The position numbers and the translations under genes are program-made. From the IMG/VR virus record IMGVR_UViG_3300043313_001992: a stretch of DNA of 35,573 nucleotides; one strand, written 5' to 3'. The notes under the pieces were generated by a model that was not told where the DNA came from, did not search any database, and saw only the letters and a list, made by a program, of their open reading frames with translations. Positions 1 to 35,573 of the stretch are shown one piece after another. Each line of letters starts with the position of its first letter. Within the stretch, counting starts at the first letter, position 1. This DNA comes from a virus.

Positions 1-69
1 CACGCGCGTGCGCGCGAGGCGGAGCCAGATGGCAGGTCACTTCGGGGGCTCCTCTGCTGGCGCAGAACT
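1..69. repeat. terminal direct repeat copy 1 (identical to 35505-35573)
   Basis: Bases 1-69 match 35505-35573 letter for letter. The primase ORF stop (37-39) lies inside it, so the sequence closes into a circle or a terminally redundant molecule. Confidence 0.95.
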
Positions 70-2133
70 GAGGATGGCCCGTTTCGCTTCAGCCGGTGTC
101 ATGCCTGCCGGATAGGTCCAGTGGTGCCCGGCGTGCTGGATCGTGCCGCCGATCCGTTCCCGGGCGCGGCGGGCCTGCTCGGTCGAGTACCCGGCGTCGG
201 CCATGGCCGCCGTGTATTCGGTCGACTTCATCGGGCCGAGGGACAGGATCTCGGTGGCCTCGCGGTCACGACCGTTGGCCGCGCCGAGGACGGTGCCGTT
301 GCTGGCGGCGATCAGGTCGCCCTGGGTGAAGGTGCGGTCCTTGACCCATTCCACTCGCGGGATGAAGGCGATGTCGCCCCGGTCGTCGCGCATGGGGGCG
401 CCGTCGGGATGCGCCAGCGAGGCGCCGACGGTGCGGTACCCGACCGGGGCCGACCGCTTCGATCCGTTCAGCTTGGCCACACCGAACAGCCGGACGTCGG
501 GCTCGGTGCCTTCGGCGCCCCGCTCCTCGACGGCGACCAGCACCGACCGGGACGCCGCCCCGATCTGGGTGTTGCCCTGGAGCACGTCGAGCGGGTCGCC
601 TCCGGCTTTGCGGGTGTGGTGGATCAGCACGATGGTCACGTTCCAGATCCGGGCCAGCGCGGAGAGGGCGTCGAGCACGGCGCGGACCTCGCCCTTGTTG
701 GTGTCGAAGCCCTGGGCGTTGGTCAGGCCGGTGAGCGAGTCGAGCACGACGAGCTCGGCGCCGCGGCGGGCGACGTCCTCGACCACCAGCGCGGCGGTGC
801 CCATGTCGATCGGGCGCTCGCCCCGCTCGGCGGTCGTGACGGTCTCGACGAGCATCACCATGTCCAGCACGGCGCCCGCCACGGTGAGGCGACGAGCCCA
901 CTCGCTGGCGCTGTCCTCGCCGGGCAGGCAGATCACCGCCGAGGCGAAGGCCCCGAGCAGCCGGTCGCCGTTGGGCATCTTCTCGCCGCGGGTGCCGCGG
1001 GCGATGACGTCGGCCAGCACGACGCCCTTCCCGGCGTTGGGCTTGCCCGCCACGATGCAGACCTCGGCACGAGGAAACCAGCCCCGGATCAGCTGCGGGG
1101 CGGGGCGCACGTCGAACCGGTCGGCGGTGAGGATGTTGGAGCGGGCGCGCTCCGCGCTCCCGACCTGGTCCTGCCCGTTCATCCTCGGCCCGGCGATGTC
1201 GTCGTGGAACTTGCGCATCTCGGCCTCGGGCTTCCCGCGCACCTTGCCGACGGCATGGCGCAACATGGCGGCGAACTCGGTGGTGCGCTGAGGCGAGCTG
1301 ATCTGGGCGCGCCGGGCGTCGGGCGACACGGCCTCGATCCAGGCGGCGGCCAGCAGGTCGACGGTAGGGCGACCGGAAGCGATCCCGGCCCGCACACACT
1401 CCATCGCCCAGATGAGCGCATGCGTCATCGAGTCGTGGCGGGAGTGCCCCGCCCGCCAGCGCTCCTCGAAGTCGGCCAGGATCACCCCGGCGTAGCTGGG
1501 CTGGTCGGCGCGGCTGTGGCCCTCGAGGAACGCTTCCACGGCGTCGGGGTCGGCGGCCTCGCTGGCCCGGTCGACGTCGGCCATCCGTGCCCGGGAGAGC
1601 TCGGCGATCCACGGCCAGGGCAGCTCAGGAAGGTCCTCGACGGCGGGGAAGTCGGTGGTGAAGGCCAGTTCGTTCTGGTCGACGTAGCCGTAGGGGCGGC
1701 CTTCGGGATGCATCGAGGGGAACACGACGGCGTAGCGGTGGCCCCGCTGGATGATCTCGATGCCCGGCAGGCTGGTCACCCACGTGAACCCGACGGGCAC
1801 CCGGTAGAGGCGGATGCCGCTGCCGTCGTTGCGCCCGCTGTGGGCGATCCACGTCGGCGGCAGCGGCCCGCACTTCGTCAGCAGGCGGGCGAGCGTGGCG
1901 TCACCGCCGTGGTAAGCGTCGACGTCGAGCCCGATCACGTCGGGCGGCATGCGCAGCCCGACGTTGCCCGCCCACGCCGCGGCCCGGATCTCGGCCTCGG
2001 TCATGTCGCTGCCGCCGTAGCCGGTGCGGCCCTCGGGCGGCGGGGCCTTGGCCCCGGCCGGGAGCTCGATGGGATGCCAACCCGCCTCGTGGTAGGCGAG
2101 GGCGGCGGCGGTGGTTGTGGGCGGGCGCTCCAT
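37..2133 (-). CDS. bifunctional primase-polymerase (PrimPol) / RecA-fold replicative helicase-like protein
   Basis: 698 aa. The N-terminus (HEAGWHPIELP, GLDVDAYHGGD, IQRGHRYAVVFPS) fits the PrimPol N-terminal domain pattern. The C-half has a Walker A-like GKPNAGKG and a Walker B-like LVVLDSL, as in RepA/DnaB-type NTPases. ATG at 2133 follows GAGAGG. Confidence 0.85.
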   Translation of the reverse strand: MERPPTTTAAALAYHEAGWHPIELPAGAKAPPPEGRTGYGGSDMTEAEIRAAAWAGNVGLRMPPDVIGLDVDAYHGGDATLARLLTKCGPLPPTWIAHSGRNDGSGIRLYRVPVGFTWVTSLPGIEIIQRGHRYAVVFPSMHPEGRPYGYVDQNELAFTTDFPAVEDLPELPWPWIAELSRARMADVDRASEAADPDAVEAFLEGHSRADQPSYAGVILADFEERWRAGHSRHDSMTHALIWAMECVRAGIASGRPTVDLLAAAWIEAVSPDARRAQISSPQRTTEFAAMLRHAVGKVRGKPEAEMRKFHDDIAGPRMNGQDQVGSAERARSNILTADRFDVRPAPQLIRGWFPRAEVCIVAGKPNAGKGVVLADVIARGTRGEKMPNGDRLLGAFASAVICLPGEDSASEWARRLTVAGAVLDMVMLVETVTTAERGERPIDMGTAALVVEDVARRGAELVVLDSLTGLTNAQGFDTNKGEVRAVLDALSALARIWNVTIVLIHHTRKAGGDPLDVLQGNTQIGAASRSVLVAVEERGAEGTEPDVRLFGVAKLNGSKRSAPVGYRTVGASLAHPDGAPMRDDRGDIAFIPRVEWVKDRTFTQGDLIAASNGTVLGAANGRDREATEILSLGPMKSTEYTAAMADAGYSTEQARRARERIGGTIQHAGHHWTYPAGMTPAEAKRAILSSAPAEEPPK

Positions 2134-2139
2134 TGGGGG

Positions 2140-2829
2140 CTACCTCTCGGGGTACTCGTCGGGCAGCACCATGCCGGGAAGCTGCGGACCGGTTTCACCG
2201 AGCAGGTTCGGTTTCAAGGAATCTCGGGTGGTGCGGTCGAGGCGCTTCAGCCCGCCGACGTTGCAACCCATCGTGTTGATCGTCTGGAAGTGCGACGTGC
2301 GCTCCCGCACCTCCATGGCGAACGTCGGGCGCATCGCCCAGGTGGTGATGGCGTTCGGGTCATTCGACACGAGCACCGCCGTGGACCGGTCGACGACATC
2401 GAGGAGCGCGTCCTCGCCGCTGCCCGCCACGACGTGGATGCGCACCGCTCCACACACCCAGTCGTCGCCGTCCCGCCGGTAGTCCATGCCCGGCAGGTGC
2501 CGGTCGAGGTTGTGCTCCAGCTCGTTGAACGTCGTCCGCTTGTTCTCGTACAGGTAGACGTCGATCGGCTTCGGGCGCTGTGCCCCGTTGACGTACAGGG
2601 CGTGGAAGGCCATCAGGCCCGGCGAACAGTTGCGGCACCAATCGTCTCCATCAGCCACCGCCCCATCGCCCGCCGTCAGGTCGAACCACACCATCCTCGT
2701 GATGGGGGCGAGGTGCCTAGCGACGGCGATCTCCCGCCCGAAGATCGTGTCCATGAGCGCGTGTTTCGCGGGCGTACGGAAACTGCGCCCCGGGCTACCG
2801 GCCCGGGGCGCACGAACAACGCCGCTCAT
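2140..2829 (-). CDS. hypothetical protein, possible Rossmann/SAM-methyltransferase-like fold
   Basis: 229 aa with high GC3. ATGA overlap with the upstream gene at 2826-2829. WFDLTAGDG resembles methyltransferase motif I, but no clear motif IV is present. Function not supported beyond this. Confidence 0.6.
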   Translation of the reverse strand: MSGVVRAPRAGSPGRSFRTPAKHALMDTIFGREIAVARHLAPITRMVWFDLTAGDGAVADGDDWCRNCSPGLMAFHALYVNGAQRPKPIDVYLYENKRTTFNELEHNLDRHLPGMDYRRDGDDWVCGAVRIHVVAGSGEDALLDVVDRSTAVLVSNDPNAITTWAMRPTFAMEVRERTSHFQTINTMGCNVGGLKRLDRTTRDSLKPNLLGETGPQLPGMVLPDEYPER

Positions 2830-3278
2830 GATCCGCCGAACAGATCGCTGGCCGCGATGCTGGCGGCGGGCGGCGGGCGGTAGGCGCAGCTGAACAGCTT
2901 GGCGACCTTGCCGCCGCCCAGATTGGCCCGGCCGGTGAAGGCCACGGCCAGCTCGCCGCCGACGTCCAGACTCTCGGCGCCCGCCGCCCGGACCGCGGTG
3001 CCCAGCGCGTTGCGCATGGCCTCGCCTGAGCCTTCGTCCGCCTGGTAGTTCCCGCCCTTCGCATACAGGTTCACCGTCTCGCCGTCGGCCTGGGCGAGCG
3101 TGACCACGAATTGCATCCGCGGGCTGCCGTCGTTGAACGTCAGCGGGCTGCCGTCCAGCGCCGTCTGCTGGCGTTCGTCGAGGGCGGTGATCCGGCCCTT
3201 GTAGGTGTCGCCGAACTCGTTGAACTTCGCCCCGGCGCTGGCTTCGAGCTGGCCGACGGGAATGCTCTGATTGCTCAT
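2826..3278 (-). CDS. hypothetical protein, possible ssDNA-binding/annealing accessory protein
   Basis: 150 aa. ATGA overlap with the exonuclease stop (3275-3278). It sits between the exonuclease and the primase, and the C-terminus has a flexible PPPAASIAASDLFGGS tail. The functional guess is positional only. Confidence 0.6.
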   Translation of the reverse strand: MSNQSIPVGQLEASAGAKFNEFGDTYKGRITALDERQQTALDGSPLTFNDGSPRMQFVVTLAQADGETVNLYAKGGNYQADEGSGEAMRNALGTAVRAAGAESLDVGGELAVAFTGRANLGGGKVAKLFSCAYRPPPAASIAASDLFGGS

Positions 3279-4639
3279 GTGGTGGTCTCTTTCTGGTCGG
3301 GGCCGACGGCGTCGGCGTTGGGAAACATGCGCTGCACGAGGGCGATGTCGTCGCCGCCCGGGCGCGGCTCGGGGAAGATCACCCGGTGGCGCTTCTCGAC
3401 CTGGTCGAGCAAGTGCTCGATGTTGGCCAGGTCGGTCGGGCTGTGGCCGGTGCTGGTGCGCAGCGCGGGCATGTCGGCGGGCCAGGCCGTGGCCAGGTCA
3501 GCGCGGGCCTCGGGCGACTTGGCGCCGATCGCATCGATCCGTCCCTGAAGCCAGGCCCGCAGGTCGTCGTGATAGTCGACTACCAGCGGCTTCGTCCCGT
3601 TGGCCCCAGGGGCCCCTGAATCGCCGTCTGCGGGCTTTGGGGCTTCGGGGGCGGTGGTCGCCGCCTTCTGGGCCTCGACGACCGCCAGCGATGCCTCGAG
3701 GACCGTGACCAGCTCGGCGTCAGGTGTGGCCGGGCGGAACCGGTCCATCTGGCCGGGCTCGTGCTCCATGGCGACGGTCCGTTTGCGCCACTCGTTGACC
3801 CAGATGCCGTGCTCGAGGGCGTCCCACCCAGCGGCGATGTCCACCAGGAACAGCTCGCAGGTGCCCGACCCGGCAGGCAGCCAGATGACCAGGGCGTTGG
3901 TCAGGTCGAAGTTGGGTGCGGGCTCGCGCTCGTCCTCGGATCCGTCGGTGGCCGGGCCTTGGCGGTAGAGGTCACGGCCGTTGGCATAGATCGCCAGCTG
4001 CGTGGCGATCGAGTGCCAGCTGAACGACAGGTCGGCCCCGGTCTTGAGGTCGGCGATCAGGGGCTGGTCGAAGCCCGGCACGACGGCGCCCCGGTCGAAC
4101 GTCCCGGCGATCCGTTTGTCGTCGAGTACGACGGTGCGCTCGATCATGCCGGGCAGGAACGTGACGCCCGCCGCCGCCAGCGTCTTGGTGTAGGCGCTCA
4201 AGTCGGCCTCGGTGGCTGCCGAGATGTAGTTGAGCGTGCGGCCCTCGTCGACCATTGCGGTCAGCTCGTGCAGCGCCGTGCCCTGCTCGGCCCGGTCGTT
4301 GGCGCCGCCGACGGCGGCGGCCTCGGCCACCAGGCGCTTGCACTCCCGCTTGGCTTCGTCGCCGCCGTACCACGGAGACCCGTCGTGGCGGGCCAGCAGC
4401 GCCTCCCACTGGGCGTACAGGCCGGGACGCAGGAGCGTGCCGGTGATGGCCATGGTCGCCATCCATGGTGGTATCCCGTAGCCCTCGTCCAGCCAGCCCG
4501 CCGCCGTGGTCGCCCTCGTGTAGCCGACGGGCTTGTCGCCGCCGGGCGGCAGGATCAGGTACCGGCCCCACTGGTCCCGGCGCCACTTGGTGTCGGCGGC
4601 AACGGGGAAGGCGCCGAGCGGGATGCTCGTGGTGGTCAT
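3275..4639 (-). CDS. PD-(D/E)XK (RecB/Cas4-like) exonuclease
   Basis: LHELTAMVDEG ... FDRGAVV ... IADLKTGADL ... QLAIYANG matches the D..D/ExK..Q.xxY nuclease pattern. I chose the ATG at 4639 (MTTTSIPLG) because it forms an ATGA overlap with the upstream stop. The longest ORF would start at 4741. Confidence 0.75.
   Translation of the reverse strand: MTTTSIPLGAFPVAADTKWRRDQWGRYLILPPGGDKPVGYTRATTAAGWLDEGYGIPPWMATMAITGTLLRPGLYAQWEALLARHDGSPWYGGDEAKRECKRLVAEAAAVGGANDRAEQGTALHELTAMVDEGRTLNYISAATEADLSAYTKTLAAAGVTFLPGMIERTVVLDDKRIAGTFDRGAVVPGFDQPLIADLKTGADLSFSWHSIATQLAIYANGRDLYRQGPATDGSEDEREPAPNFDLTNALVIWLPAGSGTCELFLVDIAAGWDALEHGIWVNEWRKRTVAMEHEPGQMDRFRPATPDAELVTVLEASLAVVEAQKAATTAPEAPKPADGDSGAPGANGTKPLVVDYHDDLRAWLQGRIDAIGAKSPEARADLATAWPADMPALRTSTGHSPTDLANIEHLLDQVEKRHRVIFPEPRPGGDDIALVQRMFPNADAVGPDQKETTT
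3570..3585. promoter_or_regulatory. intragenic near-copy TGATAGTCGACTACCA
   Basis: One mismatch in the right arm. Lies inside the exonuclease CDS and may be fortuitous. Confidence 0.3.
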
Positions 4640-5070
4640 CGGGCCGTGACCTCCATGTCCCGGTGCAGCGTCCACCGGCACCCGCACCGGGCCTTGTGGC
4701 CATGCGTGCAGGCGTGCCCGTCGCGTGTCGACTTGCGCCACCCGTGGATCACGAGCGTCCAGCCCGCCGCCGCCAGGGCGACAAACGCCGGAGCGTGCTC
4801 GGCGTCGGTCATCTTGCGCAGGTGGGCGGCGACGTTGGATGCGCTCGTGGTCTGGACGCCCATCGTCTCGCTGCCGCGCAGGGCGACGAGATCGACGAGT
4901 CCGAACAGGTCCCGGCGCACGCCGCCGCCCGGCGCGCCGTTGGGCACCCAGCGTTCGCAGATGTCCACGGTCCAGCCGCCCTGGCGCAGGTGCGCCAGCG
5001 ACAGCTGCGTGGGGGTCGTCATATCGTCCTCCAGGAAGTCGGCGAGCACGTCGGTCAACAGGTCAGCCAT
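4636..5070 (-). CDS. small PD-(D/E)XK-fold nuclease, Holliday-junction-resolvase-like
   Basis: 144 aa starting at the ATG at 5070, which is preceded by GAAAGGA 8 nt upstream. E..(RRDLFGLVDLVAL)..VQTTS resembles archaeal-type resolvase/restriction-fold cores. A Cys/His cluster lies at the C-terminus. Confidence 0.55.
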   Translation of the reverse strand: MADLLTDVLADFLEDDMTTPTQLSLAHLRQGGWTVDICERWVPNGAPGGGVRRDLFGLVDLVALRGSETMGVQTTSASNVAAHLRKMTDAEHAPAFVALAAAGWTLVIHGWRKSTRDGHACTHGHKARCGCRWTLHRDMEVTAR

Positions 5071-5192
5071 GGGCGGCGTCCTTTCAGTGGTGGTGGTTGC
5101 CAACGTTCCGGGGTGCGCGGCCACGTAGGCCGCCCCGCTGAGGTAGGTGACGCCGCCCCGGTGCCGCCCGCAGCAACAGCGGACGGGACGGT

Positions 5193-5444
5193 TCACGAGG
5201 CGACGTGGGCGTCGAGGTAGGCGTCGAGATCGCCGGGTCGGAGGCGGGTGCCGCCAGGAATCTGGATCGAGCGGAGCCTGCCGCTGTGGATCATCCGGTA
5301 CACGGTGCGGCGGGACACCTTGAGGTAGGCGGCCGCCTCGTTGACGGTCAGCACCGGGCGCCCGTCGTTGTGCTCGCGGGTGGCCTTGGTGGCCGCACGG
5401 CGCTCGTTGCGGTTGAGCGGAGGTAGCTGTGCGATGCGGGGCAT
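5193..5444 (-). CDS. excisionase-family (MerR-like HTH_17) DNA-binding protein; Cro/Xis-like early regulator
   Basis: 83 aa. LTVNEAAAYLKVSRRTVYRMIHSGRLRSIQIPG is the classic excisionase-type HTH. It is the first gene of the leftward replication operon and is divergent from the XRE gene. Confidence 0.8.
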   Translation of the reverse strand: MPRIAQLPPLNRNERRAATKATREHNDGRPVLTVNEAAAYLKVSRRTVYRMIHSGRLRSIQIPGGTRLRPGDLDAYLDAHVAS

Positions 5445-5663
5445 GGCGTCACCGTTTCACGCGATGTAACTGGTGACAAGGTGGCAATTCGCGTGCCACG
5501 TGGTGCCTGGGCGTGCCCTGAATGTGCGCTATGTGACACGCCGGGTGTTGCCGCACCGCGGTCACCCCGCTACGGTCGATCAGCAACCGGGGCCTTCGTG
5601 CCCCGCTCGACCGTCCGGGGGGTGGTTGCAACGTGTGGCACCTAGTGGCACAGTGGTCGGCAC
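5445..5663. promoter_or_regulatory. divergent switch region with GTGGCA/TGCCAC repeats
   Basis: 219-bp non-coding gap between divergent HTH genes. It contains the perfect inverted repeat GTGGCA-N7-TGCCAC (5481-5499), direct GTGGCA copies at 5635-5640 and 5645-5650, GTGACAC at 5533-5539, and a GTCGATCA half-site at 5575-5582. Confidence 0.6.
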
Positions 5664-6077
5664 ATGGACACCGATGCAGACACCGTCCCGGCGTACATGC
5701 GCCGACGCCGACACCAGCTGCGGCTCTCCCAGGAGAAGGCCGCTGGGGCGGCAGGGATCTCCCGGCGCGTGTGGTCCGAGATCGAGTTGGGTCAGCGCCG
5801 GGGCAGCGACGAATCGCTGGCCCGCATCGAGCGGGCGCTCGACGTGCCCGCCGGGTCGCTGATCGCCCTCGGTGCCCCGCCCCCGAAGGACGAGGAACTC
5901 GCCTCGATCCGTCGGGAGCTGGTCAAGATGATCCGGCAGCTCACCACCAGGGGGGAACTGGAGGGGGCGCTGGTCGATGTGTCCAAGCGACGGCTGGCGG
6001 CGTTGCAGGCCCGTATCGAGCAATTCGAGGACACCGCCGATGACCCGTCAACCGAGGATCACCGTCACACCGGTTGA
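5664..6077 (+). CDS. XRE-family (Cro/CI-type) HTH transcriptional regulator, candidate immunity repressor
   Basis: 137 aa. RRRRHQLRLSQEKAAGAAGISRRVWSEIELGQR is a typical HTH_3 motif, followed by a C-terminal coiled-coil-like region. Confidence 0.85.
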   Translation: MDTDADTVPAYMRRRRHQLRLSQEKAAGAAGISRRVWSEIELGQRRGSDESLARIERALDVPAGSLIALGAPPPKDEELASIRRELVKMIRQLTTRGELEGALVDVSKRRLAALQARIEQFEDTADDPSTEDHRHTG

Positions 6078-6186
6078 TCAGCTGGTCGCCCTCGCCCGCC
6101 TGGCGGGCCATCTTCTCAACGAGCGCCTTGCCGCCGGGGAAGGTGCCGCCCGGGACTCCCGCCCGAGCGGCACCACCCGGCCGGGC

Positions 6187-6202
6187 TGATAGCCGACTAT
6201 CA
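6187..6202. promoter_or_regulatory. boundary palindrome TGATAGCCGACTATCA
   Basis: Perfect 6-bp arms with a 4-bp spacer. Lies in the 152-nt gap after the XRE gene, 27 nt before the ATG at 6230. Confidence 0.7.
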
Positions 6203-6229
6203 ATACCCCAGCGAAACGGAGGCCGCTGA

Positions 6230-6514
6230 ATGGATGACGAGGACGTGTACGTGTTATCGGAGGACGGCGTCGAGCAGGCCCACGGCCTGATCGTAGACCT
6301 GTGGGTGGTCACCCTCGACCAGGGCAACGGTGAACGCATGGCCGCTTTCGACGCCGTCGCTCCCGACGGGTCCCAGGTGCCGTTCCTGTTGGTGACGTCC
6401 GAGCGCGAGGTGCTGGAGCGGATCGACTTCGAGGACATGGCCCGGCGGGAACAGGCAACCGTTCGGTTGCGTCACTTCCGGGCGTGCCACGACCAGGGCG
6501 AGTTCAAGCCGTGA
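6230..6514 (+). CDS. hypothetical protein
   Basis: 94 aa with high GC3. ACGGAGG lies 8 nt upstream of the ATG. Confidence 0.7.
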   Translation: MDDEDVYVLSEDGVEQAHGLIVDLWVVTLDQGNGERMAAFDAVAPDGSQVPFLLVTSEREVLERIDFEDMARREQATVRLRHFRACHDQGEFKP

Positions 6515-6531
6515 CCTACGAGGAGGAAGCC

Positions 6532-6891
6532 ATGGAATCCGAAGCCGCATCGAAACCGCAGGTGTTCGTCGCCGCCGCATGGGAGGGCAACCCCATGGAG
6601 TACGCCCACGGGCTCGTGAAGGCGGCCCGCTCGTTGCGGGCCATCGCCGACATCGTGCCCGTGCTGCCCGACATGCGCCTCGTGCCCGACGAGCCGGGGT
6701 TCGACCGGGTCGGTTGGGAGCGGGACCTGATCGCCCGGTCGGACGCCGTCGTGGTCATCGGCGGGCGGGACGTGCGCGACGACGTCGCCGGGGCCGAGGG
6801 CGTCGACCGGTGGCTGGCCGACGCCGAGGATTTCGGGGTGCTGGTGTTCGACGGGCCGGGGCCGCTGGTCGACTGGGTGATGACCCGGTGA
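6532..6891 (+). CDS. hypothetical protein (weak resemblance to nucleoside 2-deoxyribosyltransferase-like DUF4406 fold)
   Basis: 119 aa from the ATG at 6532, preceded by GAGGAGGAAG. VFVAAAW...SDAVVVIGG suggests a flavodoxin/Rossmann-like pattern. The functional guess is weak. Confidence 0.7.
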   Translation: MESEAASKPQVFVAAAWEGNPMEYAHGLVKAARSLRAIADIVPVLPDMRLVPDEPGFDRVGWERDLIARSDAVVVIGGRDVRDDVAGAEGVDRWLADAEDFGVLVFDGPGPLVDWVMTR

Positions 6892-7067
6892 CCGTCGACC
6901 ACGTTGCCTTGGAGGACGCCGTGCGCCGCCTGCTGGAGATCGACGAGCGGCGGGTGAGCATCGTCCGCTTCACCGGTCTGGACATCGCCGACGGCGTGCG
7001 CCTCACCCAGCCGATCATGGAGGACTACACCGCCGTGATCGCCGAGCTGCGGGAGCTGGTCGGGTGA
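6888..7067 (+). CDS. hypothetical protein
   Basis: 59 aa. GTG at 6888 forms a GTGA overlap with the preceding stop. GC3 is high. Confidence 0.5.
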   Translation: MTVDHVALEDAVRRLLEIDERRVSIVRFTGLDIADGVRLTQPIMEDYTAVIAELRELVG

Positions 7068-7540
7068 CCGGCACCAACCGGAAGGCTCACGTCGAGATCA
7101 CCGAGGACGACCCGCTCTTCCCGGTGACCGACCGGGTGAATTGGCCGTGGCCCCGTCATGTCCCCCGGGACTCGCGGGTGCTCCTCGCCCGCATCGCCTG
7201 GGACGTGCGCGAGCACGGCGACGTGGAGGGCCTCGACGCCGCCGCCGCCCTGCGTCGGCGGTTGCTGGCCCGTGGCGTGGAGGACCCCCGCAGGGCGATC
7301 CCGGCGGCTATCCGTAGCGCGGCCCGGTTCGACTTCGTGACGCTAGAAGGTCGATCCGACTCGTCCCGCCTCGGTGCGATCCGAACGACGTCGGCCACCC
7401 TGCCGCCGAATCCCTGGGTGCTGGAACGCCCGCCCGTCGTCGAGCCCGCCCCGGTGCTGCGGTCGGTGTCCGAGCCCGCCCCGGCGACCGAGGCGCCCCT
7501 GGAGCTACCGCAGGGCCGGGTGGTCGGGGCTGACCCGTGA
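7064..7540 (+). CDS. hypothetical protein
   Basis: 158 aa with a GTGA overlap at 7064-7067. Confidence 0.6.
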   Translation: MTGTNRKAHVEITEDDPLFPVTDRVNWPWPRHVPRDSRVLLARIAWDVREHGDVEGLDAAAALRRRLLARGVEDPRRAIPAAIRSAARFDFVTLEGRSDSSRLGAIRTTSATLPPNPWVLERPPVVEPAPVLRSVSEPAPATEAPLELPQGRVVGADP

Positions 7541-7559
7541 GCAACGGTTGCTGGCGATC

Positions 7560-7874
7560 ATGGACATGGCCGGGGCGGTCCTGATCGACGACCTCACGAC
7601 CGCCCCGGCCGCCCCCACCGACGAGGCGCTGGAGCGGCTAGCCGAGGCCCTCGCCGACAACGCCCGGTTGCGCAACGACCTGGAGGCCGAGCGCCGCCGT
7701 CGTCGTGACGCCGAGGGCGCCGCCGAGTCGGGGGCGAAGGCGTTGCGGGCCGAACGCAAACGGGCGCAGCTCGTGCAGGCGAACCTGGACGCCCTCGTGG
7801 CGGGCATCGCCAAGGGACCGGCACCACGGCCCAACGAGATCGCCCGCCTGATGCAGCAGCGGCCCGTCGGATGA
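7560..7874 (+). CDS. hypothetical coiled-coil protein
   Basis: 104 aa from the ATG at 7560. TTG at 7548 and ATG at 7566 are alternatives and no clear SD is present. Charged heptad-like region: RLRNDLEAERRRRRDAEGAAE. Confidence 0.5.
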   Translation: MDMAGAVLIDDLTTAPAAPTDEALERLAEALADNARLRNDLEAERRRRRDAEGAAESGAKALRAERKRAQLVQANLDALVAGIAKGPAPRPNEIARLMQQRPVG

Positions 7875-8194
7875 AGAGGGAACCGGCCCTGCCCCGTCGA
7901 CCTCGGGCGCCGTTCGGTCACCGCTACTGGGGGCCGTGCTGGGGGGTCCGCAAGTTGCCCGACGGGCGCGAGCTGGTGCTCCTGCCGTTGATCGGGCCGG
8001 TCACCCAGCTATCGGTGAGCTACGCCCGCGACGGCTTCTACGCCGACACCTGGCATTACGACCGCTTGGCCTGGGCGTGGGACGCCTTGTGCCGGTGGGA
8101 CGGGACGGGCGAACCGGAGCGCTGGTTCCGCCATCCGGCTACGGGGCGTCGGCGGCCGGGGGGCGACCCGGTCGCCGAATACGTGCAGCCGTGA
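7871..8194 (+). CDS. hypothetical protein
   Basis: 107 aa with an ATGA overlap at 7871-7874. Its TGA stop is the first arm of the palindromic motif at 8192-8206. Confidence 0.6.
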   Translation: MKREPALPRRPRAPFGHRYWGPCWGVRKLPDGRELVLLPLIGPVTQLSVSYARDGFYADTWHYDRLAWAWDALCRWDGTGEPERWFRHPATGRRRPGGDPVAEYVQP

Positions 8195-8206
8195 TAGGCG
8201 ACTATC
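8192..8206. promoter_or_regulatory. boundary palindrome TGATAGGCGACTATC
   Basis: Its TGA is the stop of 7871-8194. The int TAG stop (8202-8204, minus strand) lies in the other arm. Confidence 0.7.
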
Positions 8207-9347
8207 CGCCGAGGTAGCGCTCGATGTCCGGGGTCGTCACGTCGGCCACCGGGTGACCGTACGTGTGGATGATCTCGGCGGTGGTGGCGTGGCCCATGAG
8301 CTTGGCGAGGACCTCGTACGGCATGCCGTTGTGGCGGGCCACCGAGGCGAACGTGTGGCGGTAGCCGTTGGGCGTCACGTGCCCGACCCGTAGCGCCAGC
8401 GCCAGGTCCCGGGCGTAGACCCGCACGGCGTCGAAGCTCAGCCAGCCGTCGCCGTGCGGGCCGGGGCACACGAAGTCGCCCGTGGCGTGGCGCTGGAGGG
8501 CGGGCAACGCCAGGCGCAGGTCGGTGGCCAGCGGGACCGTCCGGTGGGCGTAGGCGTGACGGTGGTCGGTCTTGAGCACCGTCGAGTAGGTGCCCCGGTT
8601 GGCGGTGCGCCCCCGCTTGATCGTGCCCTCGACCCGTAGCGTCCCGGCGGCCAGGTCGACGTAGCGCCACTGGAGGCCCATGGCCTCGCCGGGTCGGAGC
8701 CCGCACAACATCATCAGCAGGAACAACCCGGCCAGCGGCCCGCCGTCGGCAACCAGATAGTTGCGCGCCAGCGTGAACCCGGCCAGGTCGTGGAACGTGC
8801 GCCGCACGGCGACCGGGGTGCTCGGTGGGACCCGGGCCGACCGCAGCTCGTCGAGCCGGTCCGGCGTGACGCACTTCCGGCGCCCGGCGTAGTCGAGGAT
8901 CATGCCCCAGTGGGTGCGGACCTTGGTCATCGAGGCCGGGCCGAGGCGCCGCCCGAGGGCGGTCCACATATCCTCGACGTCGCCGACGGTGGCGGTCATC
9001 AGGTCGGCGTCGATGCCGAGGCCCAGCATGATGTTGCGGGCCGACCACCGGTAGGCGATGTTCGTTTGCTCGGCGTGGCCCTGCTCCTGGAACTCCAGCC
9101 ACCCGGCCACCACGGCGGCGAGCGCGCTATCGCCCGCCAGGCTGGCCCGTACGTCGAGGTCCCGGCGGCGGCGGTCCCGGCGTATCTCGCACTCCTCGAA
9201 CGTGTCGCCCCGCTCGATGTGCGCCTGCCCGCCCCAACGGTGGCGCAACGTGACCTTGCCCCGGGCCTCGTCCCAGCCGAATGACCCCTGGCCCCGGGCG
9301 AGCTTGGGCAAGGTCGCCGGTCGCCGATGTGTGCCCATGTGTCCCAT
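8202..9347 (-). CDS. int: tyrosine integrase
   Basis: 381 aa. C-terminal catalytic pattern: LRPGEA...HRHAYAHRTVPL...NGYRHTFAS...LMGHATTAEIIHTYGH (R...HxxR...Y). The N-terminus resembles a SAM/arm-type domain. Confidence 0.9.
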   Translation of the reverse strand: MGHMGTHRRPATLPKLARGQGSFGWDEARGKVTLRHRWGGQAHIERGDTFEECEIRRDRRRRDLDVRASLAGDSALAAVVAGWLEFQEQGHAEQTNIAYRWSARNIMLGLGIDADLMTATVGDVEDMWTALGRRLGPASMTKVRTHWGMILDYAGRRKCVTPDRLDELRSARVPPSTPVAVRRTFHDLAGFTLARNYLVADGGPLAGLFLLMMLCGLRPGEAMGLQWRYVDLAAGTLRVEGTIKRGRTANRGTYSTVLKTDHRHAYAHRTVPLATDLRLALPALQRHATGDFVCPGPHGDGWLSFDAVRVYARDLALALRVGHVTPNGYRHTFASVARHNGMPYEVLAKLMGHATTAEIIHTYGHPVADVTTPDIERYLGG

Positions 9348-9599
9348 ACCCCCGCTCGATGTGTGCCCCGGTACAACACCGGGGTCACATCATGGCACAC
9401 CGAGGCCCTACCTGGCACACCCGTCATAGGCGCTGACCTGCGGGTTTACCTATATGCCCTGGTCAGCGAGCCGGGAATAGGGCCGTCAAATATCCTCTTC
9501 GTGGATTAGATACGTGTCCGTTGACCTGCGCTTATGGCTGTTTGGTACACCCGGCCGGTACAAGATAGGCGACTATCAGGGGCGCACTAGGCTCGCCCC
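9348..9599. other. candidate attP region
   Basis: Non-coding stretch next to int, with visibly lower GC around 9440-9545. Direct repeats: TGG(C/T)ACACC at 9392, 9412 and 9543; CCGGTACAA at 9367 and 9555; TGACCTGCG at 9433 and 9521. Hairpin CCCCGGT-acaac-ACCGGGG at 9365-9383. The core cannot be defined without a host sequence. Confidence 0.5.
9563..9578. promoter_or_regulatory. boundary palindrome AGATAGGCGACTATCA
   Basis: Same 14-mer (GATAGGCGACTATC) as at 8193-8206 and in the same orientation. Lies 22 nt upstream of the ATG at 9600. Confidence 0.7.
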
Positions 9600-9839
9600 A
9601 TGACACAGGACCGGGACGTGATCGTGGTGCGCCTGCCCCTGCGCTTCGAGGTGGTGCTCCGGGCGGTCAACGCGTTGGCCGTCGAGTTCCCCGAGGCGGC
9701 GTGGGTGGACGACCCCGAGGACCGGGGCGGGTTCGCCATCGACGTGACGTACCTACGGCTTGCGGGACCCGGCGATGGCGAAGGCGATGCAGGCGAGCCC
9801 GATGGCCAGCGCCCACAGGATGATGACGTGCGGCGGTAG
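9600..9839 (+). CDS. hypothetical protein next to attP
   Basis: 79 aa. GC3 is high for about the first 55 codons and then decays where it overlaps the convergent minus-strand peptide gene. No SD. The palindromic motif lies 22 nt upstream. Confidence 0.45.
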   Translation: MTQDRDVIVVRLPLRFEVVLRAVNALAVEFPEAAWVDDPEDRGGFAIDVTYLRLAGPGDGEGDAGEPDGQRPQDDDVRR

Positions 9840-9848
9840 GTCGATCAT
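9753..9848 (-). CDS. 31-aa single-pass membrane peptide
   Basis: [31 protein letters not shown]. Its ATG overlaps the tail-fibre stop (TGATG). GC3 is nearly 100%. One hydrophobic helix is followed by a basic end. Confidence 0.5.
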   Translation of the reverse strand: MIDLPPHVIILWALAIGLACIAFAIAGSRKP

Positions 9849-10717
9849 CAGAACCAGGTCCCCGACTCGACGGGCTTCCAGCCGGTGGTGCCGGTGCCGG
9901 TGTCCTTGCGCCACAGCGACGTGTTCGTCGTGTTGTTGAGCTGGCTGTAGACCGAGCCGACGGTGGCGGCGACCACCCCCTCGGGCGAGCCGTTGCCCGA
10001 GGTCCAGGTGACCCCGGCCGGTGCGCCCGATGGACCGGCCGGTCCTTGGACGCCCTGCGGTCCTTGGATGCCCTGCGGGCCGGGCACGGTCGAGGCCGCA
10101 CCCGTCGCTCCCGTGTCGCCCTTCGGCCCCTGGCTTCCGGTGGGTCCAGCGGGTCCCGTCGGGCCGGGCACGGTCGAGGCCGGGCCGGTGGGACCCGCTG
10201 GACCCGGCACGGTCGAGGCCGCACCCGTCGCCCCGGTGTCGCCCTTCGGCCCCTGGCTTCCCGTCGCCCCGGTGGGGCCAGCGGGTCCCGTCGGGCCGGG
10301 CACGGTCGAGGCCGGTCCGGTGGGACCGGCCGGGCCGGGCACGGTCGAGTCGGCGCCGGGCGGGCCGGGTGGCCCCGTCGGCCCGGGGAAGCCTCGGGCG
10401 CCCTCGGCACCCGGCTCGCCGGGCGGGCCTTGCGGCCCGGCGGGGCCACGCCCGGTTTCGAGCGTGATGGCGGCCAGGGCTCCGGGCGTCAGCGTGGAGG
10501 CCGCCGCTGGGTGGATGTCGACGGTGATGGCGCCGGTCGTCGTCGAGTCCAGGTGCGTGTCGCCGTCGGGCTCGATGTCGAGCGTGAGGGCGGCGACCGG
10601 GACGGCCGGGAGGTCGACGGTGATGACGGCCGTCGTGGCGTGCTCGGTGGCCGCCGGGTCGAGGTCGACGGTGATCGCCGTGGCGGGGTCGGCGGGCAGG
10701 TCGACGGTGTAGCTCAC
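9848..10717 (-). CDS. collagen-like repeat tail fibre protein
   Basis: 289 aa from the GTG at 10717 (GTGA overlap with the upstream stop). It contains a long (G-X-Y)n tract ([31 protein letters not shown]...) and a C-terminal globular domain ending [12 protein letters not shown]. Confidence 0.85.
10082..10336. repeat. tandem 123/132-nt duplication inside the collagen-like tract
   Basis: ggcacggtcgaggccgcacccgtcgc recurs at 10083 and 10206, and a third unit starts at 10337. The units encode [27 protein letters not shown](ATG)[14 protein letters not shown] twice. Confidence 0.85.
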
Positions 10718-11112
10718 GGCTCGCCGGGCTCGTTGCTGACGTCGCGGTCGATGCGCAGGGCGTCGAAGATGATCGGCGTTCGCTTGGTCGGGGTCAGCTG
10801 CTCGATGTCGGCGACGAAGCCGTGCTGCCACATCTGGGTCTGGTCCGGGGTCCACTTGGCCAGCAGGACGCACGGCGTCGAGCCGGGGGCGTCAGGGAAC
10901 AGGGCCGGTAGCGCGTCGGGCGTGGTCACCGAGAAGTCCTCGCACTCGTTGACGAGGGCGCCGTCGATGCGGTCGCGGACGTAGCTGCGGAACGTCCAGG
11001 CGGTGATGTCCTGGTCGGTGCCGCCGATGCGGATGCGGACGACCATCGTGGCCGGATCGCCACGCACCTGCGGCTCGGCGCCCGGTGGAGGGAACTGGGT
11101 GTGTGCGGCCAT
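10714..11112 (-). CDS. hypothetical tail-module protein
   Basis: 132 aa. GGGAGCG lies upstream of the ATG at 11112. The gene sits between a minor tail gene and the fibre gene. Confidence 0.65.
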
Positions 11113-11128
11113 GGTGGGTCGCTCCCGG

Positions 11129-11923
11129 CTAGTAGGGGGTGACGGTGATGGCGCCCGCCCACAGGATCGTCATGCTGTAGCCGCCGCTGCCCACGGTGGC
11201 CCGGAGCCCGTAGTAGAACGATCCGGCGGTGGTCATGCGGAACCGGCCTCGGAGCGAACCCTCTACGGGCAGGTTGCTCGCCGCCGGGGTCCCTTGTTTT
11301 GCCAGGAAGGCCGAGCTGCCGAAGTCCAGGGCCGGGCCGAGGGTGGCCTTCTCGGGATAGAACTGCACGATCTGGCCCCCCGCCTGGGCGGTTTCAGGGG
11401 TGGCCCGGATGTCGAGGGCCACCTCGACTATGGCGGGCATGTCGATCTTGAACGGGCCGATGTTGTCATAGAGCTGATTGGAGCCGGTGGCGACGACGGT
11501 GGGGCCGCCGGTCGTCCAGTGCGGGGCGGGGGTGATCATCGCCGTGGTGCTCACCCGTAGGTCGGTGAGTACGCCGCCGACGGTCTTGGCGATGGGCAGC
11601 TCCCACACCCCGGTCGGGCTCTGCGCCGGGACCGACACGCCGTCACGCCACAGCAGCTCGGCGGTGTTGGCGGCCGGGTCGAAGCGGACGACGGCGAGCC
11701 CGTTGGTCGTGGCGGTGAGCACCTGGCTGCTGGCCAGCTCGGCGTAGTGGCCGTCAACCCAGGCGGCGCCGGGCTGGATCGTGAGGTTTGGGTAGGCGAG
11801 CGTGGGCGTCATGTTGCCGGCGATGCCCGACGGCGCCCACAGCCGTCCCATCTTGCGCCACCGGGCCTCGGAGGCGACGGAGCCGTCGGCGCCATCGGTC
11901 GGCCATACGGACATCGCGACCAT
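11129..11923 (-). CDS. minor tail protein
   Basis: 264 aa. The N-terminal SEARWRKMGRLW...GI motif is typical of actinophage minor tail proteins. Position is within the tail-tip block. Confidence 0.7.
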   Translation of the reverse strand: MVAMSVWPTDGADGSVASEARWRKMGRLWAPSGIAGNMTPTLAYPNLTIQPGAAWVDGHYAELASSQVLTATTNGLAVVRFDPAANTAELLWRDGVSVPAQSPTGVWELPIAKTVGGVLTDLRVSTTAMITPAPHWTTGGPTVVATGSNQLYDNIGPFKIDMPAIVEVALDIRATPETAQAGGQIVQFYPEKATLGPALDFGSSAFLAKQGTPAASNLPVEGSLRGRFRMTTAGSFYYGLRATVGSGGYSMTILWAGAITVTPY

Positions 11924-11925
11924 GG

Positions 11926-13029
11926 TCAGATCCTTTCGAGCTGGCGGACCCGCCGGTCGAGCCCGGCGAGGGAACGGAACAGGGCGAGGTCCCCGGCCGG
12001 TGCCCCGACCGACGGCGTCACCGTGGCCCCAGCATCGTCGAGGGTGACGTGAACCTCGCGGACCTGGTCAATCACCGTGAGCCCGCCCGCCTTAACCGTG
12101 ACCGTGTCGCCCAGCGTCCAGTCCCGGCCGAACCGCTGGGCGTCGGTGTCGAGCGGGGTGAACACGACGGTCGCTGGCTTGACCCCGGTGGCCAGCGCCT
12201 CGGTGGCCGCCTTGTCGAGCTGCACGACGTCGACCGTTTGGCGTTGGTCGACGAACGTTTCGGCCCGCCCCCAGGAGGCGATCGAGGCGGCGTCGCTGGC
12301 CTCGCGGATCAGCCGGGCGGTGCCCTCGCCCCCACCGGCCACCACGACGTGATTGGCCTGGGCCGCCTCGGTGGTGGCCGTCCACCCGGCGAGCGTTTCC
12401 AGCCCGGCCGAAAACACCGCCCCCCGGTCGGGCGGGATGTAGGCCCGGAAGCTGAGGTCGACGACGTCGAACACGATCCCGTGAGGCCGGGCGGTGTCCT
12501 GGGCGAGCGTGAGCAGATTCTGCCAGCGGGCGTTGACCGTGATGGTCGGCCCGGCCGGGGCGGGGACGGGCACGGCGAGGCCCGGCACCCGCCGGGCCGT
12601 CACGGCGCCCGGCCCGGCGTTGACCCGCACCAGGTCGGCCAGCACGACGGCGACGGTGCCCGTGCGAACGTCGTAGGAGCTGCCGCCGTAGGGCGGTGCG
12701 GCGGTGCCGGGCTGGGGGTGTGCGTTGCGCCGGGCCAGCCACACGGTGTCATCGACGCCGGACACGGCGAGCGTGTCGCCGTCGATCTCGACGGAGCGCT
12801 TGAGGTGGGTGACCGGGCCGGACCGCCACACGGCGCCGTCGAGGACGATCTCCAACCGGGCGAAGGTGTCGGCCACGAACATCCGACCCGCCTCGGTGTC
12901 GGTCGGCAGCGTGACGGTCCACGTCGAGATGTCGTTCACCCGGCCGACGAACTCGGCGGACTCGAACGGGTCGACGACCGCCTGGCGGACGCCGACCCGG
13001 TCGGTCACGTAGAGCTGCCAGGTGCTCAC
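11926..13029 (-). CDS. minor tail protein (siphovirus Gp37-like / tail-tip hub-associated)
   Basis: 367 aa from the GTG at 13029 (GTGA overlap). It starts VSTWQLYVTDRVGVRQAVVDPFESAEFVGRVND and lies immediately after Dit. Confidence 0.65.
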   Translation of the reverse strand: MSTWQLYVTDRVGVRQAVVDPFESAEFVGRVNDISTWTVTLPTDTEAGRMFVADTFARLEIVLDGAVWRSGPVTHLKRSVEIDGDTLAVSGVDDTVWLARRNAHPQPGTAAPPYGGSSYDVRTGTVAVVLADLVRVNAGPGAVTARRVPGLAVPVPAPAGPTITVNARWQNLLTLAQDTARPHGIVFDVVDLSFRAYIPPDRGAVFSAGLETLAGWTATTEAAQANHVVVAGGGEGTARLIREASDAASIASWGRAETFVDQRQTVDVVQLDKAATEALATGVKPATVVFTPLDTDAQRFGRDWTLGDTVTVKAGGLTVIDQVREVHVTLDDAGATVTPSVGAPAGDLALFRSLAGLDRRVRQLERI

Positions 13030-13889
13030 GCGCTTAGCCACCGGTTGCGCCAGGCGAAGGTGACACGGCTCGCCGCCGTGCCGCTGGCGAACCCGATCGA
13101 GATGCGGTTGGCGCCGGGCACGAGCGGCCAAAGGACCGAGTCCTCGGCGAGGCGCCCGAAGGCGTTGAGGCCGTCGAGCCGTGCTGACTTGTGGCCGGGG
13201 CGGTGGTCGACGACGAGGGTCGATCCGGGGGCGATGGTGCCGGGGAAGGACCAGGCAAGCCCCGTCGTGTCGTTGCGCACGTTCAGGTCGGTGCCCGGCC
13301 CGTCGACGGTGATGATCGGCCAGGCGTCCACGTCGCCCGTGTTGGTGATCGTCACCGCCGCGAAGATGTCCGAGGCGCCCAGCACGAGCGGCAGGAACGG
13401 GAACCAGGTGACCACCGTGTCGCCGACCTCGGCGACGAGCTGCTGCTCGGACCCGTCCTGCCAGTAGGGGTCCGCCGCCCGGAAGGCCAAGGTCGTGAGC
13501 CCGAGCGAGGCGTATTCCTCGGCGAAGGTGTCGAGCCCGGCCTCGTAGGCGCACACGATCTGGCGCCCGGCGTGGGCGCCCTGCACGACGGTCAGCGTGC
13601 CCTCGCCGTTCACGGGGTCGAGCGCCCGAGCCCAGCGGCGCAGCTCGTCACGGCCGGTAGTCGGGCCGGGGACCACGACGGGGATCGTCAGCAGGCGCTC
13701 GTCGTGGCGGGCGTAGCGGAACCGGCCGCCCTGGGCCTGGGGCACTCGTATCGTGTGGATCGACACCGGGGGCATCATCCGCTGGGTGGCCTCGGTGCGG
13801 GTCACGAAGCGGATCGTCTCGCCGGTCGCCGAACGCCATTCGTGCGTTTCGCAGTCGGCGTCGGGCTCCCACGGGGCCAGGCCGGTCAT
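13026..13889 (-). CDS. distal tail protein (Dit, siphovirus tail component)
   Basis: 287 aa, directly downstream of the tape measure gene. Size and beta-rich sequence (LTIPVVV...TITNTGDVDAWPIITVDGPG) are typical. Confidence 0.7.
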   Translation of the reverse strand: MTGLAPWEPDADCETHEWRSATGETIRFVTRTEATQRMMPPVSIHTIRVPQAQGGRFRYARHDERLLTIPVVVPGPTTGRDELRRWARALDPVNGEGTLTVVQGAHAGRQIVCAYEAGLDTFAEEYASLGLTTLAFRAADPYWQDGSEQQLVAEVGDTVVTWFPFLPLVLGASDIFAAVTITNTGDVDAWPIITVDGPGTDLNVRNDTTGLAWSFPGTIAPGSTLVVDHRPGHKSARLDGLNAFGRLAEDSVLWPLVPGANRISIGFASGTAASRVTFAWRNRWLSA

Positions 13890-13901
13890 CGGGTCGCCTC
13901 C

Positions 13902-13917
13902 TGATAGACGTCGATCA
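13902..13917. promoter_or_regulatory. boundary motif TGATAGACGTCGATCA
   Basis: Lies between the tape measure and Dit genes. The TMP stop (13915-13917) is in the right arm. Confidence 0.7.
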
Positions 13918-15780
13918 CGGTAGGCCCGCCAGCAGCTCCAGGCGGCGGAACCCGTAGGCGATGTCCGAGGCGTCGGCGGTGCGCGGGTAGAGGTTCAGCG
14001 TGTAGTGGCCGCCCCGGGATTCGTCGGCGACGATCGACCGCAGCATGTCCTCGGGGGCCACGATCTCGGTCCCGGCCTCGCCGCCGACGAACACCGTCGG
14101 CCCCGTGAGGACCCCGCCCTTGGCCAGGTACGGGAGGTTAGGGAAGTCGATGCGGAACCCGCCGAGGGTGCCGCCGCCGTGTTTGCCCAGCGGGCCGAGG
14201 TCGACCTCGGGGATGGCGATGGTCGGGATGGCGAAGGCCAGCCCGTTCCACAGCGAGATCAGCGCGTTGATGGGCGTCTTGATGGCCGACACGATGGCGT
14301 TGGCCGTGTCGGCGATCCGGGCGACGATGCTGCGGAAGTGGTCGGCGATGGCGTCCCACTTGCCGGTCACGAAGGACCACACCGCGCTGGCCCCGCTCTT
14401 GATCGAATCCCACGCCCCGGTGACGAAGCCGACGGCGGTGTTCATGGCCGACTGGATGCCCTGGGCGATGGCGTTGAACTTGTCGACGGTCCACTGGTAC
14501 ACGGCGGTCACACCGCTTTTGACCAGGTTCCAGGCCCCGGTGATGATCGACGTCCACACGTTCACGTAGGTCGTGATCCCGGTGACGATCCAGCCGAACA
14601 CGGTCTGGATCCAGTCCCACAGGGTCGTGACCACCGCCTTGATCACGTTCCAGGCGCCCGTCCAGAAGGCGATGACGGTGCCGACGTACAGCTCGATGCC
14701 GGACACGATCCAGCCGAACACGGTCTGTATCCAGCCCCACACGAGGGTCACCCCGGCCTTGATGCCCTCCCATACCGCGGTCACCGCCCCGCCGATGAAC
14801 TCCCACACGACGGCGGTGGCGGCCTTGATCGTGTCCCAGTTCTTCATTATCAGGAACGCCACCACGGCGATGGCGGCGCCGATCAGGATGAACGGGGCGA
14901 CGGCCGCCAGCGTGGCGAGGGCGGCGGCCCCGGCGGCGGTGGCCCACGTGATGAAGGCGGGGATGACGATGGAGCCGACCACGATGGCCAGGGCGATGAA
15001 CCCGGCGATCATCGCCTCCTTGTTGTCGCCCATGAACTTGGCGACGTCGGAGATGGCCGGTATCAACGTGTCCATCAGGAACCCCGCCAGCGAGGCGAGC
15101 ACCGGCAGCAGGGCCGTGCCGATCTGCTCCTGAAACTCGCCGAACTGGATCTGGGCGTTGCGCATTTGCCCGGCCGTCGACTTGGCCGCCGTCGACGCCT
15201 GGCCCGAGAAGGTGGTCGACATGTCGGCCATGATTTCGTCGAGCGACTTGGCCGACCCGTCGGCCTTCTTGACCTCCACGCCCATCTTCGACAAGGCGCC
15301 GGTCGAGCCGTTGGCCGCCTTCATCATGGCGTCGGTGACGGTGGCCAGGTCCTTGCCCGAACCGGCCGACACGTCGGTCGCCAGTGACAACGCCTTCTGT
15401 GCGTCCTCGGTGTTGCCGAAGCCCCGCACGAGCTTGTCCATGGCCGGGCGTAGGTCGTCGTCGGCGATGGCCGCCGACTTGGACAGCGAGCCGATGAAGT
15501 CCTCGTTGGAGGCGATGACCTCGTCGCTGGCGCCCGCCACGTTGCGCATCGTTTGGGCGAGCTTGTCGGCGGCCTCGGCGTCGGCGGCGGCCGCCTCGAC
15601 GCTGGCCTTGCCGAAGTCCACGATGCTGCTGACGGCGAAGGCGCCGCCCAGCGCCAGGGCGGCGTTCTTGGCGAACCCGCCGATCTTGGACCCGGCGCTC
15701 GACGTGGCCTTGTCGACCTCGTCGGTCATCTTCGAGGTGTCGGCCAGGAACTTGGCGACGATGGTCGGCCCGACGGCCAT
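13915..15780 (-). CDS. tail tape measure protein
   Basis: 621 aa. It has a TP901-type core (DDDLRPAMDKLVRGFGNTEDAQKALSLATDV...), a central TM-like stretch, and repeated W-x-x-I/V-x(n)-W units. GAGGTGAG lies before the ATG at 15780. Confidence 0.9.
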   Translation of the reverse strand: MAVGPTIVAKFLADTSKMTDEVDKATSSAGSKIGGFAKNAALALGGAFAVSSIVDFGKASVEAAAADAEAADKLAQTMRNVAGASDEVIASNEDFIGSLSKSAAIADDDLRPAMDKLVRGFGNTEDAQKALSLATDVSAGSGKDLATVTDAMMKAANGSTGALSKMGVEVKKADGSAKSLDEIMADMSTTFSGQASTAAKSTAGQMRNAQIQFGEFQEQIGTALLPVLASLAGFLMDTLIPAISDVAKFMGDNKEAMIAGFIALAIVVGSIVIPAFITWATAAGAAALATLAAVAPFILIGAAIAVVAFLIMKNWDTIKAATAVVWEFIGGAVTAVWEGIKAGVTLVWGWIQTVFGWIVSGIELYVGTVIAFWTGAWNVIKAVVTTLWDWIQTVFGWIVTGITTYVNVWTSIITGAWNLVKSGVTAVYQWTVDKFNAIAQGIQSAMNTAVGFVTGAWDSIKSGASAVWSFVTGKWDAIADHFRSIVARIADTANAIVSAIKTPINALISLWNGLAFAIPTIAIPEVDLGPLGKHGGGTLGGFRIDFPNLPYLAKGGVLTGPTVFVGGEAGTEIVAPEDMLRSIVADESRGGHYTLNLYPRTADASDIAYGFRRLELLAGLP

Positions 15781-15783
15781 GGC

Positions 15784-16268
15784 TCACCTCGACTTTCGGC
15801 GGGCGGCTTTGTTGTGCTCGCGGATCTCGTCGCGCTGGAACAGCTGAAACGCCCGGTACGTGTCGTCGTCCAGCGCGTAGGCCTCGTGCGGGGTCATTCG
15901 CCAGAAGCGGCAGAAGGCGGCGAGGCTCCGAAGGCGGCGAGCTTCGTAGGGTCCATGACGACGGCCTCGTCGTCGACCTGGAGGGCGACGTCCTCGCATG
16001 CGTCCCACCGAAGGCCGGGGATGGTCTTGCGCAGGTGCGTCCACACCTGCGTTTGGGTGCGGTCGGGCGAGTTGCCGTTCGGGCCGACCATGTCGAGGTA
16101 GTCCCGGCCGGTTTGGGCCTTGAGGGCGCGCTGGGTGCCCGGCGACGGGAACTGCTGAAGCTCGTGCATCGGGATCGTCACGACGTCGGGCAACGGCGGG
16201 CGCTCGTCGGCAACCGACTGGTTGCCGTTGGGGTAGGGCTGTGCGTTCACGAAGTCGGTGTCGACCAT
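15784..16268 (-). CDS. tail assembly chaperone, putative -1 frameshift (G-T-like) product
   Basis: The -1 frame stays open across the 3' end of the G-like ORF (15784-16044) and continues as ...AAFCRFWRMTPHEAYALDDDTYRAFQLFQRDEIREHNKAARRKSR, ending 4 nt before the TMP start. I could not find a canonical X_XXY_YYZ slip site. Confidence 0.5.
15894..16268 (-). CDS. tail assembly chaperone (G-like)
   Basis: 124 aa, immediately upstream of the tape measure gene. CAGGAGC lies before the ATG at 16268. Confidence 0.7.
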   Translation of the reverse strand: MVDTDFVNAQPYPNGNQSVADERPPLPDVVTIPMHELQQFPSPGTQRALKAQTGRDYLDMVGPNGNSPDRTQTQVWTHLRKTIPGLRWDACEDVALQVDDEAVVMDPTKLAAFGASPPSAASGE

Positions 16269-16654
16269 GGGAAGCTCCTGGCGGTGTCCTCGGCGATGTC
16301 CTCGGCGATGGTGGCGAAGTCGGCTTCGGCGGTGACCGCCGCCGGGTAGAGGTAGCGGCCCTCGGGCATCAAGCTGCGGCCCCGGCTGCCGCCGAACTCG
16401 ATCCAGCCCGCATAGGGCACGTCCGGGTCGTGGCCGACGCCGACGCCGTGCAGGCCGTCCTCGTCGACCTCGACGACGTCCACCCCGGCGGCCAGCGTGC
16501 CGGTCAACACCGGCACGTCGTTGCGCACCTGGTCGGCGACCCGCTCGGCGAACGGTTGCGCCCGTTCGGTCACCGCCGGGCCGAGCTGGCGAGCCCAGCG
16601 CTCCATGTCCCGGTTGGCGTCGGCCAGGCCCTTGAACTCGATCTGGTCAGGCAT
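16247..16654 (-). CDS. HK97 gp10-like neck/tail-completion family protein
   Basis: 135 aa. VPVLTGTLAAGVDV...VPYAGWIEFGG resembles the HK97 gp10 family signature. It is located, unusually, between the major tail and chaperone genes. Confidence 0.55.
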   Translation of the reverse strand: MPDQIEFKGLADANRDMERWARQLGPAVTERAQPFAERVADQVRNDVPVLTGTLAAGVDVVEVDEDGLHGVGVGHDPDVPYAGWIEFGGSRGRSLMPEGRYLYPAAVTAEADFATIAEDIAEDTARSFPWSTPTS

Positions 16655-17135
16655 CGACGGCGGGCCGGGTCGTGGCCGTGGCCGTGGCGGCCTCGTCGGC
16701 GGCCACCGGCACGATGTTGGTGACCGGCACGTTGGTCCAGCCGGTGATCGACCATTCCAGGTCGAACGAGCTGGCGTCGCCGACGTCGCCGCTCAGCGGC
16801 GTGAACGGCTGGGGGATCAGCTCGCCGACATATTCGGGGTTGGTGGCGCCGACCGGCTGGCCCGCCGAAGGGATGACCGAGAAGGGCACGGGCACGCCGC
16901 CCTCGACGGCGGCGGTCAGCACCTCGTTCGTCCCCTCGGGGTCGTACGAGTGATAGAGGCTGGCCTTCAATGTCCATTTGATGACGCCCGGATAGTCGCG
17001 CACGCCGCACGAGGTCTTGACCTCGATGGTGGACACGTCGGGGGTCATCTCGATGTGGGACATCACGCACTTGAGCGAGCTGCCGTCGATGATCAGCTCC
17101 GGGTCAACGAGGATGACGGGCTGGAGGTCGGCCAT
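16647..17135 (-). CDS. major tail (tube) protein
   Basis: 162 aa from the ATG at 17135, preceded by CAGGAGCG. The pattern LIIDGSSLKCVMSHIEMTPDVSTIEVKTSCG...NPEYVGELIP resembles lambda gpV-like tube proteins. Confidence 0.65.
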   Translation of the reverse strand: MADLQPVILVDPELIIDGSSLKCVMSHIEMTPDVSTIEVKTSCGVRDYPGVIKWTLKASLYHSYDPEGTNEVLTAAVEGGVPVPFSVIPSAGQPVGATNPEYVGELIPQPFTPLSGDVGDASSFDLEWSITGWTNVPVTNIVPVAADEAATATATTRPAVDA

Positions 17136-17149
17136 GGGGGCGCTCCTGT

Positions 17150-17527
17150 TCAGGTGGTGATGGTCGTGCGGATCGAGATGCGGACGGCGAGGTAGTTGGT
17201 GCGGGCCATGGTGAACACCCGGGGACCGCTGACCGAGTCCAGGGGCCACGAGCCGGTGTCGGCCCGTAGGCGGCCGAGGACGTAGGCCACGAGCGCCTCC
17301 AGGGACGCCACGCCCTCGCCGGGCACGAGGCGGGACGCCACCGCCGTCACGACGAGGCGGCCCTTCTGGAAACACGACGTGTCCGGTTCCAGCCACGGGT
17401 CGCCCCAGCCGATCATCAGCGCCGGGGGTTCGATGGAGTCGACCAGCGACACGAGCACGTCGGGGTCGGTGCTGGCCACCGGGGCGAGCACGGCGGCGAG
17501 CTTGTCACGGGCCTCGGCGATGTTCAC
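17150..17527 (-). CDS. head-tail joining / tail terminator-like protein
   Basis: 125 aa from the GTG at 17527 (GTGA overlap with the adaptor stop). Call is based on position between the adaptor and the tube protein. Confidence 0.55.
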   Translation of the reverse strand: MNIAEARDKLAAVLAPVASTDPDVLVSLVDSIEPPALMIGWGDPWLEPDTSCFQKGRLVVTAVASRLVPGEGVASLEALVAYVLGRLRADTGSWPLDSVSGPRVFTMARTNYLAVRISIRTTITT

Positions 17528-17847
17528 GCAACCCCCCAGTTGCGCTTGTACGGCAACAGGGCGGCGGCGTGGCGCTCGAAGCCCGACGCCGGGCTGGCCA
17601 TCATGCCGGTGTCGGCGAACCCCACGCCCCCGTTGTATGTGGCCGGGGCCTTGTACCATTCGACGGCCCGGTTCACGTTGGTCCGCACGATGGCCCCCTG
17701 GGCGGGGTTCACGATGGGGGTGCCCTCCAGGAAGTGGTCGATCTCGGCGGCGGCGGCGTCGAGGCACTCGCGTAGCAGCTGGCTGTTCTCGGGCGTCACC
17801 CGGATTTCGAGGGCGGCGGCCAGCTGCTCGGTGGTGGCGTAGGCCAC
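17524..17847 (-). CDS. head-tail adaptor (phage gp6-like connector)
   Basis: 107 aa. YATTEQLAAALEIRVTPENSQLLRECLDAAAAEIDHFL is a typical gp6-like connector N-terminus. Confidence 0.7.
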   Translation of the reverse strand: MAYATTEQLAAALEIRVTPENSQLLRECLDAAAAEIDHFLEGTPIVNPAQGAIVRTNVNRAVEWYKAPATYNGGVGFADTGMMASPASGFERHAAALLPYKRNWGVA

Positions 17848-17850
17848 GGG

Positions 17851-18408
17851 TCAGGCCTCGTCGCCCGTGGCCGGATAGACGTCTACCAAGAAGTCCTCCA
17901 GCCAGCCGACCAACGTCGAGCGGTTCCGGCCCGCCCGCTCGGCGTCGAGCGCGGCGGCGGCCCGCTCGGGGTGCGTCGACACGTACGCTTTGACCTCGTC
18001 GACCGTGCCATGCGCGCACACCTCGGTCGTGTCATCCCCGGTCGTGTCGGCGGTCGGGGGGTTGACCGTGAGCGGGACCGAGTTGGATTCCTCGCCGTTG
18101 TCGTTGCGCACCGTGATCATGCGGGTTCCGGCGGCGCCGCCCGCGGGGAAGGTGGCGGTCAGCTCGCCCGATCCGGTGTCGAGGACGGTCGCCTGGGCCA
18201 CCTGGTCGACCTCGATGACGGACGTCGCCGTGAAGTTGGTGCCCGTCACGTACAGCGTGACGGTCACGCCGACCCAGACCGACTCGGGATCGAGGCTGGT
18301 GATATGCGGGTCGGCGGCCGACCCGCCACCGCCCCAGACCTCGGGCGGGTAGCTGGCGCCGTAGGCCACCTCGGTCGCCCGGCGGAGCTGGGCGGTGATG
18401 TCACTCAT
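17851..18408 (-). CDS. Ig-like (IPT/TIG-type) domain protein, possible head decoration/accessory
   Basis: 185 aa. ITSLDPESVWVGVTVTLYVTGTNFTATSVIEVD...TRMITVRNDNGEESNSVPLTV fits an IPT/TIG beta-sandwich pattern. The gene follows the capsid gene, and AGGAG lies before the ATG. Confidence 0.65.
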   Translation of the reverse strand: MSDITAQLRRATEVAYGASYPPEVWGGGGSAADPHITSLDPESVWVGVTVTLYVTGTNFTATSVIEVDQVAQATVLDTGSGELTATFPAGGAAGTRMITVRNDNGEESNSVPLTVNPPTADTTGDDTTEVCAHGTVDEVKAYVSTHPERAAAALDAERAGRNRSTLVGWLEDFLVDVYPATGDEA

Positions 18409-18500
18409 AGGGTGCTCCTATCGGGGTGGCAAGGGGCGACGGCCCGGCGTGAGGAATCCCGGCGATGTGGGATACCGGACCGCCGCCCCGAGCGGGGAGG

Positions 18501-19778
18501 TCACGGGCCGATGCGCACGGCGCCGTTCTGCTCGGCGGGGGCCGGGGTGCCGCCCGTGACCTCTTCCTTGGTCGTCGGGCGATGGAACGCCATCGCCTCG
18601 GCGACGGCCACCTGACGGCCCATCAGCGACGGCTCGATGGCCTCCAGCAACGGGAACGAGTACGTGTACGCCTCCATCGCCAGGCTGTTGCCCATGAAGA
18701 TGTCGGTCGTGCTGATCCCGTGGGTGACGATCTGCTGGAGCCCGAGCGGTCCCAGGTTGAAGTCGCCCAGCGACGCCGCACCGAGGGCGTTGGAGGCGCC
18801 GAGGAAGGGGAACATCGGGCGCCCGGCGGCGTCGGTCAGCGACCCCAGCTGCGCCCAGCCCAGCGGGCCGTAGGCGATCCAGGTCGGCAACATGTTCGTG
18901 TTGGCGTAGACCAGGGCGGCGGCGTCGAACAGCGCGGCGAGGGTCGTGGCGGCGTCGGCCCCGGCGGCGAGCGGGACGTGCGCCGTGGTCAGCGCCAGCT
19001 CGGCGAGGGCGGCGGCCTCGCCCTGGTAGGCGGTGCGCCGCTGAAGCTGGCCGACGATGATGTCCCATGCCGTCGGATGCAGCGACATGAGCTGCTGGGA
19101 CACGTTCAGGTAGCCGCCGACGGTCGTCAAGCTCAACGTGTCGACCTTGATGTCGAACTTCTTGCTGACCAGCTCGGCCTTTTCGAGCGGCTGCACGGCG
19201 GCGCCGGTCTTGAAGTCGGGGTCTACGAGGCGGGGCCGCGAGAACGTCATCGAGTTGGGGGCGGGCTGGCGGCCGATGGCCGACAAGAAGGGCTGGCCCT
19301 GGGGGTTCAGGTCGATGACCGGGCCGACGACCGGGGCCACGTAGAGGGCGCCGAAGCCCCCGGCGACCGGTGTCGTGTTCTCGGCCACGGTGCCCATGTG
19401 CTGGGCGGCCCGCTTCATCGTGAAGTCCCAGCGGCGCCGGGCTTCCTGGTCCTCGTGGTCGTGCGCCGAGCCGTATTGGGCGTGGAGGCAGTCCCACACC
19501 ATCTCGCCGCCCGTGCGGTACTTGATGCCGCCCGGATCGGGCGACGGCGTGGGCGACAACAGCTTGTGGCGGGTGTCGTCGTCCATGGCCTTGTCCTCGC
19601 CGAGGACCTTGATCATGGCGTCGAGCTTGTCGATCCGCTCATAGCTGTTGGTCATCAGCTCCAGGTCCTGGGCTGACGGGTCCTCGCCCCGATCGAGGGC
19701 GGTGTTCTTCAACACGTTGACGGTGTTCAGCAAGCGGTCACGCTCGCCGATGTAGTTCTCCACGAGGGCGTGGGGCAC
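18501..19778 (-). CDS. major capsid protein, HK97 fold, with N-terminal delta/scaffold-like domain
   Basis: 425 aa from the GTG at 19778, preceded by GGGAGG (5-nt spacer). The N-terminus is helical and the body is typical (FDIKVDTLSLTTVGGYLNVSQQL...). The gene follows the prohead protease. The longest ORF (to 19904) adds only Arg-rich junk. Confidence 0.85.
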   Translation of the reverse strand: MPHALVENYIGERDRLLNTVNVLKNTALDRGEDPSAQDLELMTNSYERIDKLDAMIKVLGEDKAMDDDTRHKLLSPTPSPDPGGIKYRTGGEMVWDCLHAQYGSAHDHEDQEARRRWDFTMKRAAQHMGTVAENTTPVAGGFGALYVAPVVGPVIDLNPQGQPFLSAIGRQPAPNSMTFSRPRLVDPDFKTGAAVQPLEKAELVSKKFDIKVDTLSLTTVGGYLNVSQQLMSLHPTAWDIIVGQLQRRTAYQGEAAALAELALTTAHVPLAAGADAATTLAALFDAAALVYANTNMLPTWIAYGPLGWAQLGSLTDAAGRPMFPFLGASNALGAASLGDFNLGPLGLQQIVTHGISTTDIFMGNSLAMEAYTYSFPLLEAIEPSLMGRQVAVAEAMAFHRPTTKEEVTGGTPAPAEQNGAVRIGP

Positions 19779-19931
19779 GGTGGCCTCCCAGGTGATGCCC
19801 GGACCACGCCGGGCGGGGAAATGGGGGTTCCGCACGTTGGGCTGGACCCTGGCCCGGCGGGCGCCCCTGACACGGGGGACCCTGTGGTAACGGGAGCGGA
19901 GCACCGCTGCGCTTGGCGGTGAAGCGTAGCC

Positions 19932-19947
19932 AGATAGACGGCTATCA
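19932..19947. promoter_or_regulatory. boundary palindrome AGATAGACGGCTATCA
   Basis: The protease stop (19945-19947) is in the right arm. The motif opens the 166-nt leader before the capsid gene. Confidence 0.7.
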
Positions 19948-20655
19948 GCGGTTGACGGTGCCGAATCCGCCGGGGACGGTTACGCCGTAGGTGCGCACCA
20001 GCTCGGCCTGACGGGCCTGCTCGGCGTCGAGGCGCCCGGCCAGCTCGGCCCACCGTTGACGCCGGGCGGCGGCCTCGGCCTCGGCCAACCGCACCGCCTC
20101 GTCGGCCTGGGCGATCTCGTGCTGGTGCTCGTCGACCTGGGCGCGGTAGGCGAGCACCTCGGCGCCCGTGTAGGCGCCCTTCGCTTCGAGGGCCACCTGG
20201 TCGAGGTAGGCCCGGACCCGCCACCGCACGCCGTCGTCCTCCTCGGTGGCGCCCGTCGGGGGCACCCGGAACTCGACCGACAGGTCGGCCACCCCGTTGT
20301 CGAGGAGGTCCTGCACGTCGTCGGCCTTGGACCGCACGATCGCCACGTCGCCGTAGAGGCCGTCAGGCTCGTCCCGTAGCGCCGTGAACGGCCCGAGGTA
20401 GCCGAGGCCACCCCGGTCGTGGCGGTGGACGAGGCTGACCCGTGAGAAGGCCCCCTTGCCCCGCCCGTCGATCTGGCCCCGGAAGGCGCCCGGCCGGAAC
20501 CCCTCGCGGTAGATGTCGAGGCGCCCGTCGGGCAGCTGGTCGAGGACGTCGGTCGGCTCGTTGTAGGGCACCAGCCGTCCCGTCAGGTGCCGGGTGCCGG
20601 TCCGCTCGATGTGCGCCGGGAAGGCCCGCAGGAAGGTCGGCTGGATGTCGTTCAC
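19945..20655 (-). CDS. HK97-family prohead (capsid maturation) protease with C-terminal coiled coil
   Basis: 236 aa. Motifs GRLVPYNEP...EGFRPGAF...SLVHRHD...GLYGDV...DLSVEFRV match the S78 protease pattern. GTGA overlap at 20652-20655. Confidence 0.85.
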   Translation of the reverse strand: MNDIQPTFLRAFPAHIERTGTRHLTGRLVPYNEPTDVLDQLPDGRLDIYREGFRPGAFRGQIDGRGKGAFSRVSLVHRHDRGGLGYLGPFTALRDEPDGLYGDVAIVRSKADDVQDLLDNGVADLSVEFRVPPTGATEEDDGVRWRVRAYLDQVALEAKGAYTGAEVLAYRAQVDEHQHEIAQADEAVRLAEAEAAARRQRWAELAGRLDAEQARQAELVRTYGVTVPGGFGTVNR

Positions 20656-20930
20656 GTCGGTCCTCCGGGGGCCAGGCCCGCCGCCACGTAGCGGGCACGT
20701 AGTTCGTCGAGCAGCTCCACCGTGGACACCGCCGCCAGGTCGGGGCGCATGTTGCGGGCGGCGTGCAGTGCCGCGACCGTCGCCGGGTCGGGTGAACCCC
20801 CACCACGCGGGCCGGACCGCCCGGCGACATGTCGCGACACCGCCGCGCCGAGGTCGGCCTCGTGGGCGGTGGGGCCGATCTCGACGACCTGGGCGAGCAC
20901 GTCGGCCACCGATGGCTCGACGTCTGTCAT
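20652..20930 (-). CDS. hypothetical protein between portal and protease
   Basis: 92 aa. ATGA overlap with the portal stop and GTGA overlap with the protease start. Confidence 0.6.
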   Translation of the reverse strand: MTDVEPSVADVLAQVVEIGPTAHEADLGAAVSRHVAGRSGPRGGGSPDPATVAALHAARNMRPDLAAVSTVELLDELRARYVAAGLAPGGPT

Positions 20931-22231
20931 CGGACCGCCGCCGACGCCTGGACCGAGTTGGCGTTCAGCCGTTCGGCGGCCCGTATCTCGTCGATGGTCA
21001 CGGCCCGCTGGCCGGTGGCCTCGTCGTGGATGCCGAACAAGGCCGCCCAGGCGGTGACCCGCTCGGGGAAGGCGGGCCGCACGTATTCGTCCCGGTTCAG
21101 CTCGACCCGCTCGCCCTCGGGCATCGCCCACTGGCTGAAGGCCTCCATGATCATCGCCGCCTTCGGCCGCAAATAGGCCCTCCAGTGAAAATCGTAAATG
21201 GAGCTGACGTTCTGGTAGACGAGCGACCCGTCGCCCGTCGGGAGCCCCAGCAACGTTGGCGGGACCCCCAGCAGGGTGGCGATCCGGGCCTCGTCGAATT
21301 GGCGTAGCTCAAGCAGCGCCATGTCCCGGGGCGAGATCGTGAACGGGGTTAGCTCGACGCCGCCCGACATGACGGCGGGGGCGCCCATCGACGACATGCG
21401 GGCCGCCACGAAACGGTTACGCAGGAGCGTGGCCTGCTCCTCCGATAGGTTGCCGGGGGCGGTGAGGACCCCCCACGGGATACCGCCCCGGGTCGACAAT
21501 CCGGCCTGGTACCGCTCCAGCGAGGCGGCGCCAAACAGGTTCTGGGCGAGGGCTTCGAGCGGGCCGTGACCGTGGGCGTCGCCCGGCCAGCTCGTGTAGC
21601 GGAGGTGGAGCACGTCGTCGGTGATGTCTACGCCGCCCATCAGGAAGCGCCGCACCTGGCCGCGCATCTCGACCTCGACCCAGGCCGGGTTCAGCATCAC
21701 CCACGTCCGCACCGACCCGTCACCATGGCGGGACGTCGCCCATACGAAGGCCTCGCCGTTCATGTAGCTGACGATCAGCTGCTTCATGGCCTCGGTCCAG
21801 CCCGAATACACCTCGGGCTGTGGGTTGACCATCCACCCCGTCGGCTCGATGACGTCGGTGCCCCGTAGCCGGTAGGGGGGCATCGTGGCGAGGATGCTGC
21901 TGTTGAGATCAATCGCGCCGAACACGGTGCTTACCCGGTTGATCATCCCGGCGAGCCCCCCGGCGGCGTCGCCCCAATTGGGCGTCGACCATTCGACCGG
22001 CCACCCCGACCACGCCTGCACGGGCGGCGCCCCGAGCGACTCGGGGTACATGACGTGGGTGTTGCCGTAGCCCTCGGACGTCGTCGGCCCGGTCCCGACC
22101 GGGGGCGGGGGCTGGATGTTGTCGTTCGGCGGCCACGACCGGGGGTCGTCGGCCCGGTGGTGCCGCTGCTCGGCCACGACCAGGCCCGAGGGGGTCACGT
22201 GCTCCATCGGACCTGAGGGTAGCCAGGGCAC
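20927..22231 (-). CDS. portal protein (HK97-type)
   Basis: 434 aa. LGVPPTLLGLPTGDGSLVYQNVSSIYDFHWRAYLRP is typical of the portal family. The start is ambiguous: GTG at 22231 or ATG at 22207. Confidence 0.85.
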   Translation of the reverse strand: MPWLPSGPMEHVTPSGLVVAEQRHHRADDPRSWPPNDNIQPPPPVGTGPTTSEGYGNTHVMYPESLGAPPVQAWSGWPVEWSTPNWGDAAGGLAGMINRVSTVFGAIDLNSSILATMPPYRLRGTDVIEPTGWMVNPQPEVYSGWTEAMKQLIVSYMNGEAFVWATSRHGDGSVRTWVMLNPAWVEVEMRGQVRRFLMGGVDITDDVLHLRYTSWPGDAHGHGPLEALAQNLFGAASLERYQAGLSTRGGIPWGVLTAPGNLSEEQATLLRNRFVAARMSSMGAPAVMSGGVELTPFTISPRDMALLELRQFDEARIATLLGVPPTLLGLPTGDGSLVYQNVSSIYDFHWRAYLRPKAAMIMEAFSQWAMPEGERVELNRDEYVRPAFPERVTAWAALFGIHDEATGQRAVTIDEIRAAERLNANSVQASAAVR

Positions 22232-22234
22232 GGG

Positions 22235-22250
22235 TGATAGACGTCGATCA
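22235..22250. promoter_or_regulatory. boundary motif TGATAGACGTCGATCA
   Basis: Lies 4 nt upstream of the longest portal ORF, at the portal/island junction. Confidence 0.7.
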
Positions 22251-22272
22251 GCCCGACGGGCGCTGAGTAGGA

Positions 22273-22320
22273 GGGGCCGTACGACCTATGTTGCCCCGGT
22301 TAATGGCCGCCGATACTATT
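22273..22320 (+). promoter_or_regulatory. promoter-like repeat, copy 1 (leadered)
   Basis: GGGGCCGTACGACCTATGTTGCCCCGGTTAATGGCCGCCGATACTATT. It shares CCTATGTTGCCCCGGTTAAT and GCCGATACT with copies 2-4. The -10-like GATACT is followed by a 29-nt leader carrying GAAAGG before the ATG at 22350. Confidence 0.6.
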
Positions 22321-22349
22321 AGCACACCACCACCCCGAAAGGCCCCGAC

Positions 22350-22577
22350 ATGCGCACCGCCACCACCTACACCCGCCAGATCAACCGCCTGCTCGACCAG
22401 CTCGCCAGCTCGCAGCGCCAGGCCGCCGGATACCGCCAGCTCGCCAAGGCCGCCGCCGCCCTGAACATGGAGTACGAGGTCGAGCGGATGACCGCCAGCG
22501 CCGACGAGATGGACCGCGACGCCGACGACCTGATGGACCAGCTGGTGGACGCCGGTTACACCCCCGAGGGCATCTGA
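22350..22577 (+). CDS. hypothetical small acidic helical protein
   Basis: 75 aa. GAAAGG lies 8 nt upstream of the ATG. It is the first gene of a four-gene mini-operon. Confidence 0.65.
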   Translation: MRTATTYTRQINRLLDQLASSQRQAAGYRQLAKAAAALNMEYEVERMTASADEMDRDADDLMDQLVDAGYTPEGI

Positions 22578-22807
22578 TGGACACCGTGACGCGTGACGAG
22601 GCCGCCTGGCGGCCGCTCGACGAGGTGCGGGTCGGCGACCTGATCCACCCCGGCAAGGGCAACGACGTGCACCGCCTCACGGCCATCGAGGTCGTCGAGG
22701 TCGTGACGGTCCGGCGACCGTCGAAGTCGATCATCGAGGTCGAGCTGGCCGACGGGTCGATGGCGTGGGGTGGCCGGGCCATGAAGTTCTGGATGGTCAA
22801 GCCGTGA
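22577..22807 (+). CDS. hypothetical small beta-rich protein
   Basis: 76 aa with a TGATG overlap with the previous stop. Confidence 0.6.
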   Translation: MDTVTRDEAAWRPLDEVRVGDLIHPGKGNDVHRLTAIEVVEVVTVRRPSKSIIEVELADGSMAWGGRAMKFWMVKP

Positions 22808-22989
22808 GCTGGCGACCGGGTGAGCCTCACGAGTTCTCGGCGGGTCGCCGCGCCCGGGTCCACCGCCAATTCGAGCGAGCGCTCGATGCCCGGTATCCGG
22901 GCTACCGGCACCGCATCGTGCCCGCCACCGAGGTCGTCGCCCTCCAGGCCACCACCGATGACACCCCACGAGAGGACCCCCCGACATGA
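22804..22989 (+). CDS. hypothetical protein
   Basis: 61 aa from the GTG at 22804 (GTGA overlap). The longest ORF starts at 22765. Confidence 0.45.
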   Translation: MSWRPGEPHEFSAGRRARVHRQFERALDARYPGYRHRIVPATEVVALQATTDDTPREDPPT

Positions 22990-23207
22990 CCACCACCGAC
23001 CTCGACCGCCACACCCGCAACGTGCAGCGCCTCGCCGCCAAGGCGGTCGCCGCCGAGGCCCGAGCCAGCGCCCTGCGGGCCGACCTGGAGGCCGAGGCCG
23101 TCGCCATGCGCCGCCAGGGCGCCACGCTGGCCGCCATCGGCGCCGTCGTGGGCATGTCGGCCCCCGGCGTCCTCAAGATGCTTCGCCGCCACGGGGTGAC
23201 GCCGTGA
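22986..23207 (+). CDS. small HTH DNA-binding protein
   Basis: 73 aa with an ATGA overlap. It has a coiled N-half and a C-terminal HTH-like GATLAAIGAVVGMSAPGVLKMLRRHG. Confidence 0.6.
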   Translation: MTTTDLDRHTRNVQRLAAKAVAAEARASALRADLEAEAVAMRRQGATLAAIGAVVGMSAPGVLKMLRRHGVTP

Positions 23208-23212
23208 GCGAA

Positions 23213-23260
23213 GGGGCCGATCGGCCTATGTTGCCCCGGTTAATACGCGCCGATACTTGG
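23213..23260 (+). promoter_or_regulatory. promoter-like repeat, copy 2 (leaderless geometry)
   Basis: GGGGCCGATCGGCCTATGTTGCCCCGGTTAATACGCGCCGATACTTGG. GATACT is followed by 6 nt and then the ATG at 23264. Confidence 0.6.
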
Positions 23261-23263
23261 AAC

Positions 23264-23440
23264 ATGAACAACACCACCCCCGCCCCCGCCGCCCCCGCTA
23301 CCCGCAAGTTCACCATCCACGTGACCAGCCGTCACCAGTGCCCGGTCACCCGCACCATCGAGGCCGCCAACATTTGGGAGGCCCAGGCCTACGCCCTCAA
23401 GCGTTACTCCAAGTACGTGACCCTGCGGGTCGTCGGCTGA
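23264..23440 (+). CDS. hypothetical 58-aa protein (MNNTTPAPAAP...)
   Basis: The ATG sits 7 nt after the -10-like GATACT. GC3 is high. A hairpin plus T-run follows the gene. Confidence 0.55.
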   Translation: MNNTTPAPAAPATRKFTIHVTSRHQCPVTRTIEAANIWEAQAYALKRYSKYVTLRVVG

Positions 23441-23466
23441 CCACCACCCCCGCCCCCCCCACGACA

Positions 23467-23499
23467 GGCCCCGGCTACGGCCGGGGCCATCGTCGTTTT
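23467..23499 (+). terminator. intrinsic-terminator-like hairpin
   Basis: GGCCCCGGC-TACG-GCCGGGGCC (9-bp perfect stem) followed by atcgtcgTTTT. Confidence 0.55.
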
Positions 23500-23505
23500 C
23501 GGGGA

Positions 23506-23553
23506 AGGGCCGGACGACCTATGTTGCCCCGGTTAATACGCGCCGATACTTGG
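23506..23553 (+). promoter_or_regulatory. promoter-like repeat, copy 3 (leaderless geometry)
   Basis: AGGGCCGGACGACCTATGTTGCCCCGGTTAATACGCGCCGATACTTGG. The ATG at 23557 lies 7 nt after GATACT. Confidence 0.6.
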
Positions 23554-23556
23554 AAC

Positions 23557-23811
23557 ATGCCCAACACCGATACCACCCACTTCCTCGCCCGCCACAACAC
23601 CACCGCCTGCGGGGCGCCGTTCAACCCCGACGAGGTCACGACCTGTGTCCTGTTCATCGAGTGCGACGCCTGCGAGGACGTCACCCAGGCCGAGGCCCAC
23701 CGCCGGGGCCTGGAGCGCAGCCGCATGGTGGCCCGCTCCCACGCCCTGAACGCCGCCGCACGGGCCGGTGACGCCGCCGAGCGCCACAAGGTCATGTTCG
23801 GCAGCTGCTGA
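23557..23811 (+). CDS. hypothetical 84-aa four-Cys protein
   Basis: MPNTDTTHFLARHNTTACGAPFNPDEVTTCVLFIECDACED has a C-x13-C-x5-C-x2-C arrangement. Its TGA stop is the first arm of the motif copy at 23809-23824. Confidence 0.55.
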   Translation: MPNTDTTHFLARHNTTACGAPFNPDEVTTCVLFIECDACEDVTQAEAHRRGLERSRMVARSHALNAAARAGDAAERHKVMFGSC

Positions 23812-23824
23812 TAGACGTCGATCA
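23809..23824. promoter_or_regulatory. boundary motif TGATAGACGTCGATCA
   Basis: Its TGA is the stop of 23557-23811. It is immediately followed by the terminator hairpin. Confidence 0.7.
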
Positions 23825-23825
23825 C

Positions 23826-23860
23826 GGCCCCGGGCTACGGCCCGGGGCCGCCGTCGTTTT
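23826..23860 (+). terminator. intrinsic-terminator-like hairpin
   Basis: GGCCCCGGGC-TACG-GCCCGGGGCC (10-bp perfect stem) followed by gccgtcgTTTT. Confidence 0.55.
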
Positions 23861-23865
23861 CGGGA

Positions 23866-23913
23866 AGGGTCGGATGGCCTATGTTGCCCCGGTTAATACG
23901 GGCCGATACTTGG
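23866..23913 (+). promoter_or_regulatory. promoter-like repeat, copy 4 (leaderless geometry)
   Basis: AGGGTCGGATGGCCTATGTTGCCCCGGTTAATACGGGCCGATACTTGG. The ATG at 23917 lies 7 nt after GATACT. Confidence 0.6.
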
Positions 23914-23916
23914 TAC

Positions 23917-24207
23917 ATGAACGCAACCCCCGCCCCCACCGTCAAGGCCCGCCGCACCGCCGAAAGCTACGTGTACGCCGTCGAGGTCGACGGGGTCGCC
24001 ACGGGCGCCACCATCAAGACCGTGCGGTGCACGGCTCGGGCGAACTTCTACGGGATCTTCGACCCGACTGGCGAGCGGATCGGCTCGGCCGAGTTCAAGT
24101 CGGCGCTGGCGGCGGCCAAGGCCAGCGCCGACCGCCCCGCCGAGCGGGCGACCAACGCCGCCGAGATCGCCGCCGTGACCGACTACCTGTTCATTACCGG
24201 TCAGTAG
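23917..24207 (+). CDS. hypothetical 96-aa protein (MNATPAPTVKA...)
   Basis: GC3 is high. It is convergent with terL and overlaps its stop by 7 nt. Its N-terminus resembles that of the 23264 gene. Confidence 0.55.
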   Translation: MNATPAPTVKARRTAESYVYAVEVDGVATGATIKTVRCTARANFYGIFDPTGERIGSAEFKSALAAAKASADRPAERATNAAEIAAVTDYLFITGQ

Positions 24208-25655
24208 ACGGCCGGGACGACGACCTCGGGGGCCGCCACCACGCCCCAGCGGGCCAGCGTGGCGGCCACCAGCGGGCTGATGTCGGCCGACGCCCGGCGC
24301 TTCCAGGCCCACGCCTCGCCGACGGGCCGCTTGGTGGCCCCGACCACGGCGTCGCCCAGCCGGTAGTCGCCCCGGTGGGACAGCTGGGCACGGGTGGCGG
24401 CATCGTGGAAATCGCCGCACGCCCGGACCATGTCGCTGAGGCTGATCAGCCGCACGGCGTGGGACCCGTCGAAGCGCCGGGTGGCCCGCTCCAGCGCCGG
24501 GATGGCCGACGCCGCCGGGTTGCCCCGGTCGATCACGATGGGGGCCTCCCACGTGGCGGCCACTTCCCCGGCCCGGGTGACGATCCGCTCCAGGTCGGAC
24601 CCCGCCTCGATGACCTCCAGAGCCACCACGTGCCCTTCTCCGGGGATTTCGACGGTCCCGGCGACGACCAACGCCCCTCGGTCCCGTTCGGGCGTGAAAT
24701 CGAGCCCCAGGGCGACCTGGGTCCCGGGCATCAGGTCGTCCCGGCGGCACGCCGCCCACGTGACGGCGTCGATGCCCGTGGCGGCGTCGGCGTCGGCCCA
24801 AACGTTCAGGTGCTCCCGCAGGAACGTGGCCCGGTCCATGGTCAGGGCGCCGTCGGATAGGGCCGCCTCGATGACCCCGCCGGGATACCCCATCGACGGG
24901 TTGGCCGCCGCCCACGCCGCCCGGTCGAATACGTCGGCGTCGGCCTCGGCGCACCATTCGAGCCAGCACATCGTCGAGGCCGGGTTGGCGACCTCCAGGC
25001 GGCCAACGTCGGTGAAGTGGCGCCACAACCCCGACCGGCTGTTCCCGGCGTTGCTGAGGAGCCAGATCTGGGCGTGCGGCTTGGCGGCCATGGCGGGCTG
25101 GATGCCCGACACGACGGCCATCGTCTCGTGGGCGTGGGCCTCGTCGACCACCGCCAGGTCGAGCGACAACGACCGGGCGGCCTTCTTGCCGGTGGGGGTG
25201 ACCGGCATGTAGCGCGAGCCGTTGTCCATGACGAGGACCTCGCGGTGATTCGACCGGTCGATGCGGGCCACCCGGTCGCGGAACGGGGTCGCCATGAGCA
25301 GCTCGACGTGCTCGGCCCATTTCGTCCTGGCGAGCGCACGGTCCTGGGCGGTGTAGGCGACCGTCTGGTTAGGCGGGATCAGCTGGCGGGCGATGCGGGC
25401 CAGCATCAGCGTGGTCTTGCCGTTCTGGCGGGCCACGGCGACACCGACCGACCGGTGGGCGGGCAGCTTCGTGACGGGGTCGTATTCGCCCGCCACGTCG
25501 GCGGCGTGTTCCTGCCACGGGAACAGCTCCCAGCCCAGTAGGCGGGCCACCTGGCGGTCCAGGGGGCCACGGGACGGGCGCGCCGGGTTGCGCTTGGTGC
25601 CCCAGCGGGGCGCCGCTGATAGACGTCGATCAGGTGCCGCTGGGGTCGAGTTCAC
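24201..25655 (-). CDS. terL: terminase large subunit
   Basis: Walker A-like VARQNGKTT and Walker B-like LAVVDEAH, with a C-terminal nuclease half. The longest ORF (GTG at 25655) overlaps terS and contains motif copy 25617-25632. The in-frame GTG at 25550 (VARLLGWELFPWQ) is an alternative start. Confidence 0.85.
   Translation of the reverse strand: MNSTPAAPDRRLSAAPRWGTKRNPARPSRGPLDRQVARLLGWELFPWQEHAADVAGEYDPVTKLPAHRSVGVAVARQNGKTTLMLARIARQLIPPNQTVAYTAQDRALARTKWAEHVELLMATPFRDRVARIDRSNHREVLVMDNGSRYMPVTPTGKKAARSLSLDLAVVDEAHAHETMAVVSGIQPAMAAKPHAQIWLLSNAGNSRSGLWRHFTDVGRLEVANPASTMCWLEWCAEADADVFDRAAWAAANPSMGYPGGVIEAALSDGALTMDRATFLREHLNVWADADAATGIDAVTWAACRRDDLMPGTQVALGLDFTPERDRGALVVAGTVEIPGEGHVVALEVIEAGSDLERIVTRAGEVAATWEAPIVIDRGNPAASAIPALERATRRFDGSHAVRLISLSDMVRACGDFHDAATRAQLSHRGDYRLGDAVVGATKRPVGEAWAWKRRASADISPLVAATLARWGVVAAPEVVVPAVY
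25617..25632. promoter_or_regulatory. boundary motif TGATAGACGTCGATCA
   Basis: The terS stop (25630-25632) is in the right arm. The motif lies at the terS/terL junction. Confidence 0.7.
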
Positions 25656-26154
25656 GGGCGATCCGATCCCACGGGTCCTCGGCCTCGTCGGGCTCGACGT
25701 CGAGGCCCTGAAGCTCCTCGACCGACACGATCAGCGTGGACCGCTCCAGCTTGGCGCCCAGCTCCAGCAACCGGGCGACGGCGGTGGCGGGCATGTGGTC
25801 GGCGTCCATGGCCGACAACGCCTGCGCCGCCTTCATCACCGCCGCCCGGCCCGCCTTGCGGTGGATTTCGTGCATCGAGCGGATGGCCTCCAGGCGTTCC
25901 TGGTCCTCGACCCGGTGGCACGTGTCGTCCCACGCCTCGGCCCGCTCCCGCCACGCCCACTTGTCGGCCAGCTCCCGCACCCGGCGGTAGCTCAGGTCCA
26001 CCTGCTCGGCGATCTTGGCGAGGTCCCGGCGGGGGGCGGGGGTGTCGCGGTAGAGGCGGAAGATGCCGTGCTCGCGGGTCGGCTCGCCCGTCATCCGTTC
26101 CCATGGGTCGGTTTCAGGGAGGTCCTCGGGGGGTGGCGACTTGTGGCGGGGCAC
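25630..26154 (-). CDS. terS: terminase small subunit
   Basis: 174 aa directly upstream of terL. The N-terminal HTH-like segment (REHGIFRLYRDTPAPRRDLAKIAEQVDLSYRRVRELADKWAWRERAEAWD) is typical of actinophage TerS. The start may be GTG at 26154 or ATG at 26094. Confidence 0.75.
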   Translation of the reverse strand: MPRHKSPPPEDLPETDPWERMTGEPTREHGIFRLYRDTPAPRRDLAKIAEQVDLSYRRVRELADKWAWRERAEAWDDTCHRVEDQERLEAIRSMHEIHRKAGRAAVMKAAQALSAMDADHMPATAVARLLELGAKLERSTLIVSVEELQGLDVEPDEAEDPWDRIARELDPSGT

Positions 26155-26164
26155 GTCGCCGAGG

Positions 26165-27373
26165 CTAACCAGGCGCCGTGAAATCGTGCGGTACCCCGGT
26201 GGCCTCGTTGACGGGCTCGACGCCCGTGGCCTCCTGCCACCGCCGGGCGATAACGTCGACGTAGCGGGGGTCCAGCTCGACGAGGCGGGCCGTGCGGCCG
26301 GTCTGGTGCGCCGCTATCAGGGTCGAGCCGGACCCGGCGTAGGGGTCGAGCACGGTGCAGGCGTCGGGCGCCCAGCGGGTCAGGATCTCGGCCAGGAGGC
26401 GGGTCGGCTTCTGGGTGGGGTGCATCCGGTGGGCGGCCTCGGCCCCGCCGAACGCCCCGAACCAGTAGCAGCGCAGCAGGTCCCGCTTGTGGCGCTGGGC
26501 CGACCAGATCAGCTCGAAGCCCGAGCCGAAGCCGGGGTCGCTTGACTCGGTGCGCTTGTCCCACACCAGCCACGATCCGTCGAGGTCGTCGGCGGTGAGG
26601 GTGCGCCGGTAGTAGTCGGCCCCGAACCAGAACTGCTCGCGCACGTCGGCGGCATAGGCGCGCAGAATCGAGGCGTCATAGGGCCGGTCGTCGTGGAGGA
26701 CGGGCCGGTAGTTGCCGCCGGGGGTGCCCCGCAGGATCGCCTTCGACGATCCACCGATGCCCGACCAGTCGGTGTCCAGGTTCATGCCGTAGGGCGGGTC
26801 CGTCAGGAGGCATCCGATACGGGCGCCGCCCACCGCCCGGTCGAGGACCGTCGCGTCGGCCGAGTCGCCGCACATCAGCCGGTGCGGGCCGAGGCGCCAC
26901 ATGTCGCCCAGGGCGGTGATGGCGGGGGCGGTGGCCGGGGTGTTGTCGCCGTCGGTCGGTGGGGGTGTCAGGCGGGCCAGCAGGTCGTCGAGGTCGGTGG
27001 CGGCGAACGAGGCGGCGGCGAGCAGCGTGGGGTCGGCGGCGTTGACCTCGGTGAGTAGGTCGAGTAGCGCCTGCTCGTCGTAGGTGCCCAGCTCGCTGGT
27101 CCGGTTGTCGGCCAGAGCGAACGCCTTGGCCGTCGCTTCGTCGGCGTCGGTGCGGACCACGGCCAGCTCGGTCCAGCCCAGCTGTCGTGCTGCCAGGAAG
27201 GTGTGGTTGCCCGCGATGATCGTGCCGTCGAGGCGGGCCACGATGGGCTTGAGCTGGCCGAAGCGTTCGAGGCTGCGGGCCACGGCGTCGACGTCGCCCC
27301 GTCTCGGGTTGCCCGGTAGCTGGTGCAGGTCGTCCAGCTGGGTGGCCAGCGGCAGCAGGTTGTCGGCGATCAC
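26165..27373 (-). CDS. ParB-like nuclease domain / DNA N6- or N4-methyltransferase fusion (copy 1)
   Basis: 402 aa from the GTG at 27373 (GTGA overlap). ParB-domain motif: LPGNPRRGDVDAVARSLERFGQLKPIV...GNHTFLAA. Motif IV is TDPPYG and motif I is VLDPYAGSGST (beta-class order). Confidence 0.85.
   Translation of the reverse strand: MIADNLLPLATQLDDLHQLPGNPRRGDVDAVARSLERFGQLKPIVARLDGTIIAGNHTFLAARQLGWTELAVVRTDADEATAKAFALADNRTSELGTYDEQALLDLLTEVNAADPTLLAAASFAATDLDDLLARLTPPPTDGDNTPATAPAITALGDMWRLGPHRLMCGDSADATVLDRAVGGARIGCLLTDPPYGMNLDTDWSGIGGSSKAILRGTPGGNYRPVLHDDRPYDASILRAYAADVREQFWFGADYYRRTLTADDLDGSWLVWDKRTESSDPGFGSGFELIWSAQRHKRDLLRCYWFGAFGGAEAAHRMHPTQKPTRLLAEILTRWAPDACTVLDPYAGSGSTLIAAHQTGRTARLVELDPRYVDVIARRWQEATGVEPVNEATGVPHDFTAPG
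26957..27373. repeat. 417-bp near-identical direct repeat, unit A (5' ParB-domain part of methyltransferase 1)
   Basis: Aligns with 28183-28599 at a constant offset of 1226 bp with only scattered mismatches. The antisense ORF translations given at 27084 and 28310 are identical for 73 residues. Confidence 0.85.
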
Positions 27374-28599
27374 GGCGTGCCCTTGGTGAAGTCGTGCGCC
27401 GCACCGGTGGCCTCGTGGATCGGCTCGAAGCCGGTCGCCTCCTGCCAGCGACGAGCGATCACGTCGCAGTAGCGGGGGTCGAGCTCGATGAGCCGGGCGG
27501 TGCGGCCGGTCTGGTGGGCGGCGATCAGGGTGGTGCCCGACCCGGCGAAAGGGTCGAGCACGACGGCGCCGGGCTTCGTGTGGTTGGCCACGGCCCGCTC
27601 GACGAGCGCGACGGGCTTCATCGTTGGGTGGTCCTTGGAGGCGGCGGGCCGGGCGAACTCCCAGACCGAATCCTGGGTGCGGTCCGGCACCGGGTGGTGC
27701 GGGCCGCCCGGTGCCCAGCCGAAGAACAGCGCTTCGTGGCGGTAGTGGTAGTCGCTGTGGCCCATCACCAGGGAGTTCTTCACCCACGCCAGGGTCTGGC
27801 GCCAGATCCCCAGGTCGTCGAGCGCCTCAACGAAGCAACGCATGGCCGGACCTAGGGGCGCCGTCACGAACCAGACGGCGCCGGGGTGGCAGCAGGCCAG
27901 GGTCGCCAGGAAGGCGGCGCTCAGCAGCGCCTTGGTCTGGTCGGCGTCGAGGGCGTCGTTGTCGATGGTCAGGGCGTCGGCGGTCTTGCCGATGTAGTCC
28001 ACGCCGTAGGGCGGGTCGGTCCACACCAGGTCGGCCAGGCGGTCGCCCATCACCCGCTCCACGTCGGTGGTGACGGTGGCGTCACCGCAGAGCAGGCGGT
28101 GCGGCCCCAGGCGCCACACGTCGCCCTTGGTCGTGAAGGCCGGGGGTGCGGGCGGGACGTGGTCGGGGTCCAACAGCGGCGACGGTGGGGGCGTCAGGCG
28201 GGCCAGCAGGTCGTCGAGGTCGGTGGCGGCGAACGAGGCGGCGGCGAGCAGGGTGGGGTCGGCTTCGTTGACCTCGGTGAGCAGGTCCAGTAGCGCCTGC
28301 TCGTCGTAGGTGCCCAGCTCGCTGGTCCGGTTGTCGGCCAGAGCGAACGCCTTGGCCGTCGCTTCGTCGGCGTCGGTGCGGACCACGGCCAGCTCGGTCC
28401 AGCCCAGCTGTCGTGCTGCCAGGAAGGTGTGGTTGCCCGCGATGATCGTGCCGTCGAGGCGGGCCACGATGGGCTTGAGCTGGCCGAAGCGTTCGAGGCT
28501 GCGGGCCACCGCCTCGACGTCGCCCCGTCGGGGGTTGCCCGGTAGTAGGTGCAGGTCGTCGAGCGGGGTGGCGAGCGGTAGGAGGTTGTCGGCGATCAC
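27370..28599 (-). CDS. ParB-like nuclease domain / DNA N6- or N4-methyltransferase fusion (copy 2)
   Basis: 409 aa from the GTG at 28599 (GTGA overlap with the HNH stop). It has the same ParB N-domain, TDPPYG, HPTMKP and VLDPFAGSGTT, but its central region differs from copy 1. Confidence 0.85.
   Translation of the reverse strand: MIADNLLPLATPLDDLHLLPGNPRRGDVEAVARSLERFGQLKPIVARLDGTIIAGNHTFLAARQLGWTELAVVRTDADEATAKAFALADNRTSELGTYDEQALLDLLTEVNEADPTLLAAASFAATDLDDLLARLTPPPSPLLDPDHVPPAPPAFTTKGDVWRLGPHRLLCGDATVTTDVERVMGDRLADLVWTDPPYGVDYIGKTADALTIDNDALDADQTKALLSAAFLATLACCHPGAVWFVTAPLGPAMRCFVEALDDLGIWRQTLAWVKNSLVMGHSDYHYRHEALFFGWAPGGPHHPVPDRTQDSVWEFARPAASKDHPTMKPVALVERAVANHTKPGAVVLDPFAGSGTTLIAAHQTGRTARLIELDPRYCDVIARRWQEATGFEPIHEATGAAHDFTKGTP
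28183..28599. repeat. 417-bp near-identical direct repeat, unit B (5' ParB-domain part of methyltransferase 2)
   Basis: See unit A. Confidence 0.85.
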
Positions 28600-28871
28600 C
28601 AGGACCTCGATGGTGGTGGGGGTGTGCGCACCGTGGGGTGGCGCAGCTCGGCGGCGATCATCTTGCCCTGGTGTTTCTGGCAGGGCAGGCATGCCGGGCG
28701 CAACACGCAACACCCCGACCCGGGGACGTGGTTGTGGAGCGCCAGCGGTGGGTGATGGTCCGCGCTGTTGGCCTTGGTCCCGTCGCACACGATGCGCAAC
28801 ACGCACGGCAGGCCCAGCGCCAGGAGGCGGGCACGTGCTCGCTGGTACGCCCGGTCGTAGGGGTCGGCCAC
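28596..28871 (-). CDS. HNH endonuclease (packaging-associated)
   Basis: 91 aa. CVLRIVCDG...ADHHPPLALHNH...LRPACLPCQKHQG fits the Cys4 + H-N-H pattern. It is the first gene of the terminase operon. Confidence 0.8.
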   Translation of the reverse strand: MADPYDRAYQRARARLLALGLPCVLRIVCDGTKANSADHHPPLALHNHVPGSGCCVLRPACLPCQKHQGKMIAAELRHPTVRTPPPPSRSW

Positions 28872-28888
28872 GCCGCCGAGGGTAGCGG

Positions 28889-28904
28889 TGATAGACGTCG
28901 ATCA
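28889..28904. promoter_or_regulatory. boundary motif TGATAGACGTCGATCA
   Basis: Lies 18 nt upstream of the HNH start and abuts the cos-like block. Confidence 0.7.
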
Positions 28905-28907
28905 CGG

Positions 28908-28927
28908 GCGCAACCGATCGGTTGCGC
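28908..28927. repeat. perfect 20-bp palindrome GCGCAACCGATCGGTTGCGC
   Basis: Self-complementary over all 20 nt. A second copy lies at 29149-29168. Confidence 0.9.
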
Positions 28928-29148
28928 GTGAGAAAGTTTGGGTGATGTCCTCAACTTTTCGACTTGAGGATTTCCCGCAGAAACTTTTGCGGCGGCCCCG
29001 GTTTTTTTCTGTGGGAACGGGGGCGGCACTCACCCGCCCGGCTATCTACCGCCTGGGGGCCGAAAAAGAAATCCGGCCGAAATCCTCAAGTCCGAAACTT
29101 GAGGGAAACGCCGAGAAAAAGAATCCCGGGAAAGTCCTCAAGTCCGAC

Positions 29149-29168
29149 GCGCAACCGATCGGTTGCGG
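29149..29168. repeat. second copy of the palindrome (GCGCAACCGATCGGTTGCGG, 19/20)
   Basis: The 18-nt core CGCAACCGATCGGTTGCG (29150-29167) is perfectly self-complementary. Confidence 0.9.
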
Positions 29169-29195
29169 TCGGCGCTTGTGGCAGGATGCCGGGTC

Positions 29196-29450
29196 ATGTG
29201 GAGGAAACGACGACCGCTACCACCCGCCCCGGTCAATGTGAGGCTTCAGGACGCCGAGGGGCACGTCTACCCGCTGGAATTGGCCTACATCGGCCGTCGG
29301 CGGGGGCTTGACCGGTGGCGGGCGACGACCACGGTCACGCTCGACTGGCACCAGCCGTTCGAGCTACGGGCCGACGAGCTACCGGGGGCGACGGCCATCG
29401 AGCTGGAGGTGCGGCGCGAGCCCGACGACGGGTCACGCAACCCGGCGTAG
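29196..29450 (+). CDS. hypothetical protein
   Basis: 84 aa from the ATG at 29196 (AGGA 9 nt upstream). GC3 is fairly high. It is convergent with the endolysin and overlaps its 3' end by 18 nt. Confidence 0.5.
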   Translation: MWRKRRPLPPAPVNVRLQDAEGHVYPLELAYIGRRRGLDRWRATTTVTLDWHQPFELRADELPGATAIELEVRREPDDGSRNPA

Positions 29451-30632
29451 ACGCCCGTCCGAGGCGCCCTGGCGGGCGGATACACCGTCACGGCGCCGGA
29501 TCGTCCGAATCACGGCGGCCCCCTGGGCGGTGATGAAGGCGGCGACCAGCCCGGCGATGATGACGACCACGCCGACCACGGCGGCGATCTGCCACTGCGT
29601 GAGGTCGAACCAGTCGGCGGCGAGCGCCAGCTCAAGCCCGAGCCACAACAACGCCACCAGAACGACCGCAAACGCCCCCGTAGCGGCCATAGACGCCGTT
29701 GTGGCCGTCGCCCCGCCACCCGTGGGGTCCTCGACCTCGTGGTGGTAGCGCTCGGCCATGAACACGTCGTCGACCAGCCACGTGTCCTCGGGGCCGATGC
29801 CCAGCCAGAAACACTCCTGAAGGACGGCGTCCCAGGTCTTGAGGTGGCGGGCGGCGCCCGAACCCTCGACCAACGACCACCAGGCCTCGTCAGCGACCCC
29901 GATACGGGCCTGCGCCCACGCCGAACCGGCCTTCGTGCGCACAACGCTCCGTGTCGGCATGTCGTCCTCCTCCTCGGGCGGCACGCCGCCCAGCAGCTCC
30001 GACCAGAACGCCTCGCGCACGGTGTTCTGGTCGCACGTGTTTTCGGTGATGCCCGGGATGCGCGCCGTCGAGCTGAACTGCCACGCCGACCAGCCGGTGT
30101 CGGCCCAGGCGGCCGGAACGGGCGGGTTGAACGCCGGGGGGCTCGTAATCGGGGCGTTTGACCCGTAATTTGCCACCCAAAACGGCCTGAGGCCGATCGG
30201 ATGCGCCGGGTCGAACCCCACGCCGAAGTAGGCGCCCGAGTAGACGATGGCCGGTGCCCGTGCGCCGAGCCGGACGACCTCGGCGCAGAAGGCCTCGCCG
30301 AAGGCGTCGAGCTGGGCGGGGCTCAGACCGTGGGCGTTGTGCTCGATGTCCAAGACCGACCCGAGCTCGCCTCTGCCGAGGCCCAGGTCGACGGCGTAGC
30401 GGGCCTGGCTCTCAGCGTCGCCCACCGCGGGGCTGGCGAAGAAGTAGCCGCCGTACAGGCCACCGGCGGCGAGGCAGTTGGCCTCGTTCTCGAGCCACCG
30501 GCTGTCCCGGTAATAGCCGCCATCTGCGCCGCCAACCTTGATCCAGGCGCCCTGGACCCCTGCGGCCAGCACTTCGGGCCAGTTGATCCAGCCCTGCCAC
30601 CGCGAGACGTCGATCGTCCACACGTCGGCCAT
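29433..30632 (-). CDS. GH25-type lysozyme (muramidase) endolysin with C-terminal double transmembrane segment
   Basis: 399 aa. The N-terminus (IDVSRWQGWINWPEV...GAWIKVG...YGGYFF...LDIE...WQFSS) fits the GH25 pattern. The last 85 aa contain two hydrophobic helices (GAFAVVLVALLWLGLELALAA and IAAVVGVVVIIAGLVAAFITAQGAAVI) followed by an Arg-rich tail. Confidence 0.8.
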   Translation of the reverse strand: MADVWTIDVSRWQGWINWPEVLAAGVQGAWIKVGGADGGYYRDSRWLENEANCLAAGGLYGGYFFASPAVGDAESQARYAVDLGLGRGELGSVLDIEHNAHGLSPAQLDAFGEAFCAEVVRLGARAPAIVYSGAYFGVGFDPAHPIGLRPFWVANYGSNAPITSPPAFNPPVPAAWADTGWSAWQFSSTARIPGITENTCDQNTVREAFWSELLGGVPPEEEDDMPTRSVVRTKAGSAWAQARIGVADEAWWSLVEGSGAARHLKTWDAVLQECFWLGIGPEDTWLVDDVFMAERYHHEVEDPTGGGATATTASMAATGAFAVVLVALLWLGLELALAADWFDLTQWQIAAVVGVVVIIAGLVAAFITAQGAAVIRTIRRRDGVSARQGASDGRLRRVA

Positions 30633-30637
30633 GACGA

Positions 30638-30853
30638 TCAGGCCGGGGCGTCGTCGTCGTCCCGCTGGACCTGCTGGCGGGCCTGCTCCTTCTGCTGCTC
30701 GAGCGTTGGCGGGCGCTCGGGCTGGTCGGGATCAGCCTGGGCCTGGTCGGGATCGGCCTGGACTACGTCCGACAGGGCGTCGGGTTGCGGCTCGGGCTCG
30801 TTCGGGTCATTTGTGGGGTTATCGCTCATGTCCGGGAACGATACGACCGTCAT
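30638..30853 (-). CDS. hypothetical acidic low-complexity protein
   Basis: 71 aa (or 63 aa from the ATG at 30829). It is Asp/Pro/Gln-rich with a repeated ADPDQ(A/P) unit and has no TM segment. Confidence 0.5.
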   Translation of the reverse strand: MTVVSFPDMSDNPTNDPNEPEPQPDALSDVVQADPDQAQADPDQPERPPTLEQQKEQARQQVQRDDDDAPA

Positions 30854-30871
30854 GGTGCGATGCCGTGGACA

Positions 30872-31033
30872 TCAGCCCAGATAGGCGCGGATAGCGGCGA
30901 CCACCGTCTCCTGAAGGCTCGAATCGTCGGTTGCTGCCCGGATGCGCAGCTCCCGGTGCAGGTCGGCGTCGATGGCGATGTTGATCCGCTTGACGGCGGG
31001 GGCGGACGGCGGGGGCGGAGTGCGTTTCGGCAT
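30872..31033 (-). CDS. ribbon-helix-helix (CopG/Arc-like) DNA-binding protein
   Basis: 53 aa. KRINIAIDADLHRELRIRAATDDSSLQETVVAAIRAYLG has a beta-strand/helix/helix pattern. It forms the 3' end of a 605-aa shadow ORF. TATTGT lies 6 nt upstream of the ATG, which is leaderless geometry. Confidence 0.7.
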   Translation of the reverse strand: MPKRTPPPPSAPAVKRINIAIDADLHRELRIRAATDDSSLQETVVAAIRAYLG

Positions 31034-31195
31034 GGCGCCACAATATCGCACATCGCGACGTTGTGACACCCTTGAGCGATTTGTGTCACGAGGAATCTTT
31101 GATAGAAGTGTTAGGTAACTATCATCGCTGGTCGATACTATGGCTGTGCCAGCGCCATCGGGGCGAGGGCCGTCACCACCAGGAGCCAACCAGCC
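31034..31195. promoter_or_regulatory. divergent control region (RHH gene vs rightward AAA+/VWA operon)
   Basis: TTGTGACAC (31061-31069) and TTGTGTCAC (31081-31089) are mutually inverted and 20 bp apart. The region also contains the split motif TGATAG-N13-CTATCA (31100-31124), AAGTGTTAGG (31106-31115), and GTCGATACTAT (31131-31141), which shares CGATACT with the island promoters. Confidence 0.6.
31100..31124. promoter_or_regulatory. split version TGATAG-N13-CTATCA
   Basis: Same arms as the 16-bp motif, but with AAGTGTTAGGTAA inserted between them. Lies in the RHH/rightward-operon control region. Confidence 0.5.
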
Positions 31196-31909
31196 ATGAG
31201 CACGACCCCCACCACCACGCCCTCGGACGTCATCGAGGCCATGCGCTCGATCCAGACCGAGTCCGACCGCTGGCGCTTGGCCGAGGCGCTCGCCGCCCGC
31301 ATCCCGTCGGGCGACAAGGGGCTCGACGAGATCGTCGACGCCGCCGCCGCCGCCGGGGTCCTCGGCAAGCTGTCCAAGACCACCCTGCGCCTCTACCGCG
31401 ACGCCGCCAACCGCTGGCCCGCCGACAAGCGGGTCGCCAACGTGTCCTTCTCGGCCCACCGCGAGGCCATGGTGCTCGACAACATCAACGAGGCGGCCCG
31501 CATGCTCGGCTCGCTGGTCAAGTCCAGCGGCGGCGCCGACAAGGTCACGGTCGCCTCGGTGCGCCGGGCGGTCGCCGTCAAGCGGGGCACGGTGCCCGCA
31601 GAGAAGGCCACCGCCAACGGGTCGGCGGCGACCACCAAGGCCCCGGCGCTCGACGTGCTCACCGACCTGCAGGCCGGGGCACCGCAGCTGATCGCCGCCA
31701 TCCCCAACGCCACGGCGCCCACCGAGCTCGACCGGCTCCACGCCGGGCTGTCCAAGGCGCTGGCCCACGTCGAGCGCCTCCAGGCCAAGGCCGCCCAGGC
31801 CGCCCGCAAGAAGGCCGCCGCACCCAAGCGCACGGCGCCCAAGGCCGCCGCCCGCAAGGCCGCCGCCACGCCGCGGCGCAAGGCCGTCGGCGACCTGCGC
31901 GGCGAGTGA
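31196..31909 (+). CDS. hypothetical DNA-binding-like protein with Ala/Lys/Pro-rich histone-H1-like C-terminal tail
   Basis: 237 aa. AGGAG lies upstream of the ATG. The C-terminus (KAAQAARKKAAAPKRTAPKAAARKAAATPRRKA) resembles the basic tails of actinobacterial HU/Hlp proteins. Confidence 0.7.
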   Translation: MSTTPTTTPSDVIEAMRSIQTESDRWRLAEALAARIPSGDKGLDEIVDAAAAAGVLGKLSKTTLRLYRDAANRWPADKRVANVSFSAHREAMVLDNINEAARMLGSLVKSSGGADKVTVASVRRAVAVKRGTVPAEKATANGSAATTKAPALDVLTDLQAGAPQLIAAIPNATAPTELDRLHAGLSKALAHVERLQAKAAQAARKKAAAPKRTAPKAAARKAAATPRRKAVGDLRGE

Positions 31910-31939
31910 AGCCCCCACCCACGACCACCGGAGGAACCG

Positions 31940-32824
31940 ATGAACGTTGCCACCACCACACCCAGCTTTGACCTGGCGACCGTGCCCGAGGCCGACCGCG
32001 GCCGGGTCGCCGCCCTGATCCCCAGCCCCCGCATCGCCGAGGCCTACGTGCATCGGTCCTTCAACGGCCGGACCGACTTCGACCTGCTCGACTACGCCGT
32101 CGCCGAGATGGAAAACGTCATCCTGGCGGGGCCGACCGGGTCGGCCAAGACCACCTTCTTCCGGGCCTACGCCGCCGCCCGGGGGCTGCCGTTCTGCGTA
32201 GTCGAGTGCTCGGGCGCCATCGACCTCGGCATGGTGCTGGGCAAGACCACCATCGACCCCGACGGCGGCGTCCGGTGGATCGACGGCGAGATGACGCTGG
32301 TGGCCCGCTACGGCGGCGTCGTGCTGATCGACGAGATCAACATGGCGCACCCCCGCATCACGGCCGGGTTCCACCAGTTGCTGGCGGTCACCCGGCGCAT
32401 GAGCATCCCCGAGGCGGGCGAGACGATCATCGCCGGGCGGGGCGGCACCGGGGCGGCGCAACCGACGCTGTTCGGGGCGGCGTACAACCCCCGCTACCAG
32501 GGCACGGTGCGGCTGAGCGAGGCCCTGCAGAACCGCTACGCCATCCCGCTGAAGTGGGGATACGAGCGGGACGTCGAGGCGCAGCTGGTGACCTCGGAGC
32601 GGCTGCTCGACATGGCCGACAACATCCGGGCGCTCGACGAGATCCGCACGCCGCTGTCCACCAACGCCCTCATGGAATTCGAGCGCCACGTCGACGGGCT
32701 GGGCATGGACACCGCCCGCATGCTCCTGGTCAACCGCTTCGCCCCCGAGGAACAGGCGCCGGTCGCCCGGGCGCTCGAGGCCAACGCCGATGCCATCCAG
32801 GCCGAACTGGACGCAGCCGAATGA
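31940..32824 (+). CDS. MoxR-class AAA+ ATPase (AAA_5; CbbQ/NorQ/CobS-like)
   Basis: 294 aa. GGAGGAA lies before the ATG. Walker A is GPTGSAKTT and Walker B is VVLIDEINMAHP. Single AAA module of CbbQ/NorQ size. Confidence 0.85.
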   Translation: MNVATTTPSFDLATVPEADRGRVAALIPSPRIAEAYVHRSFNGRTDFDLLDYAVAEMENVILAGPTGSAKTTFFRAYAAARGLPFCVVECSGAIDLGMVLGKTTIDPDGGVRWIDGEMTLVARYGGVVLIDEINMAHPRITAGFHQLLAVTRRMSIPEAGETIIAGRGGTGAAQPTLFGAAYNPRYQGTVRLSEALQNRYAIPLKWGYERDVEAQLVTSERLLDMADNIRALDEIRTPLSTNALMEFERHVDGLGMDTARMLLVNRFAPEEQAPVARALEANADAIQAELDAAE

Positions 32825-32833
32825 GCGAGCATT

Positions 32834-32849
32834 TGATAGTCAGCTATCA
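32834..32849. promoter_or_regulatory. boundary palindrome TGATAGTCAGCTATCA
   Basis: Lies in the 99-nt gap between the AAA+ and VWA genes. It is followed by AGTGTTAGG and GTCGATAAG, as in the 31100 region. Confidence 0.7.
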
Positions 32850-32923
32850 AGTGTTAGGACTAAGATGTCGATAAGTGCAGTGGCTCGCCCCACCGGGGGC
32901 GGGCGAGACCCAGGAGGGCCAGA

Positions 32924-34699
32924 ATGGATCCAGCGAGGCGGGGCACGACCGAGGTCAAGCTGCTCCACACTCAGCTCACCCCCCAGCAGCTGGTGCGGCT
33001 GTCTCGCCTTGGCCGCGAGCTACGCCTGACCGACCAGATCCTGTCGGATGACCTGGACACCGTCAGCATCGTGGACGGCGGCCCCGCCCCGGCGTGGACG
33101 TCGCTGGCGGGCGACCACGTCAGCTACGCCCTCGACCGCATGCCGCTGCCCGAAACGAAGCTCGACGTGGCGGTCTGGCTGGGCACCAACGCCCACGAGT
33201 TGGGCCACGTGCTCTTCAGCCCCCGGAGCGGCTCGGCGCTCATGACCCGGCTGGCCGAGGCCGAGCGGGTCCACCTGCGGGGCATCGCCGACCTGCACAA
33301 CATCGCCGAGGACCAGCGCCAGGAACGGCTGATCCTGGCCCGCTTCGCTCCCTGGCGCGCCTACCTGACCGCGGCCCTCGGGCACCACATCGTCGTGGGC
33401 GACGCCCACGCCTGGTTGCTGCTGGCGGGCCGCACGTGGCTACCTGACGCCGTACGGGCGCAGGCCCGGCGCCTCTTCGCCGACACCTACGACGAGCCTT
33501 CGGCCATCCGGGTGGCCGAGTTGATCGGCGACTATCAGCGGCTCGTCGATCCTGGCGACACCGAGGCCCCCGAAGCGTTCGAGATCCTCGAAGCGCTCCA
33601 CGACCTGTTCGCCTCGGTGCCGCCGCTGCGCTCACGTTGCCAACCGCTGGCCGAGGGCGAGCCTGACACCAGTGAGGCGGGCGGCCAGGCGCCACCCACC
33701 GCCGACGAGGCCGAGCCCGACGAGGGCGACGACGGCGCCGAGACGGGCGAGGGCGCCGAGGGCGACGCTCAGGACGGCCAGGAGGGCGCTGGGGCGGGCG
33801 AGACGGGTGCCAGCGAGTCGGGCGAGGGCGGCCAAGGCGAGGGCGCCCAGGAGGCGCCCAGCCGGGCGGCGCAGATCACCGCGGCGGCCGCCGAGCAGCT
33901 GGACGCCGCCGACGTCGCCGAGGACATCGCCGCGGTGCTCAACGCCATCGGAGGCGGCCGCGGCTCGGACCAGCCCGAGGGCGCCGACCGCCGGGGCACC
34001 CACGTCCTGGCCACCGACGCCGCCCGGCGCCTCCACCACGAGGTCGGCGACGCCCTGCTCGACCTGAAGGATGCCAACGAGCCCGGCTGGGTGCGCCGGG
34101 TCGACTCTGGGCGGTTGAACGTACGGCGCCTGGCCAACCCGCAGGTCAACGCCGACGAGCTCTTCGACCGCTTCGAACCCGGCCAGCTCGAGGCCAACGA
34201 GCTCGAGCTCGTGCTGCTGCTCGACGTCAGCGGGTCGATGAACGTCCAGCTGTGGGATCTGGCCGAGGTGACCTGGGCGATCCGCCACGCCGTCGACGAC
34301 CTCGAGGGCACCGCGACGGTCATCACCTGGGACGACGGGCCGCACCGCATCCTGGCGGCGCCCGGCGACCGGCCCGACGAGCGCATGTTCGTGCCAGGCT
34401 GCGGCGGCGGCACGAGGCCCACCAGCGCCTTGACCGAGGCCTACCGGTTGCTGTCGGGCTCGACCTGCCACAACCGGCTGATGGTGATCCTCACCGACGG
34501 GGCCTGGCACGGCATGTCGTACCAGTACGACCCGCTGATGGAGGCCATGAACGACGCCGGGATCGTGACGGTGTGCGGCCTGCTCGGCCCCAACGCCGGA
34601 ACCGACATCCACGGCTGCAGCTACGGCGAGCGCCTCGGCTCGCTGTCGGACCTCGCCCGGTTGTTCGGCCGGGTGGCAGCCGCCCGTATCGGAGCGTGA
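32924..34699 (+). CDS. von Willebrand factor A (VWA) domain protein with N-terminal HExxH motif and acidic linker (CobT/NorD/CbbO-like partner)
   Basis: 591 aa. AGGAGGG lies before the ATG. HELGH is at 33194-33208. A D/E/G-rich linker spans about 33650-33850. The MIDAS-type LLLDVSGSM starts at 34223, followed by VILTDGAWHG. Confidence 0.8.
   Translation: MDPARRGTTEVKLLHTQLTPQQLVRLSRLGRELRLTDQILSDDLDTVSIVDGGPAPAWTSLAGDHVSYALDRMPLPETKLDVAVWLGTNAHELGHVLFSPRSGSALMTRLAEAERVHLRGIADLHNIAEDQRQERLILARFAPWRAYLTAALGHHIVVGDAHAWLLLAGRTWLPDAVRAQARRLFADTYDEPSAIRVAELIGDYQRLVDPGDTEAPEAFEILEALHDLFASVPPLRSRCQPLAEGEPDTSEAGGQAPPTADEAEPDEGDDGAETGEGAEGDAQDGQEGAGAGETGASESGEGGQGEGAQEAPSRAAQITAAAAEQLDAADVAEDIAAVLNAIGGGRGSDQPEGADRRGTHVLATDAARRLHHEVGDALLDLKDANEPGWVRRVDSGRLNVRRLANPQVNADELFDRFEPGQLEANELELVLLLDVSGSMNVQLWDLAEVTWAIRHAVDDLEGTATVITWDDGPHRILAAPGDRPDERMFVPGCGGGTRPTSALTEAYRLLSGSTCHNRLMVILTDGAWHGMSYQYDPLMEAMNDAGIVTVCGLLGPNAGTDIHGCSYGERLGSLSDLARLFGRVAAARIGA
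33522..33537. promoter_or_regulatory. intragenic copy TGATCGGCGACTATCA
   Basis: Uses the TGATCG arm variant seen in the GACGTC subfamily. Lies inside the VWA CDS. Confidence 0.35.
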
Positions 34700-34717
34700 A
34701 GTCGCTTAGATGGGCTT

Positions 34718-35086
34718 CTAGGGGCCTCTGACGGCGTTCTGGGTCGATAGTCGCCCGACCCAGACACGACCTCGGCCCTCGGGCGCCTTCCCGGCGACCC
34801 CGCCGAAGGCGGCGGCGACGATCCAGCCTTCATCGCGTGCCTGGTCGGCGACCGAGACGATGGTGGCGAGCGGGACCTCAGCCTTCTCTGCCAGCCAGGC
34901 TTCAGTGAAAGCGGTGCGGCGGTGGGCCAGGTGGTGGAGCCACCGGACGTGCCGGTCGGTGGCCCGGCCCAACGCCACCCAGTGGATCCAGTCCCCGCAG
35001 CAGGGGTCGTCGGGGCGTCGAGGTCGGCGCCCGGCGCGCCGGGGCTTCGCCGATGGGTCGGGCGGCGGCGGCTCGAACAGGGTCAC
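34718..35086 (-). CDS. hypothetical protein (possible winged-helix)
   Basis: 122 aa from the GTG at 35086 (GTGA overlap). The longest ORF starts at 35122. Confidence 0.55.
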   Translation of the reverse strand: MTLFEPPPPDPSAKPRRAGRRPRRPDDPCCGDWIHWVALGRATDRHVRWLHHLAHRRTAFTEAWLAEKAEVPLATIVSVADQARDEGWIVAAAFGGVAGKAPEGRGRVWVGRLSTQNAVRGP

Positions 35087-35292
35087 AGCTCGGTCAGTCC
35101 GTAGCGGTCCCACGTCCAGCACGCCACCCGACGGCGAGCCAGCGGGCCGAGACCTTCGAGGGTGGCGACCACGCTGGCCATCGCCGCGAGCTCGTCGTCG
35201 GCATCGGCCGGGACCTCGATCACCTGGACCCGGCGCTGGATCGGCTCGGGCAGCTTCACTACAGCAGACGGGCGGGACGGCAGGGTCGTCAT
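35083..35292 (-). CDS. hypothetical protein
   Basis: 69 aa from the ATG at 35292, preceded by ACGGAGC. The longest ORF (to 35544) would run through the inverted-repeat region. Confidence 0.55.
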   Translation of the reverse strand: MTTLPSRPSAVVKLPEPIQRRVQVIEVPADADDELAAMASVVATLEGLGPLARRRVACWTWDRYGLTEL

Positions 35293-35372
35293 GGTTGCTC
35301 CGTTCGTTGGGTTTCGGTTCAGGAAGGCTGCTGCCTCGCGTGCGCGCGTGCGCGCCCGCGCACGCGTACCGG

Positions 35373-35396
35373 TTGCCGGAGGCGCCTGGCCATCTG
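35373..35396. repeat. 24-bp perfect inverted repeat, left arm (TTGCCGGAGGCGCCTGGCCATCTG)
   Basis: Exact reverse complement of 35469-35492. Imperfect extension through alternating CG/CA tracts reaches about 35333 on the left and about 35527 on the right. Confidence 0.9.
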
Positions 35397-35468
35397 GGAA
35401 AACCTGAAGGCGGCGCCTCGCGTGCGCAGGAAGGTCCTTTTTTGCCATCTGCTTCCCGGTCAGAGGCT

Positions 35469-35492
35469 CAGATGGCCAGGCGCCTCCGGCAA
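35469..35492. repeat. 24-bp perfect inverted repeat, right arm (CAGATGGCCAGGCGCCTCCGGCAA)
   Basis: See left arm. A 72-nt spacer separates the arms. Confidence 0.9.
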
Positions 35493-35504
35493 TGGGTACG
35501 CGCG

Positions 35505-35573
35505 CACGCGCGTGCGCGCGAGGCGGAGCCAGATGGCAGGTCACTTCGGGGGCTCCTCTGCTGGCGCAGAACT
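35505..35573. repeat. terminal direct repeat copy 2 (identical to 1-69)
   Basis: See copy 1. Confidence 0.95.

Follow-up and report, generated by a model that had tools for sequence, protein, structure and literature searches.

A 16-base palindrome, TGAT(A/C)G-N4-C(T/G)ATCA, recurs at gene junctions and promoters of an uncultured temperate actinophage and its relatives, with 14 copies in the 35,573-nucleotide stretch of DNA analyzed here (the window; IMG/VR record IMGVR_UViG_3300043313_001992). We lean, at slightly better than even probability, toward reading these copies as operators of one phage-encoded dimeric binder that form a genome-wide transcription-control network, the likeliest binder being the product of the gene at 31196 (gp31196). 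That a protein binds the sites, that it is this protein, and that its effect is repressive are points that we infer from sequence. If the reading is true, one phage regulator would control most of the genome.

The first-pass annotation had described a predicted protein-binding element with dyad symmetry that sits at the junctions of operons and genes, its half-sites spaced by about 10 bp. That description holds, and all of the copies that the annotation listed are present at the coordinates given. Across the whole window, there were eight exact matches to the consensus (6187, 13902, 22235, 23809, 25617, 28889, 32834, and 33522), compared with none in 100 dinucleotide-preserving shuffles. When up to one mismatch was allowed, the count rose to 13 (adding 3570, 8192, 9563, 19932, and 31109), against a shuffle average of 0.08 (maximum 1). 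A genome scan with a symmetrised weight matrix added a 14th copy that was absent from the earlier list (17873) and left a clean gap in scores, with 14 sites at or above 20.6 bits and everything else at or below 13.4 bits. The sites are as follows.

3570–3585: intragenic near-copy TGATAGTCGACTACCA, in the minus-strand gene 3275–4639 (23.2 bits by weight matrix)
6187–6202: TGATAGCCGACTATCA, exact, between the XRE gene and the rightward operon 6230–8194, 27 nt ahead of the ATG (6230) of the operon's first gene
8192–8207: TGATAGGCGACTATCC, at most one mismatch, at a convergent junction
9563–9578: AGATAGGCGACTATCA, at most one mismatch, 9 nt upstream of a −10 hexamer, TAGGCT (9588–9593)
13902–13917: TGATAGACGTCGATCA, exact, at the tape-measure/Dit junction
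17873–17888: GGATAGACGTCTACCA, 20.6 bits, in the last codons of the minus-strand gene 17851–18408, 25 nt upstream of the GTG of gene 17524–17847
19932–19947: AGATAGACGGCTATCA, at most one mismatch, at the protease/capsid junction
22235–22250: TGATAGACGTCGATCA, exact, at the portal/island junction
23809–23824: TGATAGACGTCGATCA, exact, at the end of the plus-strand gene 23521–23811
25617–25632: TGATAGACGTCGATCA, exact, at the end of the minus-strand terS-like gene 25630–26154, 66 nt upstream of the TerL start (25550)
28889–28904: TGATAGACGTCGATCA, exact, at the head of the late operon (HNH-like gene)
31100–31124: putative composite operator TGATAGAAGTGTTAGGTAACTATCA, divergent from the RHH gene, in which a split form, TGATAG-N13-CTATCA, overlaps a site with at most one mismatch at 31109
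32834–32849: TGATAGTCAGCTATCA, exact, between the AAA_5 and VWA genes
33522–33537: intragenic copy TGATCGGCGACTATCA, exact, in the VWA gene, 598 nt from its start

Placement of these sites is not random. Non-coding DNA, which by our own gene map makes up 2,691 nt (7.6%) of the window, contains 11 of the 14 in whole or in part (binomial P = 1.4e-10), and the junctions assigned in the first-pass annotation proved essentially correct after gene annotation. The five identical copies (13902, 22235, 23809, 25617, and 28889) have only the 16-mer in common, with no longer flanks. Stop codons often fall within the palindromes, as had been remarked earlier, with six contributed by five sites. At site 8192, TGA 8192–8194 ends gene 7871–8194 (plus strand) and CTA 8202–8204 provides the TAG stop of the integrase gene 8202–9311 (minus strand). 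The final 3 nt of sites 13902, 19932, and 25617 are the stops of the tape-measure gene (13915–15780, minus strand), the protease gene, and the terS-like gene, respectively, and the TGA of site 23809 closes its gene, with an intrinsic terminator (23825–23850 plus a T run) directly 3′ of the site. On the minus strand, site 13902 adjoins the GGAGG ribosome-binding site of the Dit gene (13026–13889), and a TACCGT hexamer (13917–13922) overlaps its upstream edge. The three intragenic copies are written with rare codons (at 3570, GTA, used for 3% of Val, and TAT, used for 10% of Tyr; TTG, GTA, and TAT at 17873; TTG and TAT at 33522), which suggests selection on the DNA. One related locus, L039, carries a copy at the matching offset in its VWA gene (595 nt).

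The sites are also linked to −10 hexamers. The sequence TANNNT occurs 40 times on both strands of the window, 15 times in non-coding DNA, and it lies 3 to 13 nt downstream, in gene direction, of six of the 11 intergenic sites (P about 3e-7; spacings of 3, 4, 9, 11, 11, and 13 nt). On the minus strand, site 19932 is 3 nt upstream of TACGCT (19923–19928), which heads a conserved leader of about 140 nt up to the capsid start (GTG 19778). Also on the minus strand, site 28889 is 4 nt upstream of TACCCT (28879–28884), followed 7 nt later by GTG 28871 of the HNH-like gene, and site 22235 is 13 nt upstream of TACCCT (22216–22221), followed 8 nt later by the portal ATG (22207). The TAGGCT at site 9563 is followed after 6 nt by ATG 9600, while 11 nt separate the composite 31100–31124 from TACTAT (31136–31141) of the gp31196 operon and site 32834 from TAAGAT (32861–32866). 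A start codon 6 to 8 nt past the hexamer, found at three of the six promoters, indicates leaderless mRNAs. None of the six has a recognisable −35, the motif covering that region; −10-only promoters are normal in Actinobacteria. The remaining five intergenic sites have no −10 nearby. The order of site, −10, and start at the portal and HNH-like genes recurs in the close relative L015, and across relatives the association of motif and −10 is weaker than in the window. The closest relative, L001, lacks the motif in the 18.8 kb scanned and keeps the −10 at P_capsid (TACGCT) and P_HNH (TACCGT, 7 nt, ATG), which argues that the motif is a regulatory add-on and not a core promoter element.

Conservation extends well beyond the window. 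The motif and its symmetric variants TGACAG/CTGTCA and TGCTAG/CTAGCA are kept in dozens of metagenomic relatives (e.g., TGACAGTTGACTGTCA in L037 and TGCTAGACGTCTAGCA in L034, L055, and L058), and 244 kb of sequence from related loci holds 118 family sites, compared with 6.4 in shuffles. Syntenic positions are kept as well. The motif lies in, or a short way upstream of, the gap between the protease and capsid genes in L003, L004, L006, L007, L008, and L012, about 290 nt upstream of it in L002, and between the AAA_5 and VWA genes in L018 (8917), L022 (1311), L033 (11645), and L036 (3711). The gp31196 homologue has an upstream site in nearly all relatives, even on contigs of 1 to 2 kb.

Throughout the lineage, the motif is accompanied by the gp31196 gene, whose product was not among the binders proposed earlier. 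The gene heads a conserved operon, usually with a small RHH gene adjacent.

30872–31033, minus strand: small RHH protein, second candidate binder or partner
31196–31909, plus strand: gp31196 (237 aa), best candidate binder, from co-occurrence with the motif and a weak fold match
31940–32824, plus strand: AAA_5 (MoxR/CobS-like) AAA+ ATPase, second gene of the operon
32924–34699, plus strand: VWA protein, third gene of the operon, in which a HELGH (HExxH) motif lies near the N terminus

The layout of gp31196 comprises a helical N-terminal domain, a coiled coil, a basic tail, and a conserved C-terminal GDLRGL-type motif, in which G, D, and R are conserved in at least 90% of 39 homologues; the window's protein ends in GDLRGE. 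We found 100 metagenomic homologues, no tblastn match in cultured phages, no Pfam, PHROG, or NCBIfam family, and no sequence-level match to a solved structure. In a PDB fold search (Foldseek) with AF2 models (pLDDT 87 and 90), the best matches were weak ones to Noc/ParB DNA-binding domains (E 0.5–1.3, probability 0.72–0.96, TM 0.35–0.63), which also read 16-bp palindromes. The motif occurs in 29 of 34 loci bearing a gp31196 homologue, and motif-rich loci all have one, a co-occurrence with some circularity, since it was through gp31196 that most loci were retrieved. In L001, other genes stand in place of the window's RHH/gp31196 module. Half-site variants follow clades of the putative recognition helix: the helix “...DTASRWP” pairs with TGACAG, and TGCTAG is found only in a clade of homologues with 35–42% identity. 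This covariation involves few independent lineages. Phages of the lineage also carry the motif near many genes, which weakens the co-occurrence argument.

Other proteins could read the same sites. We consider it unlikely that such a network is bound by the RHH protein, acting by itself or as a partner that gives gp31196 its specificity, as KorA partners KorB. RHH homologues adjoin a motif site in L022, L032, L033, L037, and L018; in L034, where the RHH gene has been displaced by 6 kb, a variant site is still 19 nt upstream of its start; and L001 lacks both the motif and an RHH gene at the syntenic place. However, no homologue was detected in motif-rich L035, L036, L039, and L060, whose contigs are partial. 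The RHH gene also has its own leaderless promoter (TATTGT 31040–31045) with a different inverted repeat over the −35 region, GTGACAC-N13-GTGTCAC, which would be a more natural autoregulatory site, and conserved outer hexamers one helical turn apart around a varying center seem more typical of HTH dimers. The main reading of the first-pass annotation, in which the sites would be palindromic stoperators bound in the lysogen by the XRE-type immunity repressor (5664–6077), now appears highly improbable. The phage is temperate, as its integrase attests, and the dispersed layout at junctions resembles that of Cluster A stoperators (PMC9283540, PMC6550527). Yet the analogy is limited to layout, given that a stoperator is an asymmetric site with an orientation and binds a monomer (PMC9283540). 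Moreover, the divergent XRE/HTH_17 region (5445–5663; P_XRE = TTGCCG-17-TACGGT at 5571) contains no site, no XRE homologue was found in IMG/VR relatives or any motif-bearing locus, and L033, which has the identical motif, has XRE-type genes unmatched to the window's XRE by tblastn. The other binders suggested earlier, HTH_17 (5193–5444) and HTH (22986–23207), are confined to this phage or L015, leaving the RHH protein as the only member of that list still in play.

It is quite unlikely that the sites bind an activator of −35-less late and accessory promoters, like Mu C, P2 Ogr, or T4 MotA. The six promoters whose −35 region is filled by the motif would suit such a protein, but −10-only promoters are ordinary in Actinobacteria and present in L001 without the motif, and five intergenic sites and three intragenic copies have no promoter nearby. 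The variable spacing, which keeps no constant helical phase, favors promoter occlusion over an activation that depends on phase. Recognition by a host global regulator, exploited by the phage lineage, is very unlikely: the half-site is unusually constant though the capsid, portal, and tail modules of L034, L037, and L039 are unrelated to the window's, but the symmetric variants differ by phage clade and follow gp31196 clades, and the closest relative has no motif. To our knowledge, no actinobacterial regulator has this consensus. Marginally less probable again is the earlier suggestion that the sites are module-boundary sequences that promote phage recombination, with built-in stop codons in both orientations. 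The six stops, the recurrence at junctions in phages with different modules, and an island absent from L001 whose left edge is site 22235 are all in keeping with it; the island's other edge and its internal breakpoints against L015, though, fall on a different, promoter-like repeat of about 50 nt or on gene ends, and two methyltransferase gene insertions lack flanking sites. Sixteen base pairs of identity is also short for homologous exchange, and the −10 link and rare-codon intragenic copies would go unexplained. Hardly credible are RNA hairpins at cistron 3′ ends, with a role in translation or in RNA processing or stability. Stop codons are overlapped by many copies, and those in L036 and L060 precede tRNA-like RNA elements, but the stem would have only six weak pairs, and a mismatch (A.G or C.U) on either strand in the five identical copies argues against it, as do the mixed half-sites common in L037 and L018 and the several copies upstream of the next gene's promoter.

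In the operator network that we favor, about half of the sites would cover the −35/spacer of −10-only promoters, where bound protein would occlude RNA polymerase at P_HNH (the late operon start), P_portal, P_capsid, P_9600, P_31196, and P_VWA. At the remaining sites, which are intragenic or at cistron junctions (often on a stop codon), bound protein could block read-through or, alternatively, help keep complexes together. As a ParB/Noc-like helical protein, gp31196 would also repress its own operon, possibly acting together with its RHH neighbor, and TGATAGACGTCTATCA is a candidate target sequence of gp31196, with or without RHH. Neither the early-left replication operon nor the XRE promoter belongs to the network.

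By analogy, the sites are best grouped, as an operator network, with the Cluster O palindromes, stoperators, and KorB sites, with Cluster O (PMC4351075) and KorB OB sites (PMC11790492) appearing closer than stoperators. Cluster O mycobacteriophages, of about 70 kb and not obviously temperate, carry more than 30 copies of a 17-bp palindrome, 5′-TGTTCGG-N3-CCGAACA, mostly intergenic but about a third in genes, without orientation and with a dimeric binder predicted (Cresawn et al. 2015, PMC4351075). The window likewise has a short dyad-symmetric repeat, mostly intergenic and unoriented, throughout an actinophage genome and a predicted dimeric binder, and its capsid's only cultured relatives are Cluster O phages (26% identity). 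The sequence differs, however, as does the geometry (7-N3-7 there versus 6-N4-6 here), and no −10 or stop-codon link was reported there. Cluster A stoperators (L5 gp71 family) are asymmetric, transcription-oriented 13-mers through which a monomeric immunity repressor silences the genome by blocking elongation (PMC9283540, PMC6550527). Their many repressor sites, like the window's putative operators, are dispersed in short gaps between the genes of early and late operons and come in addition to an operator at a promoter, whereas the window's sites are palindromic, untracked by an XRE-type immunity repressor, and half on promoters. KorB of the IncP plasmid RK2, a ParB-family HTH protein, acts with a small partner repressor on palindromic operators dispersed around a mobile genome, partly at promoters and partly at distant or intragenic positions, and represses several operons (PMC11790492). 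The best fold matches of the gp31196 model, though weak, are likewise to ParB/Noc DNA-binding domains; unlike KorB, gp31196 lacks the ParB N-terminal CTPase domain (no PF02195 match), which makes a sliding-clamp mechanism unlikely, and its operon partners are the AAA_5 ATPase and VWA protein, with no ParA. RK2 has 12 OB sites. In the Streptomyces phage phiC31, 17-bp conserved inverted repeats (CIRs) are bound by the c repressor at many places near promoters and terminators. That phage, too, is a temperate actinophage with a dispersed inverted repeat, but the sequences are unrelated to the window motif and the repressor family differs. Cluster K start-associated sequences (SAS) are asymmetric, lie just upstream of ribosome-binding sites, and are strictly tied to translation starts (PMC4351075); the window's sites differ in being palindromic and linked to stop codons and −10 hexamers, although sites 13902 and 6187, and several in relatives, resemble SAS.

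The first-pass annotation had proposed that a 16-bp palindrome, TGAT(A/C)G-N4-C(T/G)ATCA, recurs at the gene junctions of the window, and this was confirmed. We found 8 exact copies, compared with 0 in 100 shuffles, and 13 copies when up to one mismatch was allowed (shuffle mean, 0.08). A symmetrised weight matrix separated 14 sites (≥20.6 bits; each named here by its start coordinate) from all other positions (≤13.4 bits) and added site 17873 (GGATAGACGTCTACCA), which falls within the final codons of one gene and 25 nt short of the start of the next. The consensus in the window is TGATAG-N4-CTATCA. Half-site variants change symmetrically. The five copies of the single asymmetric variant (TGATAG/CGATCA) all have the same plus-strand orientation beside both minus- and plus-strand genes. 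Eleven of the 14 sites lie at least partly in noncoding DNA, which makes up 7.6% of the genome (P = 1.4 × 10^-10). Stop codons lie within the palindromes, as had been claimed: five sites supply six stops (8192 on both strands, 13902, 19932, 23809, and 25617). The three intragenic copies use rare codons (TAT, 10% of Tyr; GTA, 3% of Val; TTG, 8% of Leu), and the copy within the VWA gene recurs in a metagenomic relative (L039) at the same offset (595 nt, versus 598 nt in the window); selection thus acts on the DNA itself. The sites are spaced around the circle more evenly than random (coefficient of variation [CV], 0.50; P = 0.006), also when positions were sampled from gene junctions (P = 0.013). 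The next start lies between 12 nt and about 155 nt from a site, and some copies stand at convergent gene ends or before a terminator. In the searchable literature, we found no earlier report of the motif string.

Gene calls from codon-position G+C, followed by Pfam scans, describe a compact temperate siphovirus with 71% G+C, arranged as follows.

37-2133, end of the leftward early operon, PrimPol/AAA_25 replication protein
5193-5444, leftward early operon, HTH_17 protein, followed by unknown genes
5664-6077, divergent from the leftward early operon, XRE gene
6230-8194, rightward, small genes after XRE
8202-9311, minus strand, tyrosine integrase
Tail genes, leftward late operon, down to a collagen-like fibre at 9848
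18501-19778, leftward late operon, capsid
19945-20655, leftward late operon, protease
20927-22207, leftward late operon, portal
24201-25550, leftward late operon, TerL
25630-26154, leftward late operon, terS-like gene
26165-28599, leftward late operon, two ParB_N-methyltransferase fusions
28596-28871, long leftward late operon, HNH-like gene
29433-30632, GH25 lysin
30872-31033, minus strand, small RHH gene, divergent from the gp31196 operon
31196-31909, plus strand, gp31196 (237 aa), gp31196 operon
31940-32824, gp31196 operon, AAA_5 ATPase
32924-34699, gp31196 operon, VWA protein

The same XRE protein and gene order were found on 22 metagenomic contigs (≤35.6 kb). On these, the right-end genes of the window lie directly upstream of its left-end genes, so that the window represents a whole, circularly permuted genome. 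A megablast search of 25 kb against GenBank phages gave no nucleotide match among cultured phages, and tblastn of XRE and gp31196 against phages gave none. Among cultured phages, the capsid resembles only Cluster O mycobacteriophage capsids (26% identity), and a capsid search of genome contigs for host prophages returned just two distant MAG matches, both Actinomycetota.

Because a sigma-70 consensus scan is uninformative in 71% G+C DNA, we instead took a census of TANNNT, the actinobacterial -10 pattern. The hexamer occurs only 40 times on both strands (15 in noncoding DNA), and the census therefore amounts to a near-complete promoter map. At six of the 11 intergenic sites, a TANNNT lies 3 to 13 nt downstream, toward the next gene (P ~ 3 × 10^-7 against the intergenic rate).

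Putative promoters with an adjoining palindrome site (promoter; site; gap to hexamer; hexamer; what follows)
P_HNH; 28889; 4 nt; TACCCT; 7 nt, then GTG of the HNH-like gene
P_portal; 22235; 13 nt; TACCCT; 8 nt, then ATG of portal
P_9600; 9563; 9 nt; TAGGCT; 6 nt, then ATG at 9600
P_capsid; 19932; 3 nt; TACGCT; conserved capsid leader of ~140 nt
P_31196; 31109; 11 nt; TACTAT; gp31196 operon
P_VWA; 32834; 11 nt; TAAGAT; VWA gene

Transcripts from the promoters at 28889, 22235, and 9563 look leaderless. More broadly, TANNNT lies 6 to 8 nt before the start codon of at least four genes (HNH-like 28871, portal 22207, gene 9600, and RHH 31033), all of which appear to be leaderless. A -35 hexamer was sought at each of the six motif-linked promoters and none was found; the motif fills that region. 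Site 13902 has a seventh hexamer, TACCGT, across its upstream edge; sites 6187, 8192, 23809, and 25617 have no -10 nearby. Directly after site 23809 is an intrinsic terminator, a hairpin (23825-23850) separate from the palindrome; the terminator scan matched this hairpin alone. No site lies at the XRE promoter (TTGCCG-17-TACGGT at 5571), and in the early-left operon the only one is an intragenic copy. Such units of -10 and operator, together with leaderless starts, provide a promoter map for an uncultured phage group.

The most likely mechanism is binding of the 16-mers by a phage-encoded dimer, which at six or seven promoters would cover the -35/spacer region; gaps of 3 to 13 nt without a common helical phase fit occlusion better than activation. 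MerR-type spacer activation was considered for the gaps of 3 to 4 nt and rejected, as no -35 lies at the required distance. At junction and intragenic sites, by analogy with stoperators and distal KorB sites, the dimer may block read-through. The gp31196 operon would be autoregulated through a composite operator at 31100-31124. Binding itself, the identity of the binder, and the direction of regulation are points that we infer.

Related genomes retain the motif. Capsid-based retrieval from IMG/VR yielded 12 loci (66 to 85% identity), eight of which carry it. In six of these (L003, L004, L006, L007, L008, and L012), the motif precedes the capsid start by about 155 to 200 nt, matching the window; in L002 the distance is about 290 nt, and this copy falls beyond the segment that was aligned. 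No copy occurs in the nearest relative, L001 (85% capsid identity, 18.8 kb), and a de novo search of it for palindromes and repeats found no substitute motif. L001 keeps TACGCT at P_capsid and TACCGT+7+ATG at P_HNH. The motif is thus a regulatory add-on to promoters that exist without it. Also absent from L001 is the opposite-strand island at 22227-24200, whose left edge is site 22235, and different genes stand where the window carries its RHH/gp31196 module.

Retrieval through gp31196 homologues gave 34 loci totalling 244 kb, with 118 family sites, compared with 6.4 in shuffles, and with at least one site in 29 of the 34. On contigs of 1 to 2 kb, a site lies roughly 100 to 700 nt upstream of the gp31196 homologue (mostly 100 to 400 nt), often with a second site after it. 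Motif variants in these relatives are symmetric: L037 uses mostly TGACAGTTGACTGTCA, and L034, L055, and L058 use TGCTAGAC(G/C)... palindromes. The relatives' core, AGACGTCT, has the sequence of the metbox; a P22 Arc or MetJ operator analogy was rejected, as positions 7 to 10 vary while the outer hexamers are conserved. Some relatives also have a tandem arrangement (L033:9560-9660 and 14750-14850, L032:2240-2330, and L037:15440-15500), in which a perfect operator is followed after 2 nt by a weaker copy (…ATAGAGTGCTAT…) overlapping the -10 (TATGAT or TATTAT), with the two centres 18 bp apart.

Four phage proteins had been put forward as binders, and the comparison disfavours three of them. An XRE homologue is absent from IMG/VR and from every motif-bearing locus, so that XRE is not conserved with the motif; in the weight-matrix scan, the XRE/HTH_17 divergent region contained no site. 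HTH_17 occurs only in copies of the same phage, and HTH 22986-23207 has a homologue only in the close relative L015. The RHH protein remains as a second candidate. Its homologues adjoin a site in six loci; in L034, where the RHH gene has moved away from gp31196, a variant site is still present 19 nt in front of it. No homologue was detected in L035, L036, L039, or L060, four motif-rich loci on partial contigs. In the window, the RHH promoter (TATTGT, 6 nt, ATG) lies ~50 nt from the composite site at 31100-31124. An inverted repeat, GTGACAC-N13-GTGTCAC, covers the -35 region of this leaderless TATTGT promoter (31034-31099) and is a putative second operator type, distinct from the 16-mer.

What motif-rich loci with unrelated structural genes (L018, L022, and L032 to L039) have in common with the window is gp31196, the AAA_5 ATPase, and the VWA protein. 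We found 100 metagenomic homologues of gp31196; searches of Pfam, PHROGs, and NCBIfam assigned it to no family, and a PDB profile search was also empty. Half-sites reading TGACAG occur where the putative recognition helix reads ...LRLYRDTASRWP (L037, L018, and L063), and TGCTAG half-sites occur only in a clade at 35 to 42% identity. This covariation, read from sequences of few independent lineages, is suggestive. Confident AlphaFold models of gp31196 (pLDDT 87 at full length, 90 for residues 1-136) show an N-terminal domain of seven helices, together with a long coiled coil and a basic tail. A C-terminal GDLRGL-type motif has its G, D, and R in at least 90% of 39 homologues; the window protein ends GDLRGE. 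In Foldseek searches of the PDB with full-length and N-terminal models, the best matches were Noc/ParB DNA-binding domains, with the Noc-DNA complex 6y93 among them. They were weak (E 0.5 to 1.3, probability 0.72 to 0.96, TM 0.35 to 0.63) and had no sequence-level counterpart. Because ParB and Noc read 16-bp palindromes, the geometry of the window sites fits such a domain. The gp31196 protein has no match to PF02195, the ParB N-terminal CTPase domain, which in the window occurs only in the two methyltransferase fusions (26165-28599).

The VWA protein has an HELGH (HExxH) motif near its N terminus and so may be a metallopeptidase-VWA protein, with the AAA_5 ATPase as its partner. An AAA/VWA pair of similar kind (ATPase, 37% identity) is found in Gordonia phage GMA6 and its relatives, where it is annotated as "porphyrin biosynthesis"/CobS. 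A far-reaching idea, which we regard as improbable, is that the palindrome array serves as the DNA docking lattice of a hitherto undescribed three-protein machine comprising a ParB/Noc-like adaptor (gp31196, with its conserved C-terminal GDLRGL-type peptide), a MoxR/CobS-like AAA+ ATPase, and the HExxH VWA protein. The ATPase/VWA pair would remodel or proteolyse the DNA-bound adaptor and so switch the whole genome between silent and active states. If true, this would give a function to CobS/CobT-like gene pairs, which are common in phages and unexplained, and would establish a new kind of genome-wide switch in a large lineage of uncultured actinophages.

Other explanations of the repeat were weighed against binding by a phage protein. 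A host factor could occupy the sites, and we rank this lower, since the clade-specific variants and motif-free L001 argue for a phage-encoded partner. That the palindromes act as hairpin RNA is unlikely: five identical copies are mismatched on both strands, mixed half-sites are common, and the stem, had it been a terminator-type repeat, would have just six A+T-rich pairs. The first-pass annotation had also entertained module-boundary recombination sequences. This reading is not supported, as the island breakpoints relative to L015 fall on a separate repeat of ~50 nt and the methyltransferase insertion has no flanking sites. Integrase arm sites, cos/pac sites, origin repeats, and methylase targets were rejected because the sites are dispersed and junction specific.

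Binding by a phage-encoded dimer invites comparison with known systems. To our knowledge, the logic of the known dispersed operator networks of actinophages is understood in one case only, the Cluster A stoperators, and for the Cluster O palindromes neither a binder nor a function has emerged since 2015. Another analogue is provided by the phiC31 CIRs. Closest in form are the 17-bp palindromes of Cluster O (TGTTCGG-N3-CCGAACA, >30 copies, function and binder unknown; PMC4351075); the window repeat is likewise dyad-symmetric, genome-wide, mostly intergenic, and without orientation bias, although its consensus, TGATAG-N4-CTATCA, differs. Similar in proposed action are the Cluster A stoperators, asymmetric and oriented sites to which a monomeric immunity repressor binds (PMC9283540); they follow the direction of transcription, whereas the window palindromes have no orientation. 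The earlier stoperator analogy thus stands for dispersal, with 14 sites (11 intergenic) in short gaps of several operons, and fails for form, since the sites are not asymmetric 13-mers. The KorB-OB regulon of RK2 (PMC11790492) is also similar in proposed action, although gp31196 lacks the CTPase clamp domain; a ParB/KorB-type site is a palindrome of about 13 to 16 bp, which the window site matches. Cluster K start-associated sequences are asymmetric 13-bp elements at a fixed distance from the start, whereas the window sites are palindromic and their distance varies. Intrinsic terminators and REP-like hairpins have a stable G+C-rich stem (plus a T run for terminators) that the window sites lack. 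What the lineage adds is a testable candidate for the binder that belongs to an uncharacterised family and is linked to a CobS/CobT-like AAA+/VWA pair. With a compact 35.5-kb genome, 14 sites, a clear promoter association, natural half-site variants, and L001 as a motif-free control, it makes the question directly testable. If gp31196 is the binder, this would point to a role for the CobS/CobT-like AAA+/VWA pairs of many phages.

Several other elements were observed. The capsid 5' leader (19779-19931, minus strand, ~150 nt) is conserved in syntenic regions of L001 to L012, with blocks CAGCAGCGGTGAC and GCCGACCCGCCCGATGC more conserved than the flanking protease 3' end, and may be a structured leader RNA. 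The methyltransferase fusions (26165-27373 and 27370-28599) are tandem paralogues joining ParB_N and N6_N4 DNA methyltransferase domains, with near-identical N-terminal halves; relative to L001, the pair is an insertion that separates the HNH-like gene from the terS-like gene. Upstream of the former, a noncoding block of ~340 nt (28905-29240), conserved in part in L015 and L001, contains the 20-bp palindrome GCGCAACCGATCGGTTGCGC twice, along with GGACTTGAGGA-type repeats and A/T runs, and is probably a cos/terminase recognition region. Within the island, which interrupts the late operon, a repeat of ~50 to 75 nt (…CCTATGTTGCCCCGGTTAATnnGCGCCGATACTTGGnACATG) heads small plus-strand genes in four copies (22274-22348, 23214-23288, 23507-23581, and 23867-23941). 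It is on these copies that the L015 breakpoints fall. The first copy reads as a TTGCCC-17-TACTAT promoter, and ORF starts of the type "MLPRLIRADTWNM" are probably artefacts of this repeat.

Rfam and ARAGORN returned nothing on the window, L036, or L060. A tRNA-like element, absent from the window, occurs 28 times in L035, L036, and L058 to L062 (e.g., L036:1480-1600, 2690-2800, and 3725-3835; L060:7303-7375). It combines an acceptor-type stem of 6 to 7 bp with a variable hairpin (often GTTGGTAGCTACCAAC) and a T-arm whose loop reads GGTTCGAYTCC, and its acceptor and T stems differ between copies by compensatory changes. Every copy is on the gene strand, and most stand in intergenic gaps that have a TGATAG site at the stop codon upstream and, at the other end, a palindromic ribosome-binding site (GGAACTTGGAGGTTCC). 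The copies may serve as RNase P/Z-type "punctuation" of phage operons.

What the first reader, a model, noticed from the sequence alone, without database searches (positions are those of the whole stretch)
13902..28904. Five identical, co-oriented 16-mers (TGATAGACGTCGATCA) partition the packaging/head/tail region and supply stop codons
The copies at 13902, 22235, 23809, 25617 and 28889 are letter-identical and share one orientation. The element is asymmetric at positions 5 and 12 (A/G), so orientation is meaningful. Under uniform composition a given 16-mer is expected about 1e-5 times in 2 x 35 kb, so five copies cannot be chance. On the minus strand the element reads TGATCGACGTCTATCA, and its leading TGA is the stop codon of the tape measure gene (13915-13917) and of terS (25630-25632). 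On the plus strand its TGA terminates island gene 23557-23811. The related copies at 19932 and 8192 do the same for the protease, for gene 7871-8194, and for int. A regulatory element that doubles as the stop codon suggests a link between termination of translation and whatever binds there, or insertion or recombination precisely at gene ends. The centre is GACGTC and each arm contains GATC-like or TCGA sequence, so the sites could also be targets of the two phage methyltransferases or of the HNH nuclease.
Basis: seen in the sequence. Interest (0 to 1): 0.7.

Follow-up and report, generated by a model that had tools for sequence, protein, structure and literature searches.

The report
Genome-wide palindromic protein-binding sites in phage
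The five identical 16-mers are real, and they belong to a family of about 14 evenly spaced 16-bp palindromic sites that cover this whole phage genome and its relatives, most likely docking sites for the phage's own DNA-binding proteins rather than stop-codon devices or methylase or nuclease targets.

Summary
Observation confirmed. TGATAGACGTCGATCA occurs five times, all in one orientation, where about 0.1 near-matches are expected by chance.

The five copies are the most uniform subset of a larger family, TGATAG-N4-CTATCA. The window is a near-complete 35.5-kb metagenomic actinophage and holds 14 such sites spread over the whole genome.

Related phages carry the perfect palindrome TGATAGACGTCTATCA 5 to 19 times per genome. 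Across nine genomes:
- 84% of 91 sites avoid the interior of genes.
- Spacing is more even than chance, about one site per 2 kb.
- Some positions are conserved: before portal, before capsid, between the AAA+ and VWA genes, and inside a replication gene in two reading frames.

Every complete or near-complete motif-rich genome recovered encodes two candidate binders. One is a ribbon-helix-helix protein (ParG/omega-like). The other is a ParB/Noc-like helix-turn-helix protein. In this window one site copy lies in the gap between these two genes.

The window's asymmetry is a single-arm substitution specific to this lineage, and it is under purifying selection. Orientation bias is not significant. 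Stop-codon sharing (20% of sites) looks like a by-product of tight gene packing. A link to the methylases or an HNH nuclease is not supported.

The best reading is a multi-site operator or roadblock system. The closest published analogues are Cluster O 17-bp repeats, stoperators and KorB operator (OB) sites. Binding and function are untested.

The parts
13902..13917 (+). Exact copy TGATAGACGTCGATCA. It lies between the tape-measure gene (whose stop is the copy's TCA/TGA) and the next tail gene (GGAGG + ATG at 13889).
22235..22250 (+). Exact copy in the divergent gap between portal (ATG 22207, minus strand) and the + strand gene island. A -10-like TACCCT (22216-22221, minus strand) lies 13 nt from the copy and 8 nt before the portal ATG.
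23809..23824 (+). Exact copy. Its TGA ends the + strand island gene 23557-23811. It is followed directly by a strong terminator-like hairpin at 23825-23850.
25617..25632 (+). Exact copy in the 79-nt terS/terL gap (terS stop 25630-25632, terL start 25550). The orthologous site in the 93%-portal relative L029 differs at 3 of 16 positions, while its flanks are 90-93% identical.
28889..28904 (+). Exact copy upstream of the first ParB_N-methyltransferase gene. A -10-like TACCCT (28879-28884, minus strand) lies 4 nt away. It is adjacent to a second palindrome, GCGCAACCGATCGGTTGCGC (28908-28927).
19932..19947 (.). Family member AGATAGACGGCTATCA in the 166-nt gap between the protease-like and capsid genes. 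It supplies the protease-like gene's stop. A -10-like TACGCT (19923-19928, minus strand) is adjacent.
17873..17888 (.). Weaker family member GGATAGACGTCTACCA (2 arm mismatches), 22 nt before the stop of gene 17851-18408.
8192..8207 (.). Family member TGATAGGCGACTATCC between the convergent gene 7871-8194 and int. It supplies both stops. Its central 14-mer is identical to that of the 9563 copy.
9563..9578 (.). Family member AGATAGGCGACTATCA in the gap upstream of int (8202-9347, minus strand) and gene 9600 (+). Together with the 8192 copy it brackets the integrase gene.
6187..6202 (.). Family member TGATAGCCGACTATCA (perfect arms) between the XRE repressor-like gene 5664-6077 and gene 6230-6514.
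3570..3585 (.). Family member TGATAGTCGACTACCA inside replication-module gene 3275-4741. A site at the same relative position occurs in homologues of three other phages and is read in two different frames.
31100..31124 (.). TGATAG-aag-TGTTAGGTAACTATCA in the divergent gap between the RHH gene and the ParB/Noc-like gene. The 16-mer at 31109-31124 overlaps the -35 position of a GATACT -10-like hexamer at 31134-31139.
32834..32849 (.). Family member TGATAGTCAGCTATCA (perfect arms) between the AAA_5 and VWA genes. This position is conserved in at least 6 relatives. Motif-less relatives have a 4-nt gene overlap there instead.
33522..33537 (-). Asymmetric family member (TGATAGTCGCCGATCA on the minus strand) inside the VWA gene.
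30872..31033 (-). Ribbon-helix-helix gene (53 aa), candidate binder. A profile of the family matches solved RHH proteins: SvtR E=1.4e-7, ParG 7e-5, omega 4e-3.
31196..31909 (+). 237-aa protein, candidate binder. It has a helical N-terminal domain with weak but consistent fold matches to the Noc/ParB DNA-binding region. It also has a nearly invariant helix (T/N)TLRLYRD, a long C-terminal helix, a basic linker and a conserved GDLRG end.
31940..32824 (+). AAA_5 (MoxR/CobS-like) ATPase, a constant neighbour of the ParB/Noc-like gene.
32924..34699 (+). VWA (CoxE/CobT-like) protein, third gene of the conserved trio.

Best explanation
The five 16-mers are copies of a genome-wide set of 16-bp palindromic protein-binding sites. 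The ideal sequence is TGATAGACGTCTATCA. The arms TGATAG/CTATCA and the central CG are conserved, and positions 7 and 10 are free. A clade of ~35-kb high-GC actinophages places these sites about every 2 kb, mostly in the short gaps between genes.

Inferred mechanism: a phage-encoded dimeric DNA-binding protein occupies all the sites. The better-supported reader of the arms is the ParB/Noc-like helix-turn-helix protein gp31196. The neighbouring ribbon-helix-helix protein either reads the centre (TAGACGTCTA, a MetJ-type box) or is the binder itself.

Where a site overlaps the -35/spacer of a promoter, binding would repress initiation. This applies before portal, capsid, the methylase/terminase block and the regulator genes themselves. 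Elsewhere it would act as a roadblock or insulator between transcription units. The net effect would be coordinated silencing or timing of the whole genome.

The window's T12->G form is a lineage-specific single-arm variant. It is kept by selection and spread or renewed by site turnover.

Shown: the sites, their family, their placement, spacing, conservation and their co-occurrence with the two genes. Inferred: who binds them and what binding does.
For: Non-randomness and family:
- 14 sites against 0.1 expected.
- In 91 sites from nine genomes the arm positions are 92-100% conserved, while positions 7 and 10 vary.

Family-wide use:
- 19 identical perfect palindromes in a 34-kb contig, 13+2 in a 35.5-kb contig, and 10, 10, 9 and 5 in others.

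Placement:
- Only 15 of 91 sites are deep inside ORFs, although ORFs cover 83% of the sequence (P~1e-38).
- Positions are conserved before portal, with a TANNNT hexamer 8-10 nt before the ATG.
- Positions are also conserved before capsid, between AAA_5 and VWA, and before the trio.
- An intragenic site is conserved in two reading frames, so selection acts on the DNA.

Even spacing:
- The CV of the gaps between sites is 0.31-0.50, against ~0.9 for random placement. P=0.0095 to <1e-4 even against a null restricted to gene junctions.

Selection on the site:
- Three exact copies are 100% conserved between the window and L029 while the flanks are 71-91% identical.

Candidate binders:
- RHH and ParB/Noc-like genes are present in every complete or near-complete motif-rich genome recovered (window, ctgA-D, L008, L039, L045). 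In the window and several relatives (L039, L044/ctgD, ctgA, ctgC, L042) a site copy lies beside the RHH or regulator gene. L081 has 9 sites in its 12-kb fragment and no detectable RHH there.
- The RHH profile matches ParG, omega, CopG and SvtR.
- The top fold hits for gp31196 are Noc and ParB.
- Helix TLRLYRD is invariant in genomes with TGATAG arms. This includes 40%-identical homologues (L074). All four genomes with helix variants (L040, L043, L080, L082) have altered, relaxed or absent arms.
- The RHH beta-strand residue after the conserved Asn is hydrophobic or small in phages with variable centres. It is mostly polar in phages with an invariant ACGT centre.
- The core TAGACGTCTA equals the MetJ (RHH) box.

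Separate system:
- The XRE/HTH_17 switch gap has different inverted repeats and no 16-mer. This is therefore a separate system from the classical immunity operator.
Against: - No binding or expression data exist. The binder assignment rests on co-occurrence and a few covariation cases.
- L042 has the same helix as L081 but only half-canonical sites, and L081 lacks a detectable RHH in the 12 kb available.
- The fold match of gp31196 to Noc/ParB is weak (E 0.6-1, TM 0.34-0.38).
- Most sites in the relatives with perfect palindromes have no recognisable -10 nearby (by eye). The generic promoter scan found nothing.
- No integrase was found in relatives ctgA and ctgB, either by tblastn with the window Int or by Pfam scans of their three large unassigned ORFs each. 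The system is therefore not simply prophage silencing.
- Identical asymmetric copies are not explained by a symmetric homodimer alone.
Confidence: 0.5

Rival explanations
1. parS/NBS-like loading sites with a non-transcriptional role. The ParB/Noc-like protein, perhaps with the ParG/omega-like RHH and the AAA_5/VWA pair, coats or organises the phage chromosome from evenly spaced sites. The purpose could be compaction, positioning or partition of a non-integrated genome, or shielding from host factors. Any transcriptional effects would be secondary.
For: - The site is a 16-bp palindrome like parS, and there are many dispersed copies.
- Spacing is significantly even and covers the whole genome, including gene interiors.
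- The nearest structural and sequence relatives of the two candidate binders are Noc/ParB and ParG/omega, which are segregation or nucleoid-organising proteins.
- The system is present in relatives where no integrase was found.
- Most sites are not next to recognisable promoters.
Against: - gp31196 has no ParB N-terminal CTPase domain. Pfam finds nothing and the model is all-helical.
- No ParA-type ATPase was seen among the window genes scanned.
- The window phage has an integrase.
- Sites strongly prefer gene junctions, and several overlap promoter-like elements. A pure organiser would not need this.
Confidence: 0.2
2. The RHH protein alone is the binder and gp31196 is unrelated to the sites. 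RHH dimers, or a dimer of dimers, recognise the palindrome as in Arc, MetJ or omega. The sites would then be classical repressor operators scattered through the genome.
For: - The RHH gene is next to a site in the window and several relatives (L039, L044/ctgD, ctgA, ctgC, L042, L043, L040).
- The core TAGACGTCTA is retained next to the RHH gene even in L040 and L043, where the outer arms differ.
- The core equals a MetJ box.
- The beta-strand residue correlates with how well the centre is conserved.
Against: - In most genomes the best-conserved positions are the outer arms, 10 bp apart, while positions 7 and 10 are free. This fits two HTH domains better than one beta-ribbon at the dyad.
- The predicted base-contacting residues of the RHH vary widely among phages that share the identical perfect palindrome.
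- L081 has 9 sites and no detectable RHH in its 12 kb.
Confidence: 0.2
3. The sites are recombination or module-junction sequences. Short shared palindromes at gene boundaries would let related phages exchange cassettes and would be copied or converted in the process. This would explain letter-identical copies within a genome.
For: - Copies within a genome are more alike than copies between genomes (0.92 vs 1.64 differences).
- The int gene is bracketed by identical 14-mers, and the + strand island is bracketed by exact copies.
- The terS/terL site changed at 3 of 16 positions to match the other copies, while its flanks stayed 90-93% identical.
- The AAA_5/VWA junction has the site in some phages and a 4-nt overlap in others.
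Against: - 16 bp is very short for homologous exchange.
- Direct repeats would promote deletions.
- Exact conservation of arm sequence across very divergent phages, intragenic conserved copies and even spacing all point to a binding function.
- The Cluster O authors saw no involvement of their analogous repeats in rearrangements (PMC4351075).
Confidence: 0.07
4. One reading: the 16-mers are recognition sites of the two phage methyltransferases or of an HNH nuclease. Under this reading, the GATC-containing arm makes binding methylation-sensitive.
For: - The window variant creates GATC and TCGA in one arm, and the centre is GACGTC.
- Two ParB_N-N6_N4 methylase genes lie just downstream of the 28889 copy.
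Against: - GATC (210), TCGA (368) and GACGTC (42) are common and near expectation throughout the window. The 16-mers are therefore not special targets.
- Methylase targets are 4-8 bp, not 16.
- The palindrome family persists in phages with a different modification gene set, and in its perfect form it lacks GATC.
- No HNH domain was detected in the genes I scanned.
Confidence: 0.03
5. The element acts as an RNA (or single-stranded DNA) hairpin, for example as a processing site, terminator or translational coupling signal tied to the stop codon.
For: - The conserved-arms, free 4-nt centre pattern resembles a stem-loop.
- The perfect palindrome folds at -10.4 kcal/mol with GC clamps.
- 20% of sites overlap a stop codon.
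- L043 shows a symmetric (compensatory-looking) change, TGCTAG...CTAGCA.
Against: - Arm sequences are invariant rather than covarying.
- The window variant (five copies) and the L045 variant (four copies) break a stem pair and cost about 4.5 kcal/mol, yet they are conserved.
- No T-tract follows most copies.
- Some sites lie in divergent promoter gaps that need not be transcribed through.
- There is no Rfam match.
Confidence: 0.04
6. The element is a host-derived REP-like sequence or the binding site of a host transcription factor that the phages exploit.
For: The host is unknown, so host factors cannot be excluded. Some relatives carry LexA-box-like sites near the RHH gene, which shows use of host regulators in this group.
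Against: - The exact 16-mer is single-copy in all but one of the 119 metagenome stretches returned (that one has 2), and single-copy in 11 of 12 viral stretches.
- Multi-copy occurrence is tied to phage contigs that encode the RHH and ParB/Noc-like genes.
- Motif variants track variants in a phage protein.
Confidence: 0.05

Closest known systems
Cluster O mycobacteriophage 17-bp repeats (5'-TGTTCGGNNNCCGAACA; Cresawn et al. 2015, PMC4351075)
   Same: - Short palindrome with invariant arms and a variable centre.
- Dozens of copies across the genome, about one per 2 kb.
- Mostly between genes or at gene starts, with some inside genes and few at predicted promoters.
- Predicted to bind a dimeric protein.
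- The phages are distant structural relatives (portal 42% identical) and also carry Prim-Pol, AAA ATPase and ParB-domain genes.
   Different: - The sequence and geometry differ: 7+3+7 there, 6+4+6 here.
- No binder or function is known for Cluster O ('unknown function').
- Cluster O copies are denser at one genome end, whereas these are evenly spaced.
- The present family comes with a conserved RHH plus ParB/Noc-like gene pair and occurs in at least some integrase-carrying phages.
Cluster A (L5-type) stoperators (PMC6550527, PMC9283540)
   Same: - Many copies of one short motif in short intergenic gaps across the whole genome.
- Each genome has its own preferred variant.
- The proposed action is to block transcription through bound repressor and so silence the genome.
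   Different: - Stoperators are 13-bp and asymmetric, are read by a monomeric two-domain immunity repressor, and are oriented with transcription.
- The sites here are palindromic.
- The XRE-type repressor gap of this phage has other repeats.
- The system also occurs in relatives where no integrase was found.
KorB-OB / ParB-parS / Noc-NBS systems (PMC11790492 for KorB)
   Same: - 13-16-bp palindromes in multiple dispersed copies on one replicon.
- The sites are read by the HTH domain of a ParB-family dimer.
- KorB acts as a global, also long-range, repressor together with a small second DNA-binding protein (KorA). Here an RHH gene sits beside the ParB/Noc-like gene.
   Different: - gp31196 shows only a weak fold match, limited to the DNA-binding region.
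- It lacks the CTPase N-domain needed for clamp sliding.
- No ParA/IncC partner was found. The neighbours are an AAA_5 ATPase and a VWA protein.
- The replicon is a phage, not a plasmid.
phiC31 conserved inverted repeats (CIRs) bound by the phage repressor (Ingham et al. 1994, Nucleic Acids Res; recalled from my own knowledge, not checked here)
   Same: Highly conserved ~17-bp inverted repeats occur in many intergenic regions of a temperate high-GC actinophage, with one copy at the regulator's own promoter.
   Different: - The sequence differs and the repressor family differs.
- Even spacing and intragenic conserved copies are not known to me for CIRs.
RHH operators: MetJ met-box (TAGACGTCTA; PMC2532739), omega and ParG sites
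   Same: - The core of the perfect palindrome is identical to the MetJ box.
- The adjacent gene encodes an RHH protein whose closest solved relatives include ParG and omega. Both of these are global regulators and centromere binders.
   Different: - MetJ, omega and ParG act on tandem arrays of short boxes at a few loci, not on isolated 16-bp palindromes every 2 kb.
- The sequence resemblance is not evidence of homology.

Membership tests
Cluster A stoperators | Asymmetric 13-bp site | tested here: not met
   The family consensus is a 16-bp palindrome. The window asymmetry is one substituted arm position, and relatives use the perfect palindrome.
Cluster A stoperators | Copies predominantly in one orientation relative to transcription (PMC6550527) | tested here: inconclusive
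   5 of 6 asymmetric copies in the window read variant-arm-first with transcription. Across genomes my count is 13:5. This is not significant and the copies are not independent.
Cluster A stoperators | Same motif serves as the operator of the immunity repressor at the early lytic promoter | tested here: not met
   No family member lies in the XRE/HTH_17 divergent gap 5445-5663, which has different inverted repeats.
Cluster A stoperators | Many copies in short intergenic gaps over the whole genome | tested here: met
   The window has 14 sites. 76 of 91 sites in nine genomes are not deep inside ORFs.
Cluster O 17-bp repeats | Sequence TGTTCGGNNNCCGAACA (7-bp arms, 3-bp spacer) | tested here: not met
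   The motif here is TGATAG-N4-CTATCA. See PMC4351075.
Cluster O 17-bp repeats | Invariant arms, variable centre, ~1 copy per 2 kb, majority intergenic or at gene starts | tested here: met
   density is one site per 1.8-2.8 kb, the arms are 92-100% conserved, and positions 7 and 10 are free.
ParB-parS / KorB-OB / Noc-NBS | Palindromic 13-16-bp site in several dispersed copies | tested here: met
ParB-parS / KorB-OB / Noc-NBS | Binder is a ParB-family protein (HTH DNA-binding domain) | tested here: inconclusive
   The AlphaFold model of gp31196 has pLDDT 88. Its top Foldseek hits are Noc and ParB, but at E 0.6-1 and TM 0.34-0.38. There is no Pfam hit. Binding was not tested.
ParB-parS / KorB-OB / Noc-NBS | N-terminal ParB/Srx CTPase domain enabling clamp closure and sliding | tested here: not met
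   gp31196 has no ParB_N hit and its model contains no beta strands. The ParB_N domains in the window belong to the two methyltransferases.
ParB-parS / KorB-OB / Noc-NBS | Partner ParA/IncC-type ATPase | tested here: not met
   None was found among the window proteins scanned. The neighbours are AAA_5 and VWA. Not every small ORF was scanned.
RHH repressor operators (MetJ/Arc/omega/ParG type) | RHH protein encoded by the element | tested here: met
   The family profile matches solved RHH proteins: 2kel 1.4e-7, ParG 7e-5, CopG 3e-4, omega 4e-3.
RHH repressor operators (MetJ/Arc/omega/ParG type) | Operator copy at the RHH gene's own promoter | tested here: met
   The window copy at 31100-31124 lies 76 nt upstream of the RHH start. 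The same arrangement is seen in several relatives (L039, L044/ctgD, ctgA, ctgC, L042, L043, L040).
RHH repressor operators (MetJ/Arc/omega/ParG type) | Arrays of adjacent short boxes bound cooperatively | tested here: not met
   The sites are isolated single 16-mers about 2 kb apart. Only the 31100-31124 region shows an extra overlapping half-site.
Host REP-like intergenic repeat | High copy number in the host chromosome, independent of phage genes | not testable with these tools
   The host is unknown. In the metagenome and viral scans the exact 16-mer is single-copy outside this phage lineage.
Methyltransferase / restriction target | Short motif whose every occurrence is a target; occurrence tied to the cognate enzyme | tested here: not met
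   The sub-motifs GATC, TCGA and GACGTC are abundant elsewhere. The palindrome persists with a different modification gene family. Methylation itself is not testable here.

The most novel reading that the evidence does not exclude
The evenly spaced palindromes are loading sites for a previously undescribed phage chromatin-like system. In this reading a ParB/Noc-type DNA-binding protein without a CTPase domain, carrying a conserved C-terminal GDLRG peptide, sits on sites every ~2 kb, possibly together with a ParG/omega-like RHH on the opposite DNA face. A dedicated MoxR-type AAA+ ATPase with its VWA adaptor then installs or strips it. This would give ATP-driven, genome-wide switching of a phage chromosome between silent and active states.
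Probability: 0.15. Interest if true: 0.85.

Novelty: new variant of a known kind. Interest (0 to 1): 0.55.

Why it matters
Dispersed short repeats in actinophage genomes are a long-noted puzzle. The Cluster O 17-bp repeats have been 'of unknown function' since 2015.

This family offers an unusually tractable case:
- A sharply defined 16-bp palindrome.
- Two named candidate binders encoded next to a site copy.
- Natural specificity variants: TGATAG, TGCTAG, relaxed arms, and free versus fixed centres.
- Genomes with 5-19 identical copies.
- A measurable property, even spacing, that constrains models.

If the sites are multi-site operators or roadblocks, they show that stoperator-like whole-genome control has arisen with symmetric sites and ParB/RHH-type proteins. 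If the AAA+/VWA pair acts on the bound protein, that would be a new mode of phage genome regulation.

For annotation, recognising the motif fixes several gene starts and stops and marks transcription-unit boundaries in this uncultured phage group.

Tried and rejected
- **Near-identical DNA in the 50,697 GenBank phage records:** none. No annotated close relative exists.
- **Generic sigma-70 promoter scan:** uninformative in 70% GC DNA.
- **Five copies as part of a longer repeat:** rejected, because the flanks are unrelated.
- **XRE repressor (5664-6077) as binder:** unlikely. Its own divergent gap lacks the motif and has other repeats. No XRE homologue of the window protein was found in ctgA-D, the only relatives searched with it.
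- **AAA_5/VWA pair as a marker of the motif:** rejected. The pair occurs in L040 and L043 with few or altered sites, and in Gordonia phage Gray without palindromes.
- **Prophage relatives in 185,579 reference genomes:** only 2 distant hits. Host not identified.
- **Names for the gp31196 family:** none. There are 100 metagenomic homologues with no Pfam, PHROG, PADLOC or phage-database match. A weak LmbU hint (E 0.017) was disregarded.
- **Literature search for the 16-mer, 14-mer and 10-mer core:** the 16-mer and 14-mer gave no hits at all. The 10-mer core TAGACGTCTA gave only unrelated papers, apart from its use as the MetJ motif. No open text was found for the phiC31 CIRs.
- **Rfam and tRNA scans:** nothing.
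- **Methylase/HNH target and RNA hairpin readings:** tested and set aside.
- **Metagenome scan with the exact variant:** It added little.

Full report

Yes. TGATAGACGTCGATCA occurs exactly at 13902, 22235, 23809, 25617 and 28889, always on the + strand. With up to three mismatches there are 19 matches, where dinucleotide-preserving shuffles give 0.10. The flanks of the five copies share no further similarity, so the repeated unit is just the 16 bp.

- The tape-measure gene ends at 13915-13917.
- terS ends at 25630-25632.
- The + strand island gene ends at 23811.
- The protease-like gene ends at 19945-19947.
- Gene 7871-8194 and int both end inside the 8192 copy.

**2. What is the window?**

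- GC content is about 71%.
- The same phage appears as 34.3-35.6-kb contigs in several metagenomes, so the window is essentially a whole phage genome.
- On the minus strand lie holin/endolysin, two ParB_N-methyltransferases, terS, terL, portal, protease-like, capsid, tape measure, tail genes and a tyrosine integrase.
- A minus-strand early operon starts with an HTH_17 gene and ends with Prim-Pol/helicase.
- On the + strand lie an XRE regulator, a small gene island between terL and portal, and a trio of unknown protein, AAA_5 ATPase and VWA protein.
- There is no near DNA match among GenBank phages.
- The portal is about 42% identical to Cluster O mycobacteriophages.

**3. The five copies belong to a larger palindromic family.**

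A scan for the arms alone (TGATAG-N4-CTATCA, <=2 arm mismatches) finds 14 sites, where 0.1 is expected. They lie at 3570, 6187, 8192, 9563, 13902, 17873, 19932, 22235, 23809, 25617, 28889, 31109, 32834 and 33522. The sites are spread over the whole genome and not only the late region.

**4. Relatives.**

Loci were fetched through the portal, the AAA_5 protein, the exact variant and the perfect palindrome. They show the same element in many uncultured phages.

| Source | Length | Sites |
|---|---|---|
| IMGVR_UViG_3300047160_001130 (stitched) | 34,031 bp | 19 identical perfect palindromes |
| IMGVR_UViG_3300010376_000087 (stitched) | 35,548 bp | 13 identical + 2 variants |
| IMGVR_UViG_3300013308_000745 (stitched) | 28,032 bp | 10 |
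| L049 | 14.8 kb | 5 identical |
| L008 | 21 kb | 10, perfect arms, free centres |
| L081 | 12 kb | 9, perfect arms, free centres |

Other genomes have their own predominant variant. L045 has TGATAGACGTCTAACA three times plus one inverted copy. L039 has TGATAGACGTCTGTCA three times. L043 has the symmetric TGCTAGACGTCTAGCA twice. L040 and L080 keep only the core TAGACGTCTA with relaxed outer arms. Close structural relatives such as L007 (portal 79%) have none.

Over 91 sites in nine genomes, the arm positions and C8/G9 are 92-100% conserved, and positions 7 and 10 are free.

**5. Placement.**

- Only 15 of 91 sites lie more than 60 nt inside an ORF, although ORFs cover 83% of the sequence (P~1e-38).
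- Several positions are orthologous across divergent phages. One lies just upstream of portal, where a TANNNT hexamer sits 8-10 nt before the ATG and 7-22 nt from the palindrome.
- Other orthologous positions are the protease/capsid gap, the AAA_5/VWA junction, and upstream of the trio. Motif-less L040 and L043 have a 4-nt gene overlap at the AAA_5/VWA junction instead.
- In the window, -10-like hexamers follow the copies at 28889, 22235 and 19932 within 3-13 nt. The 31109 copy overlaps the -35 position of a GATACT hexamer.
- Other copies (13902, 25617, 8192) have no promoter-like neighbour. Most copies in the two perfect-palindrome genomes have none either.
- A site inside the 3275-4741 replication-module gene recurs at the same relative position in three other phages. 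It is translated in two different frames there (LVVDYH, DVYQ, DRRLS), so the DNA is under selection, not the peptide.

**6. Even spacing.**

The gaps between sites have a coefficient of variation (CV) of 0.50 (window), 0.42, 0.32 and 0.31. Random placement gives about 0.9. P is 0.007 to <1e-4. P is 0.0095 to <1e-4 even when the null draws only from gene junctions. The sites therefore tile the genomes at about 2-kb intervals.

**7. Selection and turnover.**

Between the window and L029 (portal 93%), three orthologous exact copies are 100% identical while their flanks are 71-91% identical. The G12 variant is therefore maintained in two diverged lineages. The terS/terL site differs at 3 of 16 positions while its flanks are 90-93% identical. 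That site has thus been remodelled towards, or away from, the house variant.

Copies within a genome are more alike than copies between genomes (0.92 vs 1.64 differences). A symmetric homodimer does not by itself explain letter-identical asymmetric copies. Conversion or turnover, or a directional function, remains open.

Co-orientation of five copies alone has P~1/16. The sixth asymmetric copy (33522) is inverted on the + strand but has the same polarity relative to transcription.

**8. Who binds?**

Two small genes flank a site copy in the window.

- *The RHH protein.* On the minus strand at 31033-30872 is a 53-aa protein that my gene caller had missed. A profile of 13 homologues matches solved ribbon-helix-helix proteins: SvtR 1.4e-7, ParG 7e-5, CopG 3e-4 and omega 4e-3.
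- *gp31196.* On the + strand at 31196-31909 is a 237-aa protein with 100 metagenomic homologues and no Pfam, PHROG, PADLOC or phage-database match. Its AlphaFold model (pLDDT 88) is all-helical. Its best Foldseek hits are Noc and ParB, though weakly (E 0.6-1, probability up to 0.96, TM 0.34-0.38).

Both genes are present in every complete or near-complete motif-rich genome recovered.

Evidence on the arms: the putative recognition helix (T/N)TLRLYRD is invariant in genomes with TGATAG arms, even in 40%-identical homologues such as L074. The four genomes with helix variants have altered, relaxed or no arms. These are L043 (DTLRAYRA), L040 (KTLYSYRD), L080 (STLRAYRD) and L082 (NTLRIYRN). The association is not perfect, because L042 shares the helix of L081 yet has half-canonical sites.

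Evidence on the centre: in the RHH, the beta-strand residue after the conserved Asn is hydrophobic or small in phages whose site centres vary. It is mostly polar in phages with an invariant ACGT centre. The core TAGACGTCTA is the MetJ box.

My working model is that the HTH dimer reads the arms, which are 10 bp apart, and that the RHH reads the centre or competes for the site. This is inference.

The XRE/HTH_17 switch gap contains different inverted repeats and no family member. The 16-mer system is therefore distinct from the classical immunity operator.

**9. What it most likely does.**

The palindromic sequence, sequence-invariant arms, junction preference, overlap with some promoters, apparently autoregulatory copies and whole-genome tiling all point one way. 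They fit a multi-site operator or roadblock system that silences or times transcription units.

A non-transcriptional ParB/Noc-like organising role is the main rival. It is favoured by the even spacing, the intragenic copies, the partition-type relatives of both proteins, and the presence of the system in relatives where no integrase was found. It is disfavoured by the missing CTPase domain and ParA partner and by the strong junction preference.

**10.

- *Stop-codon supply.* It is real but occurs at 18 of 91 sites. A motif starting TGA(TAG) and ending TCA that is squeezed against gene ends will often serve as the stop. I see no evidence for coupling to translation termination.
- *Methylase or HNH targeting.* It is not supported. 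GATC, TCGA and GACGTC are frequent everywhere. The family persists with a different modification gene set. No HNH domain was found in the genes scanned.
- *RNA hairpin role.* It is unlikely because conserved variants break the stem and the arms do not covary.
- *Host REP-like element.* The exact variant is essentially single-copy in other viral and metagenome contigs. This argues against a widespread REP-like element, though the host genome itself could not be examined.

**11. Comparison with known systems.**

- The nearest published analogue is the Cluster O 17-bp palindrome: more than 30 copies, function unknown (PMC4351075).
- Stoperators share the tiling and the proposed silencing role, but they are asymmetric, oriented and read by a monomeric immunity repressor (PMC6550527; PMC9283540).
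- KorB-OB/KorA on RK2 is the closest mechanistic parallel for a ParB-type global regulator with dispersed palindromes and a small partner protein (PMC11790492). The defining CTPase domain and ParA partner are absent here.
- The motif itself is not in the searched literature.

I rate this a new variant of a known kind. The motif family, its candidate binders, its even spacing and its constant association with an AAA_5/VWA pair are new. The general phenomenon is not.

Noticed in passing
22274-22348, 23214-23288, 23507-23581, 23867-23941 (+ strand): Four ~75-nt promoter-like direct repeats (CCTATGTTGCCCCGGTTAATAC..GCCGATACTTGGnACATG). In three of them an ATG lies 6 nt after the GATACT hexamer, which is a leaderless-type start. 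They drive small + strand genes (23264-23440, 23557-23811, 23917-24207) embedded against the minus-strand late operon between terL and portal. These genes have no Pfam or PADLOC hits.
   Followed up: partly
28908-28927 and 29149-29168 (weaker copies at 6455 and 16210): A second palindrome, GCGCAACCGATCGGTTGCGC, occurs twice in the 530-nt non-coding gap between the endolysin and the first methyltransferase, beside the 28889 copy. It is conserved in relative L029. It could be a terminator pair, a packaging site or an origin feature.
   Followed up: no
26957-27256 vs 28183-28482: The two tandem ParB_N + N6_N4 methyltransferase genes share a 300-nt stretch that is 98% identical, plus a 177-nt stretch at 84%. 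This suggests a recent duplication or conversion between paralogues.
   Followed up: no
8193-8206 and 9564-9577: The integrase gene (8202-9347) is bracketed by two family members with identical central 14-mers (GATAGGCGACTATC). These differ from all other copies in the genome, as if the int cassette had been gained or moved by exchange at the sites.
   Followed up: partly
5445-5663: The divergent gap between the HTH_17 (Xis/Cro-like) and XRE genes has its own inverted repeats, GTGCCACGTGGTGCC / GGCACCTAGTGGCAC. These are probably the classical immunity operators, and they are unrelated to the 16-mer.
   Followed up: partly
31196-31909 (C-terminus); homologues in L008, L039-L045: The ParB/Noc-like family ends in a conserved GDLRG(L) peptide after an Ala/Pro/Lys-rich linker. 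This could be a docking motif for the neighbouring VWA protein's MIDAS site or for the AAA_5 ATPase.
   Followed up: no
L083 (Gordonia phage Gray, MK279853.1 57687-60776): Homologues of the AAA_5 ATPase (33-38% identity) occur in isolated Gordonia, Brevibacterium and Mycobacterium phages. They are variously annotated 'AAA-ATPase' or 'porphyrin biosynthesis' (CobS/CobT-like). In phage Gray, the one region examined, the ATPase gene is followed by a ~600-aa protein, and there is no palindrome family.
   Followed up: partly
L082 3442-3457 and 3499-3514: A relative with a variant recognition helix has two actinobacterial LexA-box-like palindromes (TCGAAC-N4-GTTCGA) upstream of its RHH gene instead of the TGATAG motif. 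This hints at SOS control of the same module.
   Followed up: no
10014-10384 and 14266-14838: Internal ~120-nt periodic repeats occur in a tail-region ORF (10014-10384) and in the tape-measure gene (14266-14838).
   Followed up: no
L057 6846-8237 (ctgA) and L052 2527-3984 (ctgB): Relatives carry a DAM-like-phage1 + phage GNAT-like fusion gene in the packaging-proximal region, upstream of terS in ctgA. In the window this region holds the ParB_N-methyltransferases, so the DNA-modification module has been swapped within the group.
   Followed up: no

Follow-up and report, generated by a model that had tools for sequence, protein, structure and literature searches.

The question raised by this locus is why terL and the portal gene of a phage are separated by a 2-kb block that is antisense to the late operon and holds seven small open reading frames (g1–g7). 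The block lies in a window of 35,573 nucleotides, by which we mean the whole stretch of DNA that was analysed; coordinates refer to this window, and g1–g7, the repeats and the terminators are all on the + strand. The phage is a temperate, high-GC (70% GC), siphovirus-like actinobacteriophage known solely from metagenomes; no terL of an isolated phage exceeds 32% identity to its own, and its temperate markers are an integrase gene and a XRE-type HTH gene. On the - strand, the block is flanked on the left by portal (20927..22231; Pfam Phage_portal at 1e-41, PHROG 12) and on the right by terL (24201..25655; PHROG 9 at 1.5e-62). The identities of terL, terS and portal are backed by both Pfam and PHROGs. 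The antisense island of small genes that a preliminary description had placed between terL and portal is confirmed. The true start of terL is probably near 25550; in the database, an identical protein, P0006, is annotated with a length of 449 aa.

The preliminary description took terL and portal to be normally adjacent, and a check of the relatives supports this. The two genes are directly adjacent in six of nine more distant relatives (L004, L005, L008, L018, L019 and L020-23), with gaps of 34–173 bp, and nothing but small co-directional genes lies between terL and portal in L006, L007 and L017. The antisense island is found only in the three closest lineages: the window itself, L001 and L016/L024 (terL identity of 100%, 96% and 83%, respectively). 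Contigs from four samples (L012-L015) have the same arrangement over the stretch that each covers. This distribution indicates that the block was inserted between two genes which in relatives are neighbours. Since there are relatives without it, the block is not a conserved accessory of virion assembly, and its genes would be dispensable for assembly.

A 16-bp near-palindrome, TGATAGACGTCGATCA (22235..22250), lies 3 nt upstream of the portal start and marks the island's left edge, as it does in L001 (863) and L024 (4215); the window has five exact copies of it vs 0.1 expected. A second copy (23809..23824) overlaps the stop codon of g6, and the same arrangement is found in L001, where the near-palindrome follows the g6 homologue (2488).

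The island contains four promoter-like repeats, P1 (22270..22317), P2 (23213..23263), P3 (23506..23556) and P4 (23866..23916), of a family that spans about 75 nt. The sequence CCTATGTTGCCCCGGTTAAT occurs exactly at 22285, 23225, 23518 and 23878, each time followed by GCCGATACT, when shuffled sequences lead one to expect 0, so that the four repeats seen in the preliminary description are genuine; even with 3 mismatches allowed (5 in a separate scan), the 35.6-kb window has no further copy of CCTATGTTGCCCCGGTTAAT, and the four exact repeat 20-mers of the window are all inside the island. The leaderless geometry that had been noticed in copies 2–4 also holds: P2, P3 and P4 read TTGCCC-N15-GATACT-N6-ATG and are predicted to give leaderless transcripts, the ATG being exactly 6 nt past GATACT, and GCCGATACT-N6-ATG has exactly three occurrences (23249, 23542 and 23902). 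The likeness of P1 (TTGCCC at 22291-22296, GATACT at 22312-22317) to the other copies stops past GATACT, and its predicted transcript has a leader (22318..22349), with a Shine-Dalgarno-like GAAAGG (22337-22342) 7 nt before the ATG at 22350. This leader had been recognised before; its length is 32 nt. The L001 orthologue keeps a P1-type leader, with GGAAGG.

The alignment of the ten copies of the TTGCCC-N15-GATACT type (four from the window, six from L001) shows that CCTAT.TTGCCC.GGTTAA and GCCGATACT are invariant and that the spacer between them is variable (4-5 nt); the ATG is exactly 6 nt past GATACT in eight of the ten. In actinobacteria the -10 element is TANNNT, the -35 element is of the TTG type, and leaderless mRNAs prefer AUG (PMC4895711). 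The GATACT of the window has the expected A at -11 and T at -7, but position -12 is G, not T, and the 15-nt spacer is also atypical; a simple sigma-70 scan found nothing. The invariant block is 20 nt long and far exceeds a -35 hexamer, so that something beyond sigma contacts must be conserved.

Two GC hairpins had been proposed to be terminators, and both fold accordingly, at about -37 and -35 kcal/mol. T1 (23461..23499) consists of a 9-bp GC stem, a tetraloop and an outer helix, then TTTT (hairpin 23467-23488: -37.1 kcal/mol, z -5.8), and T2 (23825..23860) of an 11-bp GC stem and a tetraloop, then TTTT (hairpin 23825-23850: -34.6 kcal/mol, z -3.8). The TTTT run comes after an outer 4-bp helix, not straight after the main stem, and the opposite strand of T1 has no T-run past the hairpin. 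Both predicted terminators are strong and work, by their structure, on one strand only. A hairpin followed by TTTT is present upstream of P3, P4 and two of the L001 copies; P1 and P2 are not preceded by one, and in L024 it is found at some copies only. No hairpin was found downstream of g7, the last 7 nt of which overlap the terL stop, so the island holds two insulated cassettes and not the three autonomous ones that had been described: the third, P4-g7, would be transcribed antisense into terL.

As to the genes themselves, six of the seven have a clear coding signal (GC3 of 0.93-0.97, vs 0.80 in g3). The first, g1 (22350..22577), encodes an acidic, helical orphan of 75 aa (GC3 0.97) that has an orthologue in L001 (85% aa identity, dN/dS 0.32), and g2 (22577..22807) a 76-aa orphan (GC3 0.96) with orthologues in L001 (80%) and L024 (61%) and a dN/dS of 0.53. 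The coding signal of g3 (22804..22989, 61 aa) is weak; it is a doubtful gene with no orthologue in L001, where other DNA takes its place, nor in L024. The product of g4 (22986..23207) is a basic protein of 73 aa, with a long helix and a C-terminal helix-turn-helix. The cassette genes are g5 (23264..23440; 58 aa, orphan, GC3 0.93), g6 (23557..23811; 84 aa, GC3 0.95), whose product has a cluster of four Cys in its N-terminal part and ends in a conserved helical region, and g7 (23917..24207; 96 aa, orphan, GC3 0.94). Homologues of g6 are found in L001 (74%) and in L024 (69%), and g7 has an orthologue in L001 (93% identity, dN/dS 0.23) and a single real homologue, P0001 (58%), among 1.84 billion representatives. 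The dN/dS values of the island genes (0.23-0.60, vs 0.08 for terL) point to coding genes under relaxed constraint. Searches of Pfam, PHROG and PADLOC with the cassette proteins gave no match, and none of the seven island proteins has clear membrane segments or a match in PADLOC. The island proteins are orphans, with the exception of the small HTH protein g4, and the searches assigned a function to none of them.

The comparison of the three lineages shows how the assortment of these genes changes. There are three differences between L001 and the window, two of which consist of whole cassettes between promoter copies: P2-g5-T1 (293 bp) is present in the window and absent in L001, the edges of the indel being two promoter copies, and a 985-bp c-T-P-d-e-P block is another presence-absence difference of this kind. 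The third is the replacement of the window's g3 by P-a-b in L001, which abuts a promoter copy. The gene pool is shared and the order is changed, since g6 is sixth in the window and its homologue is first in L024, as the first cassette; genes a and c are common to L001 and L024 and absent from the window, and island content differs in all three lineages. In L001, the N-terminus of the g6 homologue resembles that of g5, so that one joint must lie within the first ~8 codons. These patterns, which the preliminary description did not cover, suggest that cassettes are gained, lost and exchanged between relatives with the repeats as joints. We note that this recombination reading draws on three genomes, that wholesale replacement or independent acquisition could yield similar patterns, and that neither mini-circles nor polymorphism within the population turned up.

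The island of L024 uses a second type of predicted leaderless promoter, TTGNNN-N17/18-TAAC(G/A)T-N6/7-ATG, in 12/12 copies, for 0.01 expected. This type, of which TTGCGC-N17/18-TAACGT-N6/7-ATG is an example, is canonical and fits the actinobacterial TANNNT and TTG-type elements fully. The homologues of g6, a and c in this sister island lie behind promoters of the form TTGNNN-N17/18-TAACGT.

The explanation that we favour, and consider probable, is that of a lineage-specific, hyperplastic "moron" island whose composite terminator-promoter repeats would act both as leaderless promoters and as joints for homologous recombination. On this view, the terL-portal junction received a fast-turnover accessory island that is read in the direction opposite to the late operon. 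Each repeat would serve host RNA polymerase as a promoter (TTGCCC-N15-GATACT), and since the A of the ATG lies 6 nt past the -10, transcription would start at the start codon and produce leaderless mRNAs; P1 would be the exception, serving a leadered operon of four genes. Where a hairpin lies just upstream of the promoter, the two would make up a composite unit of about 100 bp that also takes in the first ~8 codons. Since the units are near-identical and directly repeated, they would also be substrates for homologous recombination, through which whole promoter-ORF(-terminator) cassettes could be lost, acquired or change their order, and the copies of any one genome would become homogenised. 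We infer the promoter activity and the transcription start site, like the part of recombination in the indels, from the sequence. Expression may take place outside the late programme, in lysogeny or early infection, and the products may be small cytoplasmic proteins that modulate host or phage competition, while g4 possibly regulates the repeats. As the phage is temperate, a moron-like accessory role is plausible.

The most serious alternative is that the repeats are regulated promoters and that a small dimeric HTH protein, for which g4 is the candidate, binds their long invariant block as its operator. The whole island would be switched on or off as a unit, as a regulon of its own, and the repeat would be conserved mainly by the binding of the regulator, not by recombination. 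We regard this as possible, if clearly the less probable of the two. That g4 is a candidate island regulator follows from its being the sole gene common to all three islands (it has orthologues in L001 and L024) and from its AF2 model (17-sequence alignment, pLDDT 95; helices 3-43, 48-55 and 59-68), which confidently predicts a long helix plus HTH; members of its family match HTH_23, Sigma70_r4 and HTH_38 weakly. In 13 promoters of L024 and L030, the CGTTAAC of the spacer is conserved as much as the -35 and -10 elements and gives rise to dyad symmetry over the -10 (CGTTA-N7-TAACG); one promoter of this type, in L030, is directly followed by a g4 homologue, and the upstream block of the window type is 17/20 identical to the reverse complement of the CGTTAAC module. 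Against this, the block of the window type is only weakly dyad-symmetric, a fold search with g4 gave non-significant HTH matches only, and g4 homologues are also found at L026 and L028, with no such promoters nearby. It should be mentioned that the operator reading is compatible with our preferred explanation, which it refines.

A bolder version of the latter, which we think rather unlikely, would make the island an integrase-free platform for gene capture, co-controlled by g4, where a unit of ~60-100 bp, made up of terminator, leaderless promoter and the first ~8 codons, combines the transcription signal, the context of the translation start and the recombination site. If this were true, orphan cassettes from a shared pool would plug in in any order, ready to be expressed; the copies of each genome would evolve in concert, with one type in the window and L001 and another in L024; and the cassettes would be co-controlled by the HTH protein g4 through the operator-like module. 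An array of integron cassettes, which would have an IntI integrase next to it and attI/attC sites (imperfect inverted repeats) 3' of each cassette, was also considered and rejected: no integrase adjoins the island (the sole one, at 8202-9347, is 13 kb away), the repeats are direct and 5' of the ORFs, not inverted, and flanking inverted repeats were not found.

The preliminary description also pointed to an alternative sigma factor. The hypothesis that the repeat of the window type is read by such a factor, sigma-28/WhiG-like or other, which would tie the island to the developmental or stress state of the host, now looks improbable. The sequence GCCGATAC, invariant in the 10 copies, does match the flagellar/WhiG -10 consensus GCCGATAA at 7/8 positions (PMC8325347), and the G at -12 and the 15-nt spacer are poor for a housekeeping sigma. 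But a TAAA-like -35 is absent at any plausible spacing, with GTTG at 15 nt (0/4) and TTGC or TGTT at 14 or 16 nt (at most 1/4). The published definition of sigma-28/WhiG promoters allows at most 2 mismatches in total to a -35 TAAA and a -10 GCCGATAA (PMC8325347), and the window repeat falls outside it because its -35 position matches 0/4. Moreover, the g6, a and c cassettes of the sister island use canonical promoters, and no sigma gene was detected among the ~30 window proteins covered by the Pfam scan, which took in a minority of the structural genes.

Less probable still is that the repeats are tandem duplicates of one ancestral gene and its promoter, that is, a paralogous family with no role in cassette exchange. 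The copies share their first ~8 codons, so that the N-termini look related, and the preliminary description had noted two proteins with related MN(N/A)T(T)PAP N-termini. These N-termini belong to the DNA repeat and are no evidence of homology between the proteins. All-against-all BLASTP of the island proteins finds no similar pair past about residue 12, cassette content differs between genomes whose terL are 96% identical, and the same ORFs (g6, a, c) lie behind different types of promoters in different genomes. Last, that translation starts at an upstream in-frame ATG, making the repeat a coding sequence whose products share a MLPRLIRADTW leader peptide, is rejected as extremely improbable, despite the ATG being in frame in copies 2-4 of the window and chosen by automatic gene callers in L012 (108- and 96-aa calls), since a 1-nt deletion in copy 6 of L001 shifts it out of frame and into a TGA, the 12 "extension" codons have a GC3 of 0.67 and include the rare TTA and ATA, and repeats of the L024 type have no conserved upstream ATG.

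How does the island compare with known systems? A moron, in the sense established with HK97 and HK022 (the Hendrix/Juhala concept), is an additional gene that comes with a promoter and a terminator of its own, sits between genes that are adjacent in relatives, and is expressed from the repressed prophage. The moron reading of the preliminary description stands as regards the insertion, the predicted autonomous promoters and terminators, and the temperate phage; it is not supported by base composition, since the GC of the island (0.70) does not differ from that of the flanks (0.69-0.74), unlike in classic morons. Another difference is that a moron is a single independent insertion, whereas the island is an array of 4-12 cassettes that share one and the same repeated regulatory unit.

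Near-identical motifs before small genes are also known from other actinophages, as the conserved early promoters of the Streptomyces phage phiC31 and the start-associated sequences of Cluster K mycobacteriophages. The likeness is in the many near-identical regulatory motifs upstream of small genes; these motifs, however, are spread over early regions, or are the part of a translation signal that precedes genes, and we know of no description in which they are the joints at which an antisense array of cassettes between terL and portal recombines.

In Cluster O mycobacteriophages (Cresawn et al. 2015, PMC4351075), leaderless mRNAs come from promoters predicted to be SigA-like, one of which serves a reverse-oriented gene inside the structural operon. 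These phages also have a genome-wide intergenic dyad repeat (TGTTCGGNNNCCGAACA, vs TGATAGACGTC(G/T)ATCA for the palindrome here) and a gene indel flanked by a direct repeat, which is reminiscent of what we describe. Their promoters, however, are single and dissimilar, not a near-identical array, and they have no sequence relationship to the phage of the window.

The closest parallel comes from T4-type phages and the PeSL (promoter-early stem-loop) cassettes of their hyperplastic regions (Arbiol et al. 2010, PMC2839356; Comeau et al. 2014, PMC4122927), a precedent for the repeated identical regulatory cassette that the preliminary description had considered unusual. In both cases, a repeated motif stands directly upstream of orphan ORFs in a hypervariable region, and the motif bounds indels or replacements between close relatives; the cassettes bring their own promoter, which here is predicted from sequence to be of the housekeeping-sigma type. 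The PeSL motif is a composite of terminator and promoter of roughly 100 bp, as is the repeat described here at those copies that have a predicted terminator. Cassette gain, loss and reordering by homologous recombination, as proposed above, has been described for the PeSL, which are also excised as mini-circles. There are also clear differences. The PeSL belong to T4-like lytic myoviruses, whereas the present phage is a temperate, high-GC actinophage whose island sits within the packaging/head module and is encoded on the other strand. The repeat described here runs into the coding region; its terminator precedes the promoter, where in the PeSL the two are interleaved, and is missing at some copies. 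The AT-rich upstream element and the Shine-Dalgarno sequence of the PeSL have no counterpart here, where the mRNAs are predicted to be leaderless; since there is neither AT-rich tract nor Shine-Dalgarno sequence and the ATG is 6 nt past the -10, the island would be an analogue and not a member of the PeSL family. The best reading of this locus is therefore by analogy, as the actinophage counterpart of the PeSL cassettes of T4-type phages.

The island, a plus-strand block (22232-24207) between the minus-strand genes for portal (20927-22231) and terL (24201-25655; both assigned with PHROGs and Pfam, and terS, 25630-26154, with PHROGs), has the architecture that the preliminary description gave it. 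The 20-mer CCTATGTTGCCCCGGTTAAT, part of a repeat family of about 75 nt, occurs four times on the plus strand (22285, 23225, 23518 and 23878), as claimed, and has no further copy in the 35.6-kb window with 3-5 mismatches allowed; shuffles are expected to give none. In copies 2-4 (P2-P4) this block is followed by GCCGATACT and, exactly 6 nt after GATACT, by an ATG. Copy 1 (P1), which heads the g1-g4 operon, does lose similarity straight after GATACT and continues into a leader of 32 nt, in which GAAAGG lies 7 nt upstream of the ATG at 22350. Folding agrees with the two GC hairpin terminators proposed after g5 and g6 (T1, 23467-23488, -37 kcal/mol, z -5.8; T2, 23825-23850, -35 kcal/mol, z -3.8): each is lengthened by a short outer helix and then followed by TTTT, and no opposite-strand T-run was found next to either. 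As for the proposed three cassettes (promoter-ORF, with or without a terminator), their promoter-like repeats stand, but P4-g7 is without a terminator; the end of g7 overlaps the terL stop codon by 7 nt.

The GC content at third positions (GC3) is 0.93-0.97 in six of the seven island ORFs. It is 0.80 in g3, which has no orthologue anywhere and is therefore doubtful as a gene, so that the earlier count of seven tiny genes holds for the other six. For five ORFs an orthologue exists in the closest relative, and their dN/dS values are 0.23-0.60, compared to 0.08 for terL; these are real genes, though under relaxed constraint or in fast evolution. The longest-ORF start of terL (25655) overlaps terS and one copy of a 16-bp near-palindrome (region 25550-25655); since the gene call for an identical database protein gives 449 aa, the terL start probably lies near 25550.

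The N-termini MN(N/A)T(T)PAP had been described as related. These codons are covered by the DNA repeat and indicate no protein homology. We rejected a paralogous gene family and an integron-like array. In the island, scans for Rfam families, tRNAs and inverted repeats gave no matches, which rules out a known RNA family and a transposon with terminal inverted repeats.

The cassette proteins have no match in Pfam, PHROGs or PADLOC. The seven proteins, concatenated, gave none in phages by tblastn, and none in a search of 5.8 billion proteins, where the query was probably swamped by low-complexity words. An exhaustive search with g7 found one real homologue (P0001, on contig L011); four other matches were artefacts, in which weak matches are summed over giant proteins with RTX, Ig or WD40 repeats. 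Structure prediction, one of the checks suggested earlier, was informative for one of two proteins: the single-sequence AF2 model of g7 is unusable (pLDDT 56), while g4, a basic protein of 73 aa, is modelled well as one long helix and a helix-turn-helix (pLDDT 95). The g4 family matches HTH_23 and Sigma70_r4 weakly, the fold search with the model returned only HTH matches, which are non-significant, and a profile search against the PDB gave no significant match. Since the island proteins have no clear membrane segments, no defence-system matches and essentially no homologues, they can only be classed as small cytoplasmic accessory proteins.

The window genome is that of a temperate phage (GC about 70%) with a tyrosine integrase (8202-9347), a primase-helicase, two ParB-methylase genes, a GH25 lysin and an AAA_5 + VWA gene pair. 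An HTH_17 gene (5193-5444, minus strand) and a divergent XRE-type HTH gene (plus strand, from 5665) flank a control region of lower GC (5445-5665), in which GTGGCA/TGCCAC motifs, unlike both the palindrome and the island repeat, recur; they are probably immunity operators. Two tandem paralogous genes for ParB-N + N6/N4 DNA methyltransferases (26165-28905, minus strand) share 300 nt at 98% identity (26957-27256 and 28183-28482) and 177 nt at 84%. A tail-region ORF of 621 aa (13915-15780, minus strand), presumably the tape measure gene, contains direct-repeat families with a period of 120 nt (and 33 nt) at 14266-14838.

A distant DNA search with 20900-25700 found no match to the window in 50,697 records of isolated phage genomes; by tblastn, the identity of its terL to that of any isolated phage does not exceed 32%, and most of the hits are actinophages. 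Exact-motif scans found the metagenomic contig L001 alone in IMG/VR and nothing in genome_contigs, where a terL peptide-pattern scan confirmed no relative; the single metagenome match to the motif (L002) is a chance match within a low-GC penicillin-binding-protein gene. Searches based on terL found many metagenomic relatives. The preliminary description expected terL and portal to be neighbours, and so they are, with a gap of 34-173 bp, in L004 (terL 78% identical to that of the window), L005 (74%), L008 (67%), L018 (78%), L019 (75%) and L020-23 (76%); none of these has the island, and its reading as a conserved assembly accessory is rejected. In L006, L007 and L017, only small co-directional genes lie between the two. 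An opposite-strand island occupies the junction in the window phage (L012-15), in L001 (terL 96%) and in L016/L024 (83%). By these arrangements, the island is a lineage-specific insertion, and the junction is one that tolerates insertions.

The L001 island (2.9 kb) has six copies of the window-type repeat and aligns with that of the window in four colinear blocks with three differences. First, P2-g5-T1 (293 bp, the exact P2-P3 spacing) is absent from L001, which has one promoter copy at that place. Second, L001 has an extra block of 985 bp between the post-g6 terminator and the g7 promoter; it reads c-T-P-d-e-P, where c, d and e are ORFs, and promoter copies bound it. Third, a promoter copy and two other ORFs, a and b, stand in place of g3. 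The g6 homologue of L001 starts with MNTTTPAHT, like the window g5, whereas the g6 proteins of the window and L024 have TTHF(L/I)A in common, which places a joint within the first 8 codons or so. The L024 island is larger (5.1 kb, about 18 genes, 12 promoters); of its genes, g2, g4 and g6 also occur in the window, and a and c in L001, with amino acid identities of 60-81%. Its gene order differs, g6 being the first cassette, and g4 is the sole gene found in all three islands.

All 12 L024 promoters fit TTG(C/A)(C/G)N-N17/18-TAAC(G/A)T-N6/7-ATG (0.01 matches expected). This is the actinobacterial -10 (TANNNT) plus a -35 of the TTG type, with the start codon at the expected first position of the transcript. 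Leaderless mRNAs come from 21% of primary starts in Streptomyces coelicolor, and AUG is preferred (PMC4895711). In the window type, TTGCCC-N15-GATACT-N6-ATG, the A at -11, the T at -7 and the spacing to the ATG are unchanged; a G at -12 and a short spacer make it less canonical. Across 10 aligned copies from the window and L001, both blocks are invariant and the 4-5 nt that separate them vary, as functional constraint would predict. AAC or AAG is the second codon in 19/20 leaderless cassettes; a constraint acting at the 5' end of leaderless mRNA may account for this. The in-frame ATG further upstream does not serve as the start codon: in L001 copy 6 a 1-nt deletion puts it out of frame, into TGA, the 12 'extension' codons that follow have a GC3 of 0.67 and include TTA and ATA, and L024-type promoters do not have it. 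The frame break and this GC3 led us to reject an N-terminal leader peptide. In the DNA available, neither promoter type occurs outside the islands, except for one L024-type copy directly upstream of a g4 homologue in L030, an unrelated contig, so the repeat is not a general early or late promoter of the phage. If our reading is true, 22 promoters predicted to be leaderless, in two related types, form a compact set of natural replicates for studies of actinobacterial promoters and leaderless translation.

The repeat had also been compared to sigma-28/WhiG promoters. Although GCCGATAC matches the flagellar/WhiG -10 GCCGATAA at 7/8 positions, the TAAA -35 required by PMC8325347 is absent at every plausible spacing, and cassettes of the sister island (L024), those with homologues of g6, a and c among them, have canonical housekeeping-type promoters, so that we consider recognition by such a sigma factor improbable.

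Besides its housekeeping-like features, the repeat may carry an operator. Its invariant upstream block measures 20 nt. Across the 13 copies of L024/L030, CGTTAAC in the spacer is conserved as strongly as the hexamers and is part of a dyad, CGTTA-N7-TAACG, across the -10. The reverse complement of the window-type block (22285-22306) is 17/20 identical to this L024 spacer/-10 module (e.g. 9099-9136), which points to a module of about 20 bp that has another position and the opposite orientation in the two promoter families. It is a reasonable hypothesis that g4 and the dyad module are a regulator-operator pair, a concrete and testable candidate. The AAA_5 (MoxR-like) + VWA pair is kept in relatives (window 31940-34699, L026 4206-7213); in L026 a g4-family HTH gene lies directly downstream of it, and the sole g4 copy of the window is in the island.

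A second repeat family is the 16-bp near-palindrome TGATAGACGTCGATCA, with five exact window copies in a single orientation (13902, 22235, 23809, 25617 and 28889; 0.1 expected) and others with 2-3 mismatches (among them 6187, 17873, 19932 and 20914). The exact copies lie at gene junctions of the late operon, the outer TGA often being the stop codon of the upstream gene. The family occurs in L001 (863, 2488, 7355) and L024 (4215, 7462), TGATAGACGTCTATCA is present 13 times without a mismatch in the 21 kb of L007, and none was found in L004, L006, L008 and L009. Comparable elements are the 17-bp dyad repeats known from Cluster O mycobacteriophages (PMC4351075) or stoperator-like sites.

We propose that terminator, promoter and 5' codons form a composite unit, from which each cassette would be expressed independently and leaderless. 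As a direct repeat of about 60-100 bp, this unit would also be a preferred site of homologous recombination, by which cassettes would be deleted, inserted and reordered and the copies homogenised inside one genome. Such homogenisation would explain why the window and L001 have one promoter type and L024 another, despite common ORFs. The real content of the island would be cassette shuffling at repeats. The orientation against the late operon, the one-way terminators, the island-private promoters and the temperate genome favour putative expression in lysogeny or early infection, late read-through being antisense across the island. A moron, as first suggested, is a plausible reading of the island, which would then offer a defined pool of small fast-evolving orphan proteins, the usual place of anti-defence or host-takeover functions. 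In L011, the unrelated phage-like contig that encodes P0001, GC hairpins separate small genes, and a promoter-like element with an internal dyad, TCAGCTGAGTTGC...GCAAC.GAGCTGATA(C/T)GG, is repeated (2095, 5916, 6522); repeated terminator-promoter units may be a common trait of small-gene arrays in actinophages.

A repeated regulatory cassette, described earlier as unusual, has a known counterpart in the promoter-early stem-loop (PeSL) cassettes of T4-type phages (PMC2839356, PMC4122927), whose logic of expression and recombination matches. The island is analogous to these cassettes but does not belong to their family: it has no AT-rich element and no Shine-Dalgarno sequence, its terminator precedes the promoter and is absent at some copies, and its phage is temperate and GC-rich. 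If our reading is true, the PeSL principle, by which repeated regulatory cassettes serve both the expression and the shuffling of accessory genes, reaches beyond the lytic T4-type phages that infect Gram-negative hosts; it would have arisen here in a lineage of temperate high-GC actinophages, in a leaderless form whose recombination unit extends into the coding sequence.

Follow-up and report, generated by a model that had tools for sequence, protein, structure and literature searches.

A temperate actinophage cassette combining an AAA_5 ATPase, a CobT-like VWA protein with a conserved HExxH motif and a basic-tailed orphan protein

Jumbo phages are known to encode MoxR ATPases together with metallopeptidase-vWA proteins (Iyer et al. 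2021; PMC7824862), and viral cobST genes "misannotated as peptidase" have likewise been described (Liu et al. 2021; PMC8651126), with published surveys reporting cobST clusters of viruses in the core genomes of cyanophages and in haloarchaeal tailed viruses (PMC8651126); the pair itself is therefore not new. The cellular counterpart used here for comparison is CobT of Brucella melitensis, in which a peptidase-M48C-like N-domain (CobT_N; a helix, a three-stranded sheet, then eight helices) precedes an acidic disordered linker, two helices, a shaft and a VWA domain with its MIDAS, and in which the shaft (Q373-R413) inserts into the pore of the ATPase CobS (bioRxiv 10.64898/2026.07.21.739949). 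A finger of NorD inserts into the NorQ pore in the same manner.

The window, by which we mean the whole stretch of viral DNA analysed (35,573 nucleotides, ~35.6 kb, 70% GC), is the genome of a temperate siphophage whose hosts are high-GC bacteria. Like the viral CobS/CobT-like pairs, this tailed-virus genome carries adjacent AAA and VWA genes, in that order, and the VWA protein combines an HExxH-containing zincin-like domain, an acidic linker and a VWA domain with a MIDAS. The clade of the window differs from other viral pairs by a compact 294-aa ATPase and by a separate co-conserved protein, here called P1. Its setting also differs, being a small temperate actinophage and not a jumbo phage, a T4-like phage or an archaeal virus; the likeness to the jumbo-phage proteins of Iyer et al. 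is one of architecture. All three cassette ORFs (P1, AAA and VWA) are present at the coordinates given below, each with a Shine-Dalgarno sequence 5' of it and with frame GC3 values of 0.92-0.95, and every sequence feature listed in an earlier note on this DNA was found in the window.

The AAA gene (31940..32824, + strand) encodes a compact single-module AAA+ ATPase of the AAA_5 (CbbQ/NorQ/midasin/CobS) group, with a Walker A motif GPTGSAKTT (residues 64-72, 32129-32155), a Walker B motif VVLIDEIN (residues 127-134, 32318-32341), sensor 1 N183, Arg finger R199 and sensor 2 R230. It matches Pfam AAA_5 at 59.7 bits (cut-off 22; 4e-16), and its profile finds midasin (2e-107), CbbQ (1e-34), NorQ (1e-30) and CobS (4e-16) among PDB sequences. 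The catalytic residues are invariant among 16 relatives with identity down to 26%. ATPases of distant family members carry varied N-terminal extensions, which the compact 294-aa form of the window clade lacks. AAA_5 membership and intact motifs agree with the MoxR/CbbQ/NorQ/CobS class proposed in the earlier note, and on its sequence the protein is a catalytically intact AAA_5/MoxR-class ATPase.

The partner (32924-34699) has a CobT/NorD-like build, as had been read from the sequence before (N-domain, acidic linker, VWA domain with intact MIDAS); its MIDAS is complete, and it has a shaft segment resembling that of CobT. Its structure model has a pLDDT of 84. The acidic Asp/Glu/Gly-rich linker (from about residue 240 or 245 to about 312, 33641..33859, + strand) is predicted to be disordered, with pLDDT below 50 at residues 266-309, and varies in length among homologues (alignment A1, columns 300-470); in Brucella CobT the equivalent linker, also disordered, has ~90 residues. 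Two helices (residues 314-344) and a "shaft/finger"-like segment (residues ~345-425; together 33862..34198, + strand) follow, the latter containing invariant W389, G396, R402 and D415 inside EPGWVRRVDSGRLNVRRL. Profile A1 aligned with Brucella CobT (9uka_G) at E 1.9e-6 across linker, shaft (Q373-R413) and MIDAS. The C-terminal VWA domain (34202..34699, + strand) has its MIDAS at D434-x-S436-x-S438 (DVSGS, 434-438, 34223-34237), T497 and D525, all invariant in 33 sequences. Foldseek places it closest to the VWA domain of NorD, as seen in NorQD complexes (9qhd_G, 1.3e-7), and to the MIDAS domain of midasin; the sequence-level match of the profile to NorD is weak (E 0.059), and those of the protein to Pfam VWA_CoxE and VWA_2 fall below the cut-offs of these models. 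The window pair resembles NorQ/NorD and CbbQ/CbbO both in an ATPase matching CbbQ and NorQ and in a VWA fold nearest to NorD, and by analogy with NorQ/NorD its finger would be expected to enter the pore and its linker to be remodelled; it differs in that the phage encodes neither a nitric oxide reductase nor a Rubisco as client.

The N-domain of the VWA protein (residues 1-230, 32924..33613, + strand) was modelled by AF2 with a pLDDT of 90.4 as a helix, three strands, an active-site helix and seven more helices. This is the topology of CobT_N, so the phage protein retains a catalytic motif lost by cellular CobT: HELGH (residues 91-95, 33194-33208) stands where Brucella CobT has MALRQ. Far from belonging to plain CobS/CobT orthologs in which an HExxH is not conserved, the motif is real and conserved, and genuine CobT lacks it: H91, E92 and H95 are invariant in an alignment of 33 homologues, and of 132 sequences representing clusters at 50% identity, 131 have HExxH. 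A second motif, NIAEDQRQE (residues 126-134, 33299-33325), lies on a helix that is a candidate for providing the third metal ligand; its general form NxxEDxRxE occurs 24-41 residues C-terminal of HExxH in 122 of the 132 representatives, the motif pair is also found in a Microcystis phage protein annotated "CobT", and the AVEQARVE helix of Brucella CobT is similar to it at the level of the motif. Previously the zincin-like N-domain had been taken to set the phage protein apart from CobT; the catalytic HExxH does so, but the domain is not an add-on, CobT_N being M48C-like as well.

Foldseek searches of the N-domain against the PDB returned mostly zincins (archaemetzincin, Wss1, selecase, M1/M61, BepA), each non-significant (best E 0.05), and weak sequence-profile matches fell on the active-site helices of Wss1 and an O-glycan protease; the domain matched no Pfam family, of peptidases or otherwise, and its sequence comparison with the Brucella CobT N-domain was not significant (hhalign E 0.47). 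Against BFVD it matched the N-termini of phage and archaeal-virus VWFA/CobT proteins at up to E 8e-9, indicating a fold common to the window protein and the CobT/VWFA proteins of phages and haloarchaeal viruses. A link to DUF2201-type proteins (PF13203 with PF09967), which we take to join a putative HExxH metallopeptidase domain to a VWA-like domain and to be paired with a MoxR ATPase, found no support, as neither model matched the window VWA protein (E<=0.1) or 10 diverse relatives (E<=0.01).

Conservation of the motif points to a predicted peptidase activity of the N-domain. More specifically, E92, which in zincins acts as general base and not as ligand, is invariant, which argues for hydrolysis over mere metal binding. 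The same residue weighs against a role as a chaperone that loads metal into a phage or host metalloenzyme, its HExxH...E site carrying the ion to be handed over, as NorQD delivers Fe and CobSTN Co. Metal insertion is indeed the task of NorQ/NorD and CobS/CobT, the nearest relatives with solved structures, and a His-His-Glu site is able to bind a transferable metal; however, no metalloenzyme that could be a client is conserved alongside the pair in the phage contexts that we examined, and we regard this role as very unlikely.

Another reading is that the proteins are cobaltochelatase subunits, a CobS/CobT auxiliary metabolic gene set whose products would dock with host CobN and boost cobalt insertion and cobalamin supply, the role proposed for the widespread viral cobST cluster by Liu et al. 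2021 (PMC8651126). The ATPase does match PHROG 249 ("porphyrin biosynthesis", 1.4e-26), SEA-PHAGES labels the partner "CobT-like", and the partner's best PDB sequence match is a genuine CobT, shaft included, with a domain order identical to that of the Brucella protein. Against this, NCBIfam CobS/CobT models matched neither protein at E<=0.1, PF06213 matched neither the window VWA protein (E<=0.1) nor 10 relatives (E<=0.01), and the ATPase profile lies far closer to CbbQ and NorQ than to CobS. HExxH in nearly every viral representative where Brucella CobT has MALRQ, the co-conservation of a basic-tailed P1, and a cassette amounting to 10% of a 35.6-kb genome, beside replication genes, point the same way. 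Unlike the cellular system, the phage has no CobN gene. We consider cobaltochelatase function quite unlikely, and the cassette is probably not a vitamin B12 gene.

P1 (237 aa, 31196..31909, + strand) joins an orphan helical domain to a K/R/A/P tail, and its co-conservation upstream of the pair makes it a new element of the cassette. Alignment A3 shows a conserved domain at residues ~10-125, including LRLYRDxAxRWPxxxRVxxVSFSAHRE, and a conserved LDxLHAGLxKALxHVExLRAKAA at residues ~155-200 that reads as helical or coiled-coil. None of 100 homologues has a Pfam domain, profile searches found no remote homologues, and P1 itself has no match in PDB, Pfam or PHROG. The K/R/A/P-rich tail occupies residues 195-231 (31780-31888); residues 195-237 comprise 13 K/R, 16 A and 3 P and just 2 acidic residues, a composition kept in 20 of 20 homologues examined, unlike the tail sequence. 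This composition confirms the H1-like Ala/Lys/Pro tail noticed earlier; the nucleoid-remodelling role attached to it is an extrapolation from composition. The protein ends in GDLRG(L/E) at 31889-31906 (clade form G[DN]LR[GD]L), a motif that the window and 10 of 14 related loci each contain a single time, invariably at the C-terminus of P1. P1 is co-conserved only in the ~36-kb actinophage clade and is missing from more distant family members, so it is not essential to the core mechanism.

Gene order within the cassette is strongly conserved. The AAA gene lies directly 5' of the VWA gene in 27 of 27 related loci examined. This order is seen in 22 of 22 IMG/VR loci, and also in L001, L024-L027 and the Microcystis phage L028, and P1 precedes the pair in L024 and in all 13 close IMG/VR relatives. 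The family is located in phage early/replication modules. In the window the cassette is convergent with a primase/polymerase operon and adjoins replication genes; in L011 a primase/polymerase gene lies just 5' of it and is read in the same direction; in L024 a serine integrase, an HTH gene and a D5 primase precede the P1-AAA-VWA triad; and in Gordonia phages the pair is flanked by genes for a DnaB-like helicase and an SSB. Across the contexts examined, the cassette repeatedly adjoins primase, helicase and integrase genes and is never inside the structural block, which makes an early action, in replication or host takeover, most likely.

This placement bears on two further explanations. One is virion assembly, with the pair acting as a MoxR-vWA chaperone that brings a processing peptidase, the role that Iyer et al. 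2021 gave to MoxR and vWA/N-terminal metallopeptidase proteins in group 2.2 jumbo phages (PMC7824862), and there is a precedent in the MoxR/VWA pair needed for tail development of Acidianus two-tailed virus. Here, however, the cassette lies outside the terminase-to-tail block (~9.7-25.7 kb) and on the opposite strand, its counterparts in L024, L011 and Gordonia phages lie among integrase, primase, helicase and SSB genes, and no structural protein is co-conserved with it, leaving a virion-assembly role unlikely. Alternatively, a vWA-MoxR conflict system expressed in lysogeny could protect the lysogen from other phages, a defence reading that the earlier note had entertained. Actinobacteria commonly carry NTP-dependent conflict systems built on a vWA-MoxR core, the ATPase weakly matches PADLOC mad8 (1e-5), and the cassette is encoded on the strand opposite the lytic genes with its own control region beside an RHH gene. 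Yet PADLOC is blank for the VWA protein and P1, no VMAP, iSTAND or effector-domain component is present, the bpMoxR match is non-significant (E 0.07), and genes 5' of P1 are co-directional in most relatives. Members of the family occur in large Gordonia and Brevibacterium phages and one Microcystis phage, viral cobST in the cyanophages and haloarchaeal viruses noted above, and a pattern scan of 185,579 species genomes gave only 3 matches. Together with the early/replication-module location these findings speak against defence, which we regard as highly improbable.

The B12 chelatase, virion-assembly chaperone and prophage defence readings being less supported, we posit that the cassette encodes a three-part, ATP-driven protein-remodelling and -cleaving machine of the viral "CobS/CobT-like" type belonging to the early/replication module, a proposal to which we give roughly even chances. 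If the solved complexes of CobST and NorQD are a guide, the ATPase would form a hexamer, the shaft attached to the VWA domain would enter its pore, and ATP hydrolysis would pull or twist the acidic linker so that the N-domain moves relative to the VWA domain. Less securely, the MIDAS may capture an acidic residue of a target protein, which the zincin domain may then cleave, or in which it may hydrolyse another bond. The outcome would be an FtsH-like AAA-metalloprotease in split form, with the VWA domain as receptor for the substrate, although the resemblance to FtsH-type AAA-zincin proteases is a functional analogy only, namely an AAA+ ring coupled to an HExxH zinc peptidase: FtsH belongs to the classical AAA clade rather than AAA_5/MoxR, and the putative peptidase domain of the window sits on a separate subunit, tethered via the VWA domain and shaft, with no membrane anchor. 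P1 might serve as an adaptor tethering the machine to DNA or as its dedicated substrate; the Asp of its C-terminal G-D-L-R-G-L, the sole consistently conserved acidic residue of the tail, could conceivably be a MIDAS ligand. The most likely setting for such a machine is an early one, replication or host takeover, ahead of virion assembly and B12 synthesis.

Upstream and divergent from the cassette lies a gene for a small ribbon-helix-helix (RHH) protein (53 aa, 30872..31033, - strand), the first gene of the - strand lysis/late block, with an ATG at 31033 the more likely start than one at 31090. Its assignment comes from weak Pfam matches (Omega_Repress and FitA-like RHH, E 2e-3; RHH_10, 9e-3) and a sequence, KRINIAIDADLHRELRIRAA...SLQETVVAAIRAYL, that fits the strand-helix-helix pattern. 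The divergent pairing with P1 described for the window recurs elsewhere only in L024, where a homologous RHH gene lies directly 5' of P1; in L005 an RHH-like gene lies ~1.3 kb further 5'. The AT-richer divergent control region (31034..31195) contains GATAGAAGTGTTAGGTAACTATC (31101-31123), within which lies the 10-mer AAGTGTTAGG (31106-31115). That the cassette has its own operators holds only in part: the 7-nt inverted repeat GTGACAC/GTGTCAC (31063-31089; arms at 31063 and 31083) is at chance level and not conserved in relatives, while the 10-mer and the GATAG/CTATC half-sites are non-random. The cassette has two copies of AAGTGTTAGG, at 31106 and 32849, against 0.13 expected, and each abuts a half-site of the genome-wide palindrome GATAGNNNNCTATC, which has 14 sites in the genome against 0.11 expected. 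The second copy (32849-32858) follows a perfect 18-bp palindrome, TTGATAGTCAGCTATCAA (32833-32850), in the AAA-VWA intercistronic spacer (32825..32923), and GATAGNNNNCTATC also occurs in this spacer in L003, L004, L008, L009 and L010; the spacer may be an internal regulatory site or promoter.

The window represents a roughly complete 70% GC genome of a temperate siphophage, and since a VWA protein identical to its own occurs on a 35,631-bp contig, it is taken to be nearly the whole element. Genes for a GH25 endolysin, a ParB-methyltransferase, large terminase, portal, major capsid, tape measure and tail proteins lie on the - strand, as do those for a tyrosine integrase, an exonuclease and a primase/polymerase. 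The few + strand blocks include the cassette at 31196-34699, which encodes P1 (31196-31909), a 237-aa protein with a basic tail, an ATPase (31940-32824, 294 aa) and a VWA protein (32924-34699). The three open reading frames lie as described in an earlier note made from the sequence alone, in frames with GC3 values of 0.92-0.95, and each has a ribosome-binding site. The cassette diverges from a small RHH gene heading the lysis/late block; a divergent gene had been noted there and is present, with its start probably at 31033 and weak matches to the RHH family. If the genome is circular, the cassette would meet the primase operon tail to tail. A megablast search with the cassette returned no match among 50,697 phage records.

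The ATPase had been assigned to the MoxR/CbbQ/NorQ/CobS type, and both a Pfam AAA_5 match of 59.7 bits (cut-off 22, E 4e-16) and intact GPTGSAKTT and VVLIDEIN motifs agree with this. A comparison with 16 relatives shows little or no variation at G64, K70, T71, E132, N183, R199 and R230, and Walker A and B, sensor 1 (N183), the arginine finger (R199) and sensor 2 (R230) are kept down to 26% identity. Searched against PDB sequences, a 16-sequence profile retrieved midasin AAA modules (2e-107), CbbQ (1e-34) and NorQ (1e-30), which are the closest solved relatives, as well as genuine CobS (4e-16) and MoxR-like 2r44 (1e-10). The retention of the catalytic motifs and the proximity to midasin, CbbQ and NorQ indicate that this protein is, as judged from its sequence, an active AAA_5/MoxR-class motor. 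No NCBIfam CobS or CobT model matched the ATPase or its partner (E≤0.1), and the ATPase is therefore not a CobS equivalog. No cNOR or Rubisco client operon of the NorQ/NorD or CbbQ/CbbO kind was found, the scanned window genes being phage genes, and no CobN-like gene was present among the window ORFs examined.

The partner (591 aa) comprises HELGH (91-95), NIAEDQRQE (126-134), an acidic linker and DVSGS (434-438), and alignment and models bear out the architecture proposed for it, namely an N-domain, an acidic linker and a VWA domain with an intact MIDAS. Across 33 homologues, down to 31% identity, H91, E92 and H95 are invariant, as are N126, E129, D130, R132, E134 and R135, confirming the HELGH with acidic residues downstream, and the same holds for the MIDAS residues D434, S436, S438, T497 and D525. 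The AlphaFold models are good, with a pLDDT of 84 over the whole protein and of 90 for the N-domain modelled by itself. A VWA domain makes up the C-terminal half and, in structure searches, comes closest to NorD as solved in the NorQD complexes of 2026 and to the MIDAS domain of midasin. The partner family profile found its best match in Brucella CobT (E 1.9e-6), in an alignment that spans the acidic linker, EPGWVRRVDSGRLNVRRL and then the MIDAS. The aligned part of CobT includes Q373-R413, which forms a "shaft" that enters the CobS pore (CobSTN preprint, bioRxiv 10.64898/2026.07.21.739949), and NorD uses an equivalent finger in the NorQ/NorD complex.

In the model of the N-domain, one helix and three strands precede the HExxH helix, after which come seven more helices, the same topology as reported for CobT_N, which its authors liken to peptidase M48C (bioRxiv 10.64898/2026.07.21.739949). 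The partner thus resembles CobT, when models are set against the published description, in its M48C-like N-domain, acidic linker, shaft and MIDAS-bearing VWA domain. The HExxH motif, placed on the helix after the beta-sheet, and this topology are both present and conserved. Foldseek gave no significant match of the N-domain in the PDB; the non-significant list consisted mostly of zincins (E≥0.05), including archaemetzincin, Wss1, selecase, M1/M61 aminopeptidases, vibriolysin, MMP-7 and BepA. An N-domain profile run against PDB sequences gave weak matches solely to the active-site helices of Wss1 and O-glycan protease and did not retrieve CobT_N. Among predicted viral structures, the N-domain matched "VWFA/CobT" proteins of phages and haloarchaeal viruses at their N-termini, up to E 8e-9.

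PF06213, the CobT N-terminal family, matched neither the window protein (E≤0.1) nor ten relatives (E≤0.01). A genuine Brucella CobT, located by a CobT search of PDB sequences, has the N-terminus RGLGDSMALRQARH...FDAVEQARVEAIG, and hhalign placed it in the expected register against the N-domain profile at a non-significant E of 0.47, with MALRQ opposite the viral HELGH and AVEQARVE opposite IAEDQRQE. Given this E value, homology of the N-domain to CobT rests on topology and context rather than on statistics. Most simply read, a catalytic zincin site that has been lost from cellular CobT is preserved in its viral counterparts. The glutamate of HExxH acts as a general base and is not a metal ligand, and its invariance would therefore favour hydrolysis over simple metal binding.

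This AAA-VWA family is large and nearly exclusively viral. The N-domain profile retrieved 1,219 cluster representatives (E≤1e-3) among 1.84 billion clusters at 50% identity, almost all full-length representatives being about 570-800 aa long. HExxH occurs in 131 of the 132 representatives retrieved, NxxEDxRxE follows it by 24-41 residues in 122, and DxSxS is found in 118. Pfam searches of ten diverse members gave VWA-type matches only and none on the N-domain. The AAA-VWA pair is described in the literature as core in T4-like cyanophages, and a Microcystis phage protein annotated as "CobT subunit of cobaltochelatase" carries HETLH, NCLEDVRIE and DMSDS; the family therefore includes the viral CobT of the literature. 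The link to cyanophage CobT was drawn by motif inspection and fold search, because tblastn with the distant member P0345 returned only the same 16 records (14 Gordonia and 2 Brevibacterium) that are the sole cultured phages with close relatives. Cultivable relatives include Gordonia phages GMA6, Chidiebere and ScarletRaider (AAA and VWA genes 72/73). A first pattern scan of GTDB genomes for the N-domain found nothing and a second only three loci, and as such scans need exact peptide patterns, these figures give a lower-bound estimate for cellular genomes. Virome surveys routinely score the family as a cobalamin "auxiliary metabolic gene", an annotation that would be wrong or incomplete, given that almost all viral members retain the catalytic zincin motif and genuine CobT has lost it.

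The pair itself is of modest novelty, having already been described in viruses with a disputed function. For jumbo phages of group 2.2, Iyer et al. 2021 (PMC7824862) reported a MoxR ATPase together with a vWA protein that has a metallopeptidase fused at its N-terminus, and proposed a role in virion assembly, and Liu et al. 2021 (PMC8651126) found the cobST cluster to be widespread in tailed bacterial and archaeal viruses. The window pair, in which a zincin-like HExxH N-domain is linked to a MIDAS-bearing VWA domain, belongs to the kind described in these reports. Two further comparisons raised in the earlier note found no support. The partner did not prove to be of the DUF2201 type by Pfam models, as neither PF13203 (DUF2201_N) nor PF09967 (VWA-like) matched it or ten diverse relatives. 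A conflict-system core of the vWA-MoxR type needs VMAP-type third components and effector fusions (Kaur et al. 2020); the cassette has no VMAP, FtsH or beta-propeller third component and no effector fusion, and the zincin-like domain is the sole extra domain of the VWA protein. PADLOC matched neither the VWA protein nor P1, and a bpMoxR match had a non-significant E of 0.07.

In the window and in every one of 22 IMG/VR loci, the ATPase gene directly precedes the VWA gene. This order is shared by Gordonia phage ScarletRaider, a 224-kb metagenomic scaffold, the three GTDB loci (from a Nocardioides MAG, Dermacoccus abyssi and a Thiotrichales MAG) and a Microcystis phage, these further loci being L001, L024-L027 and L028. 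The cassette repeatedly sits in an early/replication module: Gordonia phages carry the pair between DnaB-like helicase and SSB genes, one related locus (L011) has a primase/polymerase just 5' of the cassette on the same strand, and on the 224-kb scaffold (L024) the order is serine integrase, HTH, D5 primase, RHH and then P1-AAA-VWA. It was never inside a structural block among the loci examined. On L024 these genes form an integrated element (3126-11575; large serine recombinase, HTH, D5_N primase, - strand RHH, P1, AAA and VWA) with host-like genes on one flank. Its VWA gene is apparently frameshifted near the 5' end, the tblastn match being split into 9796-9978 and 9980-11560. As structural genes are absent within 10 kb, this might be a satellite-like or decaying element.

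The novelty of P1 is real. All 13 close relatives examined, and L024 too, have its gene directly 5' of that for the ATPase, whereas no P1 could be detected at the distant loci. Searches of Pfam, PHROG and the PDB and remote profile searches yielded no relatives of P1: phmmer with P1 or the VWA protein against PDB sequences gave nothing meaningful, a P1 profile against the PDB gave coiled-coil noise only, and a profile of its N-domain found no relatives beyond the clade among 5.8 billion proteins. Pfam scans of 20 P1 homologues yielded scattered single matches only, and DUF6192 (E 0.026) was treated as noise. The N-terminal domain is conserved (LRLYRDxAxRWPxxxRVxxVSFSAHRE), as is a segment that reads as helical (LDxLHAGLxKALxHVExLRAKAA). 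The histone H1-like Ala/Lys/Pro tail noted previously drifts in sequence and retains its K/R-, Ala- and Pro-rich composition in every homologue. It is followed by G[DN]LR[GD]L, present once per locus and at the P1 C-terminus only.

Distant family members bear varied N-terminal extensions of the ATPase in place of P1. The accessory modules that go with the pair thus seem to vary, a number of them being basic, and P1 is one such module. By eye only, the extensions of two related loci appear SH3/KOW-like (L015, 4223-5599; L022, 4474-5718) and those of two others share a GGRG-motif domain (L017, 1080-2549; L021, 4425-5873), and in the Gordonia phage gp72 ATPase (L001, 4694-5917) a basic stretch of Ala, Lys and Pro is accompanied by an acidic tail at the C-terminus. 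An apparent PC4/YdbC-type protein with a basic tail, also recognised by eye, lies just upstream in L020 (4157-4498).

The earlier observation is thus borne out and its interpretation supported in part. We posit, with evenly balanced confidence, that the pair remodels or cleaves proteins as an ATP-driven zincin machine, targeted through its MIDAS and working alongside the early/replication genes; our confidence in any particular target is much lower. A more far-reaching proposal, which we consider rather unlikely, is that viral "CobS/CobT" are not chelatase subunits and would instead form a split ATP-dependent metalloprotease in which an active zincin works with a MoxR ring and with VWA/MIDAS as the receptor for substrates. 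In the actinophage clade, P1 would be its nucleoid-protein-like adaptor or substrate, a role we infer, aiming the machine at DNA-bound targets while its C-terminal G-D-L-R-G-L peptide plugs into the MIDAS. We hypothesise that the lone conserved Asp of this motif could be the MIDAS ligand. The conserved residues offer clear point mutants (E92, H91/H95, the MIDAS Asp/Ser and Walker B), and this small temperate actinophage provides a compact three-gene version whose P1, a candidate for a dedicated substrate or adaptor, could bring the target within reach.

With respect to regulation, the earlier note suggested that the cassette has its own operators; a 7-nt inverted repeat at 31063/31083, considered for this role, was rejected as being at chance level and unconserved in relatives. 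A different palindrome, GATAGNNNNCTATC, commonly GATAGACGTCGATC, occurs 14 times in the window with at most one mismatch, against 0.11 copies expected, its 14-bp sites being at 3571, 6188, 8193, 9564, 13903, 17874, 19933, 22236, 23810, 25618, 28890, 31110, 32835 and 33523. Most copies mark junctions between genes and often directly precede start codons on the - strand, and the one in the AAA-VWA spacer is a perfect 18-bp palindrome. The palindrome also occurs in this spacer in five related phages and upstream of P1 in two related loci (L008, L024). These repeats resemble actinophage stoperator or start-associated repeats and may be binding sites of a phage regulator. The 10-mer AAGTGTTAGG has exactly two copies in the window, 5' of P1 and of the VWA gene, each adjoining a GATAG/CTATC half-site. 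A scan for sigma-70 promoters and intrinsic terminators found none, with a consensus unsuited to an actinophage of 70% GC. Three related phages (L003, ~4120-4190; L006, ~1110-1190; L012, ~4015-4090) have in front of P1 a conserved hairpin-like element, GCGGGCGCTCACC...loop...GGTGGGCGCACGATG followed by CC(A/C)GCATCC, which is absent from the window and could be a structured leader, an attenuator or a small RNA.

The - strand gene at 27370-28905, between the lysin and terminase genes, encodes a fusion of a DNA methyltransferase with a ParB-like nuclease domain (PHROG 498, E 2e-118). A 71-aa, strongly acidic Pro/Asp/Gln-rich ORF (30638-30853, - strand) containing the short repeat DPDQAQADPDQPE lies between the RHH and endolysin genes. 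The 5' part of the RHH ORF holds a perfect 13-nt tandem duplication (30992-31017; two copies of GACGGCGGGGGCG), of which its PPPPSAP stretch is the product.
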